From an uncultured Acidobacteriota bacterium (GTDB lineage: Bacteria > Acidobacteriota > Thermoanaerobaculia > Multivoradales > JAHEKO01): a DNA stretch of 64,000 nt. Positions 1 through 64,000 of this stretch are shown here, piece after piece (positions within the stretch are counted from its first letter, which is position 1; every line of letters starts with the position of its first letter). Location: NCBI GenBank assembly GCA_963713825.1, contig CAVQNG010000003.1:448001-512000 (forward strand), in the 5' to 3' direction. Both the position numbers and the translations under genes were made by a program. The notes under the pieces were generated by a model. That model did no database searches. It was not told the DNA's origin and worked only from the letters and a program-made list of their open reading frames with translations.

Positions 1-314
1 AACCCCTCCATGAAGAACGGTGCAATTTCGGGTCTCGTCCATTCGCCGTTCTTCCTCTCCAGGACAAAGACCCTGGTGTCTTCCCTCCAGTGCCTCCTGA
101 ACACAGCATGGTCGCCATCATGAGAGAAAGTCAGGCATCCTTCAGGGGCATCTGTGGAGATGATCACCGGAGCAAACAGCTCTGGAGTCATCCCCGGCGG
201 TTTCTGGCCGAGATAGTCCCCTTTGAGCACTGGGACATCTTCATCGGTCGAGACCGCTGTCAAGGCAGGGAATGACAGAAACATGAGACTCAAACAAATG
301 GCCCCTTGCTTCAT
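1..314 (-). CDS. Secreted WD40-like/PD40 beta-propeller protein (partial, runs off the window)
   Basis: Read manually: RBS GGAGG, then MKQGAICLSLMFLSFPALTAV...GDYLGQKPPGMTPELFAP, an N-terminus typical of PD40/TolB-like propeller proteins. Not in the ORF track because it is truncated. Confidence 0.65.
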   Translation of the reverse strand, partial: MKQGAICLSLMFLSFPALTAVSTDEDVPVLKGDYLGQKPPGMTPELFAPVIISTDAPEGCLTFSHDGDHAVFRRHWREDTRVFVLERKNGEWTRPEIAPFFMEG

Positions 315-526
315 GATGATTCACCTCCTGATTTCGAATTGATGGCTGGCTAGGCTTCTGTCACACGTCGAGACATCTCCCTCTCTACCAAACGCACATC
401 TGACGGCTGAGGTTTCGCAGACATGGCCACGAGCAGTTGGATCGTCGCCGGTTTTGAAGACCAGTAAGGGTATTCGGATCGCTATGGGGCTAGAATCACG
501 CCAAGACCAGGAGCTCAATAGCCGCC

Positions 527-2398
527 ATGAGCAAATCCGACCGCCAATTGGGGATGCACCGCGACATCACTCGCCGGGACTTCATCCACGGCGCAGGGAT
601 CGCGGCACTGAGTCTCAGCCTTCCTTCCGCAGTGGCTGGAGGGCAACCGTCAACCGCACCCGCCGACACGGCTGGACGCTACTACCCACCCACGCTCACC
701 GGCCTGCGCGGCTCACACCCCGGCTCGTTCGAGGTGGCGCATGGCCTGGCTCTCGAACACAAGGACTTCGACACCGGCGAGGACCTCGGAGAGAAATACG
801 ATCTCGTGGTCGTCGGCGGGGGTCTCAGCGGCCTCGCCGCCGCCTACTTCTACCGCCAGCGGTTCGGCGGGGACTCCCGCATCCTCATCCTGGAGAACCA
901 CGACGAGTTCGGCGGTCACGCCACGCGCAACGAGTTCCACCAGGGCGGGCCGATGCGCCTGGTTTGGGGCGGTGACTTCAATCTCGAATACTCGGCGTTC
1001 AGCGAGCAGGGCAATGCCCTCCTGACCGAGTTGGGGGTCGATATAGACCGACTCCTGGAGCACAACGACTTCAACTACGGCACCGACGGAAAGCTCGGCC
1101 CGGCCATCTACTTCGATGCCGAGACCTATGGGAGCGACGTACTGATTCCGGGGTTCATTCCACGTTGGGGAGACTTCGCGAGCATCCTCGGCAAGCTCGA
1201 CGCCGTGCCGCTCAGCAAGGAGTCACGCGACTCCCTGAAGCGGTTCTACTCCGCCAGAACCGACGTGCTCGAGGGCCGTAGTCCGGAAGAGCGTCGGCAG
1301 TTTCTCCGACAGATCAGCTATATCGACTTCATCCGCCAGTACGGCGGCCTCACCGAGGAAGCGGCCGAGATCTTCTTCAACGCCACTCACGGCTATTGGG
1401 GCGTCGGTGCGGACAGCTTGTCGGTCGCCGAGTGCGAGGGCGCCGGACTCCCGATGGCACATCTGCTCGGCGGCGAGCCCGACTCGTCGGGCAGCGTGGG
1501 CGGCGAAGTAGTCCACTTTCCCGACGGCACTGCCTCCCTTGCCAGATTGCTGGTCCGTGCACTGATTCCAGCGGTTGCCGATGGCCAGGGCATGGACGAC
1601 ATCGTGACCGCGGCTTTCGACTATTCACAGCTCGATCGCTCCGAATCGCCGATCCGTTTGCGGCTCAATGCGACAGTAACCACTGTCCACGAGAATGACG
1701 GCGCCGTCCGCGTGAGCTTCGTCCGCGATGGAAAGACGGCGAACGTGATAGGGCGCAGCTGTGTTCTGGCCTGCTACCACTCGATGATCCCCTACCTGTG
1801 CCCTCAGCTTCCGGCAGCCCAGCGTGAGGCGCTCGCCTATCAGGTCAGGCGGCCGCTCCTGCTGACCAATGTCCTGATCCGTGACACCAAGGCCGCCGAC
1901 AAACTCGGCATCTCGGGCGCCTACTGCCCGGGGCGCCTGCATGGCGCGACCTGGCTCGTCAAGGGCATCGAAGTCGGCGAGTACCGACACGACTGGGAAG
2001 ATCCCGGGCCGGCGGTGATGCAGTTCTGGGGCTCGGTCGCACCGGTGAAGAGAGGGGTAGACATCCGCCGTCAACATCGATCATCGCGGATGCGCATGCT
2101 GACCATGGATTTCGAGGACTTCGAGAGAGAAGTCCGAACCGTGCTGGACGGCATGTTGGGCCCGGCGGGCTTCAGCGCGGCCGACGACATCCTCGCTATC
2201 ACCGTCAATCGCTGGCCGCATGGCTACTCCTACGACTACCTCGACCTGTGGGACCCAGAGTGGCCCCCGGGGGAGGCGCCGCACGAGATCGCAAGGAAAC
2301 CGTTCGGGAGCATCACCTTCGCCAACTCCGACGCCGGCGCCTACGCCATGACGGAGGTCGCCATCGACCAGGCTTGGCGGGCGGTCAACGACCTGTAG
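527..2398 (+). CDS. Tat-exported FAD-dependent oxidoreductase, spermidine dehydrogenase-like
   Basis: ITRRDF twin-arginine signal; YYPP-LTGLRGSHPGSFE-AH; GGGLSG FAD motif; ILENHDEFGGHA; NRWPHGY; FANSDA. Confidence 0.8.
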   Translation: MSKSDRQLGMHRDITRRDFIHGAGIAALSLSLPSAVAGGQPSTAPADTAGRYYPPTLTGLRGSHPGSFEVAHGLALEHKDFDTGEDLGEKYDLVVVGGGLSGLAAAYFYRQRFGGDSRILILENHDEFGGHATRNEFHQGGPMRLVWGGDFNLEYSAFSEQGNALLTELGVDIDRLLEHNDFNYGTDGKLGPAIYFDAETYGSDVLIPGFIPRWGDFASILGKLDAVPLSKESRDSLKRFYSARTDVLEGRSPEERRQFLRQISYIDFIRQYGGLTEEAAEIFFNATHGYWGVGADSLSVAECEGAGLPMAHLLGGEPDSSGSVGGEVVHFPDGTASLARLLVRALIPAVADGQGMDDIVTAAFDYSQLDRSESPIRLRLNATVTTVHENDGAVRVSFVRDGKTANVIGRSCVLACYHSMIPYLCPQLPAAQREALAYQVRRPLLLTNVLIRDTKAADKLGISGAYCPGRLHGATWLVKGIEVGEYRHDWEDPGPAVMQFWGSVAPVKRGVDIRRQHRSSRMRMLTMDFEDFEREVRTVLDGMLGPAGFSAADDILAITVNRWPHGYSYDYLDLWDPEWPPGEAPHEIARKPFGSITFANSDAGAYAMTEVAIDQAWRAVNDL

Positions 2399-2434
2399 AA
2401 CTGACGCCTCCAGGACCAAGAGAGGACCACCGAA

Positions 2435-3385
2435 ATGATCACACGACGCGACTACCTGAAGTATTCAGTGTTGACCGCTGCGGCCGCCACTCTTCCTCCA
2501 CAGCTCACTCGTGCGGCGCATCCTGAGGATCGGATCTTCAGGACCATTCCAAAGACAGGCGAGCGATTGCCAATTGTCGGTCTGGGTAGTTCTGCGACGT
2601 TTCGCTCGATTGCGGCAAGCGACGACGTCAGTGCTCTGTACGAGGTGTTGAGAACATTCTTTGACAACGGCGGTACCGTCTTCGATACGGCCCCCGCTTA
2701 TGGTGCTTCAGAAGAAGTTGCCGGCAGGATGATTCAGGAGTTGGGCGCGACCGAGAAAGTGTTCTGGGCGACGAAAGTGAACGTCGCGCCTCGTGGCGGC
2801 GGGGCCGCCGATCCGGAGGCCGCAAGAGCTCAGATCGAGCGCTCGTTCAAGCACAGTGGCAAGGATCCGATGGACCTTGTTCAGGTACACCAGCTGCGCG
2901 ATGTGCCAACCCAGCTAGGCATTCTCAAGGATCTCAAGGAGGCGGGTCGTCTGCGCTATATCGGTGTCACCTATACCGGCGCCGAGCGTTATCCAGACCT
3001 GGCGAAAGTCATGCGCGAAGAACCGATCGATTTCATAGGCGTTGATTACGCTGTAGACAATCGGCAAGCCGCTGAAGTGATTCTGCCGCTGGCGATCGAC
3101 CGCGGTATTGGTGTGCTCGTCTATCTTCCATTCGGACGAACTCGATTGTGGGCCAGAGTGGCCGGCCAGGAACTGCCGTCGTGGGCTGCCGATTTCGGCG
3201 CCGAGTCCTGGGCACAGCTGTTTATCAAATTTGCCGGAGCGCATCCGGCCGTCACTACAGTGACACCAGCAACGAGCAAAGCGACTCATATGCTCGACAA
3301 TCTTGGCGCGGGTGTGGGCGAGCTGCCGGACGAAGCCATGCAGAAACGGATGGCAGACTTCGTTGACGCGCTGCCCTCGGCGTGA
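2435..3385 (+). CDS. Tat-exported aldo/keto reductase
   Basis: ITRRDYL signal; GLGS...DTAPAYG, ATK and DLVQVH AKR motifs. Confidence 0.85.
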   Translation: MITRRDYLKYSVLTAAAATLPPQLTRAAHPEDRIFRTIPKTGERLPIVGLGSSATFRSIAASDDVSALYEVLRTFFDNGGTVFDTAPAYGASEEVAGRMIQELGATEKVFWATKVNVAPRGGGAADPEAARAQIERSFKHSGKDPMDLVQVHQLRDVPTQLGILKDLKEAGRLRYIGVTYTGAERYPDLAKVMREEPIDFIGVDYAVDNRQAAEVILPLAIDRGIGVLVYLPFGRTRLWARVAGQELPSWAADFGAESWAQLFIKFAGAHPAVTTVTPATSKATHMLDNLGAGVGELPDEAMQKRMADFVDALPSA

Positions 3386-3535
3386 CAGAGCCTGCTGAAC
3401 AAGGACGACACTGTCATTCCCGGCTACCTTCTCTCACATCTGGAAAGTCCGGGGACTCACCCCGAAGAGAGAAGCTAGTGCTTGCTGCTCCACCAGCAGC
3501 TTGACGCGCTGTGGTCCTTGGGGAAACATGACTCG

Positions 3536-4609
3536 ATGCGTCTCGAAGATCTTGGTTGGGATCCGGTCTGGGAGTATCACGCTGCGGAAGCAGGCGGCCC
3601 GAAGCGTGTACCGGGTCGGGTGGCGACGGTGGATCGGGGGCGTGTTGTGGTGCTGACCGACGAGGGCGCCATTCCGGCTTCTTGGCACTTCCCCGTTTCG
3701 GTGCTCGGGGAGTCGGCAGGAGTCATGCCGGCGGTGGGCGATTGGGCCATGATCACGAATGCCGGCGAGGTGCGCACCCTCGAGACCCTGCTACCTCGAC
3801 GAAGTCTGCTGGCCAGGGGAATTCAAGGCGGTGCTCGCGTGGCTCAACCTCTGGCAGCCAACGTGGACCTGGTCATGGTGGTCACGGGTCTGGATGGCGA
3901 TTTCAGCTTGCGGCGCATCGAGCGTTATCTGGCGCTTGCCCGCAGCGGTGGCGTTCGAGCCCTCGTGGTGCTCAGCAAACTGGACCTGATCGACGATCCC
4001 GATGAAGCGATTCGGCAGGCCCGGAAGGCTACTCCTGGGTTGGATGTAGTCACGGTCAGCTCCGTAACCGGGGACGGATTGATAGAGCTCGAGAACGAGG
4101 TCAAGCCAGGGCAGACCGTGGTTCTTGTGGGTTCGTCGGGAGTGGGCAAGTCGACCTTGATCAATCGTCTGCTAGGCGAAGAGCGTCAGCGCACCGGGGC
4201 GGTTCGGGAGTCCGACGACCGGGGACGTCATGTGACCACGCGTCGCGAACTCCTCCAACTTCCCGACGGTGGACTGGTCATCGATACTCCTGGTCTGCGT
4301 GAGGTAGGGCTGCTGGCGAGTGAGGAGGCCGTACTGGAGGTCTTCCCAGAGATTGCTGCTCTTTCTGAGCAGTGCCGCTTCATGGATTGCAGTCACGTCG
4401 AAGAGCCTGATTGCGCCGTTCGGGATGCCGTCGACAAGGGCGAACTCGACGCCGATCGACTGGCTGGTTTCCACCGTCTTGTCCGGGAGCAGGCCAGCGC
4501 TACCCGCCGTGCCACCGAACACGAGCGGCGAGCTCACGAGCGAGCCCTGACAAGCCACTATCGTAAGACCCTCCGCGCCTCACTTCGATTCAAGGGTCGA
4601 GAGAACTAG
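3536..4609 (+). CDS. rsgA: Ribosome small subunit-dependent GTPase A
   Basis: PAVGDW, AANVD, LSKLD, GSSGVGKSTL, GRHVTT, DTPG and the CRFxDCxHxxEPxC zinc finger; start placed at ATG 3536. Confidence 0.9.
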   Translation: MRLEDLGWDPVWEYHAAEAGGPKRVPGRVATVDRGRVVVLTDEGAIPASWHFPVSVLGESAGVMPAVGDWAMITNAGEVRTLETLLPRRSLLARGIQGGARVAQPLAANVDLVMVVTGLDGDFSLRRIERYLALARSGGVRALVVLSKLDLIDDPDEAIRQARKATPGLDVVTVSSVTGDGLIELENEVKPGQTVVLVGSSGVGKSTLINRLLGEERQRTGAVRESDDRGRHVTTRRELLQLPDGGLVIDTPGLREVGLLASEEAVLEVFPEIAALSEQCRFMDCSHVEEPDCAVRDAVDKGELDADRLAGFHRLVREQASATRRATEHERRAHERALTSHYRKTLRASLRFKGREN

Positions 4610-4664
4610 CGGCGTCTTGTAGAGCGCAGAGTGCCAATCGTACCGCAGCTCGAGCAGCCATTTC

Positions 4665-4712
4665 GACCTCCGGTTTCCTACAACTGACAACACTCAACAA
4701 CACCTGACCACT
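4665..4712. repeat. Junction J1: partial arm A (ACAAC array)
   Basis: gacctccggtttcctacaactgacaacactcaacaacacctgaccac matches arm A at 40745-40795 and 46790-46840. Confidence 0.75.
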
Positions 4713-4980
4713 GAGGCTGCCCCCAACGCTGGACCGAGGGCTGTGAGAGATTCCCGGTCTAGATGGCCTCATTGTCAAGCATGGCGTCGGTGACGGTGAT
4801 CGCCTGGATAACTCGCCAGAACGCACCAGACGTGGATCATCTCAATCGGTGAGATGCGGTCTGGTGGACCAAGAGCGGACAACGGGCATTGGGTCGTCTC
4901 TTGTTGTCGGGGCATTCTTGTCCGCCTGGTTGGGGCTCCTCGCTGTACCACCGCTGTACTGCGAGACAGTGCCGGCGAAG

Positions 4981-5706
4981 CTATTTGAACACCTCGAGCG
5001 CGAACATCAAGATGCCGAGACCATTGAGCCCGATGTGCAGAACAAGTCCGGGAACCATGCTCCGAGTGCGAGTCGACAGCCACCCATAGACCAGAGCGCC
5101 TGGCACAATGGCGAGGACGTCCCATGGCTTGAACCAATGAAAGCTGGCCCACTGCAACCCGTGGATCCACCATGCCTTCTTGTCGTGTTGAAGCTCCTGT
5201 CGAGGGAGGACGTATCCTCGCCAAAGGATTTCTTCGCTGACTACATTGAATAGGATCAATCCGGTGAACAGGGCCAGACCCGTGAAGTCACCCGAGTGAT
5301 TCACCGTCGCATCCATGCGATAGGGATTCTTCATCCACTCTGGTACGAGGTTGGCAATCGGATTCCGGGTGATCTGCAGGGCGATATACGTTCCGTCGAC
5401 GATCAGAATCCCCAGCAAGACCAGCAGCCAGTCCCGCCTCGAGATGTTCTTGATGCGAAACCTGTCCTTGATGCCGCTCCAGGCAAGACGCCTGCCCTCC
5501 AAGGCGTAGAAGGTCAGTGCCAGCCCTGCTAGCAGCATGAAGAGCATCACGTTGGTCAAGGACAGGGCATCGGAATTCGAGAGACCAAAGGTCGCAGCAA
5601 CTCTGGGTGTCCCCAACGTCAGCAACACGAAGGCAGCTCCACCCAGGCCCAGGAAGAGCGACCAGGATTGCCACAGAGGTAACGGCTTCAACTCCGGATC
5701 CAGCAA
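4981..5706 (-). CDS. CPBP (CAAX/Abi) intramembrane metalloprotease
   Basis: EEILWRG, FHW and LH motifs in a multi-TM protein. Confidence 0.85.
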   Translation of the reverse strand: MLDPELKPLPLWQSWSLFLGLGGAAFVLLTLGTPRVAATFGLSNSDALSLTNVMLFMLLAGLALTFYALEGRRLAWSGIKDRFRIKNISRRDWLLVLLGILIVDGTYIALQITRNPIANLVPEWMKNPYRMDATVNHSGDFTGLALFTGLILFNVVSEEILWRGYVLPRQELQHDKKAWWIHGLQWASFHWFKPWDVLAIVPGALVYGWLSTRTRSMVPGLVLHIGLNGLGILMFALEVFK

Positions 5707-5907
5707 GACTCCCTCCTTTCAGTTTCCAGTAGCCCTACGGGATTACGCCGTCGAAGGATTCAACCGTTCGCACATTGAAGCCGTGCTGGCAGGACCTAGC
5801 CAAGCCCTCGCCCCGCAGGGCCCGAATCCCACCCTCCCTCCGCTTCTCTTCGAGCACCTAGCGTGCCCCAAGAAGGCCCTTCTGATTTCAATCTGCTCGG
5901 ACTTTGA

Positions 5908-6025
5908 TGGCGGAGGGGGTGGGATTCGAACCCACGGACCGCGTGAACGGTCGCCGGTTCTCAAGACCGTTGCACGCATTCCAAACCAGACAAAAGCAGA
6001 CTAATCAGAACCAAGAGAGACCAAC
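5908..6025 (-). repeat. Junction J2: uninterrupted 3' fragment of tRNA-Ser (5908-5969) plus arm A2
   Basis: tggcggagggggtgggattcgaacccacggaccgcgtgaacggtcgccggttctcaagaccg, lacking the 5' acceptor strand and D arm; followed by an AGAC array like 43574-43630. Confidence 0.85.
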
Positions 6026-6029
6026 TGCC

Positions 6030-6290
6030 GCCGGGGGTCGGGTGACCGTCGGCGACGCCGACAGCGGCCGGCAGGCTACCGCCGGCCGTGTGGGCGCTGC
6101 CAACCCCGGCACCGGGCAGTCGGGCTCCGCCGGCTGGGTGCGTGGCGAGGACGGTGCCGCCGTGCGCAAGGGTGACGACTTCTATGCCGGCAAGGATGGC
6201 AACGTCTACCAGCGCAACGATCAAGGGGACTGGAACCAGGTCGAACGCTCGGGCCAAAGGCAGGGCGTCCAGGGGAGGATTCCGCGGCGG
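6030..6290 (+). pseudogene. Fragment of a Gly-rich secreted protein (C-terminal-type region)
   Basis: Codon-like stretch ...DDFYAGKDGNVYQRNDQGDW with no start of its own, trapped between J2 and J3. Confidence 0.45.
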
Positions 6291-6337
6291 CGGCCGCAGG
6301 CGCTGAGGGCCTCGCAACGACATCCGAAGCCGCTCTC

Positions 6338-6523
6338 GAGTGGACCACGGACCTTGAGTCCAAGCTGCTCAATAGGGAGAAAGTGGCGAAGGGGCAGGCG
6401 CGGCGATGCAGTGAAGCCGACTCCTGATGTAGAGGAGCCCCTTGTGGGCTCCCTCGAGAGGGGGCAGGCCCCTGCCCTACAACTTGAATGTCACAACACC
6501 TGACAACGAAGCGACGGGCTTCT
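6338..6523. repeat. Junction J3: arm B end, tRNA CCA stub, partial 50-bp unit, REP, arm A
   Basis: tggaccacgg..ttgagt..ctcaatagggagaaagtggcg as at 53474-53521; REP at 6428-6481; acaacacctgacaacgaagcgacggg. Confidence 0.85.
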
Positions 6524-6738
6524 TGACCGTCAATTGCCCATACAACTGTCTGGCCTACCGGCCATCTGTCTGTAAAATCAGACATAATAAAGATGCAATA
6601 TACCCTCAGCCCACCGGTTCGAAATCTCCAAAGTACTGAAAACGGAGAACTTATCTACTTGACCACGAATCGGTACGGGACTTGCCCTCTCCTTGGGGGA
6701 CGACGGAACACTTCCATCGAACCCAAAGGAGAGAAACG

Positions 6739-7371
6739 ATGCGGAAGAAGATCGCCTGCCTCGCTACGATCGCGCTCACGAGCACCTCACTCTCGGCTCA
6801 GGACACCGGGTGGCTTGCACGTGCCGTCGGAGGCTGGGATAGCCTCCTCAGCCCAGTTGGTGTCTCGGAGAGCGCGGGCGACTTCAACTACCACTTCACC
6901 AACGACCTCCACGTGGGTCTCGAAGGTGAGTACCGCTTCAATCGGCGCCTCGGACTGGAGCTCGCCATTCACCAGAGTCGGCCCGACATAGTGGTCGGTG
7001 CAGAGATTGGCGACGATTTCGTCAGCCTGAGAGATAGCATCACGTACCGGCCCCTGACGGTGGGACTCGACGTGCATCTGACCCCGGATCGTCGCGCCGA
7101 TTTCACTCTTACTCCTCTCATCGGCCACGCCTTCTTCAGCGATCTCGACTTCGAGACGTCAAGTGTGACGCCCCGATTCAACAGCGGCAGCGATCTGATG
7201 TGGGGCGGCGCAGCCGCCGTGGATGTCGGCATCGGCGATGGGCCCTGGACCGTTTCGTTTGCTCTTCGGTACCTCGATGCCACACTCGAGGCAGTTGACG
7301 ACGGAGGCGTCGTGACGAGTCTCGATCTCTCTCCCTGGACAACCACCGTGGGGGTGGGTTATCGCTTCTGA
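6739..7371 (+). CDS. OmpW-like outer membrane beta-barrel
   Basis: RBS AAGGAG, signal peptide, alternating beta strands, terminal GVGYRF. Confidence 0.7.
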   Translation: MRKKIACLATIALTSTSLSAQDTGWLARAVGGWDSLLSPVGVSESAGDFNYHFTNDLHVGLEGEYRFNRRLGLELAIHQSRPDIVVGAEIGDDFVSLRDSITYRPLTVGLDVHLTPDRRADFTLTPLIGHAFFSDLDFETSSVTPRFNSGSDLMWGGAAAVDVGIGDGPWTVSFALRYLDATLEAVDDGGVVTSLDLSPWTTTVGVGYRF

Positions 7372-7402
7372 GACCCGGCGCTGGCCGGCCCTGGCCCTCC
7401 AG

Positions 7403-8797
7403 TTGAGTTGGGCGATCGTTCTTCTACTCGGCCTGCTGGCTGCCGCGCCGGCCGGCGCAGTCGAGCCAACCCCTGAGATTGCCAGTGGTCGTTTGCCCAG
7501 CTTCTTCATAGAGACGATCATCATCGAGGACTCCACCAGGTTCTCACCTGATCTCATCCTTGCGGAGTCACGGCTCGTGGAGGGCCAGGAGTACAGCGAA
7601 CGGGAACTACGCGACGCCTTGTTCCGCATTGTTCGGCTGCCGCTCATTCTCGACGCAGAGTTCTCTCTGAGGCGAGGGACCCAGAGGGGGCGTTTTCAGC
7701 TCGTCATACAGGTCGATGAGGCTCGCCGTTGGTTCTTTGGGATGGAGGGATCAGCGATTCGATGGAGTCGTCCTGTCACGCTCTCCGGGATCTCGGCCGA
7801 GAACGTCGTCGAGAGCTTCTCCATTCTTGCCGGCCGTCGCTTCACCATCGGCCGCTACGGTGTCTTCTTCGCTGCGGTGGGAGGACAGGACGGATCTCTC
7901 AACCTGGGTTACAGCCACAATAATCTCTTCGGCCGGCGCATCCTGCTTCAGATCTCGGGAGCTTACAGCCGCTGTGGGCAAGCCCAAGTCTCTCCCCCCC
8001 TCGGCGATGAGGGAGATCAGGCATGTCGGGCCGAGATTCTAGACCTCGGCCTCGACCCGACCTTCAGTGCATGGGAGGCGGGCGAGGGAACCGCCCGAGC
8101 TCGGCTCAGCCTCGGTGTCCCCCTGAAAGGCAACCAGTCCATCCGTTTTGCCGGATCCTTCCTCGACACGGAGGGAGGCTTCCGCCGAGCCGTCTATCAG
8201 GATGATCCTGCACAGCTCGATTTCCTCCGCGATCGCACCGACTGGGAGCTGGCAGCCTCGTGGATACTCGACTCCCGCGACGACCCACTGTTCACCAGTG
8301 AGGGCCAGCGCTGGGAAGCAGGCCTCCAAGTCCGCTCGCTCGAGGCCGAAGTCGAGAGATGGGACTTCGAGAACTTGACGAGCTTCAAGACGGATCATGC
8401 GTCCCTGGAGGTCGGAGCACGGCTCGCCGGTTCGAAGTATTGGCCGCTGGGGCGCAAGGACGCGATCTGGGGTCGCCTCGACGCATTTCTCGGCCGCACC
8501 GATTTCTCCGGAGCTCTTACCGAGGATGACCGCATTCTCGAGGGCCAAGCGGATGTTTGGAGAGGTGGAGCCGCTTTTGGCTACGGCCGTTTTCTCCATC
8601 GGGTACGGACTGATGAGAAATGGCAGGAACTTCGCTGGGAGTCCGAGATCGAGGCCCTCTACTCCACCACCTCGCCCTCGTTCGACCTTCCCGAGAATCC
8701 GCTGGCCGGCTTTCGCGTCTCCAGCGGCCTGACCTGGCGCAGCAGCTGGGGGGTCTTCGGGCTCGAGCTCATCTACCAGGACCTGGGAGGAGACTGA
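7403..8797 (+). CDS. POTRA/BamA-like outer membrane protein
   Basis: Signal peptide, POTRA-like N-domain (ESRLVEGQEYSE), DSRDDPLF barrel motif. Confidence 0.6.
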   Translation: MSWAIVLLLGLLAAAPAGAVEPTPEIASGRLPSFFIETIIIEDSTRFSPDLILAESRLVEGQEYSERELRDALFRIVRLPLILDAEFSLRRGTQRGRFQLVIQVDEARRWFFGMEGSAIRWSRPVTLSGISAENVVESFSILAGRRFTIGRYGVFFAAVGGQDGSLNLGYSHNNLFGRRILLQISGAYSRCGQAQVSPPLGDEGDQACRAEILDLGLDPTFSAWEAGEGTARARLSLGVPLKGNQSIRFAGSFLDTEGGFRRAVYQDDPAQLDFLRDRTDWELAASWILDSRDDPLFTSEGQRWEAGLQVRSLEAEVERWDFENLTSFKTDHASLEVGARLAGSKYWPLGRKDAIWGRLDAFLGRTDFSGALTEDDRILEGQADVWRGGAAFGYGRFLHRVRTDEKWQELRWESEIEALYSTTSPSFDLPENPLAGFRVSSGLTWRSSWGVFGLELIYQDLGGD

Positions 8798-9445
8798 TTG
8801 CGCCGGCTCGCCGTCGTTCTCACTCTTCTCCTCGCGGCCGCCACGAGCCGGGCTGACCTTGGAGAACCGACTCTGGTGCTCGGACACGGAGATCGCCTCT
8901 TGGTCACGGATCTCCCCGCGATCCTCGGTGACGAGAAGGTAGCCGAACACCTCACCTCGGGCCTCACAACAACCCTCGTCCTCACGGTGAAGACGTCTCT
9001 GTCGGGTGCAGCCAAGCTCGAAGGAGGGGCCCATATCACCATTCGATTCGAGCTCTGGGACGAGGTCTTCAACGTAACCGCTTTCGGGGGCATGGGCCCA
9101 CCACAGAGCACCGTGGTGGAGTCGAAAGAGCAGCTCACAGCCTGGTGGCGGTCTCTCCGTCTTCCGGTCATGGCAGTCCCCGACAGCGAGGGCATCCGAG
9201 GGCGAGCCGAGATCACACTGGATGTGTTGCCGTTCTCCCGCTCGGAGGAGCTGGATACGGAGCGCTGGTTCTCCGAGTCGGTACTGCGGGCCGAAGAGGG
9301 TCGAAGGTCCGGCATCTCTCATCCGACCGAAGGGAAGGAGTCTCTTGCCGAGGTCTTGGACATCCTTATTGCCACCTCCATTCGCCGTCGATCCTTAACC
9401 TCCTATTCCTGGACAATCCCGTGGCCGGAGGGGAGCACACCATGA
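8798..9445 (+). CDS. Secreted hypothetical protein in the two-component operon
   Basis: Signal peptide; abuts both neighbouring genes. Confidence 0.6.
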   Translation: MRRLAVVLTLLLAAATSRADLGEPTLVLGHGDRLLVTDLPAILGDEKVAEHLTSGLTTTLVLTVKTSLSGAAKLEGGAHITIRFELWDEVFNVTAFGGMGPPQSTVVESKEQLTAWWRSLRLPVMAVPDSEGIRGRAEITLDVLPFSRSEELDTERWFSESVLRAEEGRRSGISHPTEGKESLAEVLDILIATSIRRRSLTSYSWTIPWPEGSTP

Positions 9446-10650
9446 AGATCCGTGAGCCGATCCTGGTTCTCCTGCTGATGGTGGTGGGAGCCACCACGCT
9501 GTTCACCTTCTTTCACCGCCAGATGGCAGGAGCCTCGCTGGCCTTCGGGACACAGCCGGAAGTCCTACAAGCCCTTTCCGCGTCCCTGGAAGATCAACGG
9601 CAACTCGCCCGGTTGGACCCTGCCGGTGAGACGACCTATCGGCAGCACTTCGACGAGTTGGAGACAACGCTGCACCGGCTGCAGATTCTCGAGCAGAGCC
9701 GCGAGGAGCTCACGCGGCGTTATGAGCTCCTCCTGCTCGGACTCACCGGACTGAGCGTGATTCTGGTCGCCGGTGGCTACGTCCTTCTCCAGGCTCGACA
9801 ACAGGCCCGGCTCAGTCGGGTCGATACCGCAATCACGGCGCTAGCAGAAGGTCGCACCGACCTGAAGGTGGGAATTCAGGGTCGCGACACGGCTGGCCGA
9901 ATCGCCGCGATGATTGAACGCACATCGAAAGCGATGGCTCTCGACCGGCAGCGGCTCGCAGCGTTACGGAACCTCTCCGCCTGGCAGGAGGCCTCTCGCC
10001 GACAGGCGCACGAAATGAGGACTCCACTCACCGGTCTCCAGCTCGAGCTCGACCGTCTCGATGAATTGCTCATTCAGCTAGGCGCCAATCGAAACGTCCG
10101 CGACCGATTGGACAGCGCCCGGCAGGAGCTCGGACGCCTCGCAGATTTCACCACCGGCTTTGCAGGTTTCGCAAGGCTTCCCGAACCCAAGAAGCGGGAC
10201 CACGATCTAGTCGCCCTCGTCACCGAGTTCATCGACACCTATCGGGAGGCCTGGCCTGAAGTCGACCTGCGTTACCCATCTTCAGAGCTGATCAGCGCCC
10301 AGGTCGACCGGGATCTCATCCGTCAGGTCCTGGTCAACCTGTGCGACAACGCGGCCCAGGCGGGGGCGCAATCGATTACCGTCGAAACCACCAAGGACAC
10401 GAGCAACGTTGTGGTCGAGGTCGCCGACGACGGCGGCGGAGTCGACGCAACGGTCGCAACACGCCTATTCGAGCCCTACGCGACGACTCGCGATCTTGGA
10501 CAGGGCATGGGTCTGGGCCTTGCCATCAGCAAGAAGGTCCTCCTCGACCACGGGGGGGACATCGAGCTCGTTGCGACCTCGAGCGCTGGCACGATTTTCA
10601 GGCTGACCCTTCCAAGGACCTCCGACACTCAGAAGGAAGCCACCTCATGA
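9442..10650 (+). CDS. Sensor histidine kinase with HAMP domain
   Basis: Two TM segments, AHEMRTPL H-box, NLCDNA N-box, DDGGG, GMGLGL; ATGA overlap with the previous gene. Confidence 0.9.
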   Translation: MKIREPILVLLLMVVGATTLFTFFHRQMAGASLAFGTQPEVLQALSASLEDQRQLARLDPAGETTYRQHFDELETTLHRLQILEQSREELTRRYELLLLGLTGLSVILVAGGYVLLQARQQARLSRVDTAITALAEGRTDLKVGIQGRDTAGRIAAMIERTSKAMALDRQRLAALRNLSAWQEASRRQAHEMRTPLTGLQLELDRLDELLIQLGANRNVRDRLDSARQELGRLADFTTGFAGFARLPEPKKRDHDLVALVTEFIDTYREAWPEVDLRYPSSELISAQVDRDLIRQVLVNLCDNAAQAGAQSITVETTKDTSNVVVEVADDGGGVDATVATRLFEPYATTRDLGQGMGLGLAISKKVLLDHGGDIELVATSSAGTIFRLTLPRTSDTQKEATS

Positions 10651-12014
10651 CCTCGGTCCTCATTGTCGAAGACGATCCAAAGATCCGCGCCACGCTCCTG
10701 TTTCAACTTCGCGAGGAGGGCTTCGCTCCCGAAGGAGTCACCAGTGCCGAAAACGCTCTCCAGGAGATGAACAGTGCACTTCCTGACCTCCTGATACTCG
10801 ACGTCCGACTGCCAGGGATGAGTGGTGTTGAGCTAGTGCATCAGCTGGTTAAAGAAGAGAGGCTACCGCCGACGGTTATCATCTCGGGCGAAGCCTCCAT
10901 CAGCGAAACGGTGGAAGCGCTTCAACTCGGTGTTCACGAGTTCATCGAGAAGCCGTTCTCGAAGGAGCGCCTGCTCCGGTCCATCACCAACACCCTCGAG
11001 CACAACTGCCTGCGCCAACGCGTGGCAGCACTCGAGACCGAGCTCGGTATCGACCGGGAGATTCTCGGAGACTCCGAAGCGATTGGCCGTCTTCGAGAGC
11101 AGATTACTCGAGTGGCGCTCACCGACGCCCGGGTTCTGATTCGCGGCGAGAGTGGGACCGGCAAGGAGCTCATCGCCGACGCCATCCACCGCGGTAGCTC
11201 GAGAAGCGAGCGGCCCTTCGTCAAGGTGAACTGCGCCGCGCTGCCCCCCCATCTCATCGAGGACGAGCTCTTCGGCCATCTTCGAGGGGCCTTCACGGAC
11301 GCGAGGCGCGACAAGCCGGGCCTTTTCGAGGTGGCTGACGGTGGAACGCTCTTCCTCGACGAAATCGGTGACATGGAGCTGGCGCTTCAGAGTCGCCTCC
11401 TGCGTGTGCTCGAGGACGGCAAAGTCCGCCGCCTGGGAGACACAAGGGAGCGCACCGTGGACGTGAGAATCGTCACGGCTACACATACCGACCTCGAAGC
11501 TGCGGTGGGTGATGGGCGATTCCGTGAGGATCTCTATTTCCGACTGGCCCACGTGCCCTTGGAGGTTCCTCCTTTGCGGGAACGGACCGGGGACATCGCC
11601 CTGCTCTTCAAACACTTCCTCAGGATTCACAGTCGGAGGCAGCGGCGCGCCGAGCTCGGCTTCGAATCGACGGTTCTCGAGCAGCTCGAGACGCTCGCTT
11701 GGCCCGGGAATGTCCGCGAGCTGTCGAACCTTTGCGAACGACTCGTCGTCTTCGCTGCCGACCCCGTTACTGTGGAGCAGCTACCGGAGCGCTATCGGAT
11801 CCGAGCCAAGGAACTGCCAGGCAACGGCCTGTCAGCCCTGGAGCCCAGTGCGCCGATCCTGCCCTTGCGTGACCTTCGTAGCCTCGTCGAACGCGAGTAC
11901 ATCGAGCGCGTGCTTCATCACACGGCCGGCAATATCACCGCAGCGGCCAAGCTCCTGGGTCTTCAAAGGTCCTATCTTTACGAAAAGATGGCCAAGCTCG
12001 GCCTACGACCCTAA
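10647..12014 (+). CDS. Sigma-54-dependent response regulator (NtrC/NtrX family)
   Basis: Receiver domain, GESGTGKE, GAFTDA, FLDEIG, WPGNVREL, Fis-type HTH. Confidence 0.92.
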   Translation: MTSVLIVEDDPKIRATLLFQLREEGFAPEGVTSAENALQEMNSALPDLLILDVRLPGMSGVELVHQLVKEERLPPTVIISGEASISETVEALQLGVHEFIEKPFSKERLLRSITNTLEHNCLRQRVAALETELGIDREILGDSEAIGRLREQITRVALTDARVLIRGESGTGKELIADAIHRGSSRSERPFVKVNCAALPPHLIEDELFGHLRGAFTDARRDKPGLFEVADGGTLFLDEIGDMELALQSRLLRVLEDGKVRRLGDTRERTVDVRIVTATHTDLEAAVGDGRFREDLYFRLAHVPLEVPPLRERTGDIALLFKHFLRIHSRRQRRAELGFESTVLEQLETLAWPGNVRELSNLCERLVVFAADPVTVEQLPERYRIRAKELPGNGLSALEPSAPILPLRDLRSLVEREYIERVLHHTAGNITAAAKLLGLQRSYLYEKMAKLGLRP

Positions 12015-12078
12015 CGACGAGGTATCGCTCTCCACGAGGCCTCGCCTCCAGGTGACGCTTACGCAGGTTTCCAGTTGC

Positions 12079-12696
12079 TCAATCGAAACAAATGCCCCGC
12101 TTCACAGCCTCCGCGATCATTTGTCCTCGGCAAATCTCGTACTTCTCCGCGCTGATATCCAGATCGAAACTCACTGTCTGGTCTCCACGACACTTCAGTC
12201 TCTTGGTCCAGCAGAAGTATTCACTGATCGCCGGAAGATGGACCACACCAACACCCCCCCACCTGCACGCCTCCTCGAGTCCGACATACCATCCCGTTAG
12301 GACGACTTTTGGACCGTCGAAGTCCTCGCACCATTCGGGATCATCCGTGCCGGAGCTCGGGTAGGGGAGATCCTGGATCTCCTCATCTGTCCAGCATGGA
12401 CACTCCGAAGAGGTCGGGACGCCCGGCATGTCAGGGTCTCCCTCCTCCATCCGGTCCCAGTAATTCTCCAGAATACTTCGAGATTCCGGCCTGCACACTT
12501 CGAAGGGATCTTCCAGCGTCCAGTTCGGTGCGCATGGATATTCCCAGTAGTCCATGCAGAGCTCGAGGAGTCCAGGGGTCCCTCCCCGGAGGTCTTCACA
12601 CAGTCTCTCGCCAACGACCCCCGCAAGCATCACCGATGGCAACGCAAGACCGAGTCCACCAAGCGCCAGGGCTGTTACAAACTTCTTCATCGTCAT
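12079..12696 (-). CDS. Cys-rich secreted hypothetical protein
   Basis: RBS then MTMKKFVTALAL signal peptide; about 10 Cys including CPCW. Confidence 0.55.
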   Translation of the reverse strand: MTMKKFVTALALGGLGLALPSVMLAGVVGERLCEDLRGGTPGLLELCMDYWEYPCAPNWTLEDPFEVCRPESRSILENYWDRMEEGDPDMPGVPTSSECPCWTDEEIQDLPYPSSGTDDPEWCEDFDGPKVVLTGWYVGLEEACRWGGVGVVHLPAISEYFCWTKRLKCRGDQTVSFDLDISAEKYEICRGQMIAEAVKRGICFD

Positions 12697-13032
12697 CCCC
12701 CTTCCCTGCAAATTCAACCGTGACCGGTTCCCGGACTCCAACTGCAAGATCACAGCCAAACCCCAGATGCCCAGATGGCCCAGATGGCCCAGATGGAACG
12801 AATCATTGCTTGGTTTAGGTTTCGGAAGCTCTTCCCGTCTAAAGGCAACACGCTGTCTAGGAGGTTCAGCCATCAAGAGAGCGACGATGCTTCTCGGAAT
12901 GGGAAAGGGGTTGCCAGCGCCAGCCGGCCTTACACCTCCGACTCACTGCTGACTTGTCTGGCGCACCGCACATCTGTCGCTAAAACCAGACAGGTCGGAA
13001 GACTTCGTAGACAATTCTGAGGCACCTTCATG

Positions 13033-13258
13033 GGACCGCGGGCATTGAGTCCCAGCTACTCAATAGGGAGAAAGTATCCCAAAGTGTCAGCGATGTCCTG
13101 AGGTCAATGTGTCAACCATGTCCCGAGGTTGTACACCTTGCGGGCGCCCTCGGGAGGGGGCAAGCCCCTCCCCGTTCACCCTGATAGTCACAACACCTGA
13201 CCACGAAGCGACGGGGCTTCGCGGTCAAGGGGGATTGTTGTGGTCGATGCTCAACAGC
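13033..13258. repeat. Junction J4: arm B end, IS481-like end, partial REP, arm A
   Basis: ggaccgcgggcattgagtcccagctactcaatagggagaaagt; gggagggggcaagcccctcccc; acaacacctgaccacgaagcgacggggcttc...gattgttgtggtcgatgctcaa. Confidence 0.85.
13081..13135. mobile_element. Isolated IS481-family terminal end
   Basis: Reverse complement TGTACAACCTCGGGACATGGTTGACAC...CAGGACATCGCTGACAC: TGT terminus with two GACATnGnTGACAC repeats 25 bp apart. Confidence 0.6.
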
Positions 13259-13365
13259 GGCGAGACTGCCCCACGCAAGGATCAGGGAAGACCCTCACCT
13301 CCTGGGACCACTTGAACGGCACTTCGTTGGCTCCAAGAGAACCGCAGATTCGTGAAACATTGCCC

Positions 13366-13394
13366 TGACCGCGGTCGTAATATGACCAGGGTCA
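13366..13394. promoter_or_regulatory. Putative tandem TetR operators
   Basis: Palindromes tgaccgcggtcg and tgaccagggtca upstream of the TetR gene. Confidence 0.4.
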
Positions 13395-13487
13395 GGAAAT
13401 GGGCAAGCTCATTCATCCACCGAACGCGCCTACCGGGAACCGAGTGTCCCCGCATCCTGGCTCCCCCGTAGAAAGGAGTCGGAATCG

Positions 13488-14090
13488 ATGAACCCTAGTT
13501 GGAGACAGCAACAGAAAGCACATCTCGAACAACAACTCTACGAGGTCGCCCTCCAGCTGTTCCGCGATCAGGGCTACGAGCACACCACGGTGCAGCAGAT
13601 CACCGATCAGGTCGGTGTCGCCAAGAGCACGTTCTTCAACCACTTCCCAAGCAAAGAACATGTAGTAGTCCTCTGGTACCGCCGCCTGACCCTCGACAGC
13701 CTCGCCGAGTTGGAGAAACAACGTCACGCCAGCGCTCTGGAGGCGATAACCGCCCTGACGGATGCGTTGGCGGTACGGGCGGTAGCGGAGCCGAAGCTGG
13801 TAGCGGTCAAGGCCCGAATCGTCGCCGCCAGCGATCTGCTGTCTGGCGAGGAGGTCACACTGGACTCTCAGCTGCTGGCGTTCTGCCGGGAACAGATTTC
13901 CCAAGCCATCGAGAGGGGAGAGCTGACAACCGATCTCGACACCGAGATGCTAGCCGCCCTCATCCTGACGACGATCACCGGGACATCCCACGAGTGGGTG
14001 ATCTCGCGGCATGGCTTCGACCTGCGTGAAGCGCTCGAGAATCGTGTCGCCTTCCTCTTTCGGGCCGCGACCCGAAGCTGCAGCCAGTGA
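13488..14090 (+). CDS. TetR/AcrR family regulator
   Basis: GYEHTTVQQITDQVGVAKSTFFNHFPSKE HTH. Confidence 0.92.
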   Translation: MNPSWRQQQKAHLEQQLYEVALQLFRDQGYEHTTVQQITDQVGVAKSTFFNHFPSKEHVVVLWYRRLTLDSLAELEKQRHASALEAITALTDALAVRAVAEPKLVAVKARIVAASDLLSGEEVTLDSQLLAFCREQISQAIERGELTTDLDTEMLAALILTTITGTSHEWVISRHGFDLREALENRVAFLFRAATRSCSQ

Positions 14091-14114
14091 ATCGGACCCA
14101 CGGAGAGAGATGCT

Positions 14115-14963
14115 ATGTTCAGAGAAATTCTCCGCTTCGAGATCGCCTACCATCTCAACCACCGGCTCTTCTACTGCACGGCTGCAGTCCTGTTCCTCTT
14201 CGCCCTGGGGTTGATGAGCAGCGATCTGGGGGTGTTGTTCAGTCACTCGCCTGCCAGGGTGGCTCGCAACGCGCCTTACGTCATCGTCAAGCTGCAGGCC
14301 GGGCTGAGCTCACTGGGCCTGTTGGTGATTCCGGCCTTTGTCGCCAGCTCCATCCTCCGCGACTTCAAGCATGGGACGCACCCACTCTTCTTCAGCAAAC
14401 CCATCCGGAAACTCGACTATCTCCTAGGCCGCTTCTCCGGCTCGATGTTGATCTCCTTGGCGCTCTTCGTGAGTACCGCTCTCGGCTTGCTCGTGGGAAG
14501 CATCGCACCGTGGCAGGAGGCGGCTCGTGTCGGGCCTTTCCTGATCGCCCCCTATGCTGAGGGCCTGGCGCTTCTTGTCGTGCCCAATCTGCTGGTCATG
14601 GGGGCGATCTTCTTCACGGTCACCAGCTTGAGCCGCAGCATGCTGTTCACCTACGTGTGCGTCGTGGTCTTCGTCTCTCTCCAGGATTACGCGGAGATCC
14701 TGGCCAAGGAGCTCGAAAGCGGCTTGCTGGGAAGCTTGATCGAGCCGCTGGGCATCGCCGCTCTCGAGACCACGTCCAGGTACTGGACTGTCGCCGAGTA
14801 CGACACCGCCCTACCCGGGCTGTCGTGGCCGCTGTTCTGCAACCGCCTGGTCTGGCTCGCAGTCGGCATCGTGACCTTCGCCGTGGGCTATTCGGTTTTC
14901 AGCTATAGCCGGGCTACCGCCAGATCGTGGCGGTCTCGCCGGCGCAGACAGGCGGCATCGTGA
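14115..14963 (+). CDS. ABC-2 permease (N-terminal part of a permease/M1 peptidase)
   Basis: MFREILRFEI start, multi-TM, YLLGRF motif. Confidence 0.8.
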   Translation: MFREILRFEIAYHLNHRLFYCTAAVLFLFALGLMSSDLGVLFSHSPARVARNAPYVIVKLQAGLSSLGLLVIPAFVASSILRDFKHGTHPLFFSKPIRKLDYLLGRFSGSMLISLALFVSTALGLLVGSIAPWQEAARVGPFLIAPYAEGLALLVVPNLLVMGAIFFTVTSLSRSMLFTYVCVVVFVSLQDYAEILAKELESGLLGSLIEPLGIAALETTSRYWTVAEYDTALPGLSWPLFCNRLVWLAVGIVTFAVGYSVFSYSRATARSWRSRRRRQAAS

Positions 14964-17722
14964 CCAGACCCTCCCCTGTTCCGGGTACGAAGAGCGATTT
15001 CGGTGGCGGCACTGCGTGGCGTCAACTGCTTCACCGAACGCGACTGGAGGCCGCCGAAGTCCTGTGGGGCGCGCCGTTCCTCGTCCTGCTACTCCTCGGC
15101 CTGACGGTTGTCGTCTCCTTTGCGTTGATCGTCGGGGAGAACCGGGGGGCCTCGGTCTATCCGCTCACCTACATGATGCTCCGGGGTCTGGGAACCGGTC
15201 TGCAGATGTTCCTGGTCATCACCGTCGTATTCCTGAGTGGTGAGATGGTGCACCGGGAACGCAGCCTGGAGATGTCCCAGGTGTGCGATGCCCTGCCGGT
15301 ACCGACCTGGGTCTTCCTCGGCTCCAAGCTCTTGACGCTGATCGTCGTAGTGGCTGTGTTCATCGCCGCCGGCATCGTCTCGACGGTAGGGGTACAGATC
15401 TCTCGCGGGTATTTCCATCTCGAACCCAGCCTCTATGCCAGAGGCTTCCTGGCCATCGCGGTGCCGTGCATGCTCCTGGCTGTCCTCAGCCTCTGCATCC
15501 AGGTCCTGGCGAACAACAAGTTCCTCGGCTATCTCCTGATGGTGGTCGTTCTCGGACTTCGCTACGGGATGCCGCTCCTCGGCTACGAGCACTACCTCTT
15601 GCGCTATGGCGCATCTCCCGGGCTCTCCTACTCCGACATGAACGGCTACGGCCACTTCGCAGAGCCGTTTCTCTGGTTCAATCTCTACTGGGGCTTCGCT
15701 GCCATCATCCTCCTCGCGCTGTCGACGCTCTTCTGGGTGCGGGGAACCGACTCCTCCTTTGGGAGCAGGATCTCCGCGGCGCGCCGGCGTTGGTCGGGGC
15801 CGGTACGGATCGTCGTAGCGGTGGCTGCACTCGGCCTGGTGGCGTCCGGTGCCTACATCTTCTACAACACCAACATCCTGAACGACTACACACCCCGTTC
15901 CCGTCGCATCGAGCGGCTCGCCGACTACGAAAGGAAGTATCGGCAGCATGAGAACGCTCCGTTGCCACGCATCACCGCCATTCAGGCCGATGTGGACATC
16001 TTTCCCGAGGAGCGCCGGCTGGCGGTACGAGGCACCTACCGCATCGAGAACCGCGGCGTCGAGCCGATACGGCTGCTGCCTATGACCCTGTCTCCGCGCA
16101 TGGATCTCGACGTCCTCCCGCTGAGCGGTGGGATAACCCTCGAGCGATTCGACGCGGGCGGGCAGAGCGTGATCGAGGCCGATGAGGAGCTGGGGTTCTA
16201 CCTGTACCAACTCGACAGAGCCCTGGCGCCGGGGGAGGCCCGAGAGCTCTCATTCGAGGTGACCGCCGTCAACCAGGGGTTCAAGAACAGCAGGCCCAAC
16301 AATCTGGTCGTAGGCAACGGCACCCTCTTCACCAACCGCAGCTTCTTTCCGACCCTGGGATATGCCCCCACCAACGAGCTCCGCAGCACCAGGCACCGGA
16401 GCCGGCAGGGCCTGCCGCCGCTGCTGCGAATGGCATCCGTGGACGATGTGGCAGCGCGAGACGAAAACTACCTCCACGCCGACTGGGTCGAGTTCGAGAC
16501 CACCGTGTCGACCTCCGTCGACCAGATCGCCCTGGCCCCGGGCCACCTCGAGAAGGAGTGGGTCGAAGGCGAACGGCGCTACTTCCAGTATCGAGCCGAG
16601 GCCCCCATCATCAACTTCGTGGTCTACATGTCGGCGGAGTACGAAGTGCGGCGGGACCGTTGGCGAGACGTGGAGATCGAGGTGTACCACCACCCGAGTC
16701 ACTCCTTCAACATCGATCGCATGGTCGCGGCCAGCAAGAGCGCTCTCGAATACCTCTCCTCGAGCCTGGGGCCCTATCCTCACAGCCAGCTGCGCATCGT
16801 CGAGGTACCCAACTACATCGGCCTCACCGCGTTCTCCCTCGCCGGGACCATCCCGTTCTCCGAATCGTGGGGCTTCATCATGCGGCATGGTGACGACGAC
16901 ATCGACTTCACCACCGAGGTGGTGGCGCACGAGATCGCTCACCAGTGGTGGAACCACCAGGTGATCCCGGGCAATGTGCAGGGTGCGACGATGATCGCGG
17001 AGACCCTCTCCCAGTACGCCGGTGTGATGGTGCTGGAAAAGGCCTTCGGCCAGGGGATGGTGAACCGGTACCTCGCGACTGAGCTCGACCGCTATCTGGC
17101 CGGCCGAGGGGACGAGGAGATTCAGGAGATGCCGTTGCTACTGGTTGAGAACCAGCCGTACATCCACTACTTCAAGGGTAGCCTCGTCATGTATGCCCTG
17201 AAGGACTACATCGGAGAGCAGGCGCTCAATCGGGCGCTGCAGACCTTCTTCGAGGCCAACGTCTTCAAGGGACCGCCCTACCCAACCTCGGTCGAGCTCC
17301 TGCACCACCTCCGGGGGGTTGTGCCGGAGCAGTACCAGTCCGTGATCGAGGATATGTTCGAGACCATCACACACTTTGACAACAGAGCCGTGGAGGCCAC
17401 TTCCAGCGAACAGGCGGACGGCACCTATCTGGTCAAGCTGCAGACGATATCCAGAAAGCTGCGAACCAACGAGGACGGAACGGATGCCGAGATCCCCATC
17501 GACGACTGGATCGACATCGGCGTCTTCGGCGACAACGAGAGCGACAGCGGGGCCGGGCTCATCGAGTTGATGAACGAGAAGCGCCTCATCACCGAACCCA
17601 ACATGACCTTCGAAGTGCTGGTTCACCAACGTCCGGTGCAAGCCGGTATCGACCCCTACCACAGACTCATCGATCGTGACTCGAAGGACAACCTAGTCAG
17701 AGTATCCATCGCACCTCAGTGA
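14960..17722 (+). CDS. ABC-2 permease / M1 aminopeptidase fusion
   Basis: TM domain, YSDMNGYG, AHEIAHQWW (HExxH) with downstream E, GIDPY tail; GTGA overlap with the previous ORF. Confidence 0.85.
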   Translation: MTRPSPVPGTKSDFGGGTAWRQLLHRTRLEAAEVLWGAPFLVLLLLGLTVVVSFALIVGENRGASVYPLTYMMLRGLGTGLQMFLVITVVFLSGEMVHRERSLEMSQVCDALPVPTWVFLGSKLLTLIVVVAVFIAAGIVSTVGVQISRGYFHLEPSLYARGFLAIAVPCMLLAVLSLCIQVLANNKFLGYLLMVVVLGLRYGMPLLGYEHYLLRYGASPGLSYSDMNGYGHFAEPFLWFNLYWGFAAIILLALSTLFWVRGTDSSFGSRISAARRRWSGPVRIVVAVAALGLVASGAYIFYNTNILNDYTPRSRRIERLADYERKYRQHENAPLPRITAIQADVDIFPEERRLAVRGTYRIENRGVEPIRLLPMTLSPRMDLDVLPLSGGITLERFDAGGQSVIEADEELGFYLYQLDRALAPGEARELSFEVTAVNQGFKNSRPNNLVVGNGTLFTNRSFFPTLGYAPTNELRSTRHRSRQGLPPLLRMASVDDVAARDENYLHADWVEFETTVSTSVDQIALAPGHLEKEWVEGERRYFQYRAEAPIINFVVYMSAEYEVRRDRWRDVEIEVYHHPSHSFNIDRMVAASKSALEYLSSSLGPYPHSQLRIVEVPNYIGLTAFSLAGTIPFSESWGFIMRHGDDDIDFTTEVVAHEIAHQWWNHQVIPGNVQGATMIAETLSQYAGVMVLEKAFGQGMVNRYLATELDRYLAGRGDEEIQEMPLLLVENQPYIHYFKGSLVMYALKDYIGEQALNRALQTFFEANVFKGPPYPTSVELLHHLRGVVPEQYQSVIEDMFETITHFDNRAVEATSSEQADGTYLVKLQTISRKLRTNEDGTDAEIPIDDWIDIGVFGDNESDSGAGLIELMNEKRLITEPNMTFEVLVHQRPVQAGIDPYHRLIDRDSKDNLVRVSIAPQ

Positions 17723-17741
17723 ATGGGCAGGAGAAAGCGCC

Positions 17742-18626
17742 ATGTTGACGATCAGCAACCTCTCGAAGATGTACCCCAACGGCGTCCGCGCACTGCAGGA
17801 CGTCAGCCTGGAGATCCCGAAAGGCATGTTCGGCCTGCTCGGGCCCAACGGCGCCGGCAAATCGACCCTGATGCGCACACTCGCGACCCTTCAGGAGAGC
17901 GACACCGGCTCGATCCATCTGACCGAGGAACAACTCGATGTGAGCCGCGACAAGAACGAGGTGCGCAAGATCCTCGGCTACCTGCCTCAGGAGTTCGGGC
18001 TCTATCCCAGGATCTCCGCAGAAGCGCTACTCGACCATTTCGCCATCCTCAAAGGCATCACGGACAGCACCCATCGGAAACAGGCCGTCGAAGGTCTGCT
18101 CCGGAGGACCAACCTCTGGGATGTTCGCACCCAGAAGCTGGGGACCTACTCAGGCGGTATGCGACAGCGCTTCGGTATTGCCCAGGCCCTGCTCGGCGAC
18201 CCGAAGCTGATCATCGTTGACGAGCCCACTGCCGGCCTCGACCCCGAGGAGCGCCGCCGTTTCCTCAACCTGTTGAGCGAGATCGGCGAGAACGTGGTGG
18301 TGATCCTCTCGACCCACATCGTCGACGACGTCAGCGAGCTGTGCACCCGGGTGGCCATCATCGACCACGGCCGTGTGCTCCTGACCGGGGATCCCCGCGA
18401 CCTGATCTCACAGCTCGAAGGCAAGATCTGGAGCTCGGCAATGGACAAGGGTGAGGCAGAGAAGCTCGCCAACACGATGACTGTCCTCTCCACACGCCAG
18501 GTTGCAGGACAGAAAGTCGTCCGTGTACTCGGCTCGGAGGCGCCGGGGCACGGTTTCGAGCCCGTGCCTCCTGATCTCGAGGACGTCTACTTCGCAGCGC
18601 TCAAGAACGCGTGGCCCGGGGTCTGA
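17742..18626 (+). CDS. ABC transporter ATP-binding protein
   Basis: GPNGAGKST, YSGGMRQ, DEPTAGLD, STH. Confidence 0.95.
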   Translation: MLTISNLSKMYPNGVRALQDVSLEIPKGMFGLLGPNGAGKSTLMRTLATLQESDTGSIHLTEEQLDVSRDKNEVRKILGYLPQEFGLYPRISAEALLDHFAILKGITDSTHRKQAVEGLLRRTNLWDVRTQKLGTYSGGMRQRFGIAQALLGDPKLIIVDEPTAGLDPEERRRFLNLLSEIGENVVVILSTHIVDDVSELCTRVAIIDHGRVLLTGDPRDLISQLEGKIWSSAMDKGEAEKLANTMTVLSTRQVAGQKVVRVLGSEAPGHGFEPVPPDLEDVYFAALKNAWPGV

Positions 18627-18642
18627 ACCTTTCGCCTATCGC

Positions 18643-18711
18643 GGCGGCAAAGGTGAGGCTTATCGCTCCGAGAACACGAAGCTCGGACACGTTGTGGCGA
18701 TCAAGGCACTG
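18643..18711 (+). pseudogene. Ser/Thr kinase N-lobe remnant
   Basis: GGKGEAYRSENTKLGHVVAIKAL resembles GGMGEVYRAEDTKLGRxVAIKVL. Confidence 0.6.
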
Positions 18712-18760
18712 AATGATTGCGCAGCGAGTGGCTAGGCGGATTGGAACATTCTGCTGGCAT

Positions 18761-19282
18761 CTATCCGAGGATGCCGAGGAACTCATTCCACGGGCCGACC
18801 TCGACTTTGTACTGCCGAGCCATCACTTTGGCGATCTGCCCCAAGTGATTGAGGTCATGAGCGACCCAAGTAGCGAAAAGCTGTTTGAGGGTCACTGTGC
18901 CGAGATCTGGGTGGACGCCTGTCTTGTTGAGATCGGTTTCCGAGAGCTGCAGGCCACGGAGTCGATTGATGGACTGCTGCCGCCAATCGGCGAAGGTGTC
19001 GAGAAGCTCTTGCATGGTTTTCCCCTCGCTGTCGGCGATCATCGCGAATCGATCGAAGGGCTCGAACTGCCGTGTCTCCCGGTCAGAGAGGATGATCTCC
19101 GCGCGAGGGATCCAGTCAGTCTTCTCGCCATGGATGAGATGTCCCACGATGTCGAAGGGACTCCAAGTGTCCTCTCCATCGCTAGCGTGAACCCATTCCG
19201 GCGGCAGGTCGCCCAACCATGCTTGGAGGATTGAGGGGGTGGCCTCGAGGACTCTTATCGCCTTGTCGAGTTCGAATTCCAT
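18761..19282 (-). CDS. DinB family protein
   Basis: WSPFDIVGHLIHGE...WVAHDLNHLGQI His motifs. Confidence 0.85.
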   Translation of the reverse strand: MEFELDKAIRVLEATPSILQAWLGDLPPEWVHASDGEDTWSPFDIVGHLIHGEKTDWIPRAEIILSDRETRQFEPFDRFAMIADSEGKTMQELLDTFADWRQQSINRLRGLQLSETDLNKTGVHPDLGTVTLKQLFATWVAHDLNHLGQIAKVMARQYKVEVGPWNEFLGILG

Positions 19283-19363
19283 GAAAGTCCCTCTTGGTAT
19301 GCGTCGTTAGTCTCGTCGATCATGGAGACCACGCTTGCTGTATCTTGCCTCTATCCTACGCCT

Positions 19364-19550
19364 TTGTCGGAGGGGCCCACTGAGGGTTCAGAACCCAACC
19401 TGAGGGTCCACCGAAACGGACCAGGATGGACCACGGTCATTGAGTCACCGATTGATGTAGGGGCGGCCCTTGCGGCCGCCCGAGGGAAGAACACGCCCCT
19501 CCCCTGCATTTTGAGAGTCACAACACCTGACAACGAAACGACGGGGCTTC
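19364..19550. repeat. Junction J5: arm B, REP, arm A (no tRNA core)
   Basis: ggtccaccgaaacggaccaggatggaccacggtcattgagt; REP at 19456-19508; acaacacctgacaacgaaacgacggggcttc. Confidence 0.85.
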
Positions 19551-19701
19551 TCCGCATGCGGCTACTGCCCTCTGCCGGTTGCTCCAGGACCGCGAGCGAC
19601 TCCTGAGCTTCTTCGAGTTCCCAACTCCTCGCGCCCTTTCAATAGCAGGATTGTGGAGACACTCGCTTGACCTTTCACCCTCGAAGAGAGATCTTGGGGC
19701 C

Positions 19702-20541
19702 ATGTTCGACCAGCTCGAAACGATATTCCACCGACCGAAGACGTTCGAGTTCTACACCGCCAACGAGCTGTGGACCGACGAGCACACCTCAGCGCAGATG
19801 CTCACCTACCACCTCAACGAGGAAGTCGACCTCTCCTCCCGCAGCGGGGCGTTCATCGATCGCTCCGTGGAATGGATCGTCCCCCACTTTGGAGTGGGCA
19901 AGGGAACGAAGATCGCCGACTTCGGCTGCGGGCCCGGGCTGTACGCCACCCGATTGGCCCGACACGGGGCCGACGTCACCGGCATCGACTTCTCGAAACG
20001 CTCCATCGACCACGCCCGCAAGACGGCTGCGGCGGAGGGGCTGTCCATTCGCTACATCAACGAGAGCTACCTCGAGTTGGAGCTGGACGATCGCTTCGAC
20101 CTGGTCACGATGATCATGTGCGACTTCTGTGCGCTCAGCCCCGAGCAACGGCGCACCATGCTCCGCAAGTTCCATGGACTGCTCGCGCCGGGGGGCGCGG
20201 TGCTGCTCGACGTCTACTCCCTGGCCGCCTTTGCCGGGCGCAAGGAGCTGGCCACCTGCGAGATAGATCTCCTAGACGGCTTCTGGTCGCCGCACCGCTA
20301 TTACGGCTTCCTCAACACCTTCAAGTATGACGAGGAGAAGGTGGTCCTCGACAAGTTCACCATTGTCGAAGAGGCGCGCACCCGCACCATCTACAACTGG
20401 CTGCAGTACTTCAGCCCCGAGGCTCTCGAGCAGGAGCTCAACGGCTGCGGCCTCGACGTCGAGAAACGCTACGCGGATGTGGCCGGCTCGACGTACAAGC
20501 CCGAACACACCGAGTTCGCGGTGGTGGCCCGCAAGCAGTAG
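19702..20541 (+). CDS. Class I SAM-dependent methyltransferase
   Basis: DFGCGPG, GIDFS, LAPGG motifs. Confidence 0.9.
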   Translation: MFDQLETIFHRPKTFEFYTANELWTDEHTSAQMLTYHLNEEVDLSSRSGAFIDRSVEWIVPHFGVGKGTKIADFGCGPGLYATRLARHGADVTGIDFSKRSIDHARKTAAAEGLSIRYINESYLELELDDRFDLVTMIMCDFCALSPEQRRTMLRKFHGLLAPGGAVLLDVYSLAAFAGRKELATCEIDLLDGFWSPHRYYGFLNTFKYDEEKVVLDKFTIVEEARTRTIYNWLQYFSPEALEQELNGCGLDVEKRYADVAGSTYKPEHTEFAVVARKQ

Positions 20542-20547
20542 GACAGG

Positions 20548-20752
20548 GGCTCCGAAATACCTCTTCTGGCCACGTAGACTTATCGGAAGGACTTATCCGT
20601 GACTCACGGACATTGAGTGAACTCTCGGTGCAGGGCCGGCCCTCACGGCCGCCCGCGGGAGGGGGCAAGCCCCCTCCCCTTCATGCTGAAAGTCACATCA
20701 GCTGACCACTATGCGACGGCGCCTCTCGGGCAGAGGGGATTGTCGTGGTCGC
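20548..20752. repeat. Junction J6: arm B, REP, degenerate arm A
   Basis: ctccgaaatacctcttctggccac...cattgagtgaactctcgg; REP at 20629-20683; ggcagaggggattgtcgtggtc. Confidence 0.8.
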
Positions 20753-20927
20753 CGCCAACTTCCGTACACCGGTGTGCTTGCCGTCGCAGAGCGATCGCAA
20801 CTACACTAGCGGCAAGCTATTCCGTAAGTAGCAGCGGTGGGACAGATCGAGGCTGAGTCACGGTCTCGATATCGGTTTCCGCACATCCGTACATCCGTAC
20901 ATCCGTACATCCGGAGGAGGAGAGAGT

Positions 20928-21695
20928 ATGTTGACAAGAACAGTTGGAATCGTGGCACTGATGGGCGTTCTGGTAGTGCCGATATCGGCCCGGGCGCAGG
21001 AGGAGGAAGCGGTCAGACCGTTCGTCTACGCAACCTATTTCGAATGTGACGTCGCCGACCAGGAGTTGGCCGACATGCTGGTCGAGTCGGTCCAGGCGCC
21101 AATCTATGACGCTGCGGTGGAGGACGGTACGATTTCCGCCTGGGGCTGGATGTCGCATCACACCGGCGGCAAGTGGCGCCGGGCGCTCTACTACATGGCA
21201 CCTACCACCGACGCTCTGTTGGCGGCGCAGAAGACTATTGCCGGACGGGTCGATGAGTCGAACTCGCAGGCCGCCGCCCGCTTCACGCGGATCTGCGGTG
21301 CCCATGAAGACTACATCTGGCGCTCGCTGGCCGCTAGCGGTGGAGCGGACAACATCGACGACGCCACCAATCCTGGCGACGCCGGGATCTCTCAGTACAT
21401 GGTCTGCAAGATGTCGGAGCAGAAGCGAGCAGACGAGATCGTCGAGGCGGTTCTCGGCCCAGTCTACGACGCACAGATCGCGGCGGGTAATCTCGTCAGT
21501 TGGGGTTGGCTCGGACATCAGGTCGGCGGCGAGTACCGACGCTTGTTCACCCTGAGGGGCCAGGATCACCCGAGCCTGCTCGAAACCTGGGGTACGGCCA
21601 TCAACGAGCTTGAGAAGAACCACGCGGCCGAGATCAACGAGTTCGACGAGATCTGCTATACCCACCAGGATTACATGTGGAACATCGTGCACTGA
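20928..21695 (+). CDS. Secreted hypothetical protein with internal duplication
   Basis: RBS GGAGG, signal peptide, two repeats (WGWMSHHTGGKWRR / WGWLGHQVGGEYRR; C..HEDYIW / C..HQDYMW). Confidence 0.75.
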   Translation: MLTRTVGIVALMGVLVVPISARAQEEEAVRPFVYATYFECDVADQELADMLVESVQAPIYDAAVEDGTISAWGWMSHHTGGKWRRALYYMAPTTDALLAAQKTIAGRVDESNSQAAARFTRICGAHEDYIWRSLAASGGADNIDDATNPGDAGISQYMVCKMSEQKRADEIVEAVLGPVYDAQIAAGNLVSWGWLGHQVGGEYRRLFTLRGQDHPSLLETWGTAINELEKNHAAEINEFDEICYTHQDYMWNIVH

Positions 21696-21768
21696 TCACC
21701 GTGGAGATCGCTCGCTTCACGATCGAGAGCTGCCGGCCAGGGGCTCGTGGCCCAACCGGCGGGGTTCA

Positions 21769-23073
21769 TCATCCGGCGGGATCGACGATCATCGCGCGGC
21801 CAACCTGAGCGGGATCAGCAGGCGTTCCACCAGCCGGCCGCCGTGGGAGTCGACCAAGAACGACAAGGCTCAATGCCACGGTTAGCATCGCTCCGACGCA
21901 CCAAGCCCACGAGATCGACCAACGTTGCGCCACCGTGCCCATCACCAGGGAGCCGAGCGGGAAGAACGAGCCGAACACGAAGGCCCAGATGCCCATTACG
22001 CGGCCGCGTAGCTCGTCGGGCACGCTCTCCTGGACCAGCCCGTTCGCGGTGGCCATGAAGCCGACCTGGCAGAAGCCGGCGCCGACGAGGAGCGGGACGG
22101 CCACGTACACCTTGGAGCTGAGCCCGAGGAGGAAGACGGCAATCGCGCCGGCCCATACGAGCCCGAACACGACGTAGCGATTCGAGCGCCGCGCTCTCAC
22201 CTGTCCCGCAACCCAGAGCGCACCGATGAGGGCGCCCAGGCCGGGTGCCGCCATGAGCAGCGAGTACCCGCTCTCGTTCATGCCCAAATGGTCCTTCGCA
22301 TAGGCCGGCATCTGGGTCTGGTAGGTCCACGTGAAGACAAGCGTGATGGCGAGGAGCAGCATCAACGTGCGCGTGCGGCGATGGCCGTGCACGTAGCGAA
22401 CGCCCTCGAGAAGCTCCTTGATTGGACCCGCGTGCACGCGCTCCGCGTTCGTGGACTCGAGCCGGATGCCAGCGAGTGCGATCACCATGATCAGATTCAT
22501 GGCGGCCGCGATGATGAAGCAGGGGCCCACGCCCAACAGCCACAGGAGCGGCGCGCCGAGGGCGGGGCCCACCACGCGAGCGACGTTGAACCCCGCGCTG
22601 TTGAGCGCGATCGCGTTCCTGAGATCGGTCCGACCAGCCAGGTTGCTGACGAAGGCGTTCCGCACCGGGATCTCTACTGCCCGCGCGGCACCGATGAGGA
22701 TAGCGGCAGCGAACACATGGCCGATCAGCACGTGCTCAGTCAGCACCAGGATGCCAAGCACCACATTTGCCGTAATGGCGACCCACGGCAGTGCCATGAG
22801 GAGCTTGCGCCGATCGACGCGATCGGCCAGGACGCCACCGAAGGGGCTGAGGACCAGGAGCGGTAGGAGCCCCGCCGCCGTGACGTAGCCCAGGGTGTCG
22901 CGTCGGCCCGTCAGCTCGTAGACGAGCCAGCCCTGAACGATGACCCGGATCCAGAATCCGAGCAGGGAGAGGACGTGGCCGACGAAGTACCGGCGAAACG
23001 CGGGCCGCCTCAGGGAAGCGAACGTGGCGCGGACGAGCCCGTCCTCATCGGCCCCCGCACCCTCCGTTCTCAT
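21769..23073 (-). CDS. MFS transporter (MFS_3/DUF894 type)
   Basis: GVLADRVDRRK, NAIALNS..FN.ARVVGP, LRGRVM. Confidence 0.88.
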   Translation of the reverse strand: MRTEGAGADEDGLVRATFASLRRPAFRRYFVGHVLSLLGFWIRVIVQGWLVYELTGRRDTLGYVTAAGLLPLLVLSPFGGVLADRVDRRKLLMALPWVAITANVVLGILVLTEHVLIGHVFAAAILIGAARAVEIPVRNAFVSNLAGRTDLRNAIALNSAGFNVARVVGPALGAPLLWLLGVGPCFIIAAAMNLIMVIALAGIRLESTNAERVHAGPIKELLEGVRYVHGHRRTRTLMLLLAITLVFTWTYQTQMPAYAKDHLGMNESGYSLLMAAPGLGALIGALWVAGQVRARRSNRYVVFGLVWAGAIAVFLLGLSSKVYVAVPLLVGAGFCQVGFMATANGLVQESVPDELRGRVMGIWAFVFGSFFPLGSLVMGTVAQRWSISWAWCVGAMLTVALSLVVLGRLPRRPAGGTPADPAQVGRAMIVDPAG

Positions 23074-23588
23074 GCGTCCCCCTCGAGGTCCTGTGCGGGC
23101 TCCTTGGACTTCTTCCAACCAGCCATCTCGGCATCGTGCTGAACGTAGTCCGTGGCATGTACGGCCGTAAGGAGCTGAACCGATGCCAACTTCTCGATGG
23201 GCACCACGGTGTGGTCGAGATTCGCTTCGACTTCCGCGGCCTTGTTCTCGAACATCGCTCTGCTGTCCAGCTTCTTGCCATAGGGAGCTTCCGGCTCGCC
23301 CAGATGAAGAGGAATGCCTTGCGCCGCGATAAATTCGCAAAGGTCCGAGTACTCTTCCTTCAACCTCTCGAGCGCTCCGTAACGCTCATCCACCGTCAGA
23401 AAGTCCGGGTAATCGGGCATGGAAGAGACGACCTCTCGAAACAGCTCTTCCCTGTTTACCTGTGGCTGGAGATCCGCGCAAGCACAGAGACTCCAACAGA
23501 TCCAAACCGCGACTGGCCCTCTCGCTCTCATTTCGCTTGGACTTCCTCTCTCGCTGTCCTGACCCATCAAGGTGTTGGTTCCACCCAT
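23070..23588 (-). CDS. Hypothetical (possible lipoprotein)
   Basis: ORF overlapping the MFS start by ATGA; hydrophobic segment ending in LCAC. Confidence 0.45.
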   Translation of the reverse strand: MGGTNTLMGQDSERGSPSEMRARGPVAVWICWSLCACADLQPQVNREELFREVVSSMPDYPDFLTVDERYGALERLKEEYSDLCEFIAAQGIPLHLGEPEAPYGKKLDSRAMFENKAAEVEANLDHTVVPIEKLASVQLLTAVHATDYVQHDAEMAGWKKSKEPAQDLEGDA

Positions 23589-23607
23589 TATGTTAGGAAA
23601 CCGCTCG

Positions 23608-23727
23608 TGGCCGAGGGGTGGAATTCGAGCACGGATGGGCAGGCCTGGGGGTGCAGTGAAGCCGACTCCTGATGTAGGGGAGCCCCTTGCGGGCTCCCTC
23701 GGGAGGGGGCAAGCCCCTCCCCTTGTA
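23608..23727. repeat. Junction J7: degenerate tRNA 3' end, partial 50-bp unit, REP
   Basis: tggccgaggggtggaattcgagcacgg...gcagtgaagccgactcctgatgtagggg...gggcaagcccctcccc. Confidence 0.8.
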
Positions 23728-23874
23728 TCTCTATCTCCTCAGAAGATAGAGAGCCCAGTGGTACGGAGGGCTCTCCTGGTCAAGAGGCAGCGGAGATCAG
23801 ACGCTGCTCCCTCCCGACGGCCGTAGAACCTGAGCGAGTAGATAAGCGCCCCCGCCGACGCCTCAGGGTCAAGC

Positions 23875-25143
23875 TCAGGGCTCCAGCACGATCCGCCCGG
23901 CCTGCATCACAAAACGGACCTCGCGGAGACGGGAGATATCCTCAGAGGGGTCGCCGTCGACGGCCACCAAGTCGGCTTGCAGACCGGGCAGCACGGAACC
24001 GATCTGCTCTTCGAGGTGCAAGATGCGTGCATTGACCGAGGTGGCAGCCCGGAGCGCTTCGAGCGGGCTCATTCCGTAGCTCACCATCAACTGCAGCTCG
24101 AGCCAGTTGTCACCATGTCGAAAGACTCCTGCATCGCTCCCGGCGCAGAGGATCACCCCAGCATCGAGCGCAGCCCGAAAACTCTCTCGACTGGCGCGCA
24201 TCCTCTCGGGCTCCTCATCGACCTCCGCGTCCCAGCCCTCATAGCGAGACACGGCCTCCGTCGCAGCCAGTGTAGGGCAGAGGGCGACCCCCTTTTCCGC
24301 CATGAGACGAAAGACCTCGGGAGTTCCACCATCGCCGTGCTCGATGGTCTCGACGCCCGCCAGCGTGGCTCTGCGCATGCCTTCGGGCGTGCTCGCATGA
24401 GCTACCACGGGCCTGCCACTGCTTCGGGCAGTCTCCACTACGAGCTCTAGCTCGGCCTGCGAGAAGGTGGGAAAACTCGCGCCCTCGGGTCCCCAGCGAT
24501 AGTCGGCATAGATCTTGATCCAGTCGGCACCCTTGCCGATCTGATCACGAACGACCCGGATCAGCGCATCGACGCCGTCGGCTGGTTCAGCGCCCAAGGG
24601 AACCTCGAAAGAGGGCGCGAAGCCCTTGGGACCATAACTGCCGGTTGCGACGATGGCTCGTGTCGCTACCAGAAACCGGGGACCGTCGATGACGCCCTTC
24701 TCGATGGCCCGCTTGAGACCCACGTCCGCATATCCTGCCCCTTCGGTTCCGAGATCGCGAACGGTGGTGAAGCCGGCCAGCAGTGTGTCGCGGGCATGAA
24801 CCGTGGCACGGGCGACACGCTCGGCCTCGGATTCCTTGAGCACCTGATCGTTCCAGGAGGTCTCGTTGTAGGGGTGGAGAAAGAGATGAGCGTGCCCCTC
24901 GATCAATCCAGGCAAGAGAGTCGTGCCCGGCAACTCGACGATCCGGGCATCCGTTGGAGGACGAATCTCTGCCATCGGTCCCACGCCCTCGATCCGCTCC
25001 CCGCGAACTAGCACCGCCCAGCCAGCGTGAACCTCCTGACCATCGAACACCCTTGCCGGGCGCAGAAGGTAGGTGTCCTCGAACTGAGCAGTAGCCAGAC
25101 CGGCTTCGAAGAGTAGCGCCAGCAGTAGGAGGAGTCGCGTCAT
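23875..25143 (-). CDS. Amidohydrolase family (prolidase-like)
   Basis: PGLIEGHAH, GFTTVRDLG, IKIY, IEHG, GSDAG. Confidence 0.88.
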   Translation of the reverse strand: MTRLLLLLALLFEAGLATAQFEDTYLLRPARVFDGQEVHAGWAVLVRGERIEGVGPMAEIRPPTDARIVELPGTTLLPGLIEGHAHLFLHPYNETSWNDQVLKESEAERVARATVHARDTLLAGFTTVRDLGTEGAGYADVGLKRAIEKGVIDGPRFLVATRAIVATGSYGPKGFAPSFEVPLGAEPADGVDALIRVVRDQIGKGADWIKIYADYRWGPEGASFPTFSQAELELVVETARSSGRPVVAHASTPEGMRRATLAGVETIEHGDGGTPEVFRLMAEKGVALCPTLAATEAVSRYEGWDAEVDEEPERMRASRESFRAALDAGVILCAGSDAGVFRHGDNWLELQLMVSYGMSPLEALRAATSVNARILHLEEQIGSVLPGLQADLVAVDGDPSEDISRLREVRFVMQAGRIVLEP

Positions 25144-25374
25144 GCCGCGAGAGGTCGGTCTTCGATCAACGCAGTTGCTTTTTCCGGCTCTCATCCTAGC
25201 ATCGCCTGGGCAGTCTGATCGGGCAATCCGGGCATGACCCGCGTCAGGTCTGGTGCAAGGTCTCCTTGCAGGTGCCGTACCGCTTCCCTCTCTCACCAGA
25301 CTCGATAGGTGATGCGCATCACCGACCCAATCGTGCTGAAAGAGCGCAAAAAGCTCAGGAACCTCGATCCATCC

Positions 25375-26064
25375 TCAGCTTTGCCGTTCAAGCGCTGCGA
25401 GAACGAGCTTTGCCACCGCCTCTGATGAGGCCGGGTTTTGACCGGTGATGAGATTGCCGTCCTGGCGTGTGTAGGACTGCCAGTCGTCAACTTTCGAGTA
25501 CTTGGCACCCCGAGCGATCATCGTGTCCTCTACGAGGAGAGGAACAACCTTGGTGAGGCCTGCAGCTTCCTCTTCCGAGTTCGTGAAGCCCGTCACTTCT
25601 CGCCCTTTCACAATGTGTTCACCGTTTTCGTCCTTGGCATTGACGAGAGCAATCGGCGCATGGCACACGGCGGATACAGGCTTGTTGCCTGCCCAGAAGT
25701 CTTCGATCAGCCGGATGGACTCTTCGTCTTCGACGAGGTCCCAGAGGGGACCGTGTCCTCCGGGGTAAAAGACCGCATCAAAGTCTCGGGCCGAAAGCGA
25801 GTCCAGCCTAGCGGTGGCGGCAAGCTCGGCATTTGCAGCGCTGTCAGCCTTGAACCGACGAGTAGCCTCGGTCTGTGCGTCGGGGTCGTCGCTCTTGGGG
25901 TCGAGCGGCGGCTGCCCGCCTTCTGGGGAAGCCAGTGTGACCTCGGCTCCTGCGTCCTTGAACACGTAGTAGGGAGCAGCAAGCTCTTCCAGCCAGAAAC
26001 CCGTGGGGTGCCCCGTGTCTCCGAGCTGGTTGTGTGATGTGAGTACGACAAGGATATTGGCCAT
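25375..26064 (-). CDS. DJ-1/PfpI/Hsp31 family (GATase1-like) protein
   Basis: TGFWLEE, PGGHGP, AVCH, TGQNPAS. Confidence 0.92.
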   Translation of the reverse strand: MANILVVLTSHNQLGDTGHPTGFWLEELAAPYYVFKDAGAEVTLASPEGGQPPLDPKSDDPDAQTEATRRFKADSAANAELAATARLDSLSARDFDAVFYPGGHGPLWDLVEDEESIRLIEDFWAGNKPVSAVCHAPIALVNAKDENGEHIVKGREVTGFTNSEEEAAGLTKVVPLLVEDTMIARGAKYSKVDDWQSYTRQDGNLITGQNPASSEAVAKLVLAALERQS

Positions 26065-26242
26065 GCTTTTTCTCCAGCTTGTCTAGGTTTGAGTGTTGAT
26101 GCCGGGCTAAAGGCCGAGCAACAAGGAGGACACATTATGCGCAATGTTGATGAACTGCACCAGCCCAAGAATGTCGGCAGGGCTCGATTGAACTCGCTAC
26201 CCACCATGCCGCGTCGCATTGCGGTGCATCGAAGGTGGCCCG

Positions 26243-27040
26243 TCAGAGATCAATCCTGCGAGGCGGCCACGGAAAGAAAGCGCTCGTGCGACGCACGTAG
26301 TCACGATACTTCGGCTTGGTGTCACCGAGTCCTCTCTCGAGCAGAGCGACTCCGGAGACCTTGACGATCAGCAGATTCATCAGCAGGGGGCTGACGAGTG
26401 TCCAGGACGACGCGGGCGTCGACAGCGCAAAGCACCCAAAGCCCCACCACAGCGTCGCATCGCCAAAGTAGTTGGGGTGGCGGGTATAGCGCCACAGTCC
26501 TCGATCCATGACCTCGCCCTTGTTGGCCGGGTTGGCCTTGAACCGGGCTAGCTGGAAGTCGCCGACGGCTTCGAAGAAGAAGCCTATGGCGAACAGAGTC
26601 AGACCGAGTAGGTCGAGCCATGACCATCCTGACGGCTGTCGCGACACCTGCACCTGCAGAAGGGGCATGCCGACCACCCAGAAGAGAAACCCCTGCAACC
26701 AGAAGACGATGACCAGAGACCACAGCGGAAAGGCGGCGCCCCACTTCTCGCGCATCGCCGCATAGCGGTAGTCCTCGCCGTGCCCACGATTGCGCCAGAG
26801 GATGTAGATCGAGAGCCGCAGACCCCAAAGCGTAACCAGCAAGGGGACCAGCGTCTGCCTGAAGGAGTCGACCGGCACACGGCTACGGTAGAACCAAGCG
26901 AGCGTGACGAAGCCAAGGCCCCAGAAGATGTCGATAATCGACGCGTCCCGCTTGGCGAGACTCGCCAGCCAGACGGCCGTGGTGAGGCCGACGGCGACCG
27001 CGAGGCCCGGCCAGGCAAGGGCCGTGATCTGCTCGATCAT
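26243..27040 (-). CDS. DUF1295 / steroid 5-alpha reductase-like membrane protein
   Basis: IDIFWG, GEDYRY, GLWRYTRHPNYFG. Confidence 0.9.
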   Translation of the reverse strand: MIEQITALAWPGLAVAVGLTTAVWLASLAKRDASIIDIFWGLGFVTLAWFYRSRVPVDSFRQTLVPLLVTLWGLRLSIYILWRNRGHGEDYRYAAMREKWGAAFPLWSLVIVFWLQGFLFWVVGMPLLQVQVSRQPSGWSWLDLLGLTLFAIGFFFEAVGDFQLARFKANPANKGEVMDRGLWRYTRHPNYFGDATLWWGFGCFALSTPASSWTLVSPLLMNLLIVKVSGVALLERGLGDTKPKYRDYVRRTSAFFPWPPRRIDL

Positions 27041-27290
27041 GAGGGACCGCCCCTCTCGCCGCGTGTCCAAAGGGTGTGCGAAGCAAACCACTCCTCGCCC
27101 TGCCTATAGCTGAAGCGCTCGGTGCAAGCCAGGAAGAATACGCGCCAGCGGTGGAACCAGCGCTCGGCCTCGGTCCCGTAGACGGGCTTCAAAATCGCCC
27201 GAATGGTCTCACTGTGACGATCCATGTTCTCGAGCCAGGCGAGAGCGATTCTCTCATAGTGCTTGCCGTCGAGGCGCCACTGCTGATCGA
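27037..27290 (-). pseudogene. C-terminal fragment of a cyclopropane-fatty-acid synthase-like methyltransferase
   Basis: WRLDGKHYERIALAWLENMD...WFHRWRVFFLAC...GEEW; the N-terminal part is missing and the Nudix gene abuts. Confidence 0.65.
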
Positions 27291-27314
27291 GTCGGACAGG
27301 CCCTGCGAATTGCT

Positions 27315-27872
27315 CTAGATCTCGAAGCCGGCCTGCTTGCTGGCGACTTCGAAGAGGTAGAAAGCCGCAATCACCAGGGCATGAGAGATCTGACCTGTCT
27401 GGATTCGCTGCGGTATCTCGTCGAGCGGCACCAGCTCGCGCTCAATCTCCTCGCCGTCCACCCCGAAAAGGGTCTGATTGACATCAATCGCTTCGAGGTC
27501 GGTCGCCAGCCACGTGGTGAGCCGGTTGTCGAGGAAGGCAGGGTTCGGATGGCTGCAGCCAAGCTGTCGCAACTTGCCAGCGCGAAGCCCCGTCTCTTCC
27601 TCCAGCTCTCTGGCCGCCGCCGTCCGGATGTCCTCGCCCGGATCGACCATGCCGCCCGGAATCTCCAGCGTCGGTGCCTGGATTCCGTATCGCCACTGAC
27701 GGATCAGCACGACCCTGCGGCCCTCGAGCAGCGGGATGACGTTGATCCACTCGGGCGCATCCATCACCAGCACTGTACGGCGCTGGTCTCCGGACGCGAG
27801 CTCCCGGCGCTGCAGCTCGAGGATGCGATGGGAGTGGAGAATCTCGGTCTCGAGGATCTTCCAGTCACGCAT
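27315..27872 (-). CDS. NUDIX hydrolase (ADP-ribose pyrophosphatase-like)
   Basis: Nudix box GGMVDPGE...AARELEEETG. Confidence 0.92.
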   Translation of the reverse strand: MRDWKILETEILHSHRILELQRRELASGDQRRTVLVMDAPEWINVIPLLEGRRVVLIRQWRYGIQAPTLEIPGGMVDPGEDIRTAAARELEEETGLRAGKLRQLGCSHPNPAFLDNRLTTWLATDLEAIDVNQTLFGVDGEEIERELVPLDEIPQRIQTGQISHALVIAAFYLFEVASKQAGFEI

Positions 27873-28076
27873 GGACGCGAGCCTATCTCGCTTAGAGTGT
27901 CGAATCGAGTCTCGGCCGCAGCAGGCGACGAGCCGTGTTCACCGACCGAGGACTGTTCGTCGCCAGAGCTGATGAGATAATGAAGCGCTGAGAGCCGCGT
28001 CGTGGAGGCGAATGGCGGATGAGAATCGTCGCGGCTGTAAAATCGGGGACTCTCTTATCGAAAGCCGGAGGTGGAG

Positions 28077-28529
28077 ATGGCTATCAGGCGGATCAAGTAC
28101 ATCAGTCGGTTCTCGAGACCTCTCGAGGCGAGCGACATCGAGCAGATCGGAGAGGTCAGCCGAGTCAACAACGCCGAGCGTGGCATCACGGGACTACTCA
28201 TGACGAGTGGGGGTCTCTTCCTGCAGATTCTCGAAGGTCCTCCTCCGGCGGTCGAGACTCTCTGGAAGACCATCGTTGTGGATGAGCGTCACAAGGACGT
28301 TCTGCTGCTCAGTGACGAGACGGTCGATCGCCGGCTGTTTCCCGACTGGGCGATGAAAACGATTTCGCTCCGATCGTCGACCGCCGGTCGACTGGCCCCT
28401 GTTCACACCATGGTCGAAGCGATCAGTGCGCAGCGCGAGGTCATCGACCGGCTCCTCGGCTCGATCGAACGCGCAGTTTGGGAAGAATACGTCCACGGCG
28501 GTCAGCGGACCGAGACAGTGGACGAGTAG
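28077..28529 (+). CDS. Stand-alone BLUF blue-light sensor
   Basis: YISR...SRVNN...ITGLL...FLQILEG...DERH...RLFPDWAM (conserved Y, N, Q, W, M). Confidence 0.9.
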   Translation: MAIRRIKYISRFSRPLEASDIEQIGEVSRVNNAERGITGLLMTSGGLFLQILEGPPPAVETLWKTIVVDERHKDVLLLSDETVDRRLFPDWAMKTISLRSSTAGRLAPVHTMVEAISAQREVIDRLLGSIERAVWEEYVHGGQRTETVDE

Positions 28530-28708
28530 ACGATGGCTGAGCCCGAGCCGATGAAGAGGACTTGCACTGGAGAGGCAGTTGACCGAGTCTCGACATATCG
28601 CTTGTCCAAGCTGCTCCAAGGTGAACCGAGTTGCCGCCGTGAGGTTGGGTTAGGATCATTGCTGTGGTGTCTGCAAGAAGCCACTGTAACCTCGTGGAGG
28701 AGGAGCTG

Positions 28709-29083
28709 ATGAGGGAACTCTCGATCTTGATTCAACTGGTCATCGCGTTGGGGATCGTGAATGTGTGGATTCTTCGCCCGGGCAAGCCGACCCCATGGCG
28801 GCCGGACGGCGCGTCCAACATGAAGGAGGAGTTCAGCAAGTACGGTCTCCCAGACTGGGTCCGCAGTGCGGTCGGCTTCGCCAAGCTGACCCTGGCAGTG
28901 CTGCTCGTCGTAGGCATCTGGTATCCACCCGTGGCGGCAGGAGCCGCTGCCGCAATGGCGTTGCTGATGCTCGCGGCCGTGATCGCTCACGTCCGAGCGG
29001 GGGATCCGCCCCAAAAATCGCTTCCGGCCTTCACGATGCTCTTGCTCTCGGCGTTCGTTGCCTACGCGAACGGTCTTTCCTAG
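28709..29083 (+). CDS. DoxX family membrane protein
   Basis: EFSKYGLP, four TM helices, AHVR. Confidence 0.8.
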   Translation: MRELSILIQLVIALGIVNVWILRPGKPTPWRPDGASNMKEEFSKYGLPDWVRSAVGFAKLTLAVLLVVGIWYPPVAAGAAAAMALLMLAAVIAHVRAGDPPQKSLPAFTMLLLSAFVAYANGLS

Positions 29084-29171
29084 AGGACAGAGCCGCAATC
29101 CGAGGCTGCTCGCCCGAGTCGACCAGACCGCCAGGAATCTCGAGTAGCCCAAGGTGTGCCGCAGCACCCCC

Positions 29172-29545
29172 CAAAGTCCACAGAAATGCACCACCCGTGG
29201 ACCACACGGGCATTGAGTGGACTCTCGGTGTAGGGGCGTCCCTTGCGGGCACCCGCAGGAGGGGGCAAGCCACTCCCCTACAAAGTGAATTTCTGGAATG
29301 GCGGAGAGGAAGGGATTCGTACACGGAGGGGCAGGCGCGGGGATGCAGTGTCGGCGACCATCGGGAGGCAACCCTTGGACCGCGTGAACGGTCGCCGGTT
29401 TTCAACACCTCCGGTTCCCTACTACTGACAACACTCCACAGCAACTGACAACTAAGCGACGGGGCTTCTTGGGCAGAGGGGATTGTTGTGGTCGATGCCG
29501 AGGGTTGTGGTTGGTTGTGGCTTCGGGGACCAGGAGTGGACCACG
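29172..29545. repeat. Junction J8: arm B, REP, tRNA-Ser 3' fragment with one 50-bp insert, arm A
   Basis: B 29172-29228, REP 29229-29282, tRNA fragment 29299-29406, A up to gagtggaccacg at 29545. Confidence 0.9.
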
Positions 29546-29599
29546 ACCTGTACAATGAGGTGACCTTCTCGACCACGTTGACCCGGGACGAGCCGACTC

Positions 29600-29707
29600 A
29601 TGATCGGCAAGACGCTTTCTCACTTCAAGATTACCGCCAAGCTCGTCAAAGGCGGGGTGGGGGAGGCGTATCGGGCCGAGGACATAGCCGTTCTCACCGC
29701 CCAGTGA
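29600..29707 (+). pseudogene. Ser/Thr kinase N-terminal remnant
   Basis: MIGKTLSHFKITAKLVKGGVGEAYRAED then a stop after 35 aa. Confidence 0.7.
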
Positions 29708-29715
29708 TTTCTCTA

Positions 29716-31347
29716 GTGCTTCGCATCGCCTATCTGCTCCCCACAGCCTTGATCTTCCTGGCCTGTTCGGCTGAGCCCGCTGGCGAAGGCACTCCACTGC
29801 AAAGCAAGCCGTCCCGCGCCACCTCCATTGCCGAACTGCAGGCGCTCGTTTCCACCGACTGGGTGTCGGTGTACGACCCCGACCGCGCTTGGAGCGGCTA
29901 CACCCTGGATCTCTACAATCGCAGAATCCCAATCCTGTTCGATATGAACGGTCGCATTGCCCATGCCTGGCCAGAAACCCGAGTCAAAGCGAGAGCGCGG
30001 CTACTTCCAAACGGATCTCTACTCGCTATCGGTCTCGACCGAACGATCGAAGAGTATGACTGGGATGGGAAGCTCGTCTGGCAGGCCAAGGTGGAAGGGA
30101 AAGTTCCGCATCACGATGTCGGCCGCCTCGGTAACGGCAATACGGTCGTCATCATCGCGACCAAGGGCGTCCCTACCGACGACATCGTCGAGTTCGACCG
30201 GCAGGGCAAGGTCGTTTGGGAATGGAAGGCCGCCGAGCATCTCTCCTTCTACTGGACCGATCGGGAGATCGATCGCTCGGACATCACCCACATCAACTCG
30301 GTAAAGGAGCTCCCGAACAATCGCTGGTGGGACGCCGGTGACGAACGTTTCCGGCCTGGAAACTTGCTGATCAGCGCAAGAAATCTCGATGCCGTCTTCA
30401 TCATCGACAAGGCGTCGAAAGAGATCGTCTGGTCCTACGACATTCGTCTCGACCGCCAGCACGAAGCTGTGATGACCGAATCGGGGCTTCCCGGCGAGGG
30501 TAACATCCTGATCTTCAACAACGGTCTCCAAGACAAGTATCGAATGCGCAGTAGCACGGTCATCGAGATCGACCCTACGACCCTTGCGACCCTCTGGGAG
30601 TATCGGTCAGACACATTCTTCTCGCAGACCGGTGGTGTCGAACAAGCTCTCCCGAACGGCAACGTGATGATCACCTCTAGCCTCGGAGGGCGGATCTTCG
30701 AGGTGACCCGGGATGGAGACATGGTGTGGGAATGGACACCTGCCTACAAACCGATGAGGCCGAACCGCTACAGTTACGATTTCTGTCCGCAGCTCGAGTC
30801 GATGGGCCGACCCGAGGAGCTGTGGGTCGAGGACGATCCAGACTATCGACATGTCGATCGGCCTCTTTATCTGTTCGCAAGAAAGCCGGCCCTTCATACA
30901 ATCCCGATCCAAGGCGAGGACCGCAAGGTCTTGAAAGACTCCTCGGCCTGCAGAGATGTCCTTATTCCTGCCGAGGCCTCTCTTCGGCTGACGTTCTTCC
31001 TCGATACGGACGAAATCGAGCACGCCGGACTGGGCGAAACCTCCGGGCGCTTCAGGGCGAGTCTGCGCCCGTCGGGGAGTTCCGAGGAAATCGAGATTCT
31101 GAATGAAGTTGTTTCGCAACCGACCAGCAAGCCTAGACATCGTACCGTCAACCTGGAGGACTGGGCCTACAAGAGAGCGACACTGTGTATCGAGGCCGAT
31201 CGATACGGTCGGTGGCAAAACCCAGACATCCGGACAGCCCGCGCGCGAGTCGACACCGCTAGCTCGAACAAGCTGAGGATAGAGATGACCGAGGAAGAGC
31301 TCCGCGTTCGCCTCGAACACCTCGAAGCCCTCGGTTATGTCGAGTGA
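29716..31347 (+). CDS. Arylsulfotransferase (ASST)-like lipoprotein
   Basis: FLAC lipobox, HHDV, THINSV, LISAR, QHEA, FNNG, LPNGN; start moved because the longer ORF runs into arm A. Confidence 0.75.
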   Translation: MLRIAYLLPTALIFLACSAEPAGEGTPLQSKPSRATSIAELQALVSTDWVSVYDPDRAWSGYTLDLYNRRIPILFDMNGRIAHAWPETRVKARARLLPNGSLLAIGLDRTIEEYDWDGKLVWQAKVEGKVPHHDVGRLGNGNTVVIIATKGVPTDDIVEFDRQGKVVWEWKAAEHLSFYWTDREIDRSDITHINSVKELPNNRWWDAGDERFRPGNLLISARNLDAVFIIDKASKEIVWSYDIRLDRQHEAVMTESGLPGEGNILIFNNGLQDKYRMRSSTVIEIDPTTLATLWEYRSDTFFSQTGGVEQALPNGNVMITSSLGGRIFEVTRDGDMVWEWTPAYKPMRPNRYSYDFCPQLESMGRPEELWVEDDPDYRHVDRPLYLFARKPALHTIPIQGEDRKVLKDSSACRDVLIPAEASLRLTFFLDTDEIEHAGLGETSGRFRASLRPSGSSEEIEILNEVVSQPTSKPRHRTVNLEDWAYKRATLCIEADRYGRWQNPDIRTARARVDTASSNKLRIEMTEEELRVRLEHLEALGYVE

Positions 31348-31501
31348 CCTGGAACTCCCCCCGCATCGCAACCTCGATGTCGTTGATGGACTCCAGAGCG
31401 CGCCGTAGCGTGCCTCGAGCGACCTGCCCTTCACTCAAGAGAAAAAACCTATGAGTCCGACTGGAGATCAAGACCGAAACCCTGTGGAACTCTCTGCCAT
31501 T

Positions 31502-31640
31502 GGCAGGCCCTCCCCTGCGTCCTCCAGTTCACAACACCTGACAACGAAGCGACGGGGCTTCACTGCCAGGCGTGATTGTTGTGGTCGATGCTCAAGAGTG
31601 GTGGTTAGTTGCGGTCAAATGGACCGATAGTGAACCAAGA
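31502..31640. repeat. Junction J9: REP end plus arm A
   Basis: ggcaggccctcccctgc; acaacacctgacaacgaagcgacggggctt...gattgttgtggtcgatgctcaagagtggtggttagttg. Confidence 0.85.
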
Positions 31641-31812
31641 CGAGTACCACCTTGGCCTCAACGCTCAACTCAAGACGACATCCTACGGCTCTTCTCGAGG
31701 GCGAACCACACCCCAATACTGGCTGCACTGCTGGCTGCCGAAACCAGACCACTGTCGAGATTGACTGACCTGTCAACTGCGATAACCTGCAGAAACCGAC
31801 ACCGGACGATCC

Positions 31813-33690
31813 ATGAGCAGTACTCTTCTCCTCCTCGGCAAGGGCATCCTCGTCGTGCTCCTGTTCGTTGCGGCAGGAAACCCAGTCGTCTGCCTGACCC
31901 GTTGCCTTCGATCTCGCCCCTGGTACTCACGATGGGCCTACGCCTATCTCCTGGGAATCGTCATCGTGTGCAGTTCGGTATTTGCAGCTTCTCAATGGCT
32001 CTCTATTCCAATTCAGCGGACTCCGATCAACTCGCTTCTCGCGATCCTGGCATTCTGTGGAATCGGCGCAGAAATAGTCAGGCACAGGTTCAGTGATGAC
32101 GGCCAAGTGCCACGACCAAGCCGAGCCCTGCCATGGTGGATTGGGTTCTTTCTTGTTCTGCTAATTCTGATACCAGCTTTGTCACTTCTACTCGACGCGG
32201 CAGTCGACCCGATTCGTGATATTGATGGAAGGCACATCTGGGTCCCCAAGGCCCGATATATCCGTGAGGCGGGCACTGTCCTTCCCGAAGTTCTCCGGGA
32301 AAAACGATGGGTGGTCGAACACCCCCGCTACCCTCCTCTCATGCCACTCGCCCAAGTCGTCACTCTCGAAGTGACCCGGGGAGCAGACGAGAGAGTCATT
32401 CGAATTCTGTACGCAGCCTTTTGGCTGGTATGGGTCCTCATCATTCTGGACCAGGCTCGTATTCTCGGAGGCCGTCGAATCGCCGCCTTGATCCTGGCTC
32501 TGGCGGCTTGCGTCCCATTCGTAGCCTTCGCTTTCAATGGAGGTGCCGCTGGGGCCTACAGCGACCTTCCTCTGGCCTGCTTCTGGGGCGCCGGCATATG
32601 GCTTCTTCTTGCCTCCAAGGATCGGCAAGGATCCACCCTGGCTGCGGGTCTTCTCCTGACCGGGACTGTCCTTACCAAGAATGAAGGACTGGGGTTGGCA
32701 GTATTGGCCCTCGTGGTTGGTCTAATTGCGTGTCTTGGCAAGAAAGAAGCTTTTCTGCAATGGATCAAGACCTTGATTCCAGTATTGTTGGCGTTGGCTC
32801 TCCTCGGTTCTTGGAAGAACGGGATCCCCAATAGAAGGGATGAGTCCTATTTCTCCAAACTCTCCCTCGAGTCGATGTCCGAGGGGCTGACGCGCCTCGT
32901 AGCAGAAGGCATTCCAGCCGCTCTTGGCACGATGATGGACGTACGCTGGTGGTCTCTTCTCTGGATCGTTTTGGCGCTCCTTCTCCTATTCGGAGCAAAG
33001 GGGCTCAAGGATAGAAGGGCCATGATCGTGGCCCTGCTGGTCGTGGGCGGATTGGCACAGTTCCTCGTTGCGTACCTGGTTACCGGTTGGAACGTGAGCC
33101 ACCTTGTCCGAGTGACCTGGAACAGAGCCCTGCTCCAAGTCTCTGTACCGTTGCTGGCGCTGGCCGCGATGGCCGCGAAATCAGTGCCGTGGAGAGACAG
33201 TCTCTCCTATCGCTTCTTCGGCGGAGAGAGAGCATCTCGGGGGCCGGCATCCGCTTGGATCGATCTCCTCAAACTGTCTATTCTGATTCACGTTGCACTT
33301 GGCTGCGTGATGATGATGGGATCGAGCACCGATCGTCTGAAGCACGCAATCGAGAACAGTGGACAAGGCTACTCCGAGGCCCGGAGGCGCCTGCTGGGTG
33401 AGTACTCTCATGGTCTGGAGACGATCCAACTCACGATTCCAGAGTCGGGTTCCTATTTCATAGCCAACTCCACAAAGAGTACTTCATGGATAGTGATCGC
33501 TGGAGACCTTGCTCCACGTAAGGCTCATTTCGTGAAGGATCCATCCAAATTTCAGCAGCGCTGGCAAAAGGGTGAATGGGTGAGAGACTTGAAATGGACC
33601 GTCGTCTTCCGAGGATTGGACAAGGAACCGCTTGTTCTACCGACGCCCAAATACCTTTCCAGTCCAGAGGCTCTGAACCCAGAAGATTGA
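31813..33690 (+). CDS. Polytopic membrane protein, GT-C glycosyltransferase-like
   Basis: DGRHIWVPKA, HPRYPPL, YSDLPL, TKNEG; many TM helices. Confidence 0.65.
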   Translation: MSSTLLLLGKGILVVLLFVAAGNPVVCLTRCLRSRPWYSRWAYAYLLGIVIVCSSVFAASQWLSIPIQRTPINSLLAILAFCGIGAEIVRHRFSDDGQVPRPSRALPWWIGFFLVLLILIPALSLLLDAAVDPIRDIDGRHIWVPKARYIREAGTVLPEVLREKRWVVEHPRYPPLMPLAQVVTLEVTRGADERVIRILYAAFWLVWVLIILDQARILGGRRIAALILALAACVPFVAFAFNGGAAGAYSDLPLACFWGAGIWLLLASKDRQGSTLAAGLLLTGTVLTKNEGLGLAVLALVVGLIACLGKKEAFLQWIKTLIPVLLALALLGSWKNGIPNRRDESYFSKLSLESMSEGLTRLVAEGIPAALGTMMDVRWWSLLWIVLALLLLFGAKGLKDRRAMIVALLVVGGLAQFLVAYLVTGWNVSHLVRVTWNRALLQVSVPLLALAAMAAKSVPWRDSLSYRFFGGERASRGPASAWIDLLKLSILIHVALGCVMMMGSSTDRLKHAIENSGQGYSEARRRLLGEYSHGLETIQLTIPESGSYFIANSTKSTSWIVIAGDLAPRKAHFVKDPSKFQQRWQKGEWVRDLKWTVVFRGLDKEPLVLPTPKYLSSPEALNPED

Positions 33691-33800
33691 AGACGAAATC
33701 CGTAGTCCGGAGGCCGGGATCTCGGCGGGCCTACTTGAACTTCTCGATCAGAGCCGTGTAACAGGATGCTTCGTGAAGAGGATTGAAGCTGGGGTCAGCA

Positions 33801-33840
33801 CTTCTAAAGTCCCACGGAAACGGACCCAGAGTGGACCACG
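33801..33840. repeat. Junction J10: arm B remnant
   Basis: cttctaaagtcccacggaaacggacccagagtggaccacg resembles 43317-43357. Confidence 0.6.
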
Positions 33841-33889
33841 AATCGAGGTCGAGGAGACAAAAAGGCCCGGCCCCCTTTTCGACCTGCAA

Positions 33890-36061
33890 CTACCGCGGGC
33901 CTCTCATTTCTTCAACCAGGTGCTGCGCGCCCTCTACGGTCTCCATCACCCAGAGGACATATCGCATATCCACGTGGATCGAGCGCGAGACCTCCGGGAT
34001 GAAGTCCCAGTCCGCAATAATGCTCTCCCAGACCCCGTCGAAGAGCAGTCCCACCAGCTCGGACTTACCGTTGAGCGTCGCCGAGCCCGAGTTGCCGCCG
34101 GTGGAGTCCAGAGTGCTGAGAAAGTTCACCGGGACCGAGCCGAGGGGCTCGTAGTGGAAAGACTCGCCGGCGCCTTCACGAATGGCTGCAAGCTCCGCCT
34201 CGGGCGCGTCGAAAGGCTCCTCCCCAGTGTTCTTCTCGACGATCCCCTCCAGGGTTGTAAATGGGAGGTAGGTAACACCGTCCCGAGGCGAGTAGCCCTC
34301 AACGGAGCCATACGTCACCCGCAAGGTCCCGTTGGCATCCGGGTAGACCTCTCTGCCGCGGGCCCCAAGGTAGGCGATGAGCGCCTCCATGTAGCGGGAG
34401 CGAACTTCGTCAAACAGGCCGTCGAGCTCCTTGCCCTCGGCCTCGAGCTCCAGGTCACTCTCGAACATGGCAACTGCGAGTTGGAGGAACGGGTCGTCAC
34501 TGGCTTCGATCTCGGCCGGAGTGGCGTCCAGCCAGGCAAGGCGAGGCTCCTGCTCGTCCAGGCGGGTGGCCTCGTACATTTCCTCCAGCCGCTGGTCCAG
34601 ACGCGCTTCGTCGAGACCTTCCACCCCGATTCCGAACCAATCATCGAAGACGCTCACATGCTGATCGGCGGGGATCGAGGCGTAGTTGACGATGAAGTGC
34701 CGCCAGATGGCCTGATCCACCCCGGGGTCGAACGTGCGATCGATGCGGGTAAGTCGCTCGCGGACCCTGGGCACGTCGCGCTCCTGGTAACCCTGCTCTC
34801 GTTCGAGATCGGGCTTCTGCCTTTCATTGGCCAGCCGGTAGAGGGTGCGGGCGGTGCTCAGGAGATCTCCCCGGCGAACCAAGTACTCGTAGTACATCTG
34901 CCGTTCGCGGGTGCTCTGTTGGCGCACCGCCAACTCCTGGAGCTCCTGGAGAGTCGGCAGAAAGGCGTCCTTGCGGCCGGGGTCGCTTTCGATCCACTGT
35001 TGCAGGTTCCGTTCGAACTCCACCTTGCGGCTCACCATGTCGCTCCTGGCAAAGCCGTCGAGCATGCCCGTGTAGTTCTTGACCGCGTTCTCCAGGCCCC
35101 GGACCAGCGAGGCGTATGCGATGGTCAGCTTCTCGCTCTCGGCCGTCTCCCTGACAATGACGTCGAGCCACTCTTGGTACAGGCCGATGCGGGTCGGGTA
35201 GTACCAGCCAAAGGTGTCCTCGACCTCGGTGGCCAAGCGATAGCGATTGGTTCTTCCCGGGTAGCCCAATGCCATGACGAAATCGCCTTCACCAAGGTGC
35301 TCAGTAGCAACTTTCAGGTAGTGCTCCGGCCGGTAGGGGACGTTTTCCTTCGCGTAGTCGGTCGGCTTGCCATCGGGCCCCACATAGCCCCGATAGAAAG
35401 CGTAGTCGCCGGTGTGCCGGGGCCACATCCAGTTGTCGATCTCCCCGCCAAAGACCCCGATGGAGCCAGCCGGGGCGTGGACCAGCCGGACGTCCCGGAT
35501 CTCGAGCTGCTTGATCAGCTCGTACTCGTGGCTACCGTGATACGCGGCCACCTTGCAGCGATGCCCGGTATCCTCCTCGCAGCCAGCGACCAACTCCTTC
35601 TCCTTGGCAGCGATGGCCTCCCAGCGCTGCCGGCCCGTGGCCCCTTCGGGGAGGCTTCCCCGGATGGTCTCGGTCACATCATCCACCGCCACTGTCACCA
35701 GGATCCGGGAACCAGGAGCTGCCGGGAGCTCGTCGCCCCTCTCGGCAGCGAGAAAGCCCGACTGGAGCAGGTTCCGATCCTCGCTGGAGTTGTACTGGAT
35801 GGCTCCGTAGGCACAGTGATGGTTGGTCACTGCCAGCCCCTGAGAGGAGACAAACGAGGCGGTGCAGCCGCCAAGGCTTATGACTGCACCCATCGGGTGG
35901 CCAGTCAGATCGGCCAGCTTGCGGAACTCGGTCTCGAGGCCTAGCTCCTCGAGCCGGTCCTCGAGGTCAGGGAGCTGCCCCGGCTTCCACATGCCCTCGT
36001 CGGCCACCAGGGCCGGGCCGATGACACAGATCAGAATCAGGGCAGGTACGATCCGCTTCAT
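33890..36061 (-). CDS. Peptidase S46 (dipeptidyl peptidase 7/11 family)
   Basis: ADEGMW, GCTASFVS, TNHHC, NWMWPRH, PDANGTLR, GGNSGS. Confidence 0.93.
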   Translation of the reverse strand: MKRIVPALILICVIGPALVADEGMWKPGQLPDLEDRLEELGLETEFRKLADLTGHPMGAVISLGGCTASFVSSQGLAVTNHHCAYGAIQYNSSEDRNLLQSGFLAAERGDELPAAPGSRILVTVAVDDVTETIRGSLPEGATGRQRWEAIAAKEKELVAGCEEDTGHRCKVAAYHGSHEYELIKQLEIRDVRLVHAPAGSIGVFGGEIDNWMWPRHTGDYAFYRGYVGPDGKPTDYAKENVPYRPEHYLKVATEHLGEGDFVMALGYPGRTNRYRLATEVEDTFGWYYPTRIGLYQEWLDVIVRETAESEKLTIAYASLVRGLENAVKNYTGMLDGFARSDMVSRKVEFERNLQQWIESDPGRKDAFLPTLQELQELAVRQQSTRERQMYYEYLVRRGDLLSTARTLYRLANERQKPDLEREQGYQERDVPRVRERLTRIDRTFDPGVDQAIWRHFIVNYASIPADQHVSVFDDWFGIGVEGLDEARLDQRLEEMYEATRLDEQEPRLAWLDATPAEIEASDDPFLQLAVAMFESDLELEAEGKELDGLFDEVRSRYMEALIAYLGARGREVYPDANGTLRVTYGSVEGYSPRDGVTYLPFTTLEGIVEKNTGEEPFDAPEAELAAIREGAGESFHYEPLGSVPVNFLSTLDSTGGNSGSATLNGKSELVGLLFDGVWESIIADWDFIPEVSRSIHVDMRYVLWVMETVEGAQHLVEEMRGPR

Positions 36062-36216
36062 CTCGTGCCTCCTCGCTAGTTCTCTTCACAGGGCCCCGCG
36101 GGCAACCGTGTCGCCGGTCATTTGCAGCTACCTTCGTCCGGGTGCGAGGGTACAAGATGTCACTCACCTCCAACGCCACCCAAAGAGGTGGGGAGAGGCG
36201 GTCGAGCAGGTCCAGC

Positions 36217-36248
36217 GGTCCACCGAAATGGACCACCCGTAGACCACG
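36217..36248. repeat. Junction J11: arm B remnant
   Basis: ggtccaccgaaatggaccacccgtagaccacg. Confidence 0.7.
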
Positions 36249-36311
36249 CGGCTGGATGAGGGACGTGTGTCAAGCCAAACGTTGGGGTGGTTCGGATCGC
36301 GCCTTCATCCT

Positions 36312-36923
36312 TCAGAGCGCTTTCGTCATTCGAACGAACCTCAATCCCGGTATGGCCAAGCGTTTTGGCCACTGGGACTCGACAGTCATCCCGCGGTGCT
36401 CGTAGAGTCTGCGAGCACTCTCGTTCTTGGCAGAGACGTCGAGCGCGAGTCGGGCTGATCCACTGGCAACAGCCCGGTCCTCAATCAAGTCCATCAGGGC
36501 AGAACCGACGCCGTCGCCGCGAACTTCCCTGTCGACGGCGATGGCCTGGAGGTAGAAATCGTCATCGCCGATGGTGTCGATGATTCGTAGCAGTGGAGCA
36601 AACAGTATCGACACAACCATCATCCGCAGATTCCACCTGCCTGCAGCCCTCTTCAGAGTCCGGCCCGAAGAACCACGATGCTGCTCGGCGGTGTAGCCCG
36701 AGACCATTCCTACGATGACCTTGTTACATTCGGCGAAGGTTACGTTTTGGAAAGAGAGGTCGTGGTCGGGCTGGATGAAGGCCGTGGCGACTATGTCCAC
36801 AGCGCGGCGGCCGAGCATGAAACGGAAGAAGCCCTCAGCTGCTGTATCGAGGTAGCGGGCAAACACCCGTCCTTCGTCGAAGGTGGGGTTCGCGGCTCGA
36901 AAAACTGTCGAGTGCTGATGCAT
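36312..36923 (-). CDS. GNAT N-acetyltransferase
   Basis: AVDREVRGDGVGSAL and N..ARRLYE motifs. Confidence 0.85.
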   Translation of the reverse strand: MHQHSTVFRAANPTFDEGRVFARYLDTAAEGFFRFMLGRRAVDIVATAFIQPDHDLSFQNVTFAECNKVIVGMVSGYTAEQHRGSSGRTLKRAAGRWNLRMMVVSILFAPLLRIIDTIGDDDFYLQAIAVDREVRGDGVGSALMDLIEDRAVASGSARLALDVSAKNESARRLYEHRGMTVESQWPKRLAIPGLRFVRMTKAL

Positions 36924-37057
36924 GATTGCTATCTTTGGCCCAACTACAACTAGTTCTCGCTGTCAGCCCACCGAACCGTGTGACTGGAGTGGAATCTAGC
37001 CGGCCGCAGGACTCACATTCTAAGGGCGACAAGCCTTGGGGCTCACGTCACAGGGGC

Positions 37058-38356
37058 CTACCCTTCTTCTTGCCCGTACCCCTTCAACAGAGCCTGAAAG
37101 CGAGGGTGGTCACGGAGGGGGTCCAGGTTGCTGTCCTGCCGGAGCCACTCGATGTAAGCGAGTCCGCTGCTGACGGATTTCTCGATGCACTCCAGGGCCC
37201 GATCGAGGTCTCCGGCCAGTGAGTAGACGCAGCCGACGTTGTAGAGGAGCATCGGCTCATTGGGCTCCAGCTCCAGCGCTCGCTCGACCCAACGGAGTCC
37301 CCGCTCCGACTGACCCAAGCAGACGAGTGCGGTGGCGCCCAGGTAGAGCGCCCGGGTCTCTTCGGGGTTGTGTTGCAGGCGGCGCTCGGCGGCCTGTACT
37401 CCCCGACGCCGGATCGCAGCGGCCTCCTCCGGGCGCTCCAGGTCGTCGTAGATCTGCGCCAGGAGCAAGGGCGCCTGGTAGTCGTCGGGATCGATTCTGG
37501 AGGCATGCCCGAACAGCCTCGCCGCGCTCGCCAGATCACCCTGGGCGAAACTGCTGCGAGCGTAGAAGTAGTACGCCTCGAACAGCTTCGGATTCAAGCG
37601 GATCGCCGTCTCGAAGGCTTCCTCGGACGCTTCGTACTGGTGCTGCATCGACAGCACCAGACCGCGCGCCGCATGCGCCTCGGCCAGATCGGGGGCGAGC
37701 TCGAGCGAACGCCGGCTCGCCAGGTCGGCCTGCTCGAGGTCGGCCTCGTCACCGTCGGCGTACATGAAGAGAAAGGTGCAGCATTCGGCGACGCCAGCGT
37801 AGGCGCGCGCGTAATCATGGTCCAGCATCAGAGCCATGTTGAACAGTTGCAGGGCTGCTTCGACGCCGCGGCGCCGGTACTCGAAGAACCGCTCGCGCCC
37901 TTTGAGGTAGTACTCATAGGCTTGAATGTCGGTGGTCGGTGGTCGCTTGAGAGCCTCCGACTGTCGCTCGTCGAGGCGCAGCTCGAGCGTGTGGGTAATG
38001 CGCTCGGCGATCTCGTGCTGGATGGCGAAGACATCCTCCAGAGGGCGATCGAAGGTCTTGGACCAGAGCTCGAATCCGTCGTCCGTACTGGTCAGTTTGG
38101 CCCTCACGCGCAGACGGCCGTCGGCCTTACCGACGCTGCCCTCGAGAACTGCGGACACCCCCAGCTGCCGCCCAGCCTCCTGAGCGTCGTCGACGGCTCG
38201 AAAGCGGAAGGAGGAGCTGCGCGGTGCGACCCGCAGGCCCTCGATGCGGGACAGGGCAGTAATCAACTCTGTGGCCAGACCGTCGCAGAAGTACCGCTGA
38301 TCCTTCTCTGCGCTCAGATCGGCGAACGGCAGTACAGCTATCGAGAGAGACGGCAT
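37058..38356 (-). CDS. TolB-like domain plus TPR protein (kinase/cyclase C-terminal type)
   Basis: SIAVLPFADLS...YFCDG, TPR repeats, terminal D..LDPLRDHPRF; no catalytic N-domain. Confidence 0.8.
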   Translation of the reverse strand: MPSLSIAVLPFADLSAEKDQRYFCDGLATELITALSRIEGLRVAPRSSSFRFRAVDDAQEAGRQLGVSAVLEGSVGKADGRLRVRAKLTSTDDGFELWSKTFDRPLEDVFAIQHEIAERITHTLELRLDERQSEALKRPPTTDIQAYEYYLKGRERFFEYRRRGVEAALQLFNMALMLDHDYARAYAGVAECCTFLFMYADGDEADLEQADLASRRSLELAPDLAEAHAARGLVLSMQHQYEASEEAFETAIRLNPKLFEAYYFYARSSFAQGDLASAARLFGHASRIDPDDYQAPLLLAQIYDDLERPEEAAAIRRRGVQAAERRLQHNPEETRALYLGATALVCLGQSERGLRWVERALELEPNEPMLLYNVGCVYSLAGDLDRALECIEKSVSSGLAYIEWLRQDSNLDPLRDHPRFQALLKGYGQEEG

Positions 38357-38657
38357 CGATTACCTCCCCTGAAGCTCGGTCTTATCCCTGGCGGCCTCAT
38401 CGGGCATGAGTGGAATCGGTACCACATCTCTGCCATCGATTCTCTCACCCTTCAATTCAGTGTTCCCCATAGCGACAATGGCCCCCGTGACCTCGTTGTC
38501 TTCGCCGAAGATGAATTCCAGCTCCCAGCCAGAGTTGATATCAATGAAATGATTATCCGAAGACCAGTCGATCCGACAAGATAAGTTAGATGTTACCCTT
38601 CTCCGATCCTCAGTGACCTGCGGATCCGTTCCTACACTCTTCTCAATGGCTGGTACC

Positions 38658-39110
38658 GCTATCTCAATCTTCGCGGACCGCTCCCGTGGCTCCAAGATAC
38701 CTTCTCTGGCCAGGGAGACATGTCGAAAGGCCTCACTGATGGTTCAAGAGCCGCCCACAAGGCCCACTGAAATGGACCACGAGTATTGAGTGAACTCTCG
38801 GTGTAGGGATGTCCCTTACGGGCGCCCGCGGGAGGGGGCAAGCTGTACGTTCTCACGACATAGGTAACACTCGTGTATCAGGACATCGGTAACACCTGAG
38901 GCAAGCTAGTGCCTTTAGTAGAGGAGGTGCTGGATGCCCTGGAAGGAGACCGAAGGGAGGCACCCGCGGACCGCGTGAACGGTCGCCGGTTTTCAAGACC
39001 TCCGATCTCCCACAACTGACAACCCTCCACAACATCTGACAACGAAGCGACGGGGCTTCGCTGGCAGAGGTGATTGTTGTGGTCGATGCTCAAGAGTGGT
39101 GGTGAGTTGG
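38658..39110. repeat. Junction J12: long arm B, REP, IS481 remnant, tRNA fragment, arm A
   Basis: B 38658-38801, REP 38802-38843, tRNA fragment 38962-39000, A 39001-39110. Confidence 0.9.
38844..38951 (+). mobile_element. IS481-family left end with first transposase codons
   Basis: TGT terminus, gacataggtaacac/gacatcggtaacac repeats, RBS GGAGG and ATG 38934 giving MPWKET, then truncated. Confidence 0.7.
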
Positions 39111-39211
39111 TGACGCCAAGCTAGTTCCCCCGGGGGAAACCCTGCGATGAAGGGTGTTAGGGTGAGAGTCGAGATTCACCCTGCCGTCAAGCGCGGAGGA
39201 CCGTTGAATCC

Positions 39212-40498
39212 ATGAGAACCGGCAGTTGGGTCCGAGTTGCATCTTGGTTGGGGGGTATCTCTCTCATCACATTGGCAGTCCTGCTCGGTGTCGCGGGCGC
39301 GGTCCTCGGGTTTCTCGGCGCCTCGGCTCTCACTTCCCGTATCCCCCTACTTGCCGCGGTCGGTCTTGGGCTCTGCCTGGGCATCGCTACGGGTCTCGGC
39401 TGGCTGGCCGGGACACTGCTCGCCCGGGTCCGACGACGACGCATTGCGATCGGTGTCGGTTGTGGAACAGCGCTAATTGTTGTCGTCGTATCCTCACTCA
39501 CCGTCTTCGAGCCGCTGGTGCCCGCAGCAGAGATCATCCCTCTCGCCGTGCCTCCGGATGTTGCGTTCTGGGACCTCCCGACTGGCTCCCGAATCGCGTA
39601 CCGCGAGGTCGCCGCCATTGCGAGCGCCAAGAAGGCACCAGTGATCTATCTTCATGGAGGGCCTGGCGCTGGAGTCGTCTCGGTGGAGAAGCTCGTGCAA
39701 GCCTTCTCGTTCCCAGCTTGGCTCGGGCACGATGTTCTCCTCTATGACCAAATAGGCGGCGGACTCTCCGGAAGATTGAGTGATGTCTCCGAGTACACCC
39801 TCGAGCGCCATATCTCCGATCTCGAGGCGATCCGACTGCGGATTGGGGCCGAGACGGTCATCCTGATTGGAGAGTCCTGGGGCGCCGAGCTGGCGACTCA
39901 TTACCTTGCCACCTATCCCGACAGGCTCGATCGCCTCATACTCGTCTCTCCAGGTCCCCTCTATCCCAAGGAATGGGGAGACCGAGATCCATGCGACCTC
40001 AAGGGTACCGCCTCGACCGAGATCCAGGAGCGTTTCGAGCGATTCTTCGGACCCCGCTTTTGGGCGGCGGCGCTACTGCTCGAGGTCAACCCAGTTGCAG
40101 CTCATGCGTTCCTCCCCGATACCGAGGGCGACGCCATAATGCGTCGAATGATCTCTCTGTTGTTACCGGGAGGAGTGTGCGACCCCTCAGAGCTTCCTCG
40201 CGGTGAGGACTTCGCTTTCGGGATGTGGGGAAATATCATGACCGATGAGAACTACTCCGAGCGAGAGAACCGAATCGAGGACTCCCTGTCTCGGCTCAAG
40301 ACACCGGTCTTGATCCTCAGAGGAGAGTGCGACTACTGCATCCCCGAGGTAGCGAGCCAATACGAGTCGATGTTCTCGGAATCCACACTGGTCCATGTGG
40401 AGGACGCGGGGCACTTTCTTTGGCTCGAAAAACCGGATGTTCTGGCCGAGGTTGTAGGCTCGTTTCTCTCCGGAGAGCCCGGGCCACATCCTCATTGA
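39212..40498 (+). CDS. Membrane-anchored alpha/beta hydrolase (proline iminopeptidase-like)
   Basis: Three N-terminal TM segments, LHGGPG, YDQIG, GESWG, AGH. Confidence 0.85.
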   Translation: MRTGSWVRVASWLGGISLITLAVLLGVAGAVLGFLGASALTSRIPLLAAVGLGLCLGIATGLGWLAGTLLARVRRRRIAIGVGCGTALIVVVVSSLTVFEPLVPAAEIIPLAVPPDVAFWDLPTGSRIAYREVAAIASAKKAPVIYLHGGPGAGVVSVEKLVQAFSFPAWLGHDVLLYDQIGGGLSGRLSDVSEYTLERHISDLEAIRLRIGAETVILIGESWGAELATHYLATYPDRLDRLILVSPGPLYPKEWGDRDPCDLKGTASTEIQERFERFFGPRFWAAALLLEVNPVAAHAFLPDTEGDAIMRRMISLLLPGGVCDPSELPRGEDFAFGMWGNIMTDENYSERENRIEDSLSRLKTPVLILRGECDYCIPEVASQYESMFSESTLVHVEDAGHFLWLEKPDVLAEVVGSFLSGEPGPHPH

Positions 40499-40502
40499 AG
40501 CC

Positions 40503-40886
40503 CCACTCGAAATGGACCACCCGTGGACCACGGACATTGAGTGACCAATCGGCCGGCAGGGGCACCGGCCGCTTCACGTATTGGAGATGGCGGAGGGGGT
40601 GGGATTCGAGCACGGAGGGGCAGGTGCGGGGGTGCAGTGCCGGCGACCAACGGGAGCCCAACACGGAGGGGTAGGCGAGGGGATGCAGTGAAGCCGACCA
40701 TCGGGAGGCAACCTTGGGCCGCGTGAACGGTCGCCGGTTTTCAAGACCTCCGGTTCCCTACTACTGACAACACTTCACAACACCTCACAACGAAGCGACG
40801 GGGCCTCTCGGGCAGAGGGGATTGTTGTGGTCGATGCTCGAGAGTGGTCGTCAGTTGTGGTCTAGGGGACCGAGAGTGGACCACGG
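40503..40886. repeat. Junction J13: arm B, GC hairpin, tRNA fragment with two inserts, arm A
   Basis: tRNA fragment 40588-40748 with inserts at 40610-40710; A up to gagtggaccacgg. Confidence 0.92.
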
Positions 40887-40941
40887 ACGCAGCCTTCAGA
40901 TCACAGAGGGATCTCTTCGTGGCGGCTTTACTTGTAGACCC

Positions 40942-41400
40942 CTAGCCTCGGCCGGAGGAGTGTGTTGAGTTCCCATCTTCCTCCCGCGCCAGTCGGCCTG
41001 CGGCAACGTAGGCGGAGATCATCAGAGTGAACAGTGTGATCTTGAGCACGAACACCGGCGCTAGGCTGAGCGCAGAAGTGGTACCAGTCGCAGCTGCCAG
41101 TGAGCCGGTGATACCCAGACCGACAAGAACTGGGAACGCCGTCAGAAGCAGCACCCCACGGCGCTCCACCGGCCGCCGATCGGCCCACAGAAGTAGGAAC
41201 GTCCAGCCGAGCATCAACGAGGCGCCGACACCCATGTCGATTCTGTACTCCAATCCGGGACTGAAATCCGATTTGCCGAAAACAAGGCCCCACAGCGGCG
41301 GGTAGATCATGGCAACGAAGAAAAAGAAGTCAGCGACGGCACCTGTCCAGTAAGCTGCCCTCAACAAGACGACATTCTTTCGAATCATGAGGTCCCCCAT
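40942..41400 (-). CDS. Small four-TM hypothetical protein
   Basis: YWTGAVAD, LMLGWT.LLLWADR.P.ERRG. Confidence 0.7.
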   Translation of the reverse strand: MGDLMIRKNVVLLRAAYWTGAVADFFFFVAMIYPPLWGLVFGKSDFSPGLEYRIDMGVGASLMLGWTFLLLWADRRPVERRGVLLLTAFPVLVGLGITGSLAAATGTTSALSLAPVFVLKITLFTLMISAYVAAGRLAREEDGNSTHSSGRG

Positions 41401-41511
41401 CTGTTCTCCATTCTAACGATGGACCAGGGAAGCCTAGTAGGCTCGGCTTAGGAACGGAATCCAGCATCCCTCGCCGCTAGTTGTCTCGCTCTTGAGAAAG
41501 AGAAACTGATC

Positions 41512-43107
41512 ATGGGTCATGTGTTGAGAACGGGCGCCACGTTAGCAGTGACGATTGTGCTAGCCGGTTGCGGCCAACGCGAGGAACGACAACCGCGGCC
41601 CCAACCCCCAGACGGCGCGGTCGCAGGGGATTTCGACGTAGTCCCCTGTGTTCATGTGGCACGCGACGTTGAGTACCCGGCCGAGTGCGGCACGCTGATC
41701 GTCCCGGAAAACCGCCATGACCAGACCTCCCGCCTGATTGCCCTGCCCGTCAATCGTATCCTCGCCTCGGGCGATGCGCCGGATGAACCGATCTTCCACC
41801 TCACAGGCGGGCCGGGGATGTCGAATATGGCCTACAGCACGGTGGAGTGGTTCCAGGAGAACCACGACATTGTTCTAGTCGGCTTTCGCGGCGTGGACGG
41901 AACGGTCTATCTCAGCTGTCCGGAAGTAACCGAGGCGATGGGCTCCGGGCTGTCGCTGATGAGCCGAAACGGCATGGCGGCCCAGAGTGAGGCCTATGCC
42001 GCCTGCTCCGCGCGGTTGACCGCAGAGGGCATCGATCTGGACGGCTACACGCTCTTGGAAGTCGTTGATGATGTGGAGGCCGCACGTCAGGCTTTGGGCT
42101 ACACACGAATCAACCTGGAAAGCGGCAGCTACGGTACGCGCCTTGCTCAGATCTATACCTGGCGATATCCCGACAAAGTCCACCGCAATGCGATGGTGGC
42201 AGTCAATCCGCCGGGCCGCTTCTGGTGGGACGGAGCGATCCTGGAAGAGCAGATCCTGCGTTACTCGACCCTGTGCGCCGAAGATGAGTACTGCTCCTCG
42301 CGCACCAACGATCTCGCCGCTTCTATCCAGACGGCGCTGGACAACATGCCGGAGCGCTGGCTGGTCTTCCCGGTCGATCGCGACGCGGTGCTCTTCGCCA
42401 CCTTCATGGGTCTTTACTCCACAGATGGCGCTGCATCCACCTTCGACATTTGGCTTGCCGCCGCAGAGGGCGACTACAGCGGCATGGCGTTGGTATCTGC
42501 AGCGCTGATGTTCATGCTGCCGACCGACATGGCCTGGGGCGACAGCGCGTCGAAAGCCGGCAGCGCGGACTATGACTTCGACCCGACAGCCGACTATGTC
42601 GCCGAGGTTACGCCAGATCCCTATCTCATCGGCTCGCCGGGTTCGTCGATGGGCTGGGCCTCGGCGGCCACCTGGCCAGCCAAGAAGATCCCCGATGAAT
42701 ACCGCACGGCACAGCCCTCATCGGTGGAGACGCTGCTGCTCAGCGGCTCGCTGGACGTCTCCACCCCAGCTCAGAATGCCCGGAACCAACTACTCCCCCT
42801 TTTGGAGAACGGCGAGCAGGTCGTGCTTTCCGACTTCGCGCACACCGGTGACCTCTATTATCTCCAGCGAGAAGCGACGCGGCACTTGCTGAGAAACTTC
42901 TTCGCTACCGGGGAAGTGGACGCTTCGCTCTACCAGCCGAACACGGTGAACTTCAAGCCAGACTGGGGCTTCCCACTTATCGCCAAGCTCCTGTTGGGCG
43001 GCGCGGCACTGACGCTGATCATCGTAATGCTCCTGATTCGATTCTTCTTTCGCTTGGGGAGACGAGTGTTGATGCGGCACCAGACTGGAGGGCTCCCTGC
43101 AGGATGA
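41512..43107 (+). CDS. Alpha/beta hydrolase lipoprotein (TAP-like peptidase)
   Basis: LAGC lipobox, CGTLIVPENR, GGPG, GSYG, D..TP, H. Confidence 0.85.
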   Translation: MGHVLRTGATLAVTIVLAGCGQREERQPRPQPPDGAVAGDFDVVPCVHVARDVEYPAECGTLIVPENRHDQTSRLIALPVNRILASGDAPDEPIFHLTGGPGMSNMAYSTVEWFQENHDIVLVGFRGVDGTVYLSCPEVTEAMGSGLSLMSRNGMAAQSEAYAACSARLTAEGIDLDGYTLLEVVDDVEAARQALGYTRINLESGSYGTRLAQIYTWRYPDKVHRNAMVAVNPPGRFWWDGAILEEQILRYSTLCAEDEYCSSRTNDLAASIQTALDNMPERWLVFPVDRDAVLFATFMGLYSTDGAASTFDIWLAAAEGDYSGMALVSAALMFMLPTDMAWGDSASKAGSADYDFDPTADYVAEVTPDPYLIGSPGSSMGWASAATWPAKKIPDEYRTAQPSSVETLLLSGSLDVSTPAQNARNQLLPLLENGEQVVLSDFAHTGDLYYLQREATRHLLRNFFATGEVDASLYQPNTVNFKPDWGFPLIAKLLLGGAALTLIIVMLLIRFFFRLGRRVLMRHQTGGLPAG

Positions 43108-43217
43108 GATCGCAAACTGGCGCGACTGATTGGGCGATCCACGGCCTGACCTGACCCCCTGAAACGAGTCCAGTTGGAGGGTTAGGGAGCCGCGCTTCAG
43201 ACACTTTCAGGCTTCTA

Positions 43218-43725
43218 GGTAGCTATCTCAGTATTCCCGAACCGCTCCCGCAGCTCCGAGATGCCTCTTCTGGCCGCGGAGACATGTCGGAAGGGCTTCC
43301 TGATGGGTTCCGAAGTCCTTCTGAAGGTCCACGGAAATGGACCACCCGTGGACCACGGGCATTGAGTGACCAATCGGCCGGCAGGGGCGCCGGCCGCTTC
43401 ACGTATTGGAGATGGCGGAGGGGGTGGGATTCGAGCACGGAGGGGCAGGTGCGGGGGTGCAGTGCCGGCGACCAACGGGAGCCCAACACGGAGGGGTAGG
43501 CGAGGGGATGCAGTGAAGCCGACCATCGGGAGGCAACCTTGGACCGCGTGAACGGTCGCCGGTTTTCAAGACCGTTGCACGGCTTCCAAGCGAGACAAAT
43601 CCAGACTAAAAGGGACCAAAGGAGACTAATGACCGTCGATCTTGTGGGGAAACATCATTTTGTCTGGTTTTGTCCCGATTGGTCTGGTTTGGGCTCCTCG
43701 GTGTACCACAGGTGTACCACGGGAT
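43218..43725. repeat. Junction J14: long arm B, GC hairpin, tRNA fragment with two inserts, arm A2
   Basis: 43334-43573 nearly identical to 40509-40748, followed by an AGAC/GTCT array and two TGTACCAC. Confidence 0.92.
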
Positions 43726-43783
43726 GTGCACCACCCGAACTCGCCACTTCGGGTCCACACAGCCGCAGAACTGATTCAGGAGC

Positions 43784-44680
43784 CTACTTTGGAAACAACA
43801 GTTTCAGCTGCAATCGTAGCGTCCACGTTTCACCCTGATTCTGCAGGTTGGGTGCGTCGGCAATCCGCGGCTTCGGCTTCTCAACGTTATAGAAGGCCTG
43901 CATCGAAAGGTCCAGGGGCTGCTTGCCCCACTTGACGATCCTGCCAAACCCGCCGCCGAGTGGTACCGTCCATCGGTTGCTGCTCGAGGCCGTCCAGTTG
44001 GCAGTGATCACCGGCACCGACGTTAGGTACCAGCCCTTGTTCAGGTTGTAGTTGATGATGGGCTGCAGCGTCATCAGGTTTACACTCTCGGCATCGTCAT
44101 CCCCTGCGAAGGACCATACATTCTGAACCAGGACACCCAGAACCCAGCTTCCGGGCATGGTCAGCACCACGACGCCGGCTCCGCCCGACCACTTCTCGCT
44201 GGCCCAGCTGTCCTCGGTTGCAGAAGGGAACAGAAAGGACGGCCCGACACCCCAGATGATCTTTCCCGGCTGAGACGGCGAGATGAAACCGGTGTAGCTG
44301 ATGTCTCCCAGACCCGACCGACTGTCACCTACCTCCGAGAAGACCGCCTCTTGATAAATCAAAGGCACGATGCCACGGTTGATCAGGTTGAATTTCTTAC
44401 TCAGACCTACCGGATAGACGGGCTGGATGTTGAGAACGTTCGAAATCGCATCGTCCGGTCCGATACCAAAGCTGGTGTTGTTCTGAAACGGCAGGCTGAC
44501 GAGATTGCCAATCGGGTTCTGCGACTGTTTGGCGAGATCCGACTCACCCTCCTCCTGCGCTGCGGCAGAGACCAAGGAAAACACCAAAGCCAGGACTGTG
44601 GTTACGGTTCCTCTTCGTGCTCTAGTCACACTAGCGACGCGAACCTTGGGCCACCCCCGAACCTCGGGTAGTCTGCTCAC
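43784..44680 (-). CDS. Outer-membrane barrel-like hypothetical ('neuromedin U'-annotated family)
   Basis: LAKQSQNP..L.SLPFQNN, GLGDI, WTVPLGGG, terminal LLFPK; true start probably somewhat downstream. Confidence 0.7.
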   Translation of the reverse strand: MSRLPEVRGWPKVRVASVTRARRGTVTTVLALVFSLVSAAAQEEGESDLAKQSQNPIGNLVSLPFQNNTSFGIGPDDAISNVLNIQPVYPVGLSKKFNLINRGIVPLIYQEAVFSEVGDSRSGLGDISYTGFISPSQPGKIIWGVGPSFLFPSATEDSWASEKWSGGAGVVVLTMPGSWVLGVLVQNVWSFAGDDDAESVNLMTLQPIINYNLNKGWYLTSVPVITANWTASSSNRWTVPLGGGFGRIVKWGKQPLDLSMQAFYNVEKPKPRIADAPNLQNQGETWTLRLQLKLLFPK

Positions 44681-45933
44681 TGCTGTTTCTCGTTGAGTCC
44701 AAACTGCTCGTTGACCTCGTCATATATGGGCTGAATCACGTCCTTCATGTCGTATTTGCCGCCTGCGATCATGTCCGAATAGGGGATCATGAGACTTGGA
44801 TCGGGCACCAGCGGCTCCTTGGTGGCCGGAGGTGGCCAGACGTCTTCATCAACAACTGCCATCCGTACGCGAATGTCGTCCTTGGTTATGTTCCACACCA
44901 TGTAGTCCACGGAAAGGCTCAGCGGACCCTCGTAGGTAGTTCGGATGCGAGCACCGACGTCAGGTCCGATGTCCCAATCATTGAAGAAGTGATATGCGAC
45001 CGCCATCCGCGGCTTGATGATCGACATCATCTTGCCAAACGCCTCTGGTGCGGTGTGGATCTGGGTAGCCACCGATAGAGCGCCTTGTGGTGTGAACTTG
45101 AACCTGTCGATCATGGCCGGTACGGGAATGAAACACTCGTGAATCGCCAGGTCGGCGCCCTTCGCATACTCCGCGTACCACTTGTTCGGATAAGTATCAC
45201 CTCCGAACACGAATTTGAGATCGTTCCACTCGACGATGAAACTCACTGGACCATCCAGGGAATGGATGGCTGGGATGGACCGAATCGTGACGCCGTTCTC
45301 CTGATAGATGATCTCATTCACGCCCTTGTAGTCGAACTCGGTAACCTCAAAAGGTACATATCCGCGTGGATCGGTAATTCCCTTGCGGCCATCGAGGTCC
45401 CAGGTGAGCGCCTTGTACAAATGATCCAGCGCGTATTTCGTGCCCCTCTCCGGTGTATCACCGCTCGGACCCCAAACGCGTAACGGTCCCTGGCGGCCGG
45501 ACAACGCGCCACCGACAAACAGTGCATCCAGATCACCGAAGTGGTCGGTATGCAGGTGGCTCAGGAAGACCTTGTCGAGGAAGTTGTAGGGGATTTGTAG
45601 TGCTGCGATCCGCTCTGCCGATCCGGTGCCAGCATCGAATACAAACTTGTCACCGTTCCCCAGTTCGAGCAGCCAGCACGACGCCGCTTGTTTCGGACGA
45701 GCCGTTGGCATGCCAGTGCCACAGGCAATCAACCGCATTTCGTCCGGACCCAGTGCCTCGCTGTTTGGCGTATAGAAGTCGCGCTCGCGGGGTTCGATCG
45801 GAGAAATCTCCTCCGGTGGAGTCGCCGCTACGAGAGAAATGAAGCCTACGGTCGCAGCCATGCCGACTGCGAGCCCAGCCACGAACGTGAACCTCTTTGC
45901 TCTGCCTACTCTCATTTTTCGATTCCGCATCAT
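44677..45933 (-). CDS. Secreted MBL-fold metallo-hydrolase (RNase Z/arylsulfatase AtsA-like)
   Basis: CGTGMP, DAGTG, SHLHTDH, GDT, HE, H motifs. Confidence 0.85.
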   Translation of the reverse strand: MMRNRKMRVGRAKRFTFVAGLAVGMAATVGFISLVAATPPEEISPIEPRERDFYTPNSEALGPDEMRLIACGTGMPTARPKQAASCWLLELGNGDKFVFDAGTGSAERIAALQIPYNFLDKVFLSHLHTDHFGDLDALFVGGALSGRQGPLRVWGPSGDTPERGTKYALDHLYKALTWDLDGRKGITDPRGYVPFEVTEFDYKGVNEIIYQENGVTIRSIPAIHSLDGPVSFIVEWNDLKFVFGGDTYPNKWYAEYAKGADLAIHECFIPVPAMIDRFKFTPQGALSVATQIHTAPEAFGKMMSIIKPRMAVAYHFFNDWDIGPDVGARIRTTYEGPLSLSVDYMVWNITKDDIRVRMAVVDEDVWPPPATKEPLVPDPSLMIPYSDMIAGGKYDMKDVIQPIYDEVNEQFGLNEKQQ

Positions 45934-45999
45934 CAACCTCCTGCCGCTTCCCATGCGGCGACAACCAACACCAGATGTGTTCGTCTGAGCCTGTATTAT

Positions 46000-46015
46000 T
46001 AGACGCCGGCGTATA
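46000..46015. promoter_or_regulatory. Putative TetR operator
   Basis: Palindrome tagACGCCGGCGTata between the divergent hydrolase and TetR genes. Confidence 0.45.
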
Positions 46016-46052
46016 GTATCATTTGTGTACGCAATCGTCTAGTAATGTTAGA

Positions 46053-46622
46053 ATGCACCTCGTGTCGTCCAAGAACAAACAGCCGCGAAGGAAGAAGGAC
46101 GACTGGCTCAGAGCGGCCCTTGAGGTGTTTGAGAAAGAAGGTATCGAAGGGGTCAGGGTGGAGAGACTGGCGCGGGATCTCAACGTGGCGAAGAGCGGCT
46201 TCTACTGGCATTTCAAAGACCGTGATCAGCTGTACGACGAGTTGCTCGGACTCTGGGAACAAGAATCCACACTGGACGTGACGACGAGCGACGCGACTGT
46301 CTCTCTACCCCCCGCGGACCGACTCTTGCGAACGGCCTACCTGATCTGGGTACACGACCTCACGCGTTTCGATCTGCCTTTCCAGGCCTGGGCTCAGAGA
46401 GACCCCAAGGTTCTCGACCGGGTGCATCAAGTCTACGAGCAGAGGCTTTCCTGGATCCGACAGATGTTCCGCGAGCTCGGTTTCAAGGGCGAAGACCTCG
46501 AGATGAGGACCCGCTTCTTCGTCGTCTACCACGCCTGGGAGCGTACCGTGTTTCCGCAGCTGCCAAAGGCTCAGGCGAAGCGACTGATCAAACGACGGGT
46601 GGATCTGCTCGTTCACCCCTAG
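46053..46622 (+). CDS. TetR/AcrR family regulator
   Basis: GVRVERLARDLNVAKSGFYWHFKDR HTH. Confidence 0.92.
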   Translation: MHLVSSKNKQPRRKKDDWLRAALEVFEKEGIEGVRVERLARDLNVAKSGFYWHFKDRDQLYDELLGLWEQESTLDVTTSDATVSLPPADRLLRTAYLIWVHDLTRFDLPFQAWAQRDPKVLDRVHQVYEQRLSWIRQMFRELGFKGEDLEMRTRFFVVYHAWERTVFPQLPKAQAKRLIKRRVDLLVHP

Positions 46623-46681
46623 GCCGACCGCTTTGTTGCTCCAGTGCTCCACTGCTTCACTGCCGGGTGGGCGGGCGGGAA

Positions 46682-46930
46682 TGGCGGAGGGGAAGGGATT
46701 CGAGCACGGAGGGGTAGGCGCGGGGATGCAGTGAAGCCGACCATCGGGAGGCAACCCTTGGACCGCGTGAACGGTCGCCGGTTTTCAAGACCTCCGATCT
46801 CCCACAACTGACAACACTCCACAACACCTGACAACGAAGCGACGGGGCTCCGCTGGCAGGGGGGATTGTTGTGGTCAATGCTCAAGAGTGGTGGTTAGTT
46901 GTGGTCTAGGGGACCGAGAGTGGACCACGG
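46682..46930. repeat. Junction J15: tRNA-Ser 3' fragment with one 50-bp insert plus arm A (attR-like)
   Basis: Identical to 53517-53577 apart from the insert at 46704-46753; complete arm A follows. Confidence 0.92.
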
Positions 46931-47178
46931 GGCGTCCTGAATCCCTTCAGAGTCAGGCGACATCTGCTCCGACCAGCCAACCAGCGAATGCTGCGTGCCC
47001 GCTCCTTCCTTGTGTGGCATGAGGTGACGTGTGCCTGCCCGATCCAGAATTAGGCCCCGGATTCGGCCCAAGCCTCGCTCGGCAGACGCCAAGTTGACAG
47101 AGCCTAGGCGACGGGTCTCGGCGACACCATGCTGCTCATGATGGTGGCTTCCAATTCTGGCATTGCGAGGGGCTTCCT

Positions 47179-48486
47179 TCAATCGAACAGCCCTGATCTT
47201 GCGAGCTGCCTGGCGATACGCGGCATTTCATCCATCCGCCCTGCAGTCTTGGTGCCGAACCACGCAACTACCAATTCCTTCGACGCAGACACGTACAGGC
47301 CTTGCCCGCCGAATCCACTCTTGAAGAAGTCGCCGTCAGAGGTGACGACGTCCCATTGGCGGGTACTGTGGTGGAACGACCCATCACCGAGATCTTCGTT
47401 GTGCCAACGCCTTTGCTCTTCGGTGGTTAGCTCGGGTCGACCGGCTTCTTGGATGTTGTCGAGATAGGCATCAGACACCACAGGATTCCCCCCGGCGCGC
47501 CCCTTCGGAGTGAAGAGCATCCCGTAACGAGCCAGATCACGCAAAGTGCTGCTGAACCCTCCCCCGGAAAAGGAGTTGCCGTGGGCCGTGGCAGTGATGA
47601 ACGCGTCGGACTCAGCACCTGTGCGCCGCCAGATCTCACGCTCGACAAAGTCAGAGAAGCGCTCCCCCGAGACGGCCTCCACCAACCCATTGAGGATCTC
47701 GGTATTCACCGAGGTATAGTCGAACACCTGACCGGACGGCGCACCCCGAGACATCTGTGCGACGGTGTTCATTGGGTCGGCCAGAACTTGGTCAGTCTCC
47801 GGCCACCCGAAGGCGTCGTAGAAGGCCCAGAAGCACGAGTCGGGCTCATATTGAACTTCCGGGCAGTCGATCCCGGACGCCATGTCCAAGATGTCGATGA
47901 CCGGAATGCCTTCCCAGGCGGTCCCGGCGAGGGGTTTGAGATAGGAGTCGATGGGCCGGCTCACATCGATGCGCCCGCGGTCCTCCAGAATCGCCATGGC
48001 CGTCGAGACCATGGTCTTCGAGACCGAGAACCAAACATGTCTGTCGGTGGGCAGCATCCGCGGATAGGTCTCGAAGACGATCCGCCCATCGTGGACGACC
48101 AGCGCTCCGTCCACTGCAGAATTCTCCGCGTAATCCGCCAGAGTCATTTCGCCCGCCTCCACCGATACCGTGACGTTCCCGATCCCTGCGCCGGGGTCCA
48201 CGGGAAGCGACCTGATGGGCCCGTTCCGCCTGAGTACGATCTGTGGCCAGAATTCCGACATGTGTAGGTAGACGTAACGGGTGAAGTCCCCGCCCTGTGA
48301 CCACTCGGAGAAGGTGGGATCGAAGCGTCGATGGATGTCCCTCACCTCCTCCAAGGTAAAGAAGCGCTCGGCCTCCGATAGGGCGGAGGTGGAATCCACC
48401 ACCTCGCTGTCAGAAGCCGCCGGCTCCGTGGCTGGCATACATCCGACTGCCAGGACAAGGACGAGTCCGGCCATTGGCTGCTTCAT
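47179..48486 (-). CDS. Serine hydrolase, beta-lactamase family (aminohexanoate hydrolase-like) lipoprotein
   Basis: AVGC lipobox, FSVSK, YTSVN, GFGGQ. Confidence 0.88.
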   Translation of the reverse strand: MKQPMAGLVLVLAVGCMPATEPAASDSEVVDSTSALSEAERFFTLEEVRDIHRRFDPTFSEWSQGGDFTRYVYLHMSEFWPQIVLRRNGPIRSLPVDPGAGIGNVTVSVEAGEMTLADYAENSAVDGALVVHDGRIVFETYPRMLPTDRHVWFSVSKTMVSTAMAILEDRGRIDVSRPIDSYLKPLAGTAWEGIPVIDILDMASGIDCPEVQYEPDSCFWAFYDAFGWPETDQVLADPMNTVAQMSRGAPSGQVFDYTSVNTEILNGLVEAVSGERFSDFVEREIWRRTGAESDAFITATAHGNSFSGGGFSSTLRDLARYGMLFTPKGRAGGNPVVSDAYLDNIQEAGRPELTTEEQRRWHNEDLGDGSFHHSTRQWDVVTSDGDFFKSGFGGQGLYVSASKELVVAWFGTKTAGRMDEMPRIARQLARSGLFD

Positions 48487-48534
48487 TGTCTCAAGCTCCC
48501 AGAAACGGCTCCACCTACGCTGCTACGAGAGGCC

Positions 48535-48705
48535 GCATAACGGATCCGCCCATAACCTGCAGGCTTCGCCGCGTAAGAGTTGGCGAGAAGATACCACCCC
48601 GGAGCCAGGCAGCTAGAGCGGCCTTCTCGGCGACAGCCGAGACGAGGTCGCGGAATTCACTCCCAACTCGTCAAGCGGCCTGTAAGGTTCAGGGGCTTGT
48701 TATGC
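48535..48705 (-). mobile_element. Integron attC site (long)
   Basis: Minus strand GCATAAC...TGAACCTTACAGGC / GCCTGCAGGTTA...GTTATGC; the ORF stop TAA lies inside the R'' box. Confidence 0.7.
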
Positions 48706-49161
48706 GGCGGACGACGTAGCCATCTCAGATCTCGCGACGAGGTACGCGAGGTAGAACATTCGGAGAAACGAGATCATGAAAACCACGGACAGCACGATCA
48801 GCAGGGGACCGTAGGTAGGATCCTCGGCCAAGGGTCTACGTCCCTCGGGAACGAATCTGTCGAGACCAACGGCGCCGAGAAGACTGAAAAACGAGAGAAT
48901 ACGATTTGTAGCGACAGCCTTGCGTCTTCTGGATGCAAGCTGAGATGACTCATTCGGCCGGACGGGCGACGCGAACACCGGAAGCAAGAAGGGAATCCCG
49001 AGCGCCGCTGGAAGCCACCAAGCCGGGTTCTCACCTGGTATATCGACTGCAAGGGGGACTGCGCCCAAGAAGACAAGGAAGAGCCCTAGCGAGCCTGAGG
49101 CGATACGTACGGGCAGGCCAATCGGCGAGTTGCTTTTAGCCACCAAATGAGTCCGCCGCAT
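48700..49161 (-). CDS. Integron gene cassette, four-TM hypothetical protein
   Basis: ATG lies within GTTATGC of the upstream attC and TAA within GCATAAC of the downstream attC. Confidence 0.7.
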   Translation of the reverse strand: MRRTHLVAKSNSPIGLPVRIASGSLGLFLVFLGAVPLAVDIPGENPAWWLPAALGIPFLLPVFASPVRPNESSQLASRRRKAVATNRILSFFSLLGAVGLDRFVPEGRRPLAEDPTYGPLLIVLSVVFMISFLRMFYLAYLVARSEMATSSAA

Positions 49162-49292
49162 AACGCCCTCGGGCTAACCGGCGCCGCCAACGACGGTACC
49201 GGGAATCTCGATTGATTGAACTGGTCACTTGCAGAGTTTACAACCGCTCCCGCAACGCGACGGGCGGCGTCCGGTTCAGCGAGTTGTTAGAG
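49158..49292 (-). mobile_element. Integron attC site
   Basis: Minus strand CTCTAAC-N7-TGAACCGGACGCCGCC ... GGCGGCGCCGGTTAGC...GTTATGC, an imperfect inverted repeat. Confidence 0.8.
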
Positions 49293-49427
49293 GGCACCTC
49301 AGAACACGTAGTCGACAAAACCAACAACGGCCGCGCCAACGATGGACAGAATGAGCGCCAGCCAGAGGGAGGAACGAGCCTCATGGATTCTGACGCCCGG
49401 CCGGAGGAGCACGATGATGGTGTCCAG

Positions 49428-49919
49428 CTACTGAACGGCGCTGGACCACGCTGTGGTGTCGCCAGACTCGAAGCCGTCGGCGAAGACCCTGGTGATGGGC
49501 GGACAGGGCAGTGTGGCCGCGCGGACCACCTCCAAGCCGGTGCCCTCCACGCGGGCCGCTTCGGCTACGGACAGAGCCTCGGGATGACAACCGTTCCGGA
49601 CTTGGAGGTCTACCAGAGTTACCAGAGCTCCCGATCCGACCACCTGCACCAACCCCTCGATGATCGGCGTCCCGGCACCCGGCCCAGTGATCGTCAGGGA
49701 ACGAGGCACGTGGATCGACTCCGCATACGTCTGATCGACCAAGTCGATCTGGGTGCAAGCAAGATCGTCCACGGCCGCCTGAATCGTGAGGTGAGAGCCG
49801 GGCACGGTGCAGGTGATTGCTCGTACAGGGACCCGAGCCATCAGAACCAGAACCAGAACCAGAAACAAGACTGGCCTGACGAGGGGAGGTAGGGACTGCA
49901 GCGTTCGTCGCGTGCGCAT
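49428..49919 (-). CDS. Secreted protein with C-terminal FADGFESGD tail
   Basis: Signal peptide, VPG...TIQAAVD (beta-helix-like start), VFADGFESGDTTAWS. Confidence 0.7.
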   Translation of the reverse strand: MRTRRTLQSLPPLVRPVLFLVLVLVLMARVPVRAITCTVPGSHLTIQAAVDDLACTQIDLVDQTYAESIHVPRSLTITGPGAGTPIIEGLVQVVGSGALVTLVDLQVRNGCHPEALSVAEAARVEGTGLEVVRAATLPCPPITRVFADGFESGDTTAWSSAVQ

Positions 49920-49923
49920 CGGA

Positions 49924-51288
49924 CTATTGGCTGGCGCAGTAGAGATCCACGGTCACCGTGGAGGATCCTAGGGGGTTGAACGCACCGCACGCCCACCCCG
50001 TCGGCGGTAGACCGGCTCCAGCACTGGTCGGTGCGCTGTTGATCAGGGTGGCCGAGCCCGGGAAGGCCGTACATCCACCGGTCCAGACGATGCTGCCAGC
50101 TGGGCATGCTACGGAACAGCTGAAGGTGCCGCTGCAGGAAACGTGGGTCAGGGTCGGTTGTCCACAAACCCAGGCGGAGCCGTTCCAGTGAACGACCTGA
50201 CCCGGGCCACAGGACAGGCTTGCCAGGGTATCGGTACCCGTGCTGGCGCATACCCAGGCTCCTCCATCCCACTGTGCCACCTGTGTAGCGGCGCAGGAGA
50301 GGCCGCCCAGAGTGTCGTCGTTCTCGTCGGCGACACATTGCCAGGTCGCGCCATTCCACTTGGCGATCTGTGTTGGGCTACAGGCGAGAGATCCAAGTGT
50401 GTCGCTATCGGTCAGGGTGGTGACAACGTCGGCGCCATCCACTTGTAGGGTCATCGCGCCTGTACCGGAGTTGCGGATGTCGAACGTCTGATCGCTGCCG
50501 GAGGAGCGATCCAGTGTCGACTCGGTCAGTCCGGCGTCGGGTGCAACACCGTCTCCCCGCAAGAGCAAGTCGGTGGCATCTGCGGTGTTCTCCGCCGACA
50601 ACCCGGCGCCACCGGGCGAGCTGCTGATGCCTTCAACGCCGTAGGTCTCACCCGTTGGATCGGAAATCTCACCGCGAATGGCCGCGATTCCCGTCCCCTC
50701 TGGCGCACTGGGACCAGTACCAGCCTCGCCAGCTGCAGCCCCAAGCTCCAGAGTCTTTGTCCGTGGTTCCCTTTCCTCGCCTGCTACCTGCGGTCCCAGC
50801 GGGTCTGCCTCGCCACGTTGCGCACGTTCCACGTAGAGGTTGAGAACGTCGAGAGCCGCTTCGACCGCTGCCACCGTGGGTCGAGCGCCGACCGTAAACA
50901 TCCGGGGATCGGCCCACTTCGACGGCACGTCCTCGGCGAGAGCTCGTAGCGTCCAGGCATAGCTCCCTCCTGGCTTCAAGCATTGATCGAGAGACGGGGT
51001 CCACCCTCGGGCCGCTCCAGGGACCGTCACGCGAAGGACAGGCTCTACCTCCTCGACCCCTACACTTCGAGGCAGCTCCTCGGCGGAGAGCCGATAGATC
51101 ACCAGCTCAAAGGAGGTAGCCCTTACATCCGAGCCCCAGTTGAACGTGGGGCAGTGATCAGCGATTTCTACGCTTCTTTGGGAGTCACCCGGTGAGACCA
51201 ATTCAAGTGGCAGGCTTGCGCCCTGCGCCCAGGGGCTAGCGAGAAACAAGACGAGTGAAGGCACCAGAACTCGGCATGCTGTGTTCAT
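49924..51288 (-). CDS. Secreted protein with Cys/Trp (W(N/D)GxxWxC) repeats
   Basis: Signal peptide; three DTLxxLxCxxxQxxxW(N/D)GxxWxC repeats. Confidence 0.7.
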   Translation of the reverse strand: MNTACRVLVPSLVLFLASPWAQGASLPLELVSPGDSQRSVEIADHCPTFNWGSDVRATSFELVIYRLSAEELPRSVGVEEVEPVLRVTVPGAARGWTPSLDQCLKPGGSYAWTLRALAEDVPSKWADPRMFTVGARPTVAAVEAALDVLNLYVERAQRGEADPLGPQVAGEEREPRTKTLELGAAAGEAGTGPSAPEGTGIAAIRGEISDPTGETYGVEGISSSPGGAGLSAENTADATDLLLRGDGVAPDAGLTESTLDRSSGSDQTFDIRNSGTGAMTLQVDGADVVTTLTDSDTLGSLACSPTQIAKWNGATWQCVADENDDTLGGLSCAATQVAQWDGGAWVCASTGTDTLASLSCGPGQVVHWNGSAWVCGQPTLTHVSCSGTFSCSVACPAGSIVWTGGCTAFPGSATLINSAPTSAGAGLPPTGWACGAFNPLGSSTVTVDLYCASQ

Positions 51289-51452
51289 CTTGAAACTCCT
51301 TTACTGTGGTTCTTCCGAAGACAGAGCAGAAAGTCCAATCCGTCGCAGATTCACATCCGCGGTAAACGCCGAAGCAGCAGTCTTCTCTCCGATCCTACCT
51401 CGCTCGACAGCGGCTGAGATGACGGCGCCCTCCAGTCACTTTGCGGCCTTAC

Positions 51453-51712
51453 CTAGATGCGCCTAATGCAGTCATCTAGACTCTGTTTCACCTGATGTTC
51501 CCAGATCCGGATGACCGTCCACCCTTTTCGTCTGAGTGACTGGTGGTTTCGCCGATCTCGCTTTCGGTTCCCCACGATCTTTGCCTGCCACTTCGGAGAC
51601 AGGGTGTCTTTCCACGAAGGGAATCGCCAGCCGTGCCAGAAATCACCATCCAGGAAAACGGCAACCTGTTCCACCCTGAAGACGATCTCGGGCTTTCCAG
51701 CTAGGTCACCAC
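51453..51712 (-). pseudogene. vsr: Vsr very-short-patch repair endonuclease, N-terminally truncated
   Basis: LAGKPEIVF...VFLDGDFWHG...W..KI..N..RD...GWTVIRIWEH; N-terminus replaced by unrelated sequence. Confidence 0.75.
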
Positions 51713-51829
51713 CGTGCTTCTCGAGCTCGCGCCAGAACTCGGGCTCGGCGAGCAGGTCCTCCATGAAGGCCGCAGGGTCGATGATGGGCACCACCTATTG
51801 GTCTGTTGAGGGGTGGGTAGCGTTACAGG

Positions 51830-53179
51830 CTAGGGGTCAGAACTCGACCAAGCCGACGTGTCGCCCGACTCGAAGCCGTCCTGAAAGATCCAAGACGATT
51901 GGAACATCCGAGCTTGGATGCTCGTTAGATCATCATCGGTTCCAGGCGATCTCCAGCCTGACCAAGCCACGACAAACCTTCCTCCAGGCCCAGGAGCTAT
52001 CGCCGGATTCCGCTGGCCGTCTGTTGTGTAGCTGTTGACCTGAAAATCGCCTGTAAGGGGAGTGCTGTCTGCCTTGAACTCTCGCCCAAGGATCCCCGAT
52101 GAATCAGTATGAGGTGGCCTACCGTAGTGATGCCAAACAACGACGAACTCTCCATTCGGTCGCATCGCAATTGGCGAGGTCACCTGATACTGGGTCGTGT
52201 AGTTGCTGACCTGGAACTGTTGCCCGAGAGGCTCGCCCTCATTGTCGAATCGTTGTGCCTGGATCGTCCAGGCCGAGGTGTTGACGCCATAGAACGATGT
52301 CCAGGTCACCACGAAGTCACCAGAAGCGTCTGCGCCAATGTACGGGGCGGTTTGTACATGATCAGTGAAGGAATTGACCTGGAAGTCGCTGCCTTGAGGT
52401 GTTGTATCCGACAAGAAGCGGCGAGCTTGAATGCTCTGCCTCCAGTTATCCGACCCGTAGGACCCGTCACTAGTCCAGGTGACCACGAAGTTTCCTCCAG
52501 CGTCTGACGCTACCTGCGAATTTCGCTGCGGCCCGGTAGTGTAGCTGTTCACTCGAAACTCGCCCCCCATTGGCGTTCCATCTGACTGGAACCGCCGACC
52601 CTGCACGCTCCGGTCCGGGTCGGTTCCAAAGCCTCCTCCTGACCAAGTCACAACGAATTGACCATTTCCTTGACTCGCAGCCGCAGGGCAGCATTGGCTG
52701 CCGGTTGTATGGCTATTGACCTGGAACTCACGAGAGTCGTGGGGGGCCCAGGGTCTTACGACACGACCCTGGATGCTGAAACTGTCGGTATCGCTTTCAA
52801 ACGAGCCTTCACTGTGCCACATGACAATGAAATTGCCCGACTCATCCGCAACTGCATGAGGGAATGCCTGGGCACCTGTTGTGTAGGTATTGAGCTGAAA
52901 CTGGCTTCCCATCGGCGCGCCTAGAGCATCGAACCTCTGGACCTGAATGCTGTAGTCGTCTATGTCCGTTCCAGCGGAGCCCTCGCTCTGCCAGGCAATG
53001 AGAAAGCTCCCGTCGGGCGCTACCGCCACGGAAGGAAACCACTGCCAACCGGTGGTGTAGGTGTTGACCTGGAAATCATCACCAATTGGAACCGGCCCCT
53101 GAGCGGTCAGAGTAGAGGATTGGCAGAGCAGGAGACTCGCGCCCAGTAGGTTCGAGAACTTTCGGAGAAGGTGACGCAT
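51830..53179 (-). CDS. Secreted repeat protein (FQVNxYT repeats) with FQDGFESGD tail
   Basis: Seven roughly 58-aa repeats FQVNTYTT..Q..P....GxFVVxW; terminal IFQDGFESGDTSAWS. Confidence 0.8.
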   Translation of the reverse strand: MRHLLRKFSNLLGASLLLCQSSTLTAQGPVPIGDDFQVNTYTTGWQWFPSVAVAPDGSFLIAWQSEGSAGTDIDDYSIQVQRFDALGAPMGSQFQLNTYTTGAQAFPHAVADESGNFIVMWHSEGSFESDTDSFSIQGRVVRPWAPHDSREFQVNSHTTGSQCCPAAASQGNGQFVVTWSGGGFGTDPDRSVQGRRFQSDGTPMGGEFRVNSYTTGPQRNSQVASDAGGNFVVTWTSDGSYGSDNWRQSIQARRFLSDTTPQGSDFQVNSFTDHVQTAPYIGADASGDFVVTWTSFYGVNTSAWTIQAQRFDNEGEPLGQQFQVSNYTTQYQVTSPIAMRPNGEFVVVWHHYGRPPHTDSSGILGREFKADSTPLTGDFQVNSYTTDGQRNPAIAPGPGGRFVVAWSGWRSPGTDDDLTSIQARMFQSSWIFQDGFESGDTSAWSSSDP

Positions 53180-53342
53180 AGGCAGCCCAACAACGACCCA
53201 GAGTCCATGGTGGCACGAGGCCACACAAGAGTCAGTGATCTGCGCTACCGCTTTCGCAGGACTCTCTGCTCGCCGTCTTCCGGTGGGAATGATCCGGGGA
53301 GGCCAGTCTTTCCCCTTGCCCTCCCTGGACTTCTGACCTCCG

Positions 53343-53516
53343 GGTAGCTATCTCAATATTCGCGAACCTCTCCCGTGGCTCCGAGATACCGCTTCTGGCC
53401 ACGGAGACATGTCGGGGAGCTTCACTGGCAGTTCAGGGGTGCTTCTGAAGGTCCACTCCAAATGGACCACGCGTGGACCACGGACATTGAGTGATCGGTA
53501 CTCAATAGGGAGAAAG
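53343..53516. repeat. Junction J16: long arm B directly 3' of the intact tRNA (attL-like)
   Basis: Homologous to 43218-43368 and 38658-38792; aatggaccacgcgtggaccacgg; attgagt-N7-actcaat hairpin. Confidence 0.9.
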
Positions 53517-53606
53517 TGGCGGAGGGGAAGGGATTCGAACCCTTGGACCGCGTGAACGGTCGCCGGTTTTCAAGACCGGTGCTTTCGACCACTCAGCCAC
53601 CCCTCC
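53517..53606 (-). tRNA. tRNA-Ser(TGA)
   Basis: GGAGGGG/CCCCTCC acceptor stem, CCGGT-CTTGAAA-ACCGG anticodon arm, long variable arm, GGTTCGAATCC, GCCA end. Confidence 0.97.
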
Positions 53607-53679
53607 GCGAGTGGTGAGACACAAGAGCTTACTCGGATCAACGGCGAGTGTGTAGTCGTTGCCTCAATCTGCGAAAACT

Positions 53680-53892
53680 CTACTTGGACTTGTCTTTAAT
53701 GCTGCGGGTATCCCAGCCGAACACGTTGTAGGCGAGACAGCTGCCGCTCAAACCCGTGATCAGCGGAATCACTCCGATCCAGCCCCAAAGAGTCTGCGGT
53801 CCAACAAAAACCAGAGAGATCAGGCCGATGCCCACGATCACCCTCAAGGCGCGGTCCACGGTTCCCTCGTTGTGCGTAAATAGCTTGGCCAC
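53680..53892 (-). CDS. DUF2892 (YgaP-like) membrane protein
   Basis: NEGTVDRALR...PLITG..G.C.AY. Confidence 0.85.
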   Translation of the reverse strand: MAKLFTHNEGTVDRALRVIVGIGLISLVFVGPQTLWGWIGVIPLITGLSGSCLAYNVFGWDTRSIKDKSK

Positions 53893-53950
53893 TTTTCCAG
53901 CCTCCCTTTCCTACATGAGCCTAATTCTGGAACCTTAACAGGGAAGCCGT

Positions 53951-53992
53951 TTTGCGGCATCCGCTCGGGAGGGGGCAAGCCCCTCACCTACA
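53951..53992. repeat. REP-like hairpin outside the array
   Basis: gggagggggcaagcccctcacctaca, same family as the junction REPs. Confidence 0.7.
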
Positions 53993-54003
53993 TTCTGTGA
54001 CTC

Positions 54004-55425
54004 TCAGATCTCGGCCCGGGCGGCGTTTAGGGCGTCGAGCAATCTATCGAGGTCGGCCTCGGTGGTCCTGTGGCTGGTGATGCAGGCGCGGAGAACGGGG
54101 CGGTCTTCGAAGTGGGCAGCCGATATCCAGGCCTCACCCGCTTCGACGACATGCATCGCGACCGCCGTTGGCTCGGTGCCCGATCGTTGATCGACAAAGC
54201 AGACCGTTGCAAGACTCGGATTGTTGACCACCCTCCATTCGCTCTGATCGAGCAGGCCACACAGCCTCATGGCAAGTTCGATACTCCGCTCGATCATCGC
54301 TGCATAACCATCCCTTCCCAGAACAGCGAGGGAGAGGAAGAGTTTGAAGCCCATGAATCGCCGCGACCATTGCGCCGAATTCGAGTAGGGATCGAGTCCC
54401 GCCACACCTTCGGGCATGTAGCTCGTCTCGATGCCAAAGGTCTTGCCCAGAATCTCCTGGTCGCGGCAGAGAATCACGCCAGCGCCCATCGGCACCGCCA
54501 GCCACTTGTGGGCATCGAGCGTGATGGAATCTGAGGTTTCAATGCCCGACATCATCGCTCTGTGCATCGGACTGACACAGACGGCACCACCCCAGGCTGC
54601 GTCGACGTGGTACCAGAGGTCGTAGTCGTTGGCGACCTCGCGAATCGGCTGGAGGGGATCGATCATCCCCGCGTTCGTTGTACCAGCAGTGGCCGCAACC
54701 ATGACTGGCACATATCCGGACGACCGATCCTGGTCCACCATGAGCCGGAGGGCGGCGGCATCCATGCGACCCGTGCCATCGGTGGGCACCAGACGCACGG
54801 CCTTTCGGCCGATCCCGGTCTGATGTGCGATCTTGAACCAGGCGAGATGGCTCTCCTCCGAGGCGTAGATGAAGGGGCGTCCCGCAAAGCTCGTGGCGCC
54901 CTTGTCGGCGAAGGCCGGCTCCGCACGTGTCAGGGCCAAGAGGGTGGCGGTGTAGTTCGCTTCGGCACCTCCGGAGGTGAAGTGGCCGAAGGTCGCGTCC
55001 TCCTCCCACCCGATCCAGCTCCCCAGGGTCCGCACGACATGCCGTTCGATCTCGACGGCAACCGGGGCATGGGTCCAGACCGCCAACTGGGGATTCAGGG
55101 CAGCGGTGATCGTGTCGGCCAAGATGCTCGGGAACGTCGGCGATGGATTGAACAGGCCGAAGTACCGAGGGTGCTGAGTGTGCACCATACCTTGCTCCAG
55201 GAACTCCACCACATCATCGAGCACCGCTTCGGCGCTCCTTGGCTGGTTGAAGTCGTAGCGTTCCAGATGCTCGCGGATGCTCGACATGTCGAGAGATGGC
55301 ATTGGGGATCTCTCGGGCAAGGTATCGAGAGCTTCATCGAGGCGGCGTGTCACCTGCTTCCATAACGCCTCGCGGGTTTCGCTGTCCGGCAAGAGATCTC
55401 TCTCGAGAGCTTCCTGGTCTGTCAT
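54004..55425 (-). CDS. Group II PLP-dependent amino acid decarboxylase
   Basis: HPRYFG, SGGAEAN, ATAGTT..G..D, HVDAAWGG, DAHKW. Confidence 0.92.
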   Translation of the reverse strand: MTDQEALERDLLPDSETREALWKQVTRRLDEALDTLPERSPMPSLDMSSIREHLERYDFNQPRSAEAVLDDVVEFLEQGMVHTQHPRYFGLFNPSPTFPSILADTITAALNPQLAVWTHAPVAVEIERHVVRTLGSWIGWEEDATFGHFTSGGAEANYTATLLALTRAEPAFADKGATSFAGRPFIYASEESHLAWFKIAHQTGIGRKAVRLVPTDGTGRMDAAALRLMVDQDRSSGYVPVMVAATAGTTNAGMIDPLQPIREVANDYDLWYHVDAAWGGAVCVSPMHRAMMSGIETSDSITLDAHKWLAVPMGAGVILCRDQEILGKTFGIETSYMPEGVAGLDPYSNSAQWSRRFMGFKLFLSLAVLGRDGYAAMIERSIELAMRLCGLLDQSEWRVVNNPSLATVCFVDQRSGTEPTAVAMHVVEAGEAWISAAHFEDRPVLRACITSHRTTEADLDRLLDALNAARAEI

Positions 55426-55579
55426 TTCTCGTCCTCTCTTTGTCGCCCAGAAACTAGCTCATGGACCCGGGTGGCACAACCCGATTCGTGATTCTCCCCG
55501 ACCCTCCGGTCGCTGTGAGAGGTTGTAACGGTTCACAGGGGAGAGACGACATACAATCATGGGTGGAGGCCAACACATT

Positions 55580-55789
55580 ATGCGAAAGTCCTTCACCCTC
55601 GAGTATTGGCGTGATGAAGACTGGTTCGTGGGGCGACTACAGGAAGTCCCAGGAGTCTTCAGCCAGGGAGAGACTCTGGAGGAGCTCGAGGACAACATCC
55701 GTGACGCGTACGGGATGGTCTTGGCGGCACAGGAACCGCCGTTCGCTCCACAGGAGACCCAGTTCAAGGAGATCGAGGTCGAAGTGTGA
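55580..55789 (+). CDS. hicB: HicB-like antitoxin (short form)
   Basis: VPGVFSQGETLEELEDNIRDA. Confidence 0.85.
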   Translation: MRKSFTLEYWRDEDWFVGRLQEVPGVFSQGETLEELEDNIRDAYGMVLAAQEPPFAPQETQFKEIEVEV

Positions 55790-55965
55790 AGAGGCGCGCT
55801 TTCGTTCGAGAGCTGCAGCGCGCCGGTTGTCATCTCAAGCGACACGGAAAACAACACGACCTCTACAGCAACCCAGAGAATGGCAGGGTTGCTCCAATAC
55901 CACGACACACCGAGATCAAGGACAGTCTCTGCAAGCTGATCCGAGGGCAGCTCGGATTGAGCTGA
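55786..55965 (+). CDS. hicA: HicA-like mRNA interferase toxin
   Basis: Read manually (59 aa): KRRAFVRELQRAGC.LKRHGKQHDLY.NP......IPRHTEI; GTGA overlap with hicB. Confidence 0.85.
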   Translation: MKRRAFVRELQRAGCHLKRHGKQHDLYSNPENGRVAPIPRHTEIKDSLCKLIRGQLGLS

Positions 55966-56010
55966 CGACGAGCCAACTCCAATTCTTCACGTTCCCGCGG
56001 AAACGTCGAC

Positions 56011-56092
56011 GCGCGGGGGAAAGCCCCTCCCCTGCATCGCTCGCCCACCCCGGCCGGCAGGGGCGCCGGCCGCTTCAAGGTCCTCCCCTACG
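56011..56092. repeat. REP-like and GC-hairpin repeats
   Basis: gggggaaagcccctcccctgca and cggccggcaggggcgccggccgcttca (also at 40550, 43375 and 62626). Confidence 0.65.
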
Positions 56093-56123
56093 CGCCTACG
56101 CCCTTCCCGTGAGAGGCTAGTCC

Positions 56124-56894
56124 GTGCTGGTCATGCTGTACGTCGTCACTCTGCTCTTCATGCTCGTGGTTGGGGGCTTCCTGTTCCTCGAATGGGGGAG
56201 CAACTGGGGCTCATCCGCTGACGAGCAAAGCGCCAGGATGCCTGGCGATACGTTCTTCGAGGGTGGACCGTCACGGCGCCTGGCGATGACTCGTGCCGTC
56301 ACGATCAATGGCTCCCCAGAGATCGTCTGGCCCTGGTTGGCCCAGATGGGTCGCGGGGCTAGCTGGTACAGCTACGACTGGCTGGACAACGGTGGCAAGA
56401 CTTCAGCGCGGCATATCGTTTCCTGGATACCGGCTCCCGAGCTCGGCGACGCATCACCGATCGGATACCTGCGTCATCTCGACCACGGTCAGTCCATGGC
56501 CTGGTGGCTGGGAGGTGTGCGGTTCGCAGGTGCGACGGCTCGCCTGGTGGTGGATATCAGCCTGACCCGAAAGGGAGATCAGTCCCGGCTGGTGATTCGA
56601 AACTCGGCCGATGCTTCGGGAGTCATGGCGACAACCGCCCTTCTGGTGTTCCGATTCATCGATTCGATCATGGCCATTCGGCAGTTAGTGGGCATCCGCA
56701 ACCGTGTCGAGTGTTTCGGGGCACGGTCCGAGAACCCGGAAACCCCCGAAACCGGGGCCAAGGACCAATACCAGCTGTACGAGACGATCTTCGCCTCCGG
56801 AGAATGGGCTGGCAGGCGGGGCAGGGAGCACGCTGCGAGATGGCGTCAGTCAGCGCTCGAGGACGGAGTTATTCGTTCCAAGCCGCCCATGTAG
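56124..56894 (+). CDS. SRPBCC-like hypothetical protein
   Basis: WG...E....[31 protein letters not shown]. Confidence 0.7.
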
Positions 56895-58138
56895 GGGCGG
56901 AGCTTCTCGGGGATGGTGACCGAGCCGTCCTCGTTCTGGTAGTTCTCCAGGATCGCCACCAGGGTACGACCCACAGCCAGGCCCGAGCCATTCAGTGTGT
57001 GAACGAGGCGTGTCTTGCCGCCATCGGCGGGGCGATACCGGATGTTGGCCCTCCGAGCCTGGAAAGCCGTGCAATTCGAGCAGGAGGAGATCTCTCGATA
57101 GGCCTCCTGGCCGGGAAGCCAGACCTCGAGGTCGTAGGTCTTGGCGGCAGCGAACCCCATGTCTCCAGTGGAAAGACAGACCGTGCGATAGGGCAGCTCG
57201 AGTAGCTGCAGGACCTTCTCGGCGGCAGCGGTGAGCTCCTCGAGAGCCTCGAAGCTCGTCTCCGGTGTGGCGAACTGGAACAGCTCGACCTTGTTGAACT
57301 GATGCTGGCGGATCAGGCCGCGCACATCCCGCCCGTGAGATCCGGCTTCTGCTCGGAAACAGGGAGTAAAGGCCACGTATTTAATGGGGAGCTGTGCTTC
57401 TTCAAGGGTCTCGCTGCGGTGGAGGTTGGTCAGGGGCACCTCGGCTGTCGGAGCCATGAAGTACTCGTGATCCTCGAGCTTGAAGAGATCCTCCTCGAAC
57501 TTGGGCAGCTGGCCGGAGCCGACGAGCGACTCACGGCTGACGATGAACGGTGGCAGGACTTCGGTGTAGCCGTGCTCACGAGTGTGGAGGTCGAGGAAGA
57601 AGTTGATCAGCGCCCGCTCGAGGTGGGCGCCGGCACCAAAGTAAGCCGTGAATCGGGCGCCAGTGATCTTGGCACCGCGCTCGAAATCCAAAATCCCCAG
57701 TTCAGGGCCGAGATCCCAATGGGCTTGGGGCTCGAAATCGAACTCTCGGGGCGTGCCGACCTTTCGTTCCTCGCGGTTGGCTGACTCGTCCTCGCCGCGA
57801 GGCACGCTCGCATCGGGCAGGTTGGGCAAGTTGAGCTCCACATCGGCCAGCTTCACCTCGACATCGGAGATCTTCTCTTCCAGCTCTCCGATGCGCCCCT
57901 TGAGACGGCCGACCTCCTCGATCTGGACAGCGGCGTCTCCACCCTGCTGTTTGACCTTGCCGATCTCCTTGCTGGCTTCGTTGCGCTGCCGTTTCAGATC
58001 CTCGACTTCGACCAGAGCCTCTCGCCGCTCCTTGTCGAGAACCTCCCAGCTGCCGAACAGCTCGGGGTCGGTACCCCGCGTCGCCAGCAACTCCCGAACC
58101 TCTTGCGGTCGTTCCCGCAGCAACTCTCTCGATAGCAT
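56846..58138 (-). CDS. serS: Serine--tRNA ligase
   Basis: N-terminal coiled coil, [33 protein letters not shown]. Confidence 0.98.
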
Positions 58139-58270
58139 GAGGCGAGTCTAATGAGGGCAACAGAAGGGGTCAACGGCCAACGGACCACCCCCAGCAGTTG
58201 TAAACGATAAGATCCGATCCAAAGACGACCCTGCTTCCGGGCGTCGGGATCGGGCCCGGGAGACTCTTCC

Positions 58271-59986
58271 ATGAGCTCGCACGCCCGCTACTCTCCAGCC
58301 AGCGTCGCCGTCGTTCTGGCCGCCGGGGCGTCTCTGTTTCTGCTAGCTGCGGTTCAGGCCGATCCCCAGGCCGCAGTGGAAACCCGGTACCTGGCTTTCT
58401 GGTCCACGGCGGTGCTGCTCTGCGCAGCGGGACTCTCGAGACAGCCCTCCTTCGAGCTTGCAGGTAGCGCTCTACTACTCGTGCTGGCGGGTTGGGCGGT
58501 ACCGTCGGGCCCTGTCAGAGCCGCGACTTTCGGCTTGCTCTTGGCTGGCGGCTTGGGACTGGCGATACACCGTCACCTCGCCGATCGCTCCGGTGGTTTC
58601 GATTGGAGCCTCTGGATACCGGCCGCTCTCGGAATCCAACTCCTCGCCAGATCCGATCATCTCCTGGCGAACCCGCTGGAGCCCAAGACCCTCGTCGGGC
58701 TGGTCGTCCTGCCCGTTGCCGCCGCCTGGAGCCTTGGCACCATCAGCCGAAACCGCGGTGTTGGCGCCGCCCTGCTGGCGGCCGGTGTCAGTCTGGTTCT
58801 CGTACCAGGCTGGAGCGTGGCCGTTGTCCTGTCGCTTCTTGCCATCGCCCTGAGAGTCGGATCTCCCATCGGGGCGGCTAGAAGCTGGCTTCGCTTCGCC
58901 GCGCTGGTGCTGCTGGTGATTGTCGCCGGCCTCTGGCACCCGAGTCTTCCGGTCGTGGTTCTCCTCACGACGCTGCTCGTGGCCACTCCGCAGGATTGGA
59001 AGCGGAACGCTGCCGTGGTTCTGGGAACGGTCATCGCCCTGATCCTCCTGCCAGGAGTTCGCCTCTGGGAGGAAAGTCTTCTTCAAGTTGGCCTGCTTCT
59101 GGTGCTGTTGCCGGCAGGGGCTCTGGTCGGAAGCAAGGATTTGCGACGAGTCATGCCGGCGGCTCTCCTGGTAGCCTTCCTGGCGGCTCGGACGGTTCCT
59201 CTGCCCGGCGCCCTGGCAGCACCTCTGGCCGCGGTAGCCCTCGCCCTTCCTCAGCAGGGGATCTATGTGGGCTTGCAGCGCATCTGGACGGGAACGCTAG
59301 CCGCAGGAACGGTACTCCTTGCGGCCTACCCTTGGCTCCGAACCGAGCCTTTGAGCGACACGCTCCGGCTCCTCGGAGTTCGAGGGGATTGGTCTTCGGT
59401 GCTCGGCGTCGTGGTCAGCTTCTTTCTGATCGGATGGCTGGTGGACCTGGCGCAGGCTCGAAGGCACAGAGCCCTACTTCCGGCGAGCGTCGCATTGATG
59501 GCTCTGGCCGTCGCCGCCCTGCTACAGCTGCCACCTGCAGGGGTCTACTCTCTGACTGGCGCCCCGGTCGTCCTGACCGCTGAGCACTACGAAGTCATCC
59601 GAGAGCTGGAGGTCGATACCCCGGTAAGCGCAGTGGTAGTCGACTCCTATCTGGAGAATTCGGCACAGCTGGCCGCGGGCACTCCGTTCGCCGAGGTCAC
59701 GCTGGAAACCGAGGATGGCAACTTCCAGCGATGGCTCCTTCGTGTCGGTATTGAAAGTGGGGAGTGGGCGGCCCGGCGGGAGGATGTGGCAAGCCGGGAC
59801 GGATTCCAGGCACCACCACCATGGCTGTCCTGGATACCCGCCGAGAGTGAGGTTTTCGCTCAGCGCTATCGTGCTCGTTGGGACCTCCCCGAATCCGTCA
59901 GGGCGACGCGTTTGACCCTCACCCGCCTTCCCGCACTGCAATCCGACGTCGGCATCGCGATCCTCGATCTGGAGCTCCGGCCATGA
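58271..59986 (+). CDS. Polytopic membrane hypothetical protein
   Basis: Long hydrophobic ORF with a soluble C-domain (GIESGEWAARR); coupled to the next gene. Confidence 0.65.
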   Translation: MSSHARYSPASVAVVLAAGASLFLLAAVQADPQAAVETRYLAFWSTAVLLCAAGLSRQPSFELAGSALLLVLAGWAVPSGPVRAATFGLLLAGGLGLAIHRHLADRSGGFDWSLWIPAALGIQLLARSDHLLANPLEPKTLVGLVVLPVAAAWSLGTISRNRGVGAALLAAGVSLVLVPGWSVAVVLSLLAIALRVGSPIGAARSWLRFAALVLLVIVAGLWHPSLPVVVLLTTLLVATPQDWKRNAAVVLGTVIALILLPGVRLWEESLLQVGLLLVLLPAGALVGSKDLRRVMPAALLVAFLAARTVPLPGALAAPLAAVALALPQQGIYVGLQRIWTGTLAAGTVLLAAYPWLRTEPLSDTLRLLGVRGDWSSVLGVVVSFFLIGWLVDLAQARRHRALLPASVALMALAVAALLQLPPAGVYSLTGAPVVLTAEHYEVIRELEVDTPVSAVVVDSYLENSAQLAAGTPFAEVTLETEDGNFQRWLLRVGIESGEWAARREDVASRDGFQAPPPWLSWIPAESEVFAQRYRARWDLPESVRATRLTLTRLPALQSDVGIAILDLELRP

Positions 59987-62193
59987 GTAGCGGGAGTTCA
60001 GTCTCTACTGCCGGGGCCCTCCTGGTGGGTGCAGTCGCGGCCTTCGCCACCCGATTTGCTCTGCCCCTCGGGCCTGAGGACCCATTTCGCGGCACACTGA
60101 TCGCCTTGCCGCTGATCCTCGCTTCGTTCGTTGCCTTGGGAAGTTGGGCCATCGCCCGCGGGGGTCGGCCGACCCCCGAACGGGTCGTCCTGTTGGAGTG
60201 GGCCTCACTCGCGTCGTTGATTCTTGTTGCTCTCGGCAGAAACCGGCTCGGACTGCTCGGTAACCCCACGGCTCTCGACGGTGTCCTGGCGGCTGGCTTT
60301 CTGCTGCTGCTGGGTCACCGTACCCTTCGCATCCTGATCGCGCTTCGGCCCTCTCTCGAACAGTCAGAATCGAAGAAACCATCGTTCGCCTTCTTCTTCC
60401 TGCCGTTTCTGGTCTATCTGGCTGTTCTTCCGTGGTCGGCGTTCCACCACGCTCCCGATGGTGACGAGCCTCACTACCTGCTACTGACCCATAGCCTGGC
60501 CTACGATCTGGAGACGGACCTGGCCAATAACTACACCGAGGAGGATTCCCTGACCTTCATGGACAGGGCTCTGGAACCGCAGTTGGGGGATCCCGTTGGG
60601 CCGAACGGTGAGATGTATTCGCGCCACAACGTGTTGCTTCCGCTCGCCTTGGCACCCGTTTACCGCCTTGCGGGACTCGGCGGGGTCCTGGTGGTGATGG
60701 CGGGCCTGGCCGCGGCGCTGGTCTGGGCGACACTGGGCCTGGCGAAGGCTTATGGCCTACTGGACCCGGTCGGTACCCTCTGGACCTACGCCATCTTCGC
60801 CTTCACGGCACCGTTGATCCTCTACTCCTACCAGGTGTGGGTCGAGGTTCCCGCGGCCTTGCTGACGGTGCTGGCTCTGACGCTTATTCTCCGCGCGGCC
60901 GACGAGGAGTCCCACGGCTGGGCAACCTGGATGCGCATCGGTCTCCCCATCCTGGCGCTGCCATTCTTGAAAATTCGCTTCGTACTGCTGGCGGGATCTC
61001 TGGTGCTTCTGGCCAGTTGGTATGCCGGTGGCGCGAAGGCCCGGCGGCGAACCGCTCTCCTCCTTGCGACTCTTGGCGGGGTCACGGTCTCGATTCTGCT
61101 GTTCAATCGACTCTTTTTTCAAAATCCGCTCAAGTACCACGACATCGACGGTTTGCGCGCCTATGCTCAGTCACCCCTGACCTACCTGCAAGGCTTCCTG
61201 GGCCTGTTCTACGACTGCGCTTTCGGGCTTTTCGCATTCGCACCAATCTGGCTTCTGATCTTGCCGGCGGCCCTATTGATGGGGTCCCACCACCGCAAGA
61301 TCCTCACCGATTCGCTCTTGATTTTGATTCCCTACCTGATGCTGCTGGCACCGCGGGGCGAGTGGTTCGGTGGGTGGTCGCCTCCCTTTCGCTACGGGAT
61401 CATCGGCTTACCCTTCCTGGCTCTCTGGCTCATTCCGTTGTTGTCCGATCGCAAAAGGGGCGGCAGACAGTTCCTCATCGCCGGTCTGGCCGCCGCGACA
61501 GTCGGGCTGACGATTGTCTGGATCGTCGAGCCTGGTTGGACCTACAACCTGGCGCATGGCCGGAGTCATCTGCTCGACTACCTGTCCAGCGCGCTGAAAG
61601 CCGATGCCGCCAGGTTCTTCCCGAGCTCGACTCGCCCACGCCTGGCAACGTGGGTCTGGCCACCGGTCACGATCCTGGCCTGCTGCCTGCTCTGGTGGGT
61701 TCCGAAACGAGGTGCCCGCACCGGATCAGCACTGGGGCTGTGTACGGTTCTCCTGATCCCGGGTCTCGTTGCCTCCAGCGCCCAGATGCGCCACACCTCG
61801 GTTGTCGAGCTCGAAGACCCATGGATCCAACCCACCGGCGGGGAGGTCCACCCCGAGCTGTGGGTGATCTATCGACCACGCTATCGAGGCGGCTGGGCCC
61901 TTCCGGCTGGAGAGAGCGTGTCGATCCCAGTGGTGCCTGGCGGTCAGCGGCTCACCCTCGTGGTGGAGCTCCAGCAGCCAACAGCAGCCATGGGTCCCGC
62001 TGTCCTGGAGGTAAGGTCAGGCGAAGAGACCCTGAAGCACCGGCCCATTCAGGCCGAGAGCAAATGGCGGCGAGTCCGAGTGGCCGATCTCCCGTGGGAA
62101 GGTGACAGCCCCCTGGTCCTCTCCATTCGGCGCCGTGTCAGGGGCACGCATCCCGAGGTTCTCTTGGATAGGGCCTGGCTCGAGTGGCGGTAG
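59983..62193 (+). CDS. GT-C-like membrane glycosyltransferase
   Basis: GDEPHYL...SL..D...DLANNY loop, EVPAAL, many TM helices. Confidence 0.65.
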   Translation: MSSGSSVSTAGALLVGAVAAFATRFALPLGPEDPFRGTLIALPLILASFVALGSWAIARGGRPTPERVVLLEWASLASLILVALGRNRLGLLGNPTALDGVLAAGFLLLLGHRTLRILIALRPSLEQSESKKPSFAFFFLPFLVYLAVLPWSAFHHAPDGDEPHYLLLTHSLAYDLETDLANNYTEEDSLTFMDRALEPQLGDPVGPNGEMYSRHNVLLPLALAPVYRLAGLGGVLVVMAGLAAALVWATLGLAKAYGLLDPVGTLWTYAIFAFTAPLILYSYQVWVEVPAALLTVLALTLILRAADEESHGWATWMRIGLPILALPFLKIRFVLLAGSLVLLASWYAGGAKARRRTALLLATLGGVTVSILLFNRLFFQNPLKYHDIDGLRAYAQSPLTYLQGFLGLFYDCAFGLFAFAPIWLLILPAALLMGSHHRKILTDSLLILIPYLMLLAPRGEWFGGWSPPFRYGIIGLPFLALWLIPLLSDRKRGGRQFLIAGLAAATVGLTIVWIVEPGWTYNLAHGRSHLLDYLSSALKADAARFFPSSTRPRLATWVWPPVTILACCLLWWVPKRGARTGSALGLCTVLLIPGLVASSAQMRHTSVVELEDPWIQPTGGEVHPELWVIYRPRYRGGWALPAGESVSIPVVPGGQRLTLVVELQQPTAAMGPAVLEVRSGEETLKHRPIQAESKWRRVRVADLPWEGDSPLVLSIRRRVRGTHPEVLLDRAWLEWR

Positions 62194-62401
62194 CGGCAGC
62201 CATCGACAGGGCAATCTTCCTGTCCACGATGCGATTCTGGGCATTCTTCCCCGCTCCCAACCAGCGACTCTCGGGCATTTTCCCAGGGCAGACACGACAG
62301 AATCCCCGAGAATTCCCTGTTCTCAAGGCAATTCTCACCGCGGTAGGCCGTCAACGAACATTCAGGCATGACTCTTGCTCTATTTGTCGAGGGGGGATCC
62401 T

Positions 62402-62572
62402 ATGCCGAACGATGATCTGAAGGCCTTTGGAGTCGAGATTCCAGCGGGTGCTGACGATGCTCAGACGATGAGCCTCGATGCAGACGTGCGAGGCTTCACG
62501 GGGCTTCTGGTTGGCCTGGCGATCGGTGTCGCGACCTGGGGCCTGATCCTCGCAGTTTGGTGGCTGGTCTAG
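62402..62572 (+). CDS. Small single-TM hypothetical protein
   Basis: RBS GAGGGG, ATG 62402, C-terminal TM helix. Confidence 0.4.
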   Translation: MPNDDLKAFGVEIPAGADDAQTMSLDADVRGFTGLLVGLAIGVATWGLILAVWWLV

Positions 62573-62656
62573 CGCCGCCAAGTGCCACCTCGGCCTCAAG
62601 TCCATTGCCTCAACTTCACGAATGACGGCCGGCAGGGGCGCCGGCCGCTTCAGCCC

Positions 62657-63673
62657 TCAGGGCCTTGACGCTGTGCGTCGTGGCAAGTCGCCCGAGATCA
62701 GGGCGAGAGTGGTCTGAACGACCTGGACCAGGGAACTGGGGTCGGCCACACCGCGTCCGGCGATGTCGAAAGCGGTGCCATGATCGACCGAAGTGCGCAG
62801 AAACGGCAGGCCGAGAGTCCAGTTCGTCGACAGGCCAAAGGCGCTCGTCTTGACCGCGATCAGCCCCTGATCATGGTAGAGGGACAGAACCCAGTCGTAC
62901 TCGCCCTGCCGCGCCCGAGCAAATAGTGAGTCTGGGCTGTCAGGGCCCGAGACATCGACTCCCTGCTCTCTGGCCCGCTCGACGGCCGGCAGCACGATCT
63001 CACTCTCCTCCGAGCCCAGGAGCCCGCCCTCGCCGGCATGTGGGTTGACGCCTGCGACCACCATGCGACCGCCCGCAGCGCGGTTCAGGAGGAGGAGTGC
63101 ATCGACCAACGCTGACTCGCGGATCTCGTCCAAAGCCTGTCTCAGCGGTAGATGAGTGGTCAGCAGGGCCACCTGCAGGTCCGGCGTCAGGAACGCCATC
63201 AGGTAATCGCGACCGTAGCACTCCAGACCCGCAGCCGCCGCCAGATACTCCGTGTGGCCTCGGAAATCGGGCCTGTGGTGATGGGCGATGGAGGCCTTGC
63301 TGACCGGCGCGGTGACCAGGGCATCTGCACACCCTTCCTGCACCGCTTCGATGCCGCCATCCAGGGCCGCCATGGCCCCGCCCGCATCGGCCGCACCTGA
63401 GCGACCGAGATTCACGGGTCTGTCCTCAGCAACAGGATCGACGACGGGGATCGACTCCAGCGGCAGTGCTTCGATCTCGCTGCGGCTTGGAACGGCGGGA
63501 AGGTAGACCAACCGCTCGACAAGAGAGCCGCCGACGGAAGAAGGCACCGCTTCCAGCGCTACCCTCTCGGCAAAAACCAGCGGCCGCCACTCCCTACTCG
63601 GCGGCTGCTCGACCAACAACTTGGTGATGATTTCTGGGCCCACGCCGGCGGGGTCGCCTTGCGTCAGGGCCAC
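62657..63673 (-). CDS. pdxA: 4-hydroxythreonine-4-phosphate dehydrogenase
   Basis: GDPAGVGPE, TAPVSK, GHTE, NPHAGE, YHDQG, RTSVDHGTA. Confidence 0.95.
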   Translation of the reverse strand: MALTQGDPAGVGPEIITKLLVEQPPSREWRPLVFAERVALEAVPSSVGGSLVERLVYLPAVPSRSEIEALPLESIPVVDPVAEDRPVNLGRSGAADAGGAMAALDGGIEAVQEGCADALVTAPVSKASIAHHHRPDFRGHTEYLAAAAGLECYGRDYLMAFLTPDLQVALLTTHLPLRQALDEIRESALVDALLLLNRAAGGRMVVAGVNPHAGEGGLLGSEESEIVLPAVERAREQGVDVSGPDSPDSLFARARQGEYDWVLSLYHDQGLIAVKTSAFGLSTNWTLGLPFLRTSVDHGTAFDIAGRGVADPSSLVQVVQTTLALISGDLPRRTASRP

Positions 63674-63683
63674 TACGGAGATG

Positions 63684-64000
63684 TCAGCCAGAACGTCGCC
63701 CTCGCCTCTTGAGCTCCTCTTCCTTGTACATATAGCGGATCTGGTGCTTGTAGATCAGCAGGTTCGGCTCACTATGGCGATGGAACTTGATCGACCCCTT
63801 GTCGTACCACTCGATCCACCCGCGCAGCTCTTCTCCGTCGACCAGCACCAGGACCATGGGAGTCCGGGCTGCCATCTGCTTGAGAAAGTAGAACTCCTCG
63901 GCATTGGTCTGCTCGGGTGGCGCCTGCTTTCGCCGAACGGAACGGGCCTGCCCGTCCTTTCTGAAATCCGATGTGTCCGGCCTGATGAGCTTGCGATTCG
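63684..64000 (-). CDS. hfq: Hfq-like RNA chaperone (start outside the window)
   Basis: Frame extends upstream: NRKLIRP...[16 protein letters not shown]...G.IEWYD...LLIYKH, an Sm-like fold. Confidence 0.8.

Follow-up and report, generated by a model that had tools for sequence, protein, structure and literature searches.

A tRNA-Ser-anchored array of accessory-gene blocks parted by leftover attachment sites in an uncultured sediment acidobacterium

Approximately 50 kb of accessory-gene blocks adjoin a tRNA-Ser gene in an uncultured sediment acidobacterium, with the blocks parted by attachment sites that mobile elements left behind. In the 64,000-nt stretch of DNA analyzed here (the window), the sole tRNA is an intact tRNA-Ser(TGA) gene with T stem AAGGG/CCCTT (53517–53606, minus strand). 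An earlier sequence-only reading had listed 16 co-oriented junctions on one side of this gene, and all 16 are homologous to other junctions, share one orientation, and are drawn from a common set of modules, namely, a B arm of ~150–170 nt, a 3' fragment of tRNA-Ser(TGA), and an A arm of ~140 nt, often with a REP hairpin and a 51-nt unit inserted. Hence the observation behind that reading is confirmed, and its interpretation as a whole is partly supported. The array is a large example of an already known class, tRNA-anchored variable islands, and is not an integron; it has probably arisen by tandem accretion of integrase-less, att-bounded modules mobilized by a recombinase acting in trans.

All junctions, numbered here from the left, lie on the plus strand, and their make-up is heterogeneous. 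The earlier reading gave all of them the order B arm, optional REP, tRNA fragment, and A arm; the B arm, the tRNA fragment, and an A-type arm occur together only in the junctions listed at 29172, 38658, 40503, and 43218. Three of these are complete: junction 8 (29155–29545) contains B arm, REP, tRNA positions 1–22, the 51-nt unit, tRNA 22–61, and a full A arm; junction 12 (38658–39110), B arm, REP, an insert of ~100 nt, tRNA 23–61, and A arm positions 1–111; and junction 13 (40496–40885), the end of the B arm, a small GC hairpin, tRNA 1–22, two 51-nt units, tRNA 25–61, and a full A arm. Junction 14 (43219–43640) has a full B arm, a hairpin, tRNA 1–22, two 51-nt units, tRNA 25–66, and an arm of a second type, A2. 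In junction 15 (46682–46929), which is without a B arm, tRNA 1–22, the 51-nt unit, and tRNA 22–61 are followed by a full A arm. The 51-nt unit interrupts the tRNA fragment in several junctions. Junction 16 (53344–53516), which is attR-like, is a full B arm that borders directly on the live tRNA gene at its 3' end.

The remaining junctions are partial. Junction 1 (4666–4715; listed start 4665) retains only the proximal A arm and a degenerate core, while junction 2 (5908–6033) comprises a displaced tRNA-Ser 3' half (66 nt, 91%) followed by an A2 arm (5970–6033). The end of a B arm opens both junction 3 (6337–6523), with a partial 51-nt unit, REP hairpin, and partial A arm, and junction 4 (13033–13258), with REP and A arm (profile positions 22–98). 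Junction 5 (19365–19561) consists of B arm (68–149), REP, and partial A arm, and junction 6 (20545–20756), of B arm (32–82), REP, and A arm (11–92). Junction 7 (23608–23725), lacking an A arm, has a degenerate tRNA acceptor/T-arm piece, a 51-nt unit, and REP; junction 9 (31505–31639; listed start 31502) is an A arm only, of a type with an alternative proximal part. Two junctions, listed at 33801 and 36217, are B-arm remnants of ~45 nt: junction 10 (33798–33843) is a hybrid that combines the B-arm GGTCCAC..GGACC site with the A-arm outer end (GAGTGGACCACG), and may be read as a deletion derivative, and junction 11 (36209–36255) is the B-arm site GGTCCACCGAAATGGACCACCCGTAGACCAC only.

The arms are specific to this locus. 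In the BLAST search of the own 5.4-Mb genome with the A arm (46790–46935), ten of ten matches fall inside the window, all on the plus strand, and nhmmer with the A-arm profile (E<1e-3) places there ten of eleven, again all on the plus strand, the eleventh being a decayed half at C25:519437. For the B-arm profile nine of twelve nhmmer matches are in the window, all on the plus strand, and outside it are a sequence that C14 and C38 have in common and a weak match 52 kb leftward. The 20-nt tRNA core with at most three mismatches has 11 genome sites (ten shuffled cores yield 0.8 on average), of which the eight in the window are all on the plus strand. The arms occur almost only at the tRNA-Ser locus, and, as noted earlier, neither BLAST nor nhmmer finds them to the right of the tRNA gene in this genome. 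The REP hairpin, which had been taken as a junction part, is a generic genome-wide element unrelated to junctions: 38 of its 46 BLAST matches are outside the window, on both strands.

Local alignments of the arm copies in the window show mutual identity of only ~79–94%. Both arms have sharp outer ends, as seen in 19 A-arm and 8 B-arm copies from six genomes, and repeat short motifs, with four copies of ACAAC, two of GTTGTGGTC, and GGACC..GTGGACCAC. No RNA covariation was found in the arms across 29 copies (covariation term –0.15). By these features, the arms look like protein-binding arrays.

Comparisons with other contigs show where homology switches. The region 40380–41000 is near-identical to metagenome contig L059 through the left cargo, the B arm, the 51-nt units, and the core up to ...CAAGACCTCCG, beyond which the A arm is ~88% identical and the cargo unrelated. 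The left sides of the window and L063 are unrelated, homology begins at a diverged tRNA-Ser-like core, and to the right of it the A arm is ~89% and the cargo 96% identical (250 nt scored). Between the relatives G003 and G004:C177 homology begins exactly at the A-arm start. Homology thus changes at the anticodon-loop core of the tRNA, which makes A arm, cargo, B arm, and tRNA fragment the movable unit, as serial site-specific integration predicts and in agreement with the earlier view of units as two arms plus cargo. The A arm does not strictly follow its cargo: in 19 junction pairs with common right-hand cargo A-arm identity is 83–100%, the background median being 84%, and non-identical pairs among those, with different left contexts, have about 83–95%. 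This loose co-inheritance indicates that homologous recombination or gene conversion reshuffles arms as well. In one place, somewhere between 38056 and 38251, the identity of this genome (G000) to G004 drops from 99% to 91%; this is in or near the end of a TPR gene, away from any junction, and the G004 contig breaks off at this place.

Relatives carry different cargo, and cargo passes between species. Comparison with relatives, suggested by the sequence-only reading, revealed the same junctions with mostly different cargo in all five same-genus genomes and on 28 metagenome contigs, while the 35 genomes of other genera that were searched are without junctions, apart from one 60-nt partial match in G009; matches in other-genus genomes come mainly through the tRNA core. 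Cargo is patchy among relatives, and shared cargo is 92–99% identical at the DNA level between species, compared to 75–85% for the right-flank backbone in all five relatives; the segment 33822–38056 is 99.06% identical to G004. The uninterrupted arrangement of B arm, tRNA (1–61), and A arm, without the 51-nt unit, is found on metagenome or relative contigs L043, L044, L048, L052, L053, and L061.

The left edge requires a correction, as the array had been listed from 4665, with a possible extension left of the window. A decayed tRNA-Ser anticodon-arm core with two mismatches in 20 nt (443–462, plus strand), one of the 11 genome sites from the fuzzy core search, marks an older junction left of rsgA, which encodes the ribosome small-subunit GTPase (3482–4609, plus strand) and is single-copy in the genome. 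Given this remnant, the array start lies left of 4665, and rsgA is within the array; a flanking A arm accompanies rsgA in G003 and G004. The tRNA 3' half at 5908 lacks a B arm and lies close to the far end of the array. Its T stem is GTGGG/CCCAC, which G003 has in its live tRNA gene, 94 nt away from rsgA, whereas the tRNA gene of G000 has the compensatory variant; the flank upstream of 5908 also resembles the rsgA–tRNA spacer of G003. This displaced ancestral half supports serial site-specific integration. On the other hand, in G003 the intact tRNA adjoins rsgA, with A-arm junctions beyond rsgA, while in G000 the core remnant is left of rsgA. The plain rule that the newest block is next to the tRNA does not explain this without further rearrangement or rsgA being cargo, and we count its placement against the best explanation.

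The earlier claim that no integrase, replication, or transfer gene is visible agrees with all searches. Pfam detected no integrase, transposase, replication, or transfer domains in the 50 of 55 window ORFs scanned (one of the five other ORFs, of 62 aa, lies in the array), and the six-frame search of the genome yielded five PF00589 matches, all outside the window. The same search in G001–G005 yielded 18 matches, none of them on the 13 array contigs analyzed. There are no recombinases among 30 array proteins of relatives and metagenomes (Pfam), and four own-genome recombinases have no phmmer matches among 374 array proteins. Overall, no recombinase was found in the arrays of six genomes or on the 28 array-bearing metagenome contigs, no phage, replication, or transfer genes were found in the array, and no integrase found could be linked to the arms. 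Tyrosine recombinases common to all genus members look like XerC/XerD only, and G001 (91% complete) has just two tyrosine recombinases. Three scans of viral contigs gave no arm matches, and contigs and reads yielded no clean excision or circle joint.

In the explanation we consider probable, the locus is an additive genomic island of ~53 kb or more, anchored at tRNA-Ser(TGA) and built by repeated site-specific integration. A module would comprise an A arm (P'-type), one to six accessory genes, a B arm (P-type), and a duplicate of the tRNA 3' part. The strands would be exchanged within the anticodon stem-loop core (...GGTCGCCGGTTTTCAAGACC...), so that each insertion would rebuild the tRNA, push the earlier 3' part inward, and leave an attP-like B-core-A junction. 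The geometry fits tandem tRNA-targeted integration, with the B arm and intact gene at the tRNA end (53344–53606), B-core-A junctions inside, and the displaced 3' half near the far end. The modules encode no recombinase, and the enzyme would be a tyrosine integrase encoded elsewhere, either on a helper element or by an unlinked gene; we infer this enzyme, a role for it in trans, and present-day activity. Besides the placement of rsgA, the loose co-inheritance of A arms and cargo, the identity drop at the TPR gene, the failure to link an integrase to the arms, the viral contigs without arms, and the lack of a clean excision or circle joint speak against this explanation. Many junctions would have been blurred later by REP hairpin insertions, entry of the 51-nt unit into the T loop, deletions between GTGGACCAC repeats of the A and B arms, and homologous recombination or gene conversion between arms.

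A minor possibility is that the junctions are old att scars which now serve only as ~360 bp of portable homology, blocks being gained, lost, and swapped between species after uptake of foreign DNA by RecA-dependent crossovers in the arms with no dedicated recombinase. This agrees with the failure to find a recombinase, the mosaic arms loosely co-inherited with cargo, the identity step off a junction in or near the TPR gene, an MFS gene that moved as an arm-less 1.35-kb segment, and the short junctions at 33801 and 36217, which look like deletions between GTGGACCAC repeats of both arms. However, all three informative comparisons switch at the tRNA core or A-arm start and not randomly in the arms, arm copies as diverged as those in the window are a poor substrate, and neither the original multiplication of junctions nor displaced tRNA halves with alternative functional T stems would be explained. 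Decayed elements commonly occur in tandem at tRNA genes, and the blocks might be remnants of autonomous islands, prophages, or integrative elements, every integrase having since been deleted. Part of the account in PMC5704250 describes decay to CIMEs, and part of that in 10.1101/2020.12.28.424599 describes fragmented integrases and scattered partial tRNAs in tycheposon-shaped islands. Nevertheless, ordinary decay is improbable here, as neither ~53 kb of the array nor the 13 array contigs of five relatives contain an integrase fragment in the six-frame PF00589 search, the Pfam-scanned array proteins and the gene content lack recombinases and phage, replication, and transfer genes, respectively, and several blocks of 1.2–2.7 kb with a single gene (at 19364, 38658, and 29172) keep good arms.

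It is very unlikely that the true crossover is a ~33-nt site, GGTCCAC-GGAAA-TGGACCAC-CC-GTGGACCACGG, used by an Xer-like host recombinase, with tRNA pieces as passengers. The site, present in the B arm and in a related form at the A-arm outer end, is an inverted repeat with a 6–7-nt spacer plus a direct repeat, and resembles a tyrosine-recombinase core in form; it alone makes up the short junctions 33801 and 36217, all 17 copies of TGGACCAC in the window are on the plus strand, and, among recombinases, only XerC/D-like genes were seen in every genus member. Yet homology switches at the tRNA core and not at this site, the tRNA-half geometry and alternative T stems match tRNA-targeted integration, and the repeated motif is equally consistent with arm-type binding sites. 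Repeat-driven misassembly or chance similarity is scarcely credible: short-read assemblies of the relatives do break at these junctions, but the array lies on a 1.9-Mb contig, the junction copies differ from each other while matching with E-values down to 1e-45, and independent metagenome contigs repeat the adjacencies, with L055 reproducing the order of four blocks over three junctions and L046, L049, L054, and L059 spanning others.

The closest known cases for tandem accretion of this kind are additive tRNA islands, islands shaped by tycheposons, and CIMEs. Additive flexible genomic islands adjoin tRNA genes, e.g., in Alteromonas, and, as excerpted from PMC5217437, share with the array a fixed chromosomal site, recurring internal copies of the tRNA end, and strain- or species-specific gain and loss of accessory cassettes, for which site-directed recombination is invoked. 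Their repeat in that excerpt is a bare 20-bp tRNA end, whereas each repeat of the array is attP-like, up to about 360 nt long, and bears two conserved arms; the junctions number at least 16, and none of the six genomes has a recombinase gene in the island. Tycheposons, together with the Prochlorococcus genomic islands shaped by them, as far as the excerpt of 10.1101/2020.12.28.424599 describes them, resemble it in having cargo elements at tRNA genes, older ones being pushed inward and parted by partial tRNA copies, and in niche-related accessory genes. What defines tycheposons there is a recombinase of their own, either tyrosine or large serine, usually with a replication module, and the islands contain fragmented integrases, while the array has no such gene, module, or fragment and its host is a sediment acidobacterium.

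CIMEs, cis-mobilizable elements that undergo tandem accretion with ICEs and IMEs, are, in the excerpt of PMC5704250, att-bounded, devoid of genes for integration and transfer, accumulated in tandem by site-specific recombination where a target gene has its 3' end, and dependent for movement on a recombinase from another element. In that excerpt they are decayed ICEs or IMEs beside a related functional element, whereas the array has ~15 units in a row with no helper in tandem, and many units hold a single gene. Pavlovic 2004 and Bellanger 2011 are among the references of that review. With chromosomal integrons the array shares a long co-oriented series of small gene units between homologous recombination sites and content variable among close relatives, and the earlier comparison holds as an analogy only: it is without intI, attI, and Pc, its junctions are not attC-type hairpins and show no structural covariation, the site derives from a tRNA gene, and its units are often multi-gene, with genes in both orientations (of 42 called genes, 19 are on the plus strand and 23 on the minus strand).

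Homologous sequence is present at all 16 places, starting from 4665 to 53343, where the sequence-only reading had put junctions, as seen both with a repeat finder and by direct reading. The observation of a junction array is confirmed with corrections, and its interpretation is partly supported. A complete junction consists of a B arm (approximately 150–170 nt), a 3' fragment of tRNA-Ser(TGA) and an A arm (approximately 140 nt), often with a REP hairpin and a 51-nt unit. The junctions were divided into modules, and each module was searched against the whole genome (G000; 5.4 Mb, 38 contigs, approximately 61% G+C; public runs containing the window sequence are sediment metagenomes).

The arms are almost confined to the array. 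All ten BLAST matches of the A arm (46790–46935) in its own genome fall in the window, and a profile built from 19 copies yields at E < 1e-3 ten window matches, plus a decayed half at C25:519437 (C stands for contigs of this genome); the B-arm profile yields nine window matches and, elsewhere, one sequence present on both C14 and C38, and a weak match 52 kb to the left. All these window matches are on the plus strand. The 20-nt core from the anticodon arm of tRNA-Ser, with up to three mismatches, has 11 sites in the genome, compared to 0.8 for shuffled cores, and eight of them, all on the plus strand and including the live tRNA gene, are in the window; tRNA fragments were identified by BLAST at 5908, 29370, 38962, 40712, 43537 and 46682/46753. 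As claimed previously, no arm copy is found to the right of tRNA-Ser, by BLAST or by profile searches. The hairpin module, present in the junctions as proposed, is not array-specific, since 38 of its 46 BLAST matches are outside the window, with both strands represented; it is a short GC-rich palindrome occurring genome-wide in both orientations, that is, a REP / REPIN element, which the arms are not. Another small REP-like family is probably represented by a 27-nt GC hairpin, CGGCCGGCAGGGGCGCCGGCCGCTTCA, seen in two junctions (40550–40576 and 43375–43401) and in the conserved right flank (56051–56077 and 62626–62652).

The junctions are real, locus-specific and co-oriented, yet heterogeneous. 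The claim that all of them keep the order B arm, REP, tRNA fragment, A arm is retained for the orientation, all arms in the window being on the plus strand, and abandoned for the composition, as a B arm, a tRNA piece and an A-type arm are found together only in four junctions (29172, 38658, 40503 and 43218). Those at 33801 and 36217 are reduced to about 45 nt of the B arm, and those at 4665 and 31502, to the A arm only; the short junctions look like deletions between GTGGACCAC repeats of both arms. A second arm type, A2, occurs in junctions 5908 and 43218, and also in metagenome contigs L035 and L051. The arms contain four copies of ACAAC, two of GTTGTGGTC, and GGACC..GTGGACCAC, and TGGACCAC has 17 window copies, all on the plus strand; with such motifs, the arms resemble arrays of protein-binding sites. 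The A arm as a structured RNA or an attC-like hairpin was dropped, as the consensus fold of 29 copies has no covariation (term –0.15; a double change in one of 23 pairs). Promoter and terminator counts in the 38600–47000 region are not above those in shuffled controls.

In many junctions the 51-nt unit interrupts the tRNA fragment in the T loop, and it is missing from junctions of six other array loci (L043, L044, L048, L052, L053 and L061). The unit (CACGGAGGGGCAGG..GCGGGG.TGCAGTG..; window copies at 40593–40717 and 43418–43545) always abuts T-loop sequence and also adjoins two other tRNAs, at C3:92270–92500, where tandem T-loop-to-CCA copies follow the tRNA at C3:92270 together with the unit, and at C5:195074–195138, where an inverted copy lies directly after tRNA-SeC. 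Perhaps it represents a miniature insertion, or else attachment sites of a second, T-loop-directed family.

The only tRNA in the window, tRNA-Ser(tga) at 53517–53606 (Rfam, 63.9 bits), is encoded on the minus strand, and therefore its 3' end points to lower coordinates. In agreement with the earlier suggestion that the array may extend to the left, it is larger than first reported: a decayed core remnant at 443–462, left of rsgA (3482–4609), puts its start before 4665, with the actual left boundary probably a few kilobases outside the window. The rsgA gene is present in one copy, and its DNA identity to two relatives from the same genus, G003 and G004, is 93–94%, with the backbone at approximately 79%. 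An A arm and a full junction flank it in G004, and in G003 there are junctions beyond it; given also the core remnant, this housekeeping gene therefore resides inside the variable island. It was not found within the 1.5-kb tRNA-Ser flanks of five inspected loci from other genera.

A junction query matches all five genomes of the same genus (G001–G005), several times per genome and in one orientation on each contig, and the outer ends of the arms are sharp and common to the six genomes. In 35 genomes of other genera the matches are via the tRNA core only, except for one 60-nt partial A-arm match in G009. A pattern scan of species representatives found the A arm only in three members of the genus and one small contig otherwise labelled, and the scan of metagenomes yielded 38 loci, comprising 28 with arms and 10 chance matches in coding sequence. 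In G003 and G004 the arrays adjoin tRNA-Ser, and the flank to the right is retained in all five relatives at 75–85% DNA identity, being syntenic in G004.

The cargo of these arrays differs widely. Gene order is not identical in the relatives, which have the same junctions with mostly different cargo: the majority of their array proteins have no homologue in the window, and by rough sums each relative has approximately 4–33% of the window cargo, a different portion in each. Shared cargo, on the other hand, is very similar. The 33822–38056 segment, encoding an S46 peptidase, a GNAT protein and a TPR protein, shares 99.06% identity with G004, blocks 3 and 4 are 92–97% identical in G005 and G004, and an MFS gene occurs in three genomes, with differing contexts, at about 97% identity. 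As this is far closer than the 75–85% of the flank, the cargo has moved between species after their divergence. Between 4665 and 53343 a simple codon-usage gene caller predicts 42 genes (19 plus-strand and 23 minus-strand), one to six per block, with ordinary accessory functions by Pfam: CAAX protease; outer-membrane barrel, histidine kinase and sigma-54 regulator; TetR regulator, ABC transporter and M1 peptidase; methyltransferase, MFS transporter, amidohydrolase, DJ-1, NUDIX, BLUF and DoxX; arylsulfotransferase, S46 peptidase, GNAT and TPR protein; alpha/beta hydrolases, metallo-beta-lactamase-fold and serine beta-lactamase-fold proteins, and a Vsr-like endonuclease. A 464-aa protein (gene at 51830–53224) matched no Pfam family; inside this gene, at 52022–53076, a 26-nt direct repeat recurs at multiples of approximately 171 nt (168–174, once 342), which corresponds to repeats of about 57 residues (FQVNSYTTG...FVV.W) in tandem in the protein. 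Among array proteins of unknown function, one, L014_423 (437 aa), contains an HExxH motif, and another, L022_4018, judged by eye, looks like an adenylate-forming enzyme.

Three comparisons, where one neighbour block is common and the other is not, are informative about the boundaries of the mobile unit. The region 40380–41000 and locus L059 are near-identical through the hydrolase gene, the B arm, the 51-nt units and the core up to ...CAAGACCTCCG; past the core the A arms are approximately 88% identical, and nothing is common beyond the outer end of the A arm. From 38698 onwards, compared to L063, the left sides are unrelated, homology begins at a diverged tRNA-Ser-like core, and identity rises from about 89% in the A arm to 96% in the 250 nt of cargo that were scored; between G003 and contig C177 of G004, homology begins exactly at the A-arm start. 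Thus, the unit consists of the A arm, cargo, the B arm and the tRNA 3' part, so that the proposed two arms plus cargo are upheld, with the tRNA 3' part also included. Judged from these alignments, the exchange point lies in or beside the anticodon stem-loop.

When an element integrates into a tRNA gene, the new 3' half comes with the incoming element and the old half is displaced. The fragment at 5908, a contiguous tRNA 3' half of 66 nt, has no B arm. It carries the T stem GTGGG/CCCAC, as does the live tRNA gene of G003, which lies 94 nt from rsgA, and the live gene of our genome has the compensatory T stem AAGGG/CCCTT; upstream of 5908 there is similarity to the rsgA–tRNA spacer of G003. This displaced half fits integration into tRNA, and provides independent support for the proposed unit.

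Other processes have also been at work. The A arm is only loosely associated with its cargo, a step in identity to G004 is seen in or near the end of the TPR gene (38056–38251), at a G004 contig break, and the MFS gene has moved as a 1.35-kb segment without arms. These observations, together with the short junctions, imply that homologous recombination and gene conversion also shape the array. Excision was checked by mapping reads and contigs of four public runs on 33700–53650, and no clean excision joint was found in them. The joints between junction repeats have sides of only 20–44 nt or extra letters in between, and could be produced by other junction copies or foreign tRNAs; one backward joint, from 53415 to 36224, has a side of 94, and a fuller B arm in another strain is a possible source. 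Read depth suggests that the part of the window at 47–53 kb is lacking in the main populations of two runs and retained in a third run, coverage holes not being proof.

The absence of visible integrase, replication and transfer genes, stated in the sequence-only reading, is borne out: no Pfam domain of integrases, transposases, replication or transfer proteins is present in the 50 ORFs scanned of 55 called, these 50 including all array ORFs but one of 62 aa, and the five matches that a six-frame PF00589 search reading through stops yields genome-wide are all outside the window. Nothing recombinase-like was found among unknown array proteins in NCBIfam or PHROGs, nor, by Pfam, in 30 array proteins from relatives and metagenomes; none of 18 PF00589 matches in G001–G005 is on the 13 array contigs examined, and phmmer with four recombinases of our genome finds no match among 374 array proteins. 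Serine recombinases (PF00239) are represented by one weak match, C3:1339, far from the window, and by two in G004, neither on the array contigs examined. The tyrosine recombinase flanked by the arms, anticipated elsewhere in the genome, was not found, none of the five PF00589 matches being tied to tRNA-Ser arms, and only XerC/XerD-like tyrosine recombinases were seen in all members of the genus.

Two integrases were considered as candidate helpers. A P4-type integrase at C25:523102–524457 adjoins tRNA-Lys, and both CCGTGGACCAC 27 nt upstream of its start and the decayed A-arm half 4 kb away are suggestive only, with no tie to tRNA-Ser or the array arms. The integrase at C35:202–1548, preceded by GGTTACCAC direct repeats, has no link found to tRNA-Ser or to the arms; its contig (C35:1–21934, about 22 kb) is 99.9% identical over 6 kb to G003:C173 (L073), an identity between two species-level genomes that is due either to a mobile element shared very recently or to cross-binning. 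No helper element is in tandem with the array, and three scans of viral contigs, with A-arm, B-arm and core+A patterns, gave no matches.

An integron has intI beside an array with attI and Pc, and its cassettes, mostly single promoterless co-oriented ORFs, end in attC hairpins. The suggested functional likeness to an integron does not hold for any of these features tested: there is no intI-type tyrosine recombinase in the window, the junctions are tRNA-derived cores with arms and without covariation, and the blocks carry one to six genes on both strands. The locus belongs with additive islands, tycheposon-shaped islands and CIMEs. Passages of 10.1101/2020.12.28.424599 describe successive integrations of tycheposons at tRNA genes of Prochlorococcus, pushing older elements inward with partial tRNAs in between, and island remnants that include fragmented integrases. 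Tycheposons encode their own tyrosine or large serine recombinase, absent from the window (the one weak PF00239 match of the genome being far away), and share with our locus a full tRNA gene and partial copies in direct orientation. CIMEs, as outlined in part of PMC5704250, are att-bounded, lack integration and transfer genes and accumulate in tandem. We observe the same att-bounded units, with breakpoints at the core in three comparisons and sharp arm ends, and the same lack of integration and transfer genes (Pfam, PF00589, NCBIfam, PHROGs). Classing the locus as a CIME would further require demonstrated mobilisation, and an integrase supplied by a functional, related ICE or IME located in tandem or elsewhere in the cell. 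In "additive" flexible genomic islands, as characterized in sections of PMC5217437, cassettes are added or removed via site-directed recombination beside tRNA genes. Shared with these are the same tRNA-adjacent site in the relatives with its conserved flank, gain and loss of cassettes, and recurring tRNA-end repeats. Compared to all three systems, our locus has more complete attP-like junctions, a larger number of units, and no recombinase gene or fragment found across the arrays of the genus.

For many free-living bacteria, variable islands anchored at tRNA genes are a principal reservoir of accessory genes, and how genes enter islands without recombinases is still debated. By analogy, the array could be a genus-wide gene-capture platform, integron-like but based on a tRNA att site, whose non-autonomous modules would never have carried a recombinase, each having a B arm, an anticodon-loop core and an A arm that together are equivalent to a complete attP. 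Circles would be excised via any two junctions, be transferred between species and re-insert at the tRNA or at any junction, with a single unlinked recombinase acting on all of them, which would be the XerC/D pair of the host or a dedicated integrase that the bins lack. Taken jointly, these propositions form a tentative and rather unlikely reading. If there are only scars and homologous recombination, the locus is a well-documented but ordinary additive island. The locus is an unusually clean case, with about 16 att-site junctions preserving both arms, no recombinase gene in the arrays of six genomes or in the scanned proteins from 28 environmental contigs, interspecies cargo identity far above that of the backbone, and breakpoints at the anticodon-loop core. 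It offers B-core-A junctions as defined DNA substrates, with circular A-cargo-B molecules as the specific prediction, and is thereby usable for testing trans mobilisation of integrase-less modules in sediment bacteria of a poorly studied phylum (Acidobacteriota, Thermoanaerobaculia).

The only B-arm copy outside the array (C14:89600–89737 and C38:12282–12419, C38 being the C14 sequence reverse-complemented) lies after a gene ending in ...DGFESGDTSAWS, from the same family as the gene at 51830–53224. A pseudo tRNA-Ser(TGA) with the exact 20-nt core adjoins tRNA-Thr at C1:146140–146300, with a B-arm-like end (CTACTCAACTAGGAGAAAG) before it and an inverted GTGGTCCAC after it, and may be a second, decayed attachment locus. 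One more dispersed repeat, CGCCGTCCCCC..CGGGCCACCCGGA(T/C)GGACCTCC, met during the search for B-arm sites, is present at C3:1485060, C3:1528869, C3:1700916, C4:338635, C5:497260 and C25:27221.

Follow-up and report, generated by a model that had tools for sequence, protein, structure and literature searches.

A tRNA-Ser(UGA)-anchored array of about 15 cassettes with attachment-site-like junctions and no detected recombinase gene in a sediment acidobacterium

The window analysed here is a stretch of 64,000 nucleotides from the 5.4-Mb genome of a sediment acidobacterium. It contains a cassette array of 49 kb (4.65 to 53.6 kb), bounded by rsgA and by the 3' end of a tRNA-Ser(UGA) gene. This gene is the only tRNA detected in the window by ARAGORN, in agreement with Rfam, and Ser-UGA is represented once among the 49 tRNAs found by ARAGORN in the whole genome. 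The array is composed of about 15 cassettes of 0.4 to 6.5 kb, many of them with a single gene, and of about 15 junctions that are all oriented in the same way as the tRNA. The cargo ORFs lie on both strands and belong to a gene pool of hydrolases, peptidases, kinases, transporters and regulators. A full junction measures about 390 nt and consists of an arm B (about 190 nt), a 3' part of the tRNA and an arm A (about 139 nt) or A2. Six partial copies of the tRNA form the cores of some of these junctions (Table 1). The arm B localized on the left side of most tRNA copies, as well as nine more degenerate junctions, had been overlooked in the original prediction.

Table 1. Coordinates of the intact tRNA, the tRNA copies, the arms and the degenerate junctions in the window.
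Feature	Position	Strand	Description	Method
Intact tRNA-Ser(UGA)	53517..53606	-	Array anchor	ARAGORN; Rfam tRNA 63.9 bits
Arm B	53330..53516	+	Beside tRNA 3' end	Alignment A3; blastn
tRNA 3' copy	46682..46792	-	Pieces 46682-46703 and 46753-46792; one unit 46704-46752	
Arm A	46793..46931	+	Four ACAAC repeats, TTGTTGTGGTC, ends at GGGGACCGAGAGTGGACCACGG	
tRNA 3' copy	43413..43574	-	Pieces 43413-43434 and 43537-43574; two tandem units 43435-43536; flanking T-stem halves do not match	
Arm A2	43575..43720	+	Three AGAC(A/T)A repeats, terminal GGTGTACCAC-A-GGTGTACCAC	
Arm B copy	43225..43412	+	With GC-rich hairpin	
tRNA 3' copy	40588..40748	-	Pieces 40588-40609 and 40712-40748; two tandem units 40610-40711	
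Arm A	40749..40886	+		
Arm B copy	40496..40587	+		
tRNA 3' copy, truncated	38962..39000	-	Acceptor end lost; T-loop unit tail just upstream	blastn 38968-39000
Arm A, cut short	39001..39109	+	102/109 identical to 46793-46901	
Arm B and element H	38660..38843	+		
tRNA 3' copy	29299..29408	-	Pieces 29299-29319 and 29370-29408; one unit; loop CAACACC	blastn to 29405
Arm A	29409..29545	+		
Arm B and element H	29150..29298	+		
tRNA 3' copy	5908..5969	-	Sole uninterrupted 3' copy in the window; 57/62 identical	
Arm A2	5970..6030	+	First ~60 nt only	
Leftmost junction remnant	4652..4711	+	Right after rsgA; arm A start 40/47 identical; tRNA nearly erased	
Degenerate junction	6337..6520	+	Arm B, tRNA end fused to T-loop unit, element H, distal arm A	
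Degenerate junction	13033..13260	+	Arm B, element H, distal arm A	
Degenerate junction	19400..19550	+	Arm B, element H, distal arm A	
Degenerate junction	20560..20750	+	Arm B, element H, distal arm A	
Degenerate tRNA 3' end	23608..23723	+	First 39 nt of T-loop unit, element H	
Distal arm A remnant	31500..31637	+		
Arm B start fused to arm A end	33800..33840	+		Compared with L003
Solitary arm B remnant	36215..36260	+		

The original prediction had reported tRNA-Ser fragments at six places, and a blastn comparison of the tRNA region with the window detected same-strand partial copies at every one of them. The E-values of the main pieces (1e-13 to 1e-19) exclude a chance match. The intact tRNA thus shares its replicon with partial copies of itself, all in its own orientation. 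The common ending that had been described is also found in all six copies, which stop at ...TTTTCAAGACC (CAACACC in the 29299 copy, TTCTCAAG in the 5908 copy) and are directly followed by an arm, A at 29409, 39001, 40749 and 46793 and A2 at 5969 and 43574. In all six, the inner end of the 3' copy is localized at the anticodon stem-loop, and the identity to the tRNA extends past the loop by 3 nt before an arm A and by 4 nt before an arm A2. Among 31 non-intact copies from nine genomes (a count that includes two doubtful rows), the near-constant end point is observed in 25, with an identity of 3 nt (18 copies), 4 nt (five copies) or 5 nt (two copies) past the loop, and four more display a substitution within ACC. 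It does not hold for two copies: a further tRNA-Ser(UGA) fragment on contig C1 of the same genome (C1:146232), absent from the original prediction, runs 7 nt past the loop and the copy L012:7305 runs 9 nt.

The anticodon loop had been proposed as a known place of crossover, and an anticodon-centred class of tRNA attachment sites is indeed published. Islander assigns 2083 of its 3919 islands to this class (PMC4383910), and a Klebsiella preprint describes symmetric flanks around the anticodon loop and the need of the ICEAfe1 integrase for a 19-bp anticodon-loop stretch (10.1101/2020.11.02.365908). The symmetric core CCGGT/ACCGG suggested for the array is not supported: the intact tRNA alone has the pair, whereas the copies retain ACC or ACCG. 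Judged from the sequence, the crossover would be placed only within the tRNA stretch shared by the copies, and not in the 7-nt loop itself; this loop is a plausible candidate for the overlap.

Four of the tRNA copies are interrupted between GGGATTCGA and ACCC of the T-loop, a feature that had escaped the original prediction. The interruption consists of units of 50 nt, one in the 29299 and 46682 copies and two in the 40588 and 43413 copies. In the 38962 copy the 3' end is missing and, of a T-loop unit, only the tail remains. Since these five copies are split or truncated, they could not have acted as the 3' half of the single tRNA-Ser(UGA) gene of the genome, and the term "displaced" used for the six fragments is unsuitable for them. 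The T-loop-split copies show that the partial tRNAs of such islands are not all former working halves. The T-stem of the 5908 copy, GTGGG/CCCAC, is the variant present in the working tRNA of two relatives (G003 and G033). At the other tRNAs of the genome, ordinary displaced fragments are found, some of them near integrase genes or gene fragments.

Arm B displays paired GGACCAC sites; in the copy beside the tRNA (53330-53516) the paired sites read ATGGACCAC-GC-GTGGACCAC, and a hairpin ATTGAGT-N7-ACTCAAT is present. Arm A contains ACAAC repeats and a terminal GGACC-N6-GTGGACCAC. The motif GTGGACCAC occurs nine times in the window, where 0.76 copies are expected, always on the + strand and always at junctions; the rest of the genome contains 47 copies, for about 64 expected genome-wide. 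The approximately 139 nt of arm A can be aligned in 15 copies from three genera, with near-invariant blocks, and the family-wide search also gave arm A matches in a fourth genus. The similarity vanishes abruptly beyond GAGTGGACCAC, at the outer edge of this arm. Arm B is conserved over about 190 nt in the genera g1 and g5 (alignment A3, 16 copies from g1, g5 and g11). The two A2 arms are identical at 44 of 60 positions (5969-6028 and 43574-43633). Junctions also include element H, a palindromic repeat for which blastn gave 87 hits, distributed over 13 contigs of the genome.

The junctions are mosaics of modules. The left halves 40496-40748 and 43321-43573, which extend over 253 nt up to ACC, are 97% identical (246/254), and beyond this point one junction continues as A and the other as A2 (31/67 identical). 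Conversely, the arms A at 39001 and 46793 are nearly the same on unlike left sides. Because the same left half continues as A or as A2, left and right halves have been joined anew at the core. An alternative cause of these new joints could be homologous recombination, the junctions being 85-97% alike. In such a scheme, the first tRNA fragments would stem from a few old integrations, junctions of about 300-400 nt would since then serve only as portable homology, and RecA-dependent double crossovers with gene conversion would swap in and out cassettes acquired from relatives. The similarity of the junction copies (82-97% over 100-250 nt) and the failure to find a recombinase agree with it, and events within repeats could yield the mismatched T-stem halves seen around the T-loop unit in 6 of 21 interrupted copies versus none of 16 uninterrupted ones. 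However, the similarity between junction types stops exactly at ACC or ACCG, with no scatter, and homology alone would not maintain a single orientation and a single end point of the tRNA copies. The sharp edge and the near-invariant blocks of arm A in three genera suggest, moreover, protein binding sites. We regard homologous recombination as quite unlikely to be what maintains the array.

The same layout was found in relatives and in sediment metagenomes; the compared genomes are metagenome-assembled, with possible mis-binning or chimeras at repeats. Six metagenomic loci display an arm B, an uninterrupted 3' part and an arm A with only cargo genes as neighbours. The gene content between junctions varies among congeners. 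Entry of cassettes near the tRNA is suggested by a comparison of two genomes: in G004, the end of a TPR cassette abuts the intact tRNA (70.6-kb contig), and at the place where this cassette meets the tRNA, G000 possesses four extra cassettes (14.5 kb), the cargo of which has no close match in five congeners. Cassettes shared with congeners are 92-99% identical over 1.6-4.2 kb, versus 75-80% for the 10.3-kb core flank. The housekeeping gene rsgA is found inside the array or on its other side in G003 and G004, a position that is not predicted by simple insertion at the tRNA. This location of rsgA between junctions, the mosaic junctions and the genome-wide distribution of element H, one of their modules, would fit a junction that is itself a small non-autonomous repeat (a MITE- or BIME-like mosaic) spreading between resident genes, the "cassettes" being ordinary chromosomal genes. 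Such a repeat is nevertheless highly improbable: according to blastn, the arms A, A2 and B are almost confined to one locus of the genome, all the junctions are co-oriented with the tRNA, and congeners differ in the genes between junctions while the cassettes that they share exceed the core genome by far in similarity. None of the 45 genomes searched within the family showed arm A or arm B at many unrelated loci.

No recombinase was found among the 51 ORFs of the window, nor among 13 ORFs re-scanned at E-values up to 5. A six-frame search of the genome with PF00589 gave five matches, none of them in the window, and the single PF00239 match (C3:1339) is far from it. The 62 ORFs of the relatives' arrays (eight loci of seven genomes) and the 54 scanned ORFs beside junctions at 26 metagenomic loci also contained no recombinase, and none of the eight PF00589 matches of G033 lies within its array. 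No transfer genes and no ICE or IME genes or remnants were found in the window, and the latter were not found in the relatives' arrays either.

A tandem accretion followed by decay was weighed against these data. Integrase-bearing islands or prophages would have entered the anticodon loop in turn, pushed the older ones outward and lost their integrases by deletion, leaving CIME-like remnants. Such a pathway is published for tandems of ICEs, IMEs and CIMEs (PMC5704250) and for tycheposon islands (10.1101/2020.12.28.424599), many junctions of the window are decayed, and the fragments at the other tRNAs of this genome are ordinary displaced ones. We consider this scenario unlikely, however. The six-frame PF00589 search recovered no integrase remnant in the 49-kb array or in the array of G033, yet the arms of 139-190 nt are conserved across genera. 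Many cassettes hold a single gene, the complete B-core-A junctions of the six metagenomic loci stand beside cargo only, and five of the six tRNA copies could not have been a working 3' half. Tandems of three or more are, according to Islander, represented by only 4 cases among 3919 islands (PMC4383910).

The full junction of the array has the same anatomy as a lambda- or P4-type attP. With integrons and CALINs (attC arrays without integrase), the array shares a common logic: a fixed end site, many small one-site cassettes, exchange between equivalent sites, the newest cassettes near the end site and a possible location far from the integrase gene. In contrast to integrons, it possesses neither attC hairpin sites nor IntI, its site is a 390-nt attP-like sequence around a tRNA fragment, and its cargo lies on both strands whereas integron cassettes are mostly promoterless and co-oriented. 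An identification as an integron was rejected, no intI being found and the junctions being tRNA-derived with long arms. In Alteromonas, attC arrays without integrase are mentioned (PMC4119200).

The array resembles the anticodon-centred A class of Islander by its intact tRNA, its co-oriented 3' fragments starting from the anticodon stem-loop, their tandem stacking and an identity block that spans the part between the loop and the tRNA 3' end (PMC4383910). Unlike the islands defined there, which come with their own integrase gene, the approximately 15 segments of the array have none that could be found, and most of its fragments are broken in the T-loop; an integrase-bearing Islander island was thus discarded. 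As described for CIMEs (PMC5704250), att sites are kept without integration genes in a tandem arrangement next to a tRNA 3' end, and junctions are present on both sides of the cassettes. The same source presents CIMEs as decayed ICEs or IMEs beside a functional partner, whose integrase they rely on for movement. For the array, no such partner, no transfer or integration remnants and no indication that larger elements had decayed into it were found, its cassettes are small and numerous, and its arms are conserved across genera; a decayed ICE or IME mobilised by an adjacent element was rejected. Tycheposon islands of Prochlorococcus (10.1101/2020.12.28.424599) and "additive" flexible genomic islands of Alteromonas (PMC4119200) are likewise tRNA-anchored, with repeated insertion and partial tRNAs between blocks of cargo related to the niche, and new blocks are described there as pushing the older ones inward. 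Tycheposons carry, according to the Prochlorococcus preprint, a recombinase of the tyrosine or large serine type, in many cases together with a replication module; the array blocks contain neither, which led us to set this assignment aside. Each of them keeps an attP-like junction of about 390 nt, although integrase-less blocks may exist in those islands too.

The array belongs to a known kind of locus, the tRNA-anchored islands (Islander A-site, CIME, tycheposon or additive). The usual account of these islands is that elements bring their own integrase. The locus departs from that account, its approximately 15 cassettes having attachment sites that are complete and conserved, while no recombinase was found. 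The best reading, in our judgement somewhat more probable than not, is that the cassettes are integrase-less and are moved by a tyrosine integrase acting in trans at the anticodon loop, exchange taking place from junction to junction as it does in integrons. We infer the class of the enzyme, its provision in trans, the existence of circular intermediates and the precise overlap. The integrase would possess an arm-binding domain, would have its gene outside the array or on a helper element that is present only transiently, and would bind the anticodon-stem sequences and the arms, with strand exchange in or beside the anticodon loop. Circles with an intact 3' part could enter at the tRNA itself, those with a 3' part broken by the T-loop unit surviving only if they enter at one of the junctions already present. 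Neither a circular form nor an empty site was seen, in Logan contigs that were too short to reveal one. On this reading the array would function like an integron, the tRNA being the end site and each junction an equivalent cassette site. This cassette model gives no account of the T-loop unit. More tentatively, it is possible that these Thermoanaerobaculia possess a dedicated and long-lived integron-like platform for gene capture at a tRNA, with one attP-like site per cassette, equivalent junctions and an unlinked recombinase of the host or of a rare helper. The 50-nt unit would then mark another point of exchange, nested in the T-loop.

Should movement in trans be correct, much of the flexible gene pool of these uncultured sediment bacteria would travel as minimal cargo-plus-site units, which would escape the island finders that demand an integrase. 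Defined substrates for a search of the enzyme and for the mapping of the crossover are offered by the B-core-A junction, by the intact tRNA and by the arm sites GGACCAC and ACAAC. An integrase with matching arm sites was not found in the genome, the relatives, the viral contigs or the metagenome contigs. Contig C35 of the same genome contains a P4-like integrase gene preceded by GGTTACCAC-TA-TGGTTACCAC, in a style like that of the arm sites.

A single tRNA gene, a tRNA-Ser(UGA), is present in the window, and it is the only tRNA-Ser(UGA) among the 49 tRNAs of G000, the uncultured Acidobacteriota genome under study. Partial copies of its 3' part were located with blastn, using the tRNA region against the window (see table). 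The six fragments announced by the original prediction, with a same stop, are borne out by this search and by the formal alignment A1. All six end with ...CCGGTTTTCAAGACC (alignment A1 and direct listing), a sequence that covers the anticodon loop together with the 3' strand of its stem and the first three bases of the opposite, 5' strand. As was also claimed, each fragment is immediately followed by an arm, namely arm A (TCCG...) in four copies and the alternative arm A2 (GTTGCAC...) in two copies; the two A2 sequences share 44 identical nucleotides among the first 60. Only the 5908 copy is uninterrupted in the window. Four copies are split between GGGATTCGA and the ACCC of the T-loop, by one 50-nt unit (hereafter T-loop unit) in copies 29299 and 46682 and by two tandem units in copies 40588 and 43413, and the 38962 copy has lost the acceptor end and retains the tail of the T-loop unit. 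Because the genome has one tRNA-Ser(UGA), the split copies are not former working 3' halves, unless the unit arrived afterwards; the fragments are tRNA 3' parts as proposed, but the term "displaced" 3' halves holds for the split ones only with a later arrival of the unit.

The break point was counted in G000 and eight relatives, which gave 6 intact tRNAs and 31 non-intact copies, two of them doubtful (window 459 and L012:9626, a locus outside the window). Identity with the tRNA extends 3 nt past the loop in 18 copies, 4 nt in five, 5 nt in two, 7 nt in one and 9 nt in one, and four copies display a substitution inside ACC. From this tally, the end point is nearly, though not wholly, constant: the predicted common break at the anticodon stem stands for the 25 of 31 copies that end 3-5 nt past the loop and does not hold for the two that run 7 and 9 nt. 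A solitary tRNA-Ser(UGA) fragment was also observed on contig C1 of G000, distant from the array (the junction-bearing region, window 4.65-53.6 kb). It is composed of the arm B tail, the tRNA 3' end and a truncated unit; its identity with the tRNA extends 7 nt beyond the loop (complete ACCGGTG), and no recombinase ORF is evident near it on inspection by eye. Finally, a near-match of 19-20 nt to the core (CGCCGGTTTTGAAGACC) lies upstream of a FAD-oxidoreductase gene, left of rsgA, and could be due to chance (blastn-short E 0.01) or be a very old outermost remnant.

Positions of the features, in the window unless a contig of G000 is named
Feature	Position	Strand	Detail
tRNA-Ser(UGA) gene	53517-53606	minus	
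tRNA 3' copy	5908-5969	same as tRNA	blastn
tRNA 3' copy	29299-29319 + 29370-29405	same as tRNA	blastn
tRNA 3' copy	38968-39000	same as tRNA	blastn
tRNA 3' copy	40588-40609 + 40712-40748	same as tRNA	blastn
tRNA 3' copy	43413-43434 + 43537-43574	same as tRNA	blastn
tRNA 3' copy	46682-46703 + 46753-46792	same as tRNA	blastn
Degenerate junctions	4669, 6337, 13033, 19400, 20600, 23629, 31525, 33800, 36226		
Element H	6421-6489, 13136-13173, 19456-19508, 20622-20690, 23666-23723, 29222-29292, 38795-38843, 53968-53992		
rsgA	3482-4609		
Large unnamed ORFs adjoining the tRNA	51830-53224, 49924-51288		
Inverted-repeat stretch	49156-49407		non-coding
Near-match to core	443-462		
Seryl-tRNA synthetase gene	56846-58138		
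Solitary tRNA-Ser(UGA) fragment	C1:146145-146235		
T-loop unit at tRNA-Glu fragment	C3:92346		region C3:92250-92500
T-loop unit in T-arm-like sequence	C5:195084		region C5:195050-195250
Arm-A-like stretch	C25:519438-519517		70% over 80 nt
Region of the arm-A-like stretch and its neighbours	C25:519438-524271		
Region beginning with the P4-like integrase gene	C35:1-8322		
PF00239 match	C3:1339		
Fragments of other tRNAs	C11:3358, 9651; C14:85987, 102537, 111426; C1:6385, 30684, 36327; C3:669549; C3:1156457; C25:512191-512254		

The arms A, A2 and B and the T-loop unit are almost confined to window 4669-53516 (blastn per module on the whole 5.4-Mb assembly). Six full junctions (arm B, the tRNA 3' part as core, then arm A or A2) and nine degenerate ones lie in the array, and the region between rsgA and the tRNA is thereby divided into about 15 segments of 0.4-6.5 kb. 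Their cargo consists of ordinary accessory genes on both strands, including alpha/beta hydrolases, beta-lactamase-fold and metallo-beta-lactamase-fold proteins, TetR regulators, a S46 peptidase, a MFS transporter, a two-component pair and a BLUF protein, among others. Fifteen copies of arm A, belonging to three genera, can be aligned over ~139 nt; the near-invariant blocks of this arm are GACGGGG, TGTTGTGG, GAGAGTGG and GTGGACC..GAGTGGACCAC, and the similarity is lost abruptly beyond the last one. In arm A2, AGAC(A/T)A occurs as three repeats and the end is formed by a GGTGTACCAC pair. Arm B (~190 nt), whose conservation covers g1 and g5, has at its end ATGGACCAC-N2-3-GTGGACCAC, followed by an ATTGAGT/ACTCAAT hairpin and by the tRNA 3' end. 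The motif GTGGACCAC is found nine times in the window for 0.76 expected, always on the plus strand and always at junctions. The attP sites of arm-binding tyrosine integrases are composed of long arms with direct repeats that flank a short core, and the layout of the junctions would be analogous. Rfam matches only the tRNA in the window, and a search of 53250-53800 for promoter-like and terminator-like sites gave none.

Comparison of the junctions with each other indicates where halves have been exchanged. The stretches 40496-40748 and 43321-43573, which contain arm B and the tRNA copy with the rare double unit, are identical at 246 of 254 positions; right after ACC, the former continues as arm A and the latter as A2, with 31/67 identities. 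The reverse situation is seen for the arm A copies at 39001 and 46793, which agree at 102 of 109 positions and whose left sides are unlike. These alignments show that left and right junction halves were re-joined either at the tRNA-derived stretch or inside it. Such a swapped-half pattern is expected from an exchange between two full junctions and not from an insertion into a bare tRNA. The T-stem of the working tRNA is AAGGG/CCCTT in G000 and in two relatives (G004, G025) and GTGGG/CCCAC in two others (G003, G033), a compensated double change (window gene; loci L007, L002, L009 and L015). The GTGGG/CCCAC form is also found in the uninterrupted 5908 copy of G000. These sequences fit the classical model, according to which the 3' half would be renewed by an incoming element and its predecessor would stay at the far end of the array.

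The T-loop unit is represented by 20 copies (profile search) and occupies a constant T-loop point in the tRNA-Ser copies of G000, G001, G002, G004 and G005. On contig C3, where three fragments lie in tandem with ~105 nt spacing, it also follows the T-loop of one of them, a tRNA-Glu 3' fragment, and on contig C5 it splits a T-arm-like sequence that adjoins a tRNA whose last ~20 nt recur 230 nt downstream. A tRNA intron was rejected, since the host is bacterial, the 5' half of the tRNA is absent from the copies and T-loops of other tRNA fragments are also followed by the unit. The last 23 nt of the unit align weakly with the tRNA-Ser 3' end. The T-stem halves match in all 16 classable uninterrupted copies and mismatch in 6/21 interrupted ones (several rows being near-duplicates). 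These mismatches mark the unit as a second place of half re-joining, and the unit may be the scar of an element using the T-loop class of attachment site.

An integrase in cis was rejected, as no recombinase was detected with Pfam in the 51 ORFs of the window nor, at lax thresholds, in the 13 unnamed ones. The translations of the large unnamed ORFs adjoining the tRNA are secreted repeat proteins. A six-frame search of G000 gave five PF00589 matches, all outside the window. Two are of Xer-like size, a third adjoins tRNA-Lys(CUU) on C25, a fourth is a fragment located near a tRNA-Glu fragment and the fifth is a P4-like gene with which contig C35 starts. None of the five is joined to tRNA-Ser sequence or to GTGGACCAC clusters, and they were discarded as the array integrase. 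A serine recombinase was likewise discarded, the sole PF00239 match of G000 being far from the window. In the relatives, no recombinase was found in the 62 ORFs of eight array loci from seven genomes, and none of eight PF00589 matches lies inside the array of G033, situated within a 1.97-Mb contig. As regards a phyletic link to an integrase, PF00589 is present in all 45 genomes of the family; G001 has two matches and G002 one, all of Xer-like size, in incomplete genomes. With the core/arm A joint as query, 26 junction loci were recovered from metagenomes, all with cargo only; in six of them, this cargo adjoins a junction with both arms, B and A, and an uninterrupted 3' part. No recombinase was detected in the 54 ORFs scanned at these 26 loci (54 of the 58 ORFs of at least 110 aa, four from L165 being omitted as a duplicate of L153). 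The scan of genome contigs, realized with a looser pattern, gave at least 119 loci from many phyla, several with the same junction. For a helper element in viral contigs, the two arm patterns gave two chance matches and none, respectively. No prior description of integrase-related genomic islands in Thermoanaerobaculia was found in the literature outside supplements.

Near the C25 integrase, a weak arm-A-like stretch is followed by a paralogue of the 464-aa FQVN-repeat protein encoded in the window; the integrase gene and a 493-aa ORF are found 2-5 kb past this paralogue, next to tRNA-Lys(CUU), and a search for an att repeat of this integrase element gave none. The P4-like gene of C35 has a GGTTACCAC pair upstream, in the same style as the arm sites. 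Over 8 kb, the region that begins with this gene shares 99.9% identity with a contig of the congener G003 (locus L020, G003 C173), for core genomes ~79% alike, a similarity due either to a mobile element common to both or to an artefact of binning. A 250-nt non-coding stretch of the window with a long inverted repeat (AACCGGCGCCGCC ... GGCGGCGTCCGGTT) and no Rfam match is single-copy in G000; its counterparts in G003 C65 and G004 C201, 91-93% identical, are ~850 nt from an integrase gene fragment.

We lean towards cassettes that have no integrase of their own, possess a full attP-like site each and would be moved in trans by a tyrosine integrase acting on the anticodon stem-loop. Circles with an intact 3' part would enter at the tRNA, and other circles at resident junctions. 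The anticodon loop as a known crossover location, and the core model of the original prediction, agree with the published anticodon-centred class, the 7-nt overlap being a proposal. In Islander, this class comprises 2083 of 3919 islands (PMC4383910), and a Klebsiella preprint describes a flanking symmetry at the anticodon loop and a 19-bp anticodon-loop requirement of the ICEAfe1 integrase (10.1101/2020.11.02.365908). The closest known kinds are the Islander A-site islands (PMC4383910) and tycheposon islands (10.1101/2020.12.28.424599), which unlike the array have their own integrase, the CIMEs with tandem accretion (PMC5704250), which unlike the array are a decayed ICE/IME with a partner, and the additive flexible islands (PMC4119200). 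The array is alike an integron in logic, but the parts are not shared.

All five further members of the genus share the architecture described for G000. Matches to arm A were detected in 11 of the 44 other genomes of the family (5/5 in g1, 2/3 in g5, 3/5 in g11 and 1/3 in g20), the unpublished genome G006 being counted as one without match. In G004 (70.6-kb contig, core genes 77-80% identical to G000), the intact tRNA directly adjoins the end of the TPR cassette, where arm B and element H are present; at the corresponding point of G000, the 38962 copy and four more cassettes follow, for a total of 14.5 kb. The gene rsgA is at the far array edge in G000, directly adjoins the tRNA in G003 and lies between junctions in G004. 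The cargo of the tRNA-nearest cassettes (44650-53516) has no close match in the five congeners. The older cassettes are 92-99% identical to congeners over 1.6-4.2 kb and the 10.3-kb core flank 75-80% (short pieces up to 89%), a contrast that is suggestive only, because the relatives are metagenome-assembled genomes whose short contigs may be mis-binned and whose assemblies may be chimeric at repeats. The within-contig cases (G004 C80, G003 C50) are firmer. As regards excision in natural populations, the stretch is present in 18 sequencing runs from 14 studies; in the four runs compared, the contigs are mostly below 1 kb and the joint sides cover 20-94 nt at 90% likeness, which repeats or other organisms can produce, and these joints were not taken as evidence of excision.

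Many junctions have been invaded, at differing points, by element H, a GC-rich palindrome of ~54 nt with two hairpins (GGGGCG.CCCTTGCGGGC.CCC and GGAGGGGGCAAGCCCCTCCCC). This REP-like element is found genome-wide (87 blastn matches on 13 contigs, in both orientations) and is a passenger outside the junction system.

Concerning the other tRNAs of G000, displaced 3' fragments starting at positions 29-33 were observed for Lys-UUU, Arg-UCG, Leu-UAA and Glu-CUC. For tRNA-Lys(CUU), which an integrase gene adjoins, a copy of the 5' part (1-64) lies upstream at a distance of 12 kb. Finally, a seryl-tRNA synthetase gene is located 3.2 kb from tRNA-Ser(UGA), on the side opposite to the array, and this neighbourhood is also kept in G033 and G025.
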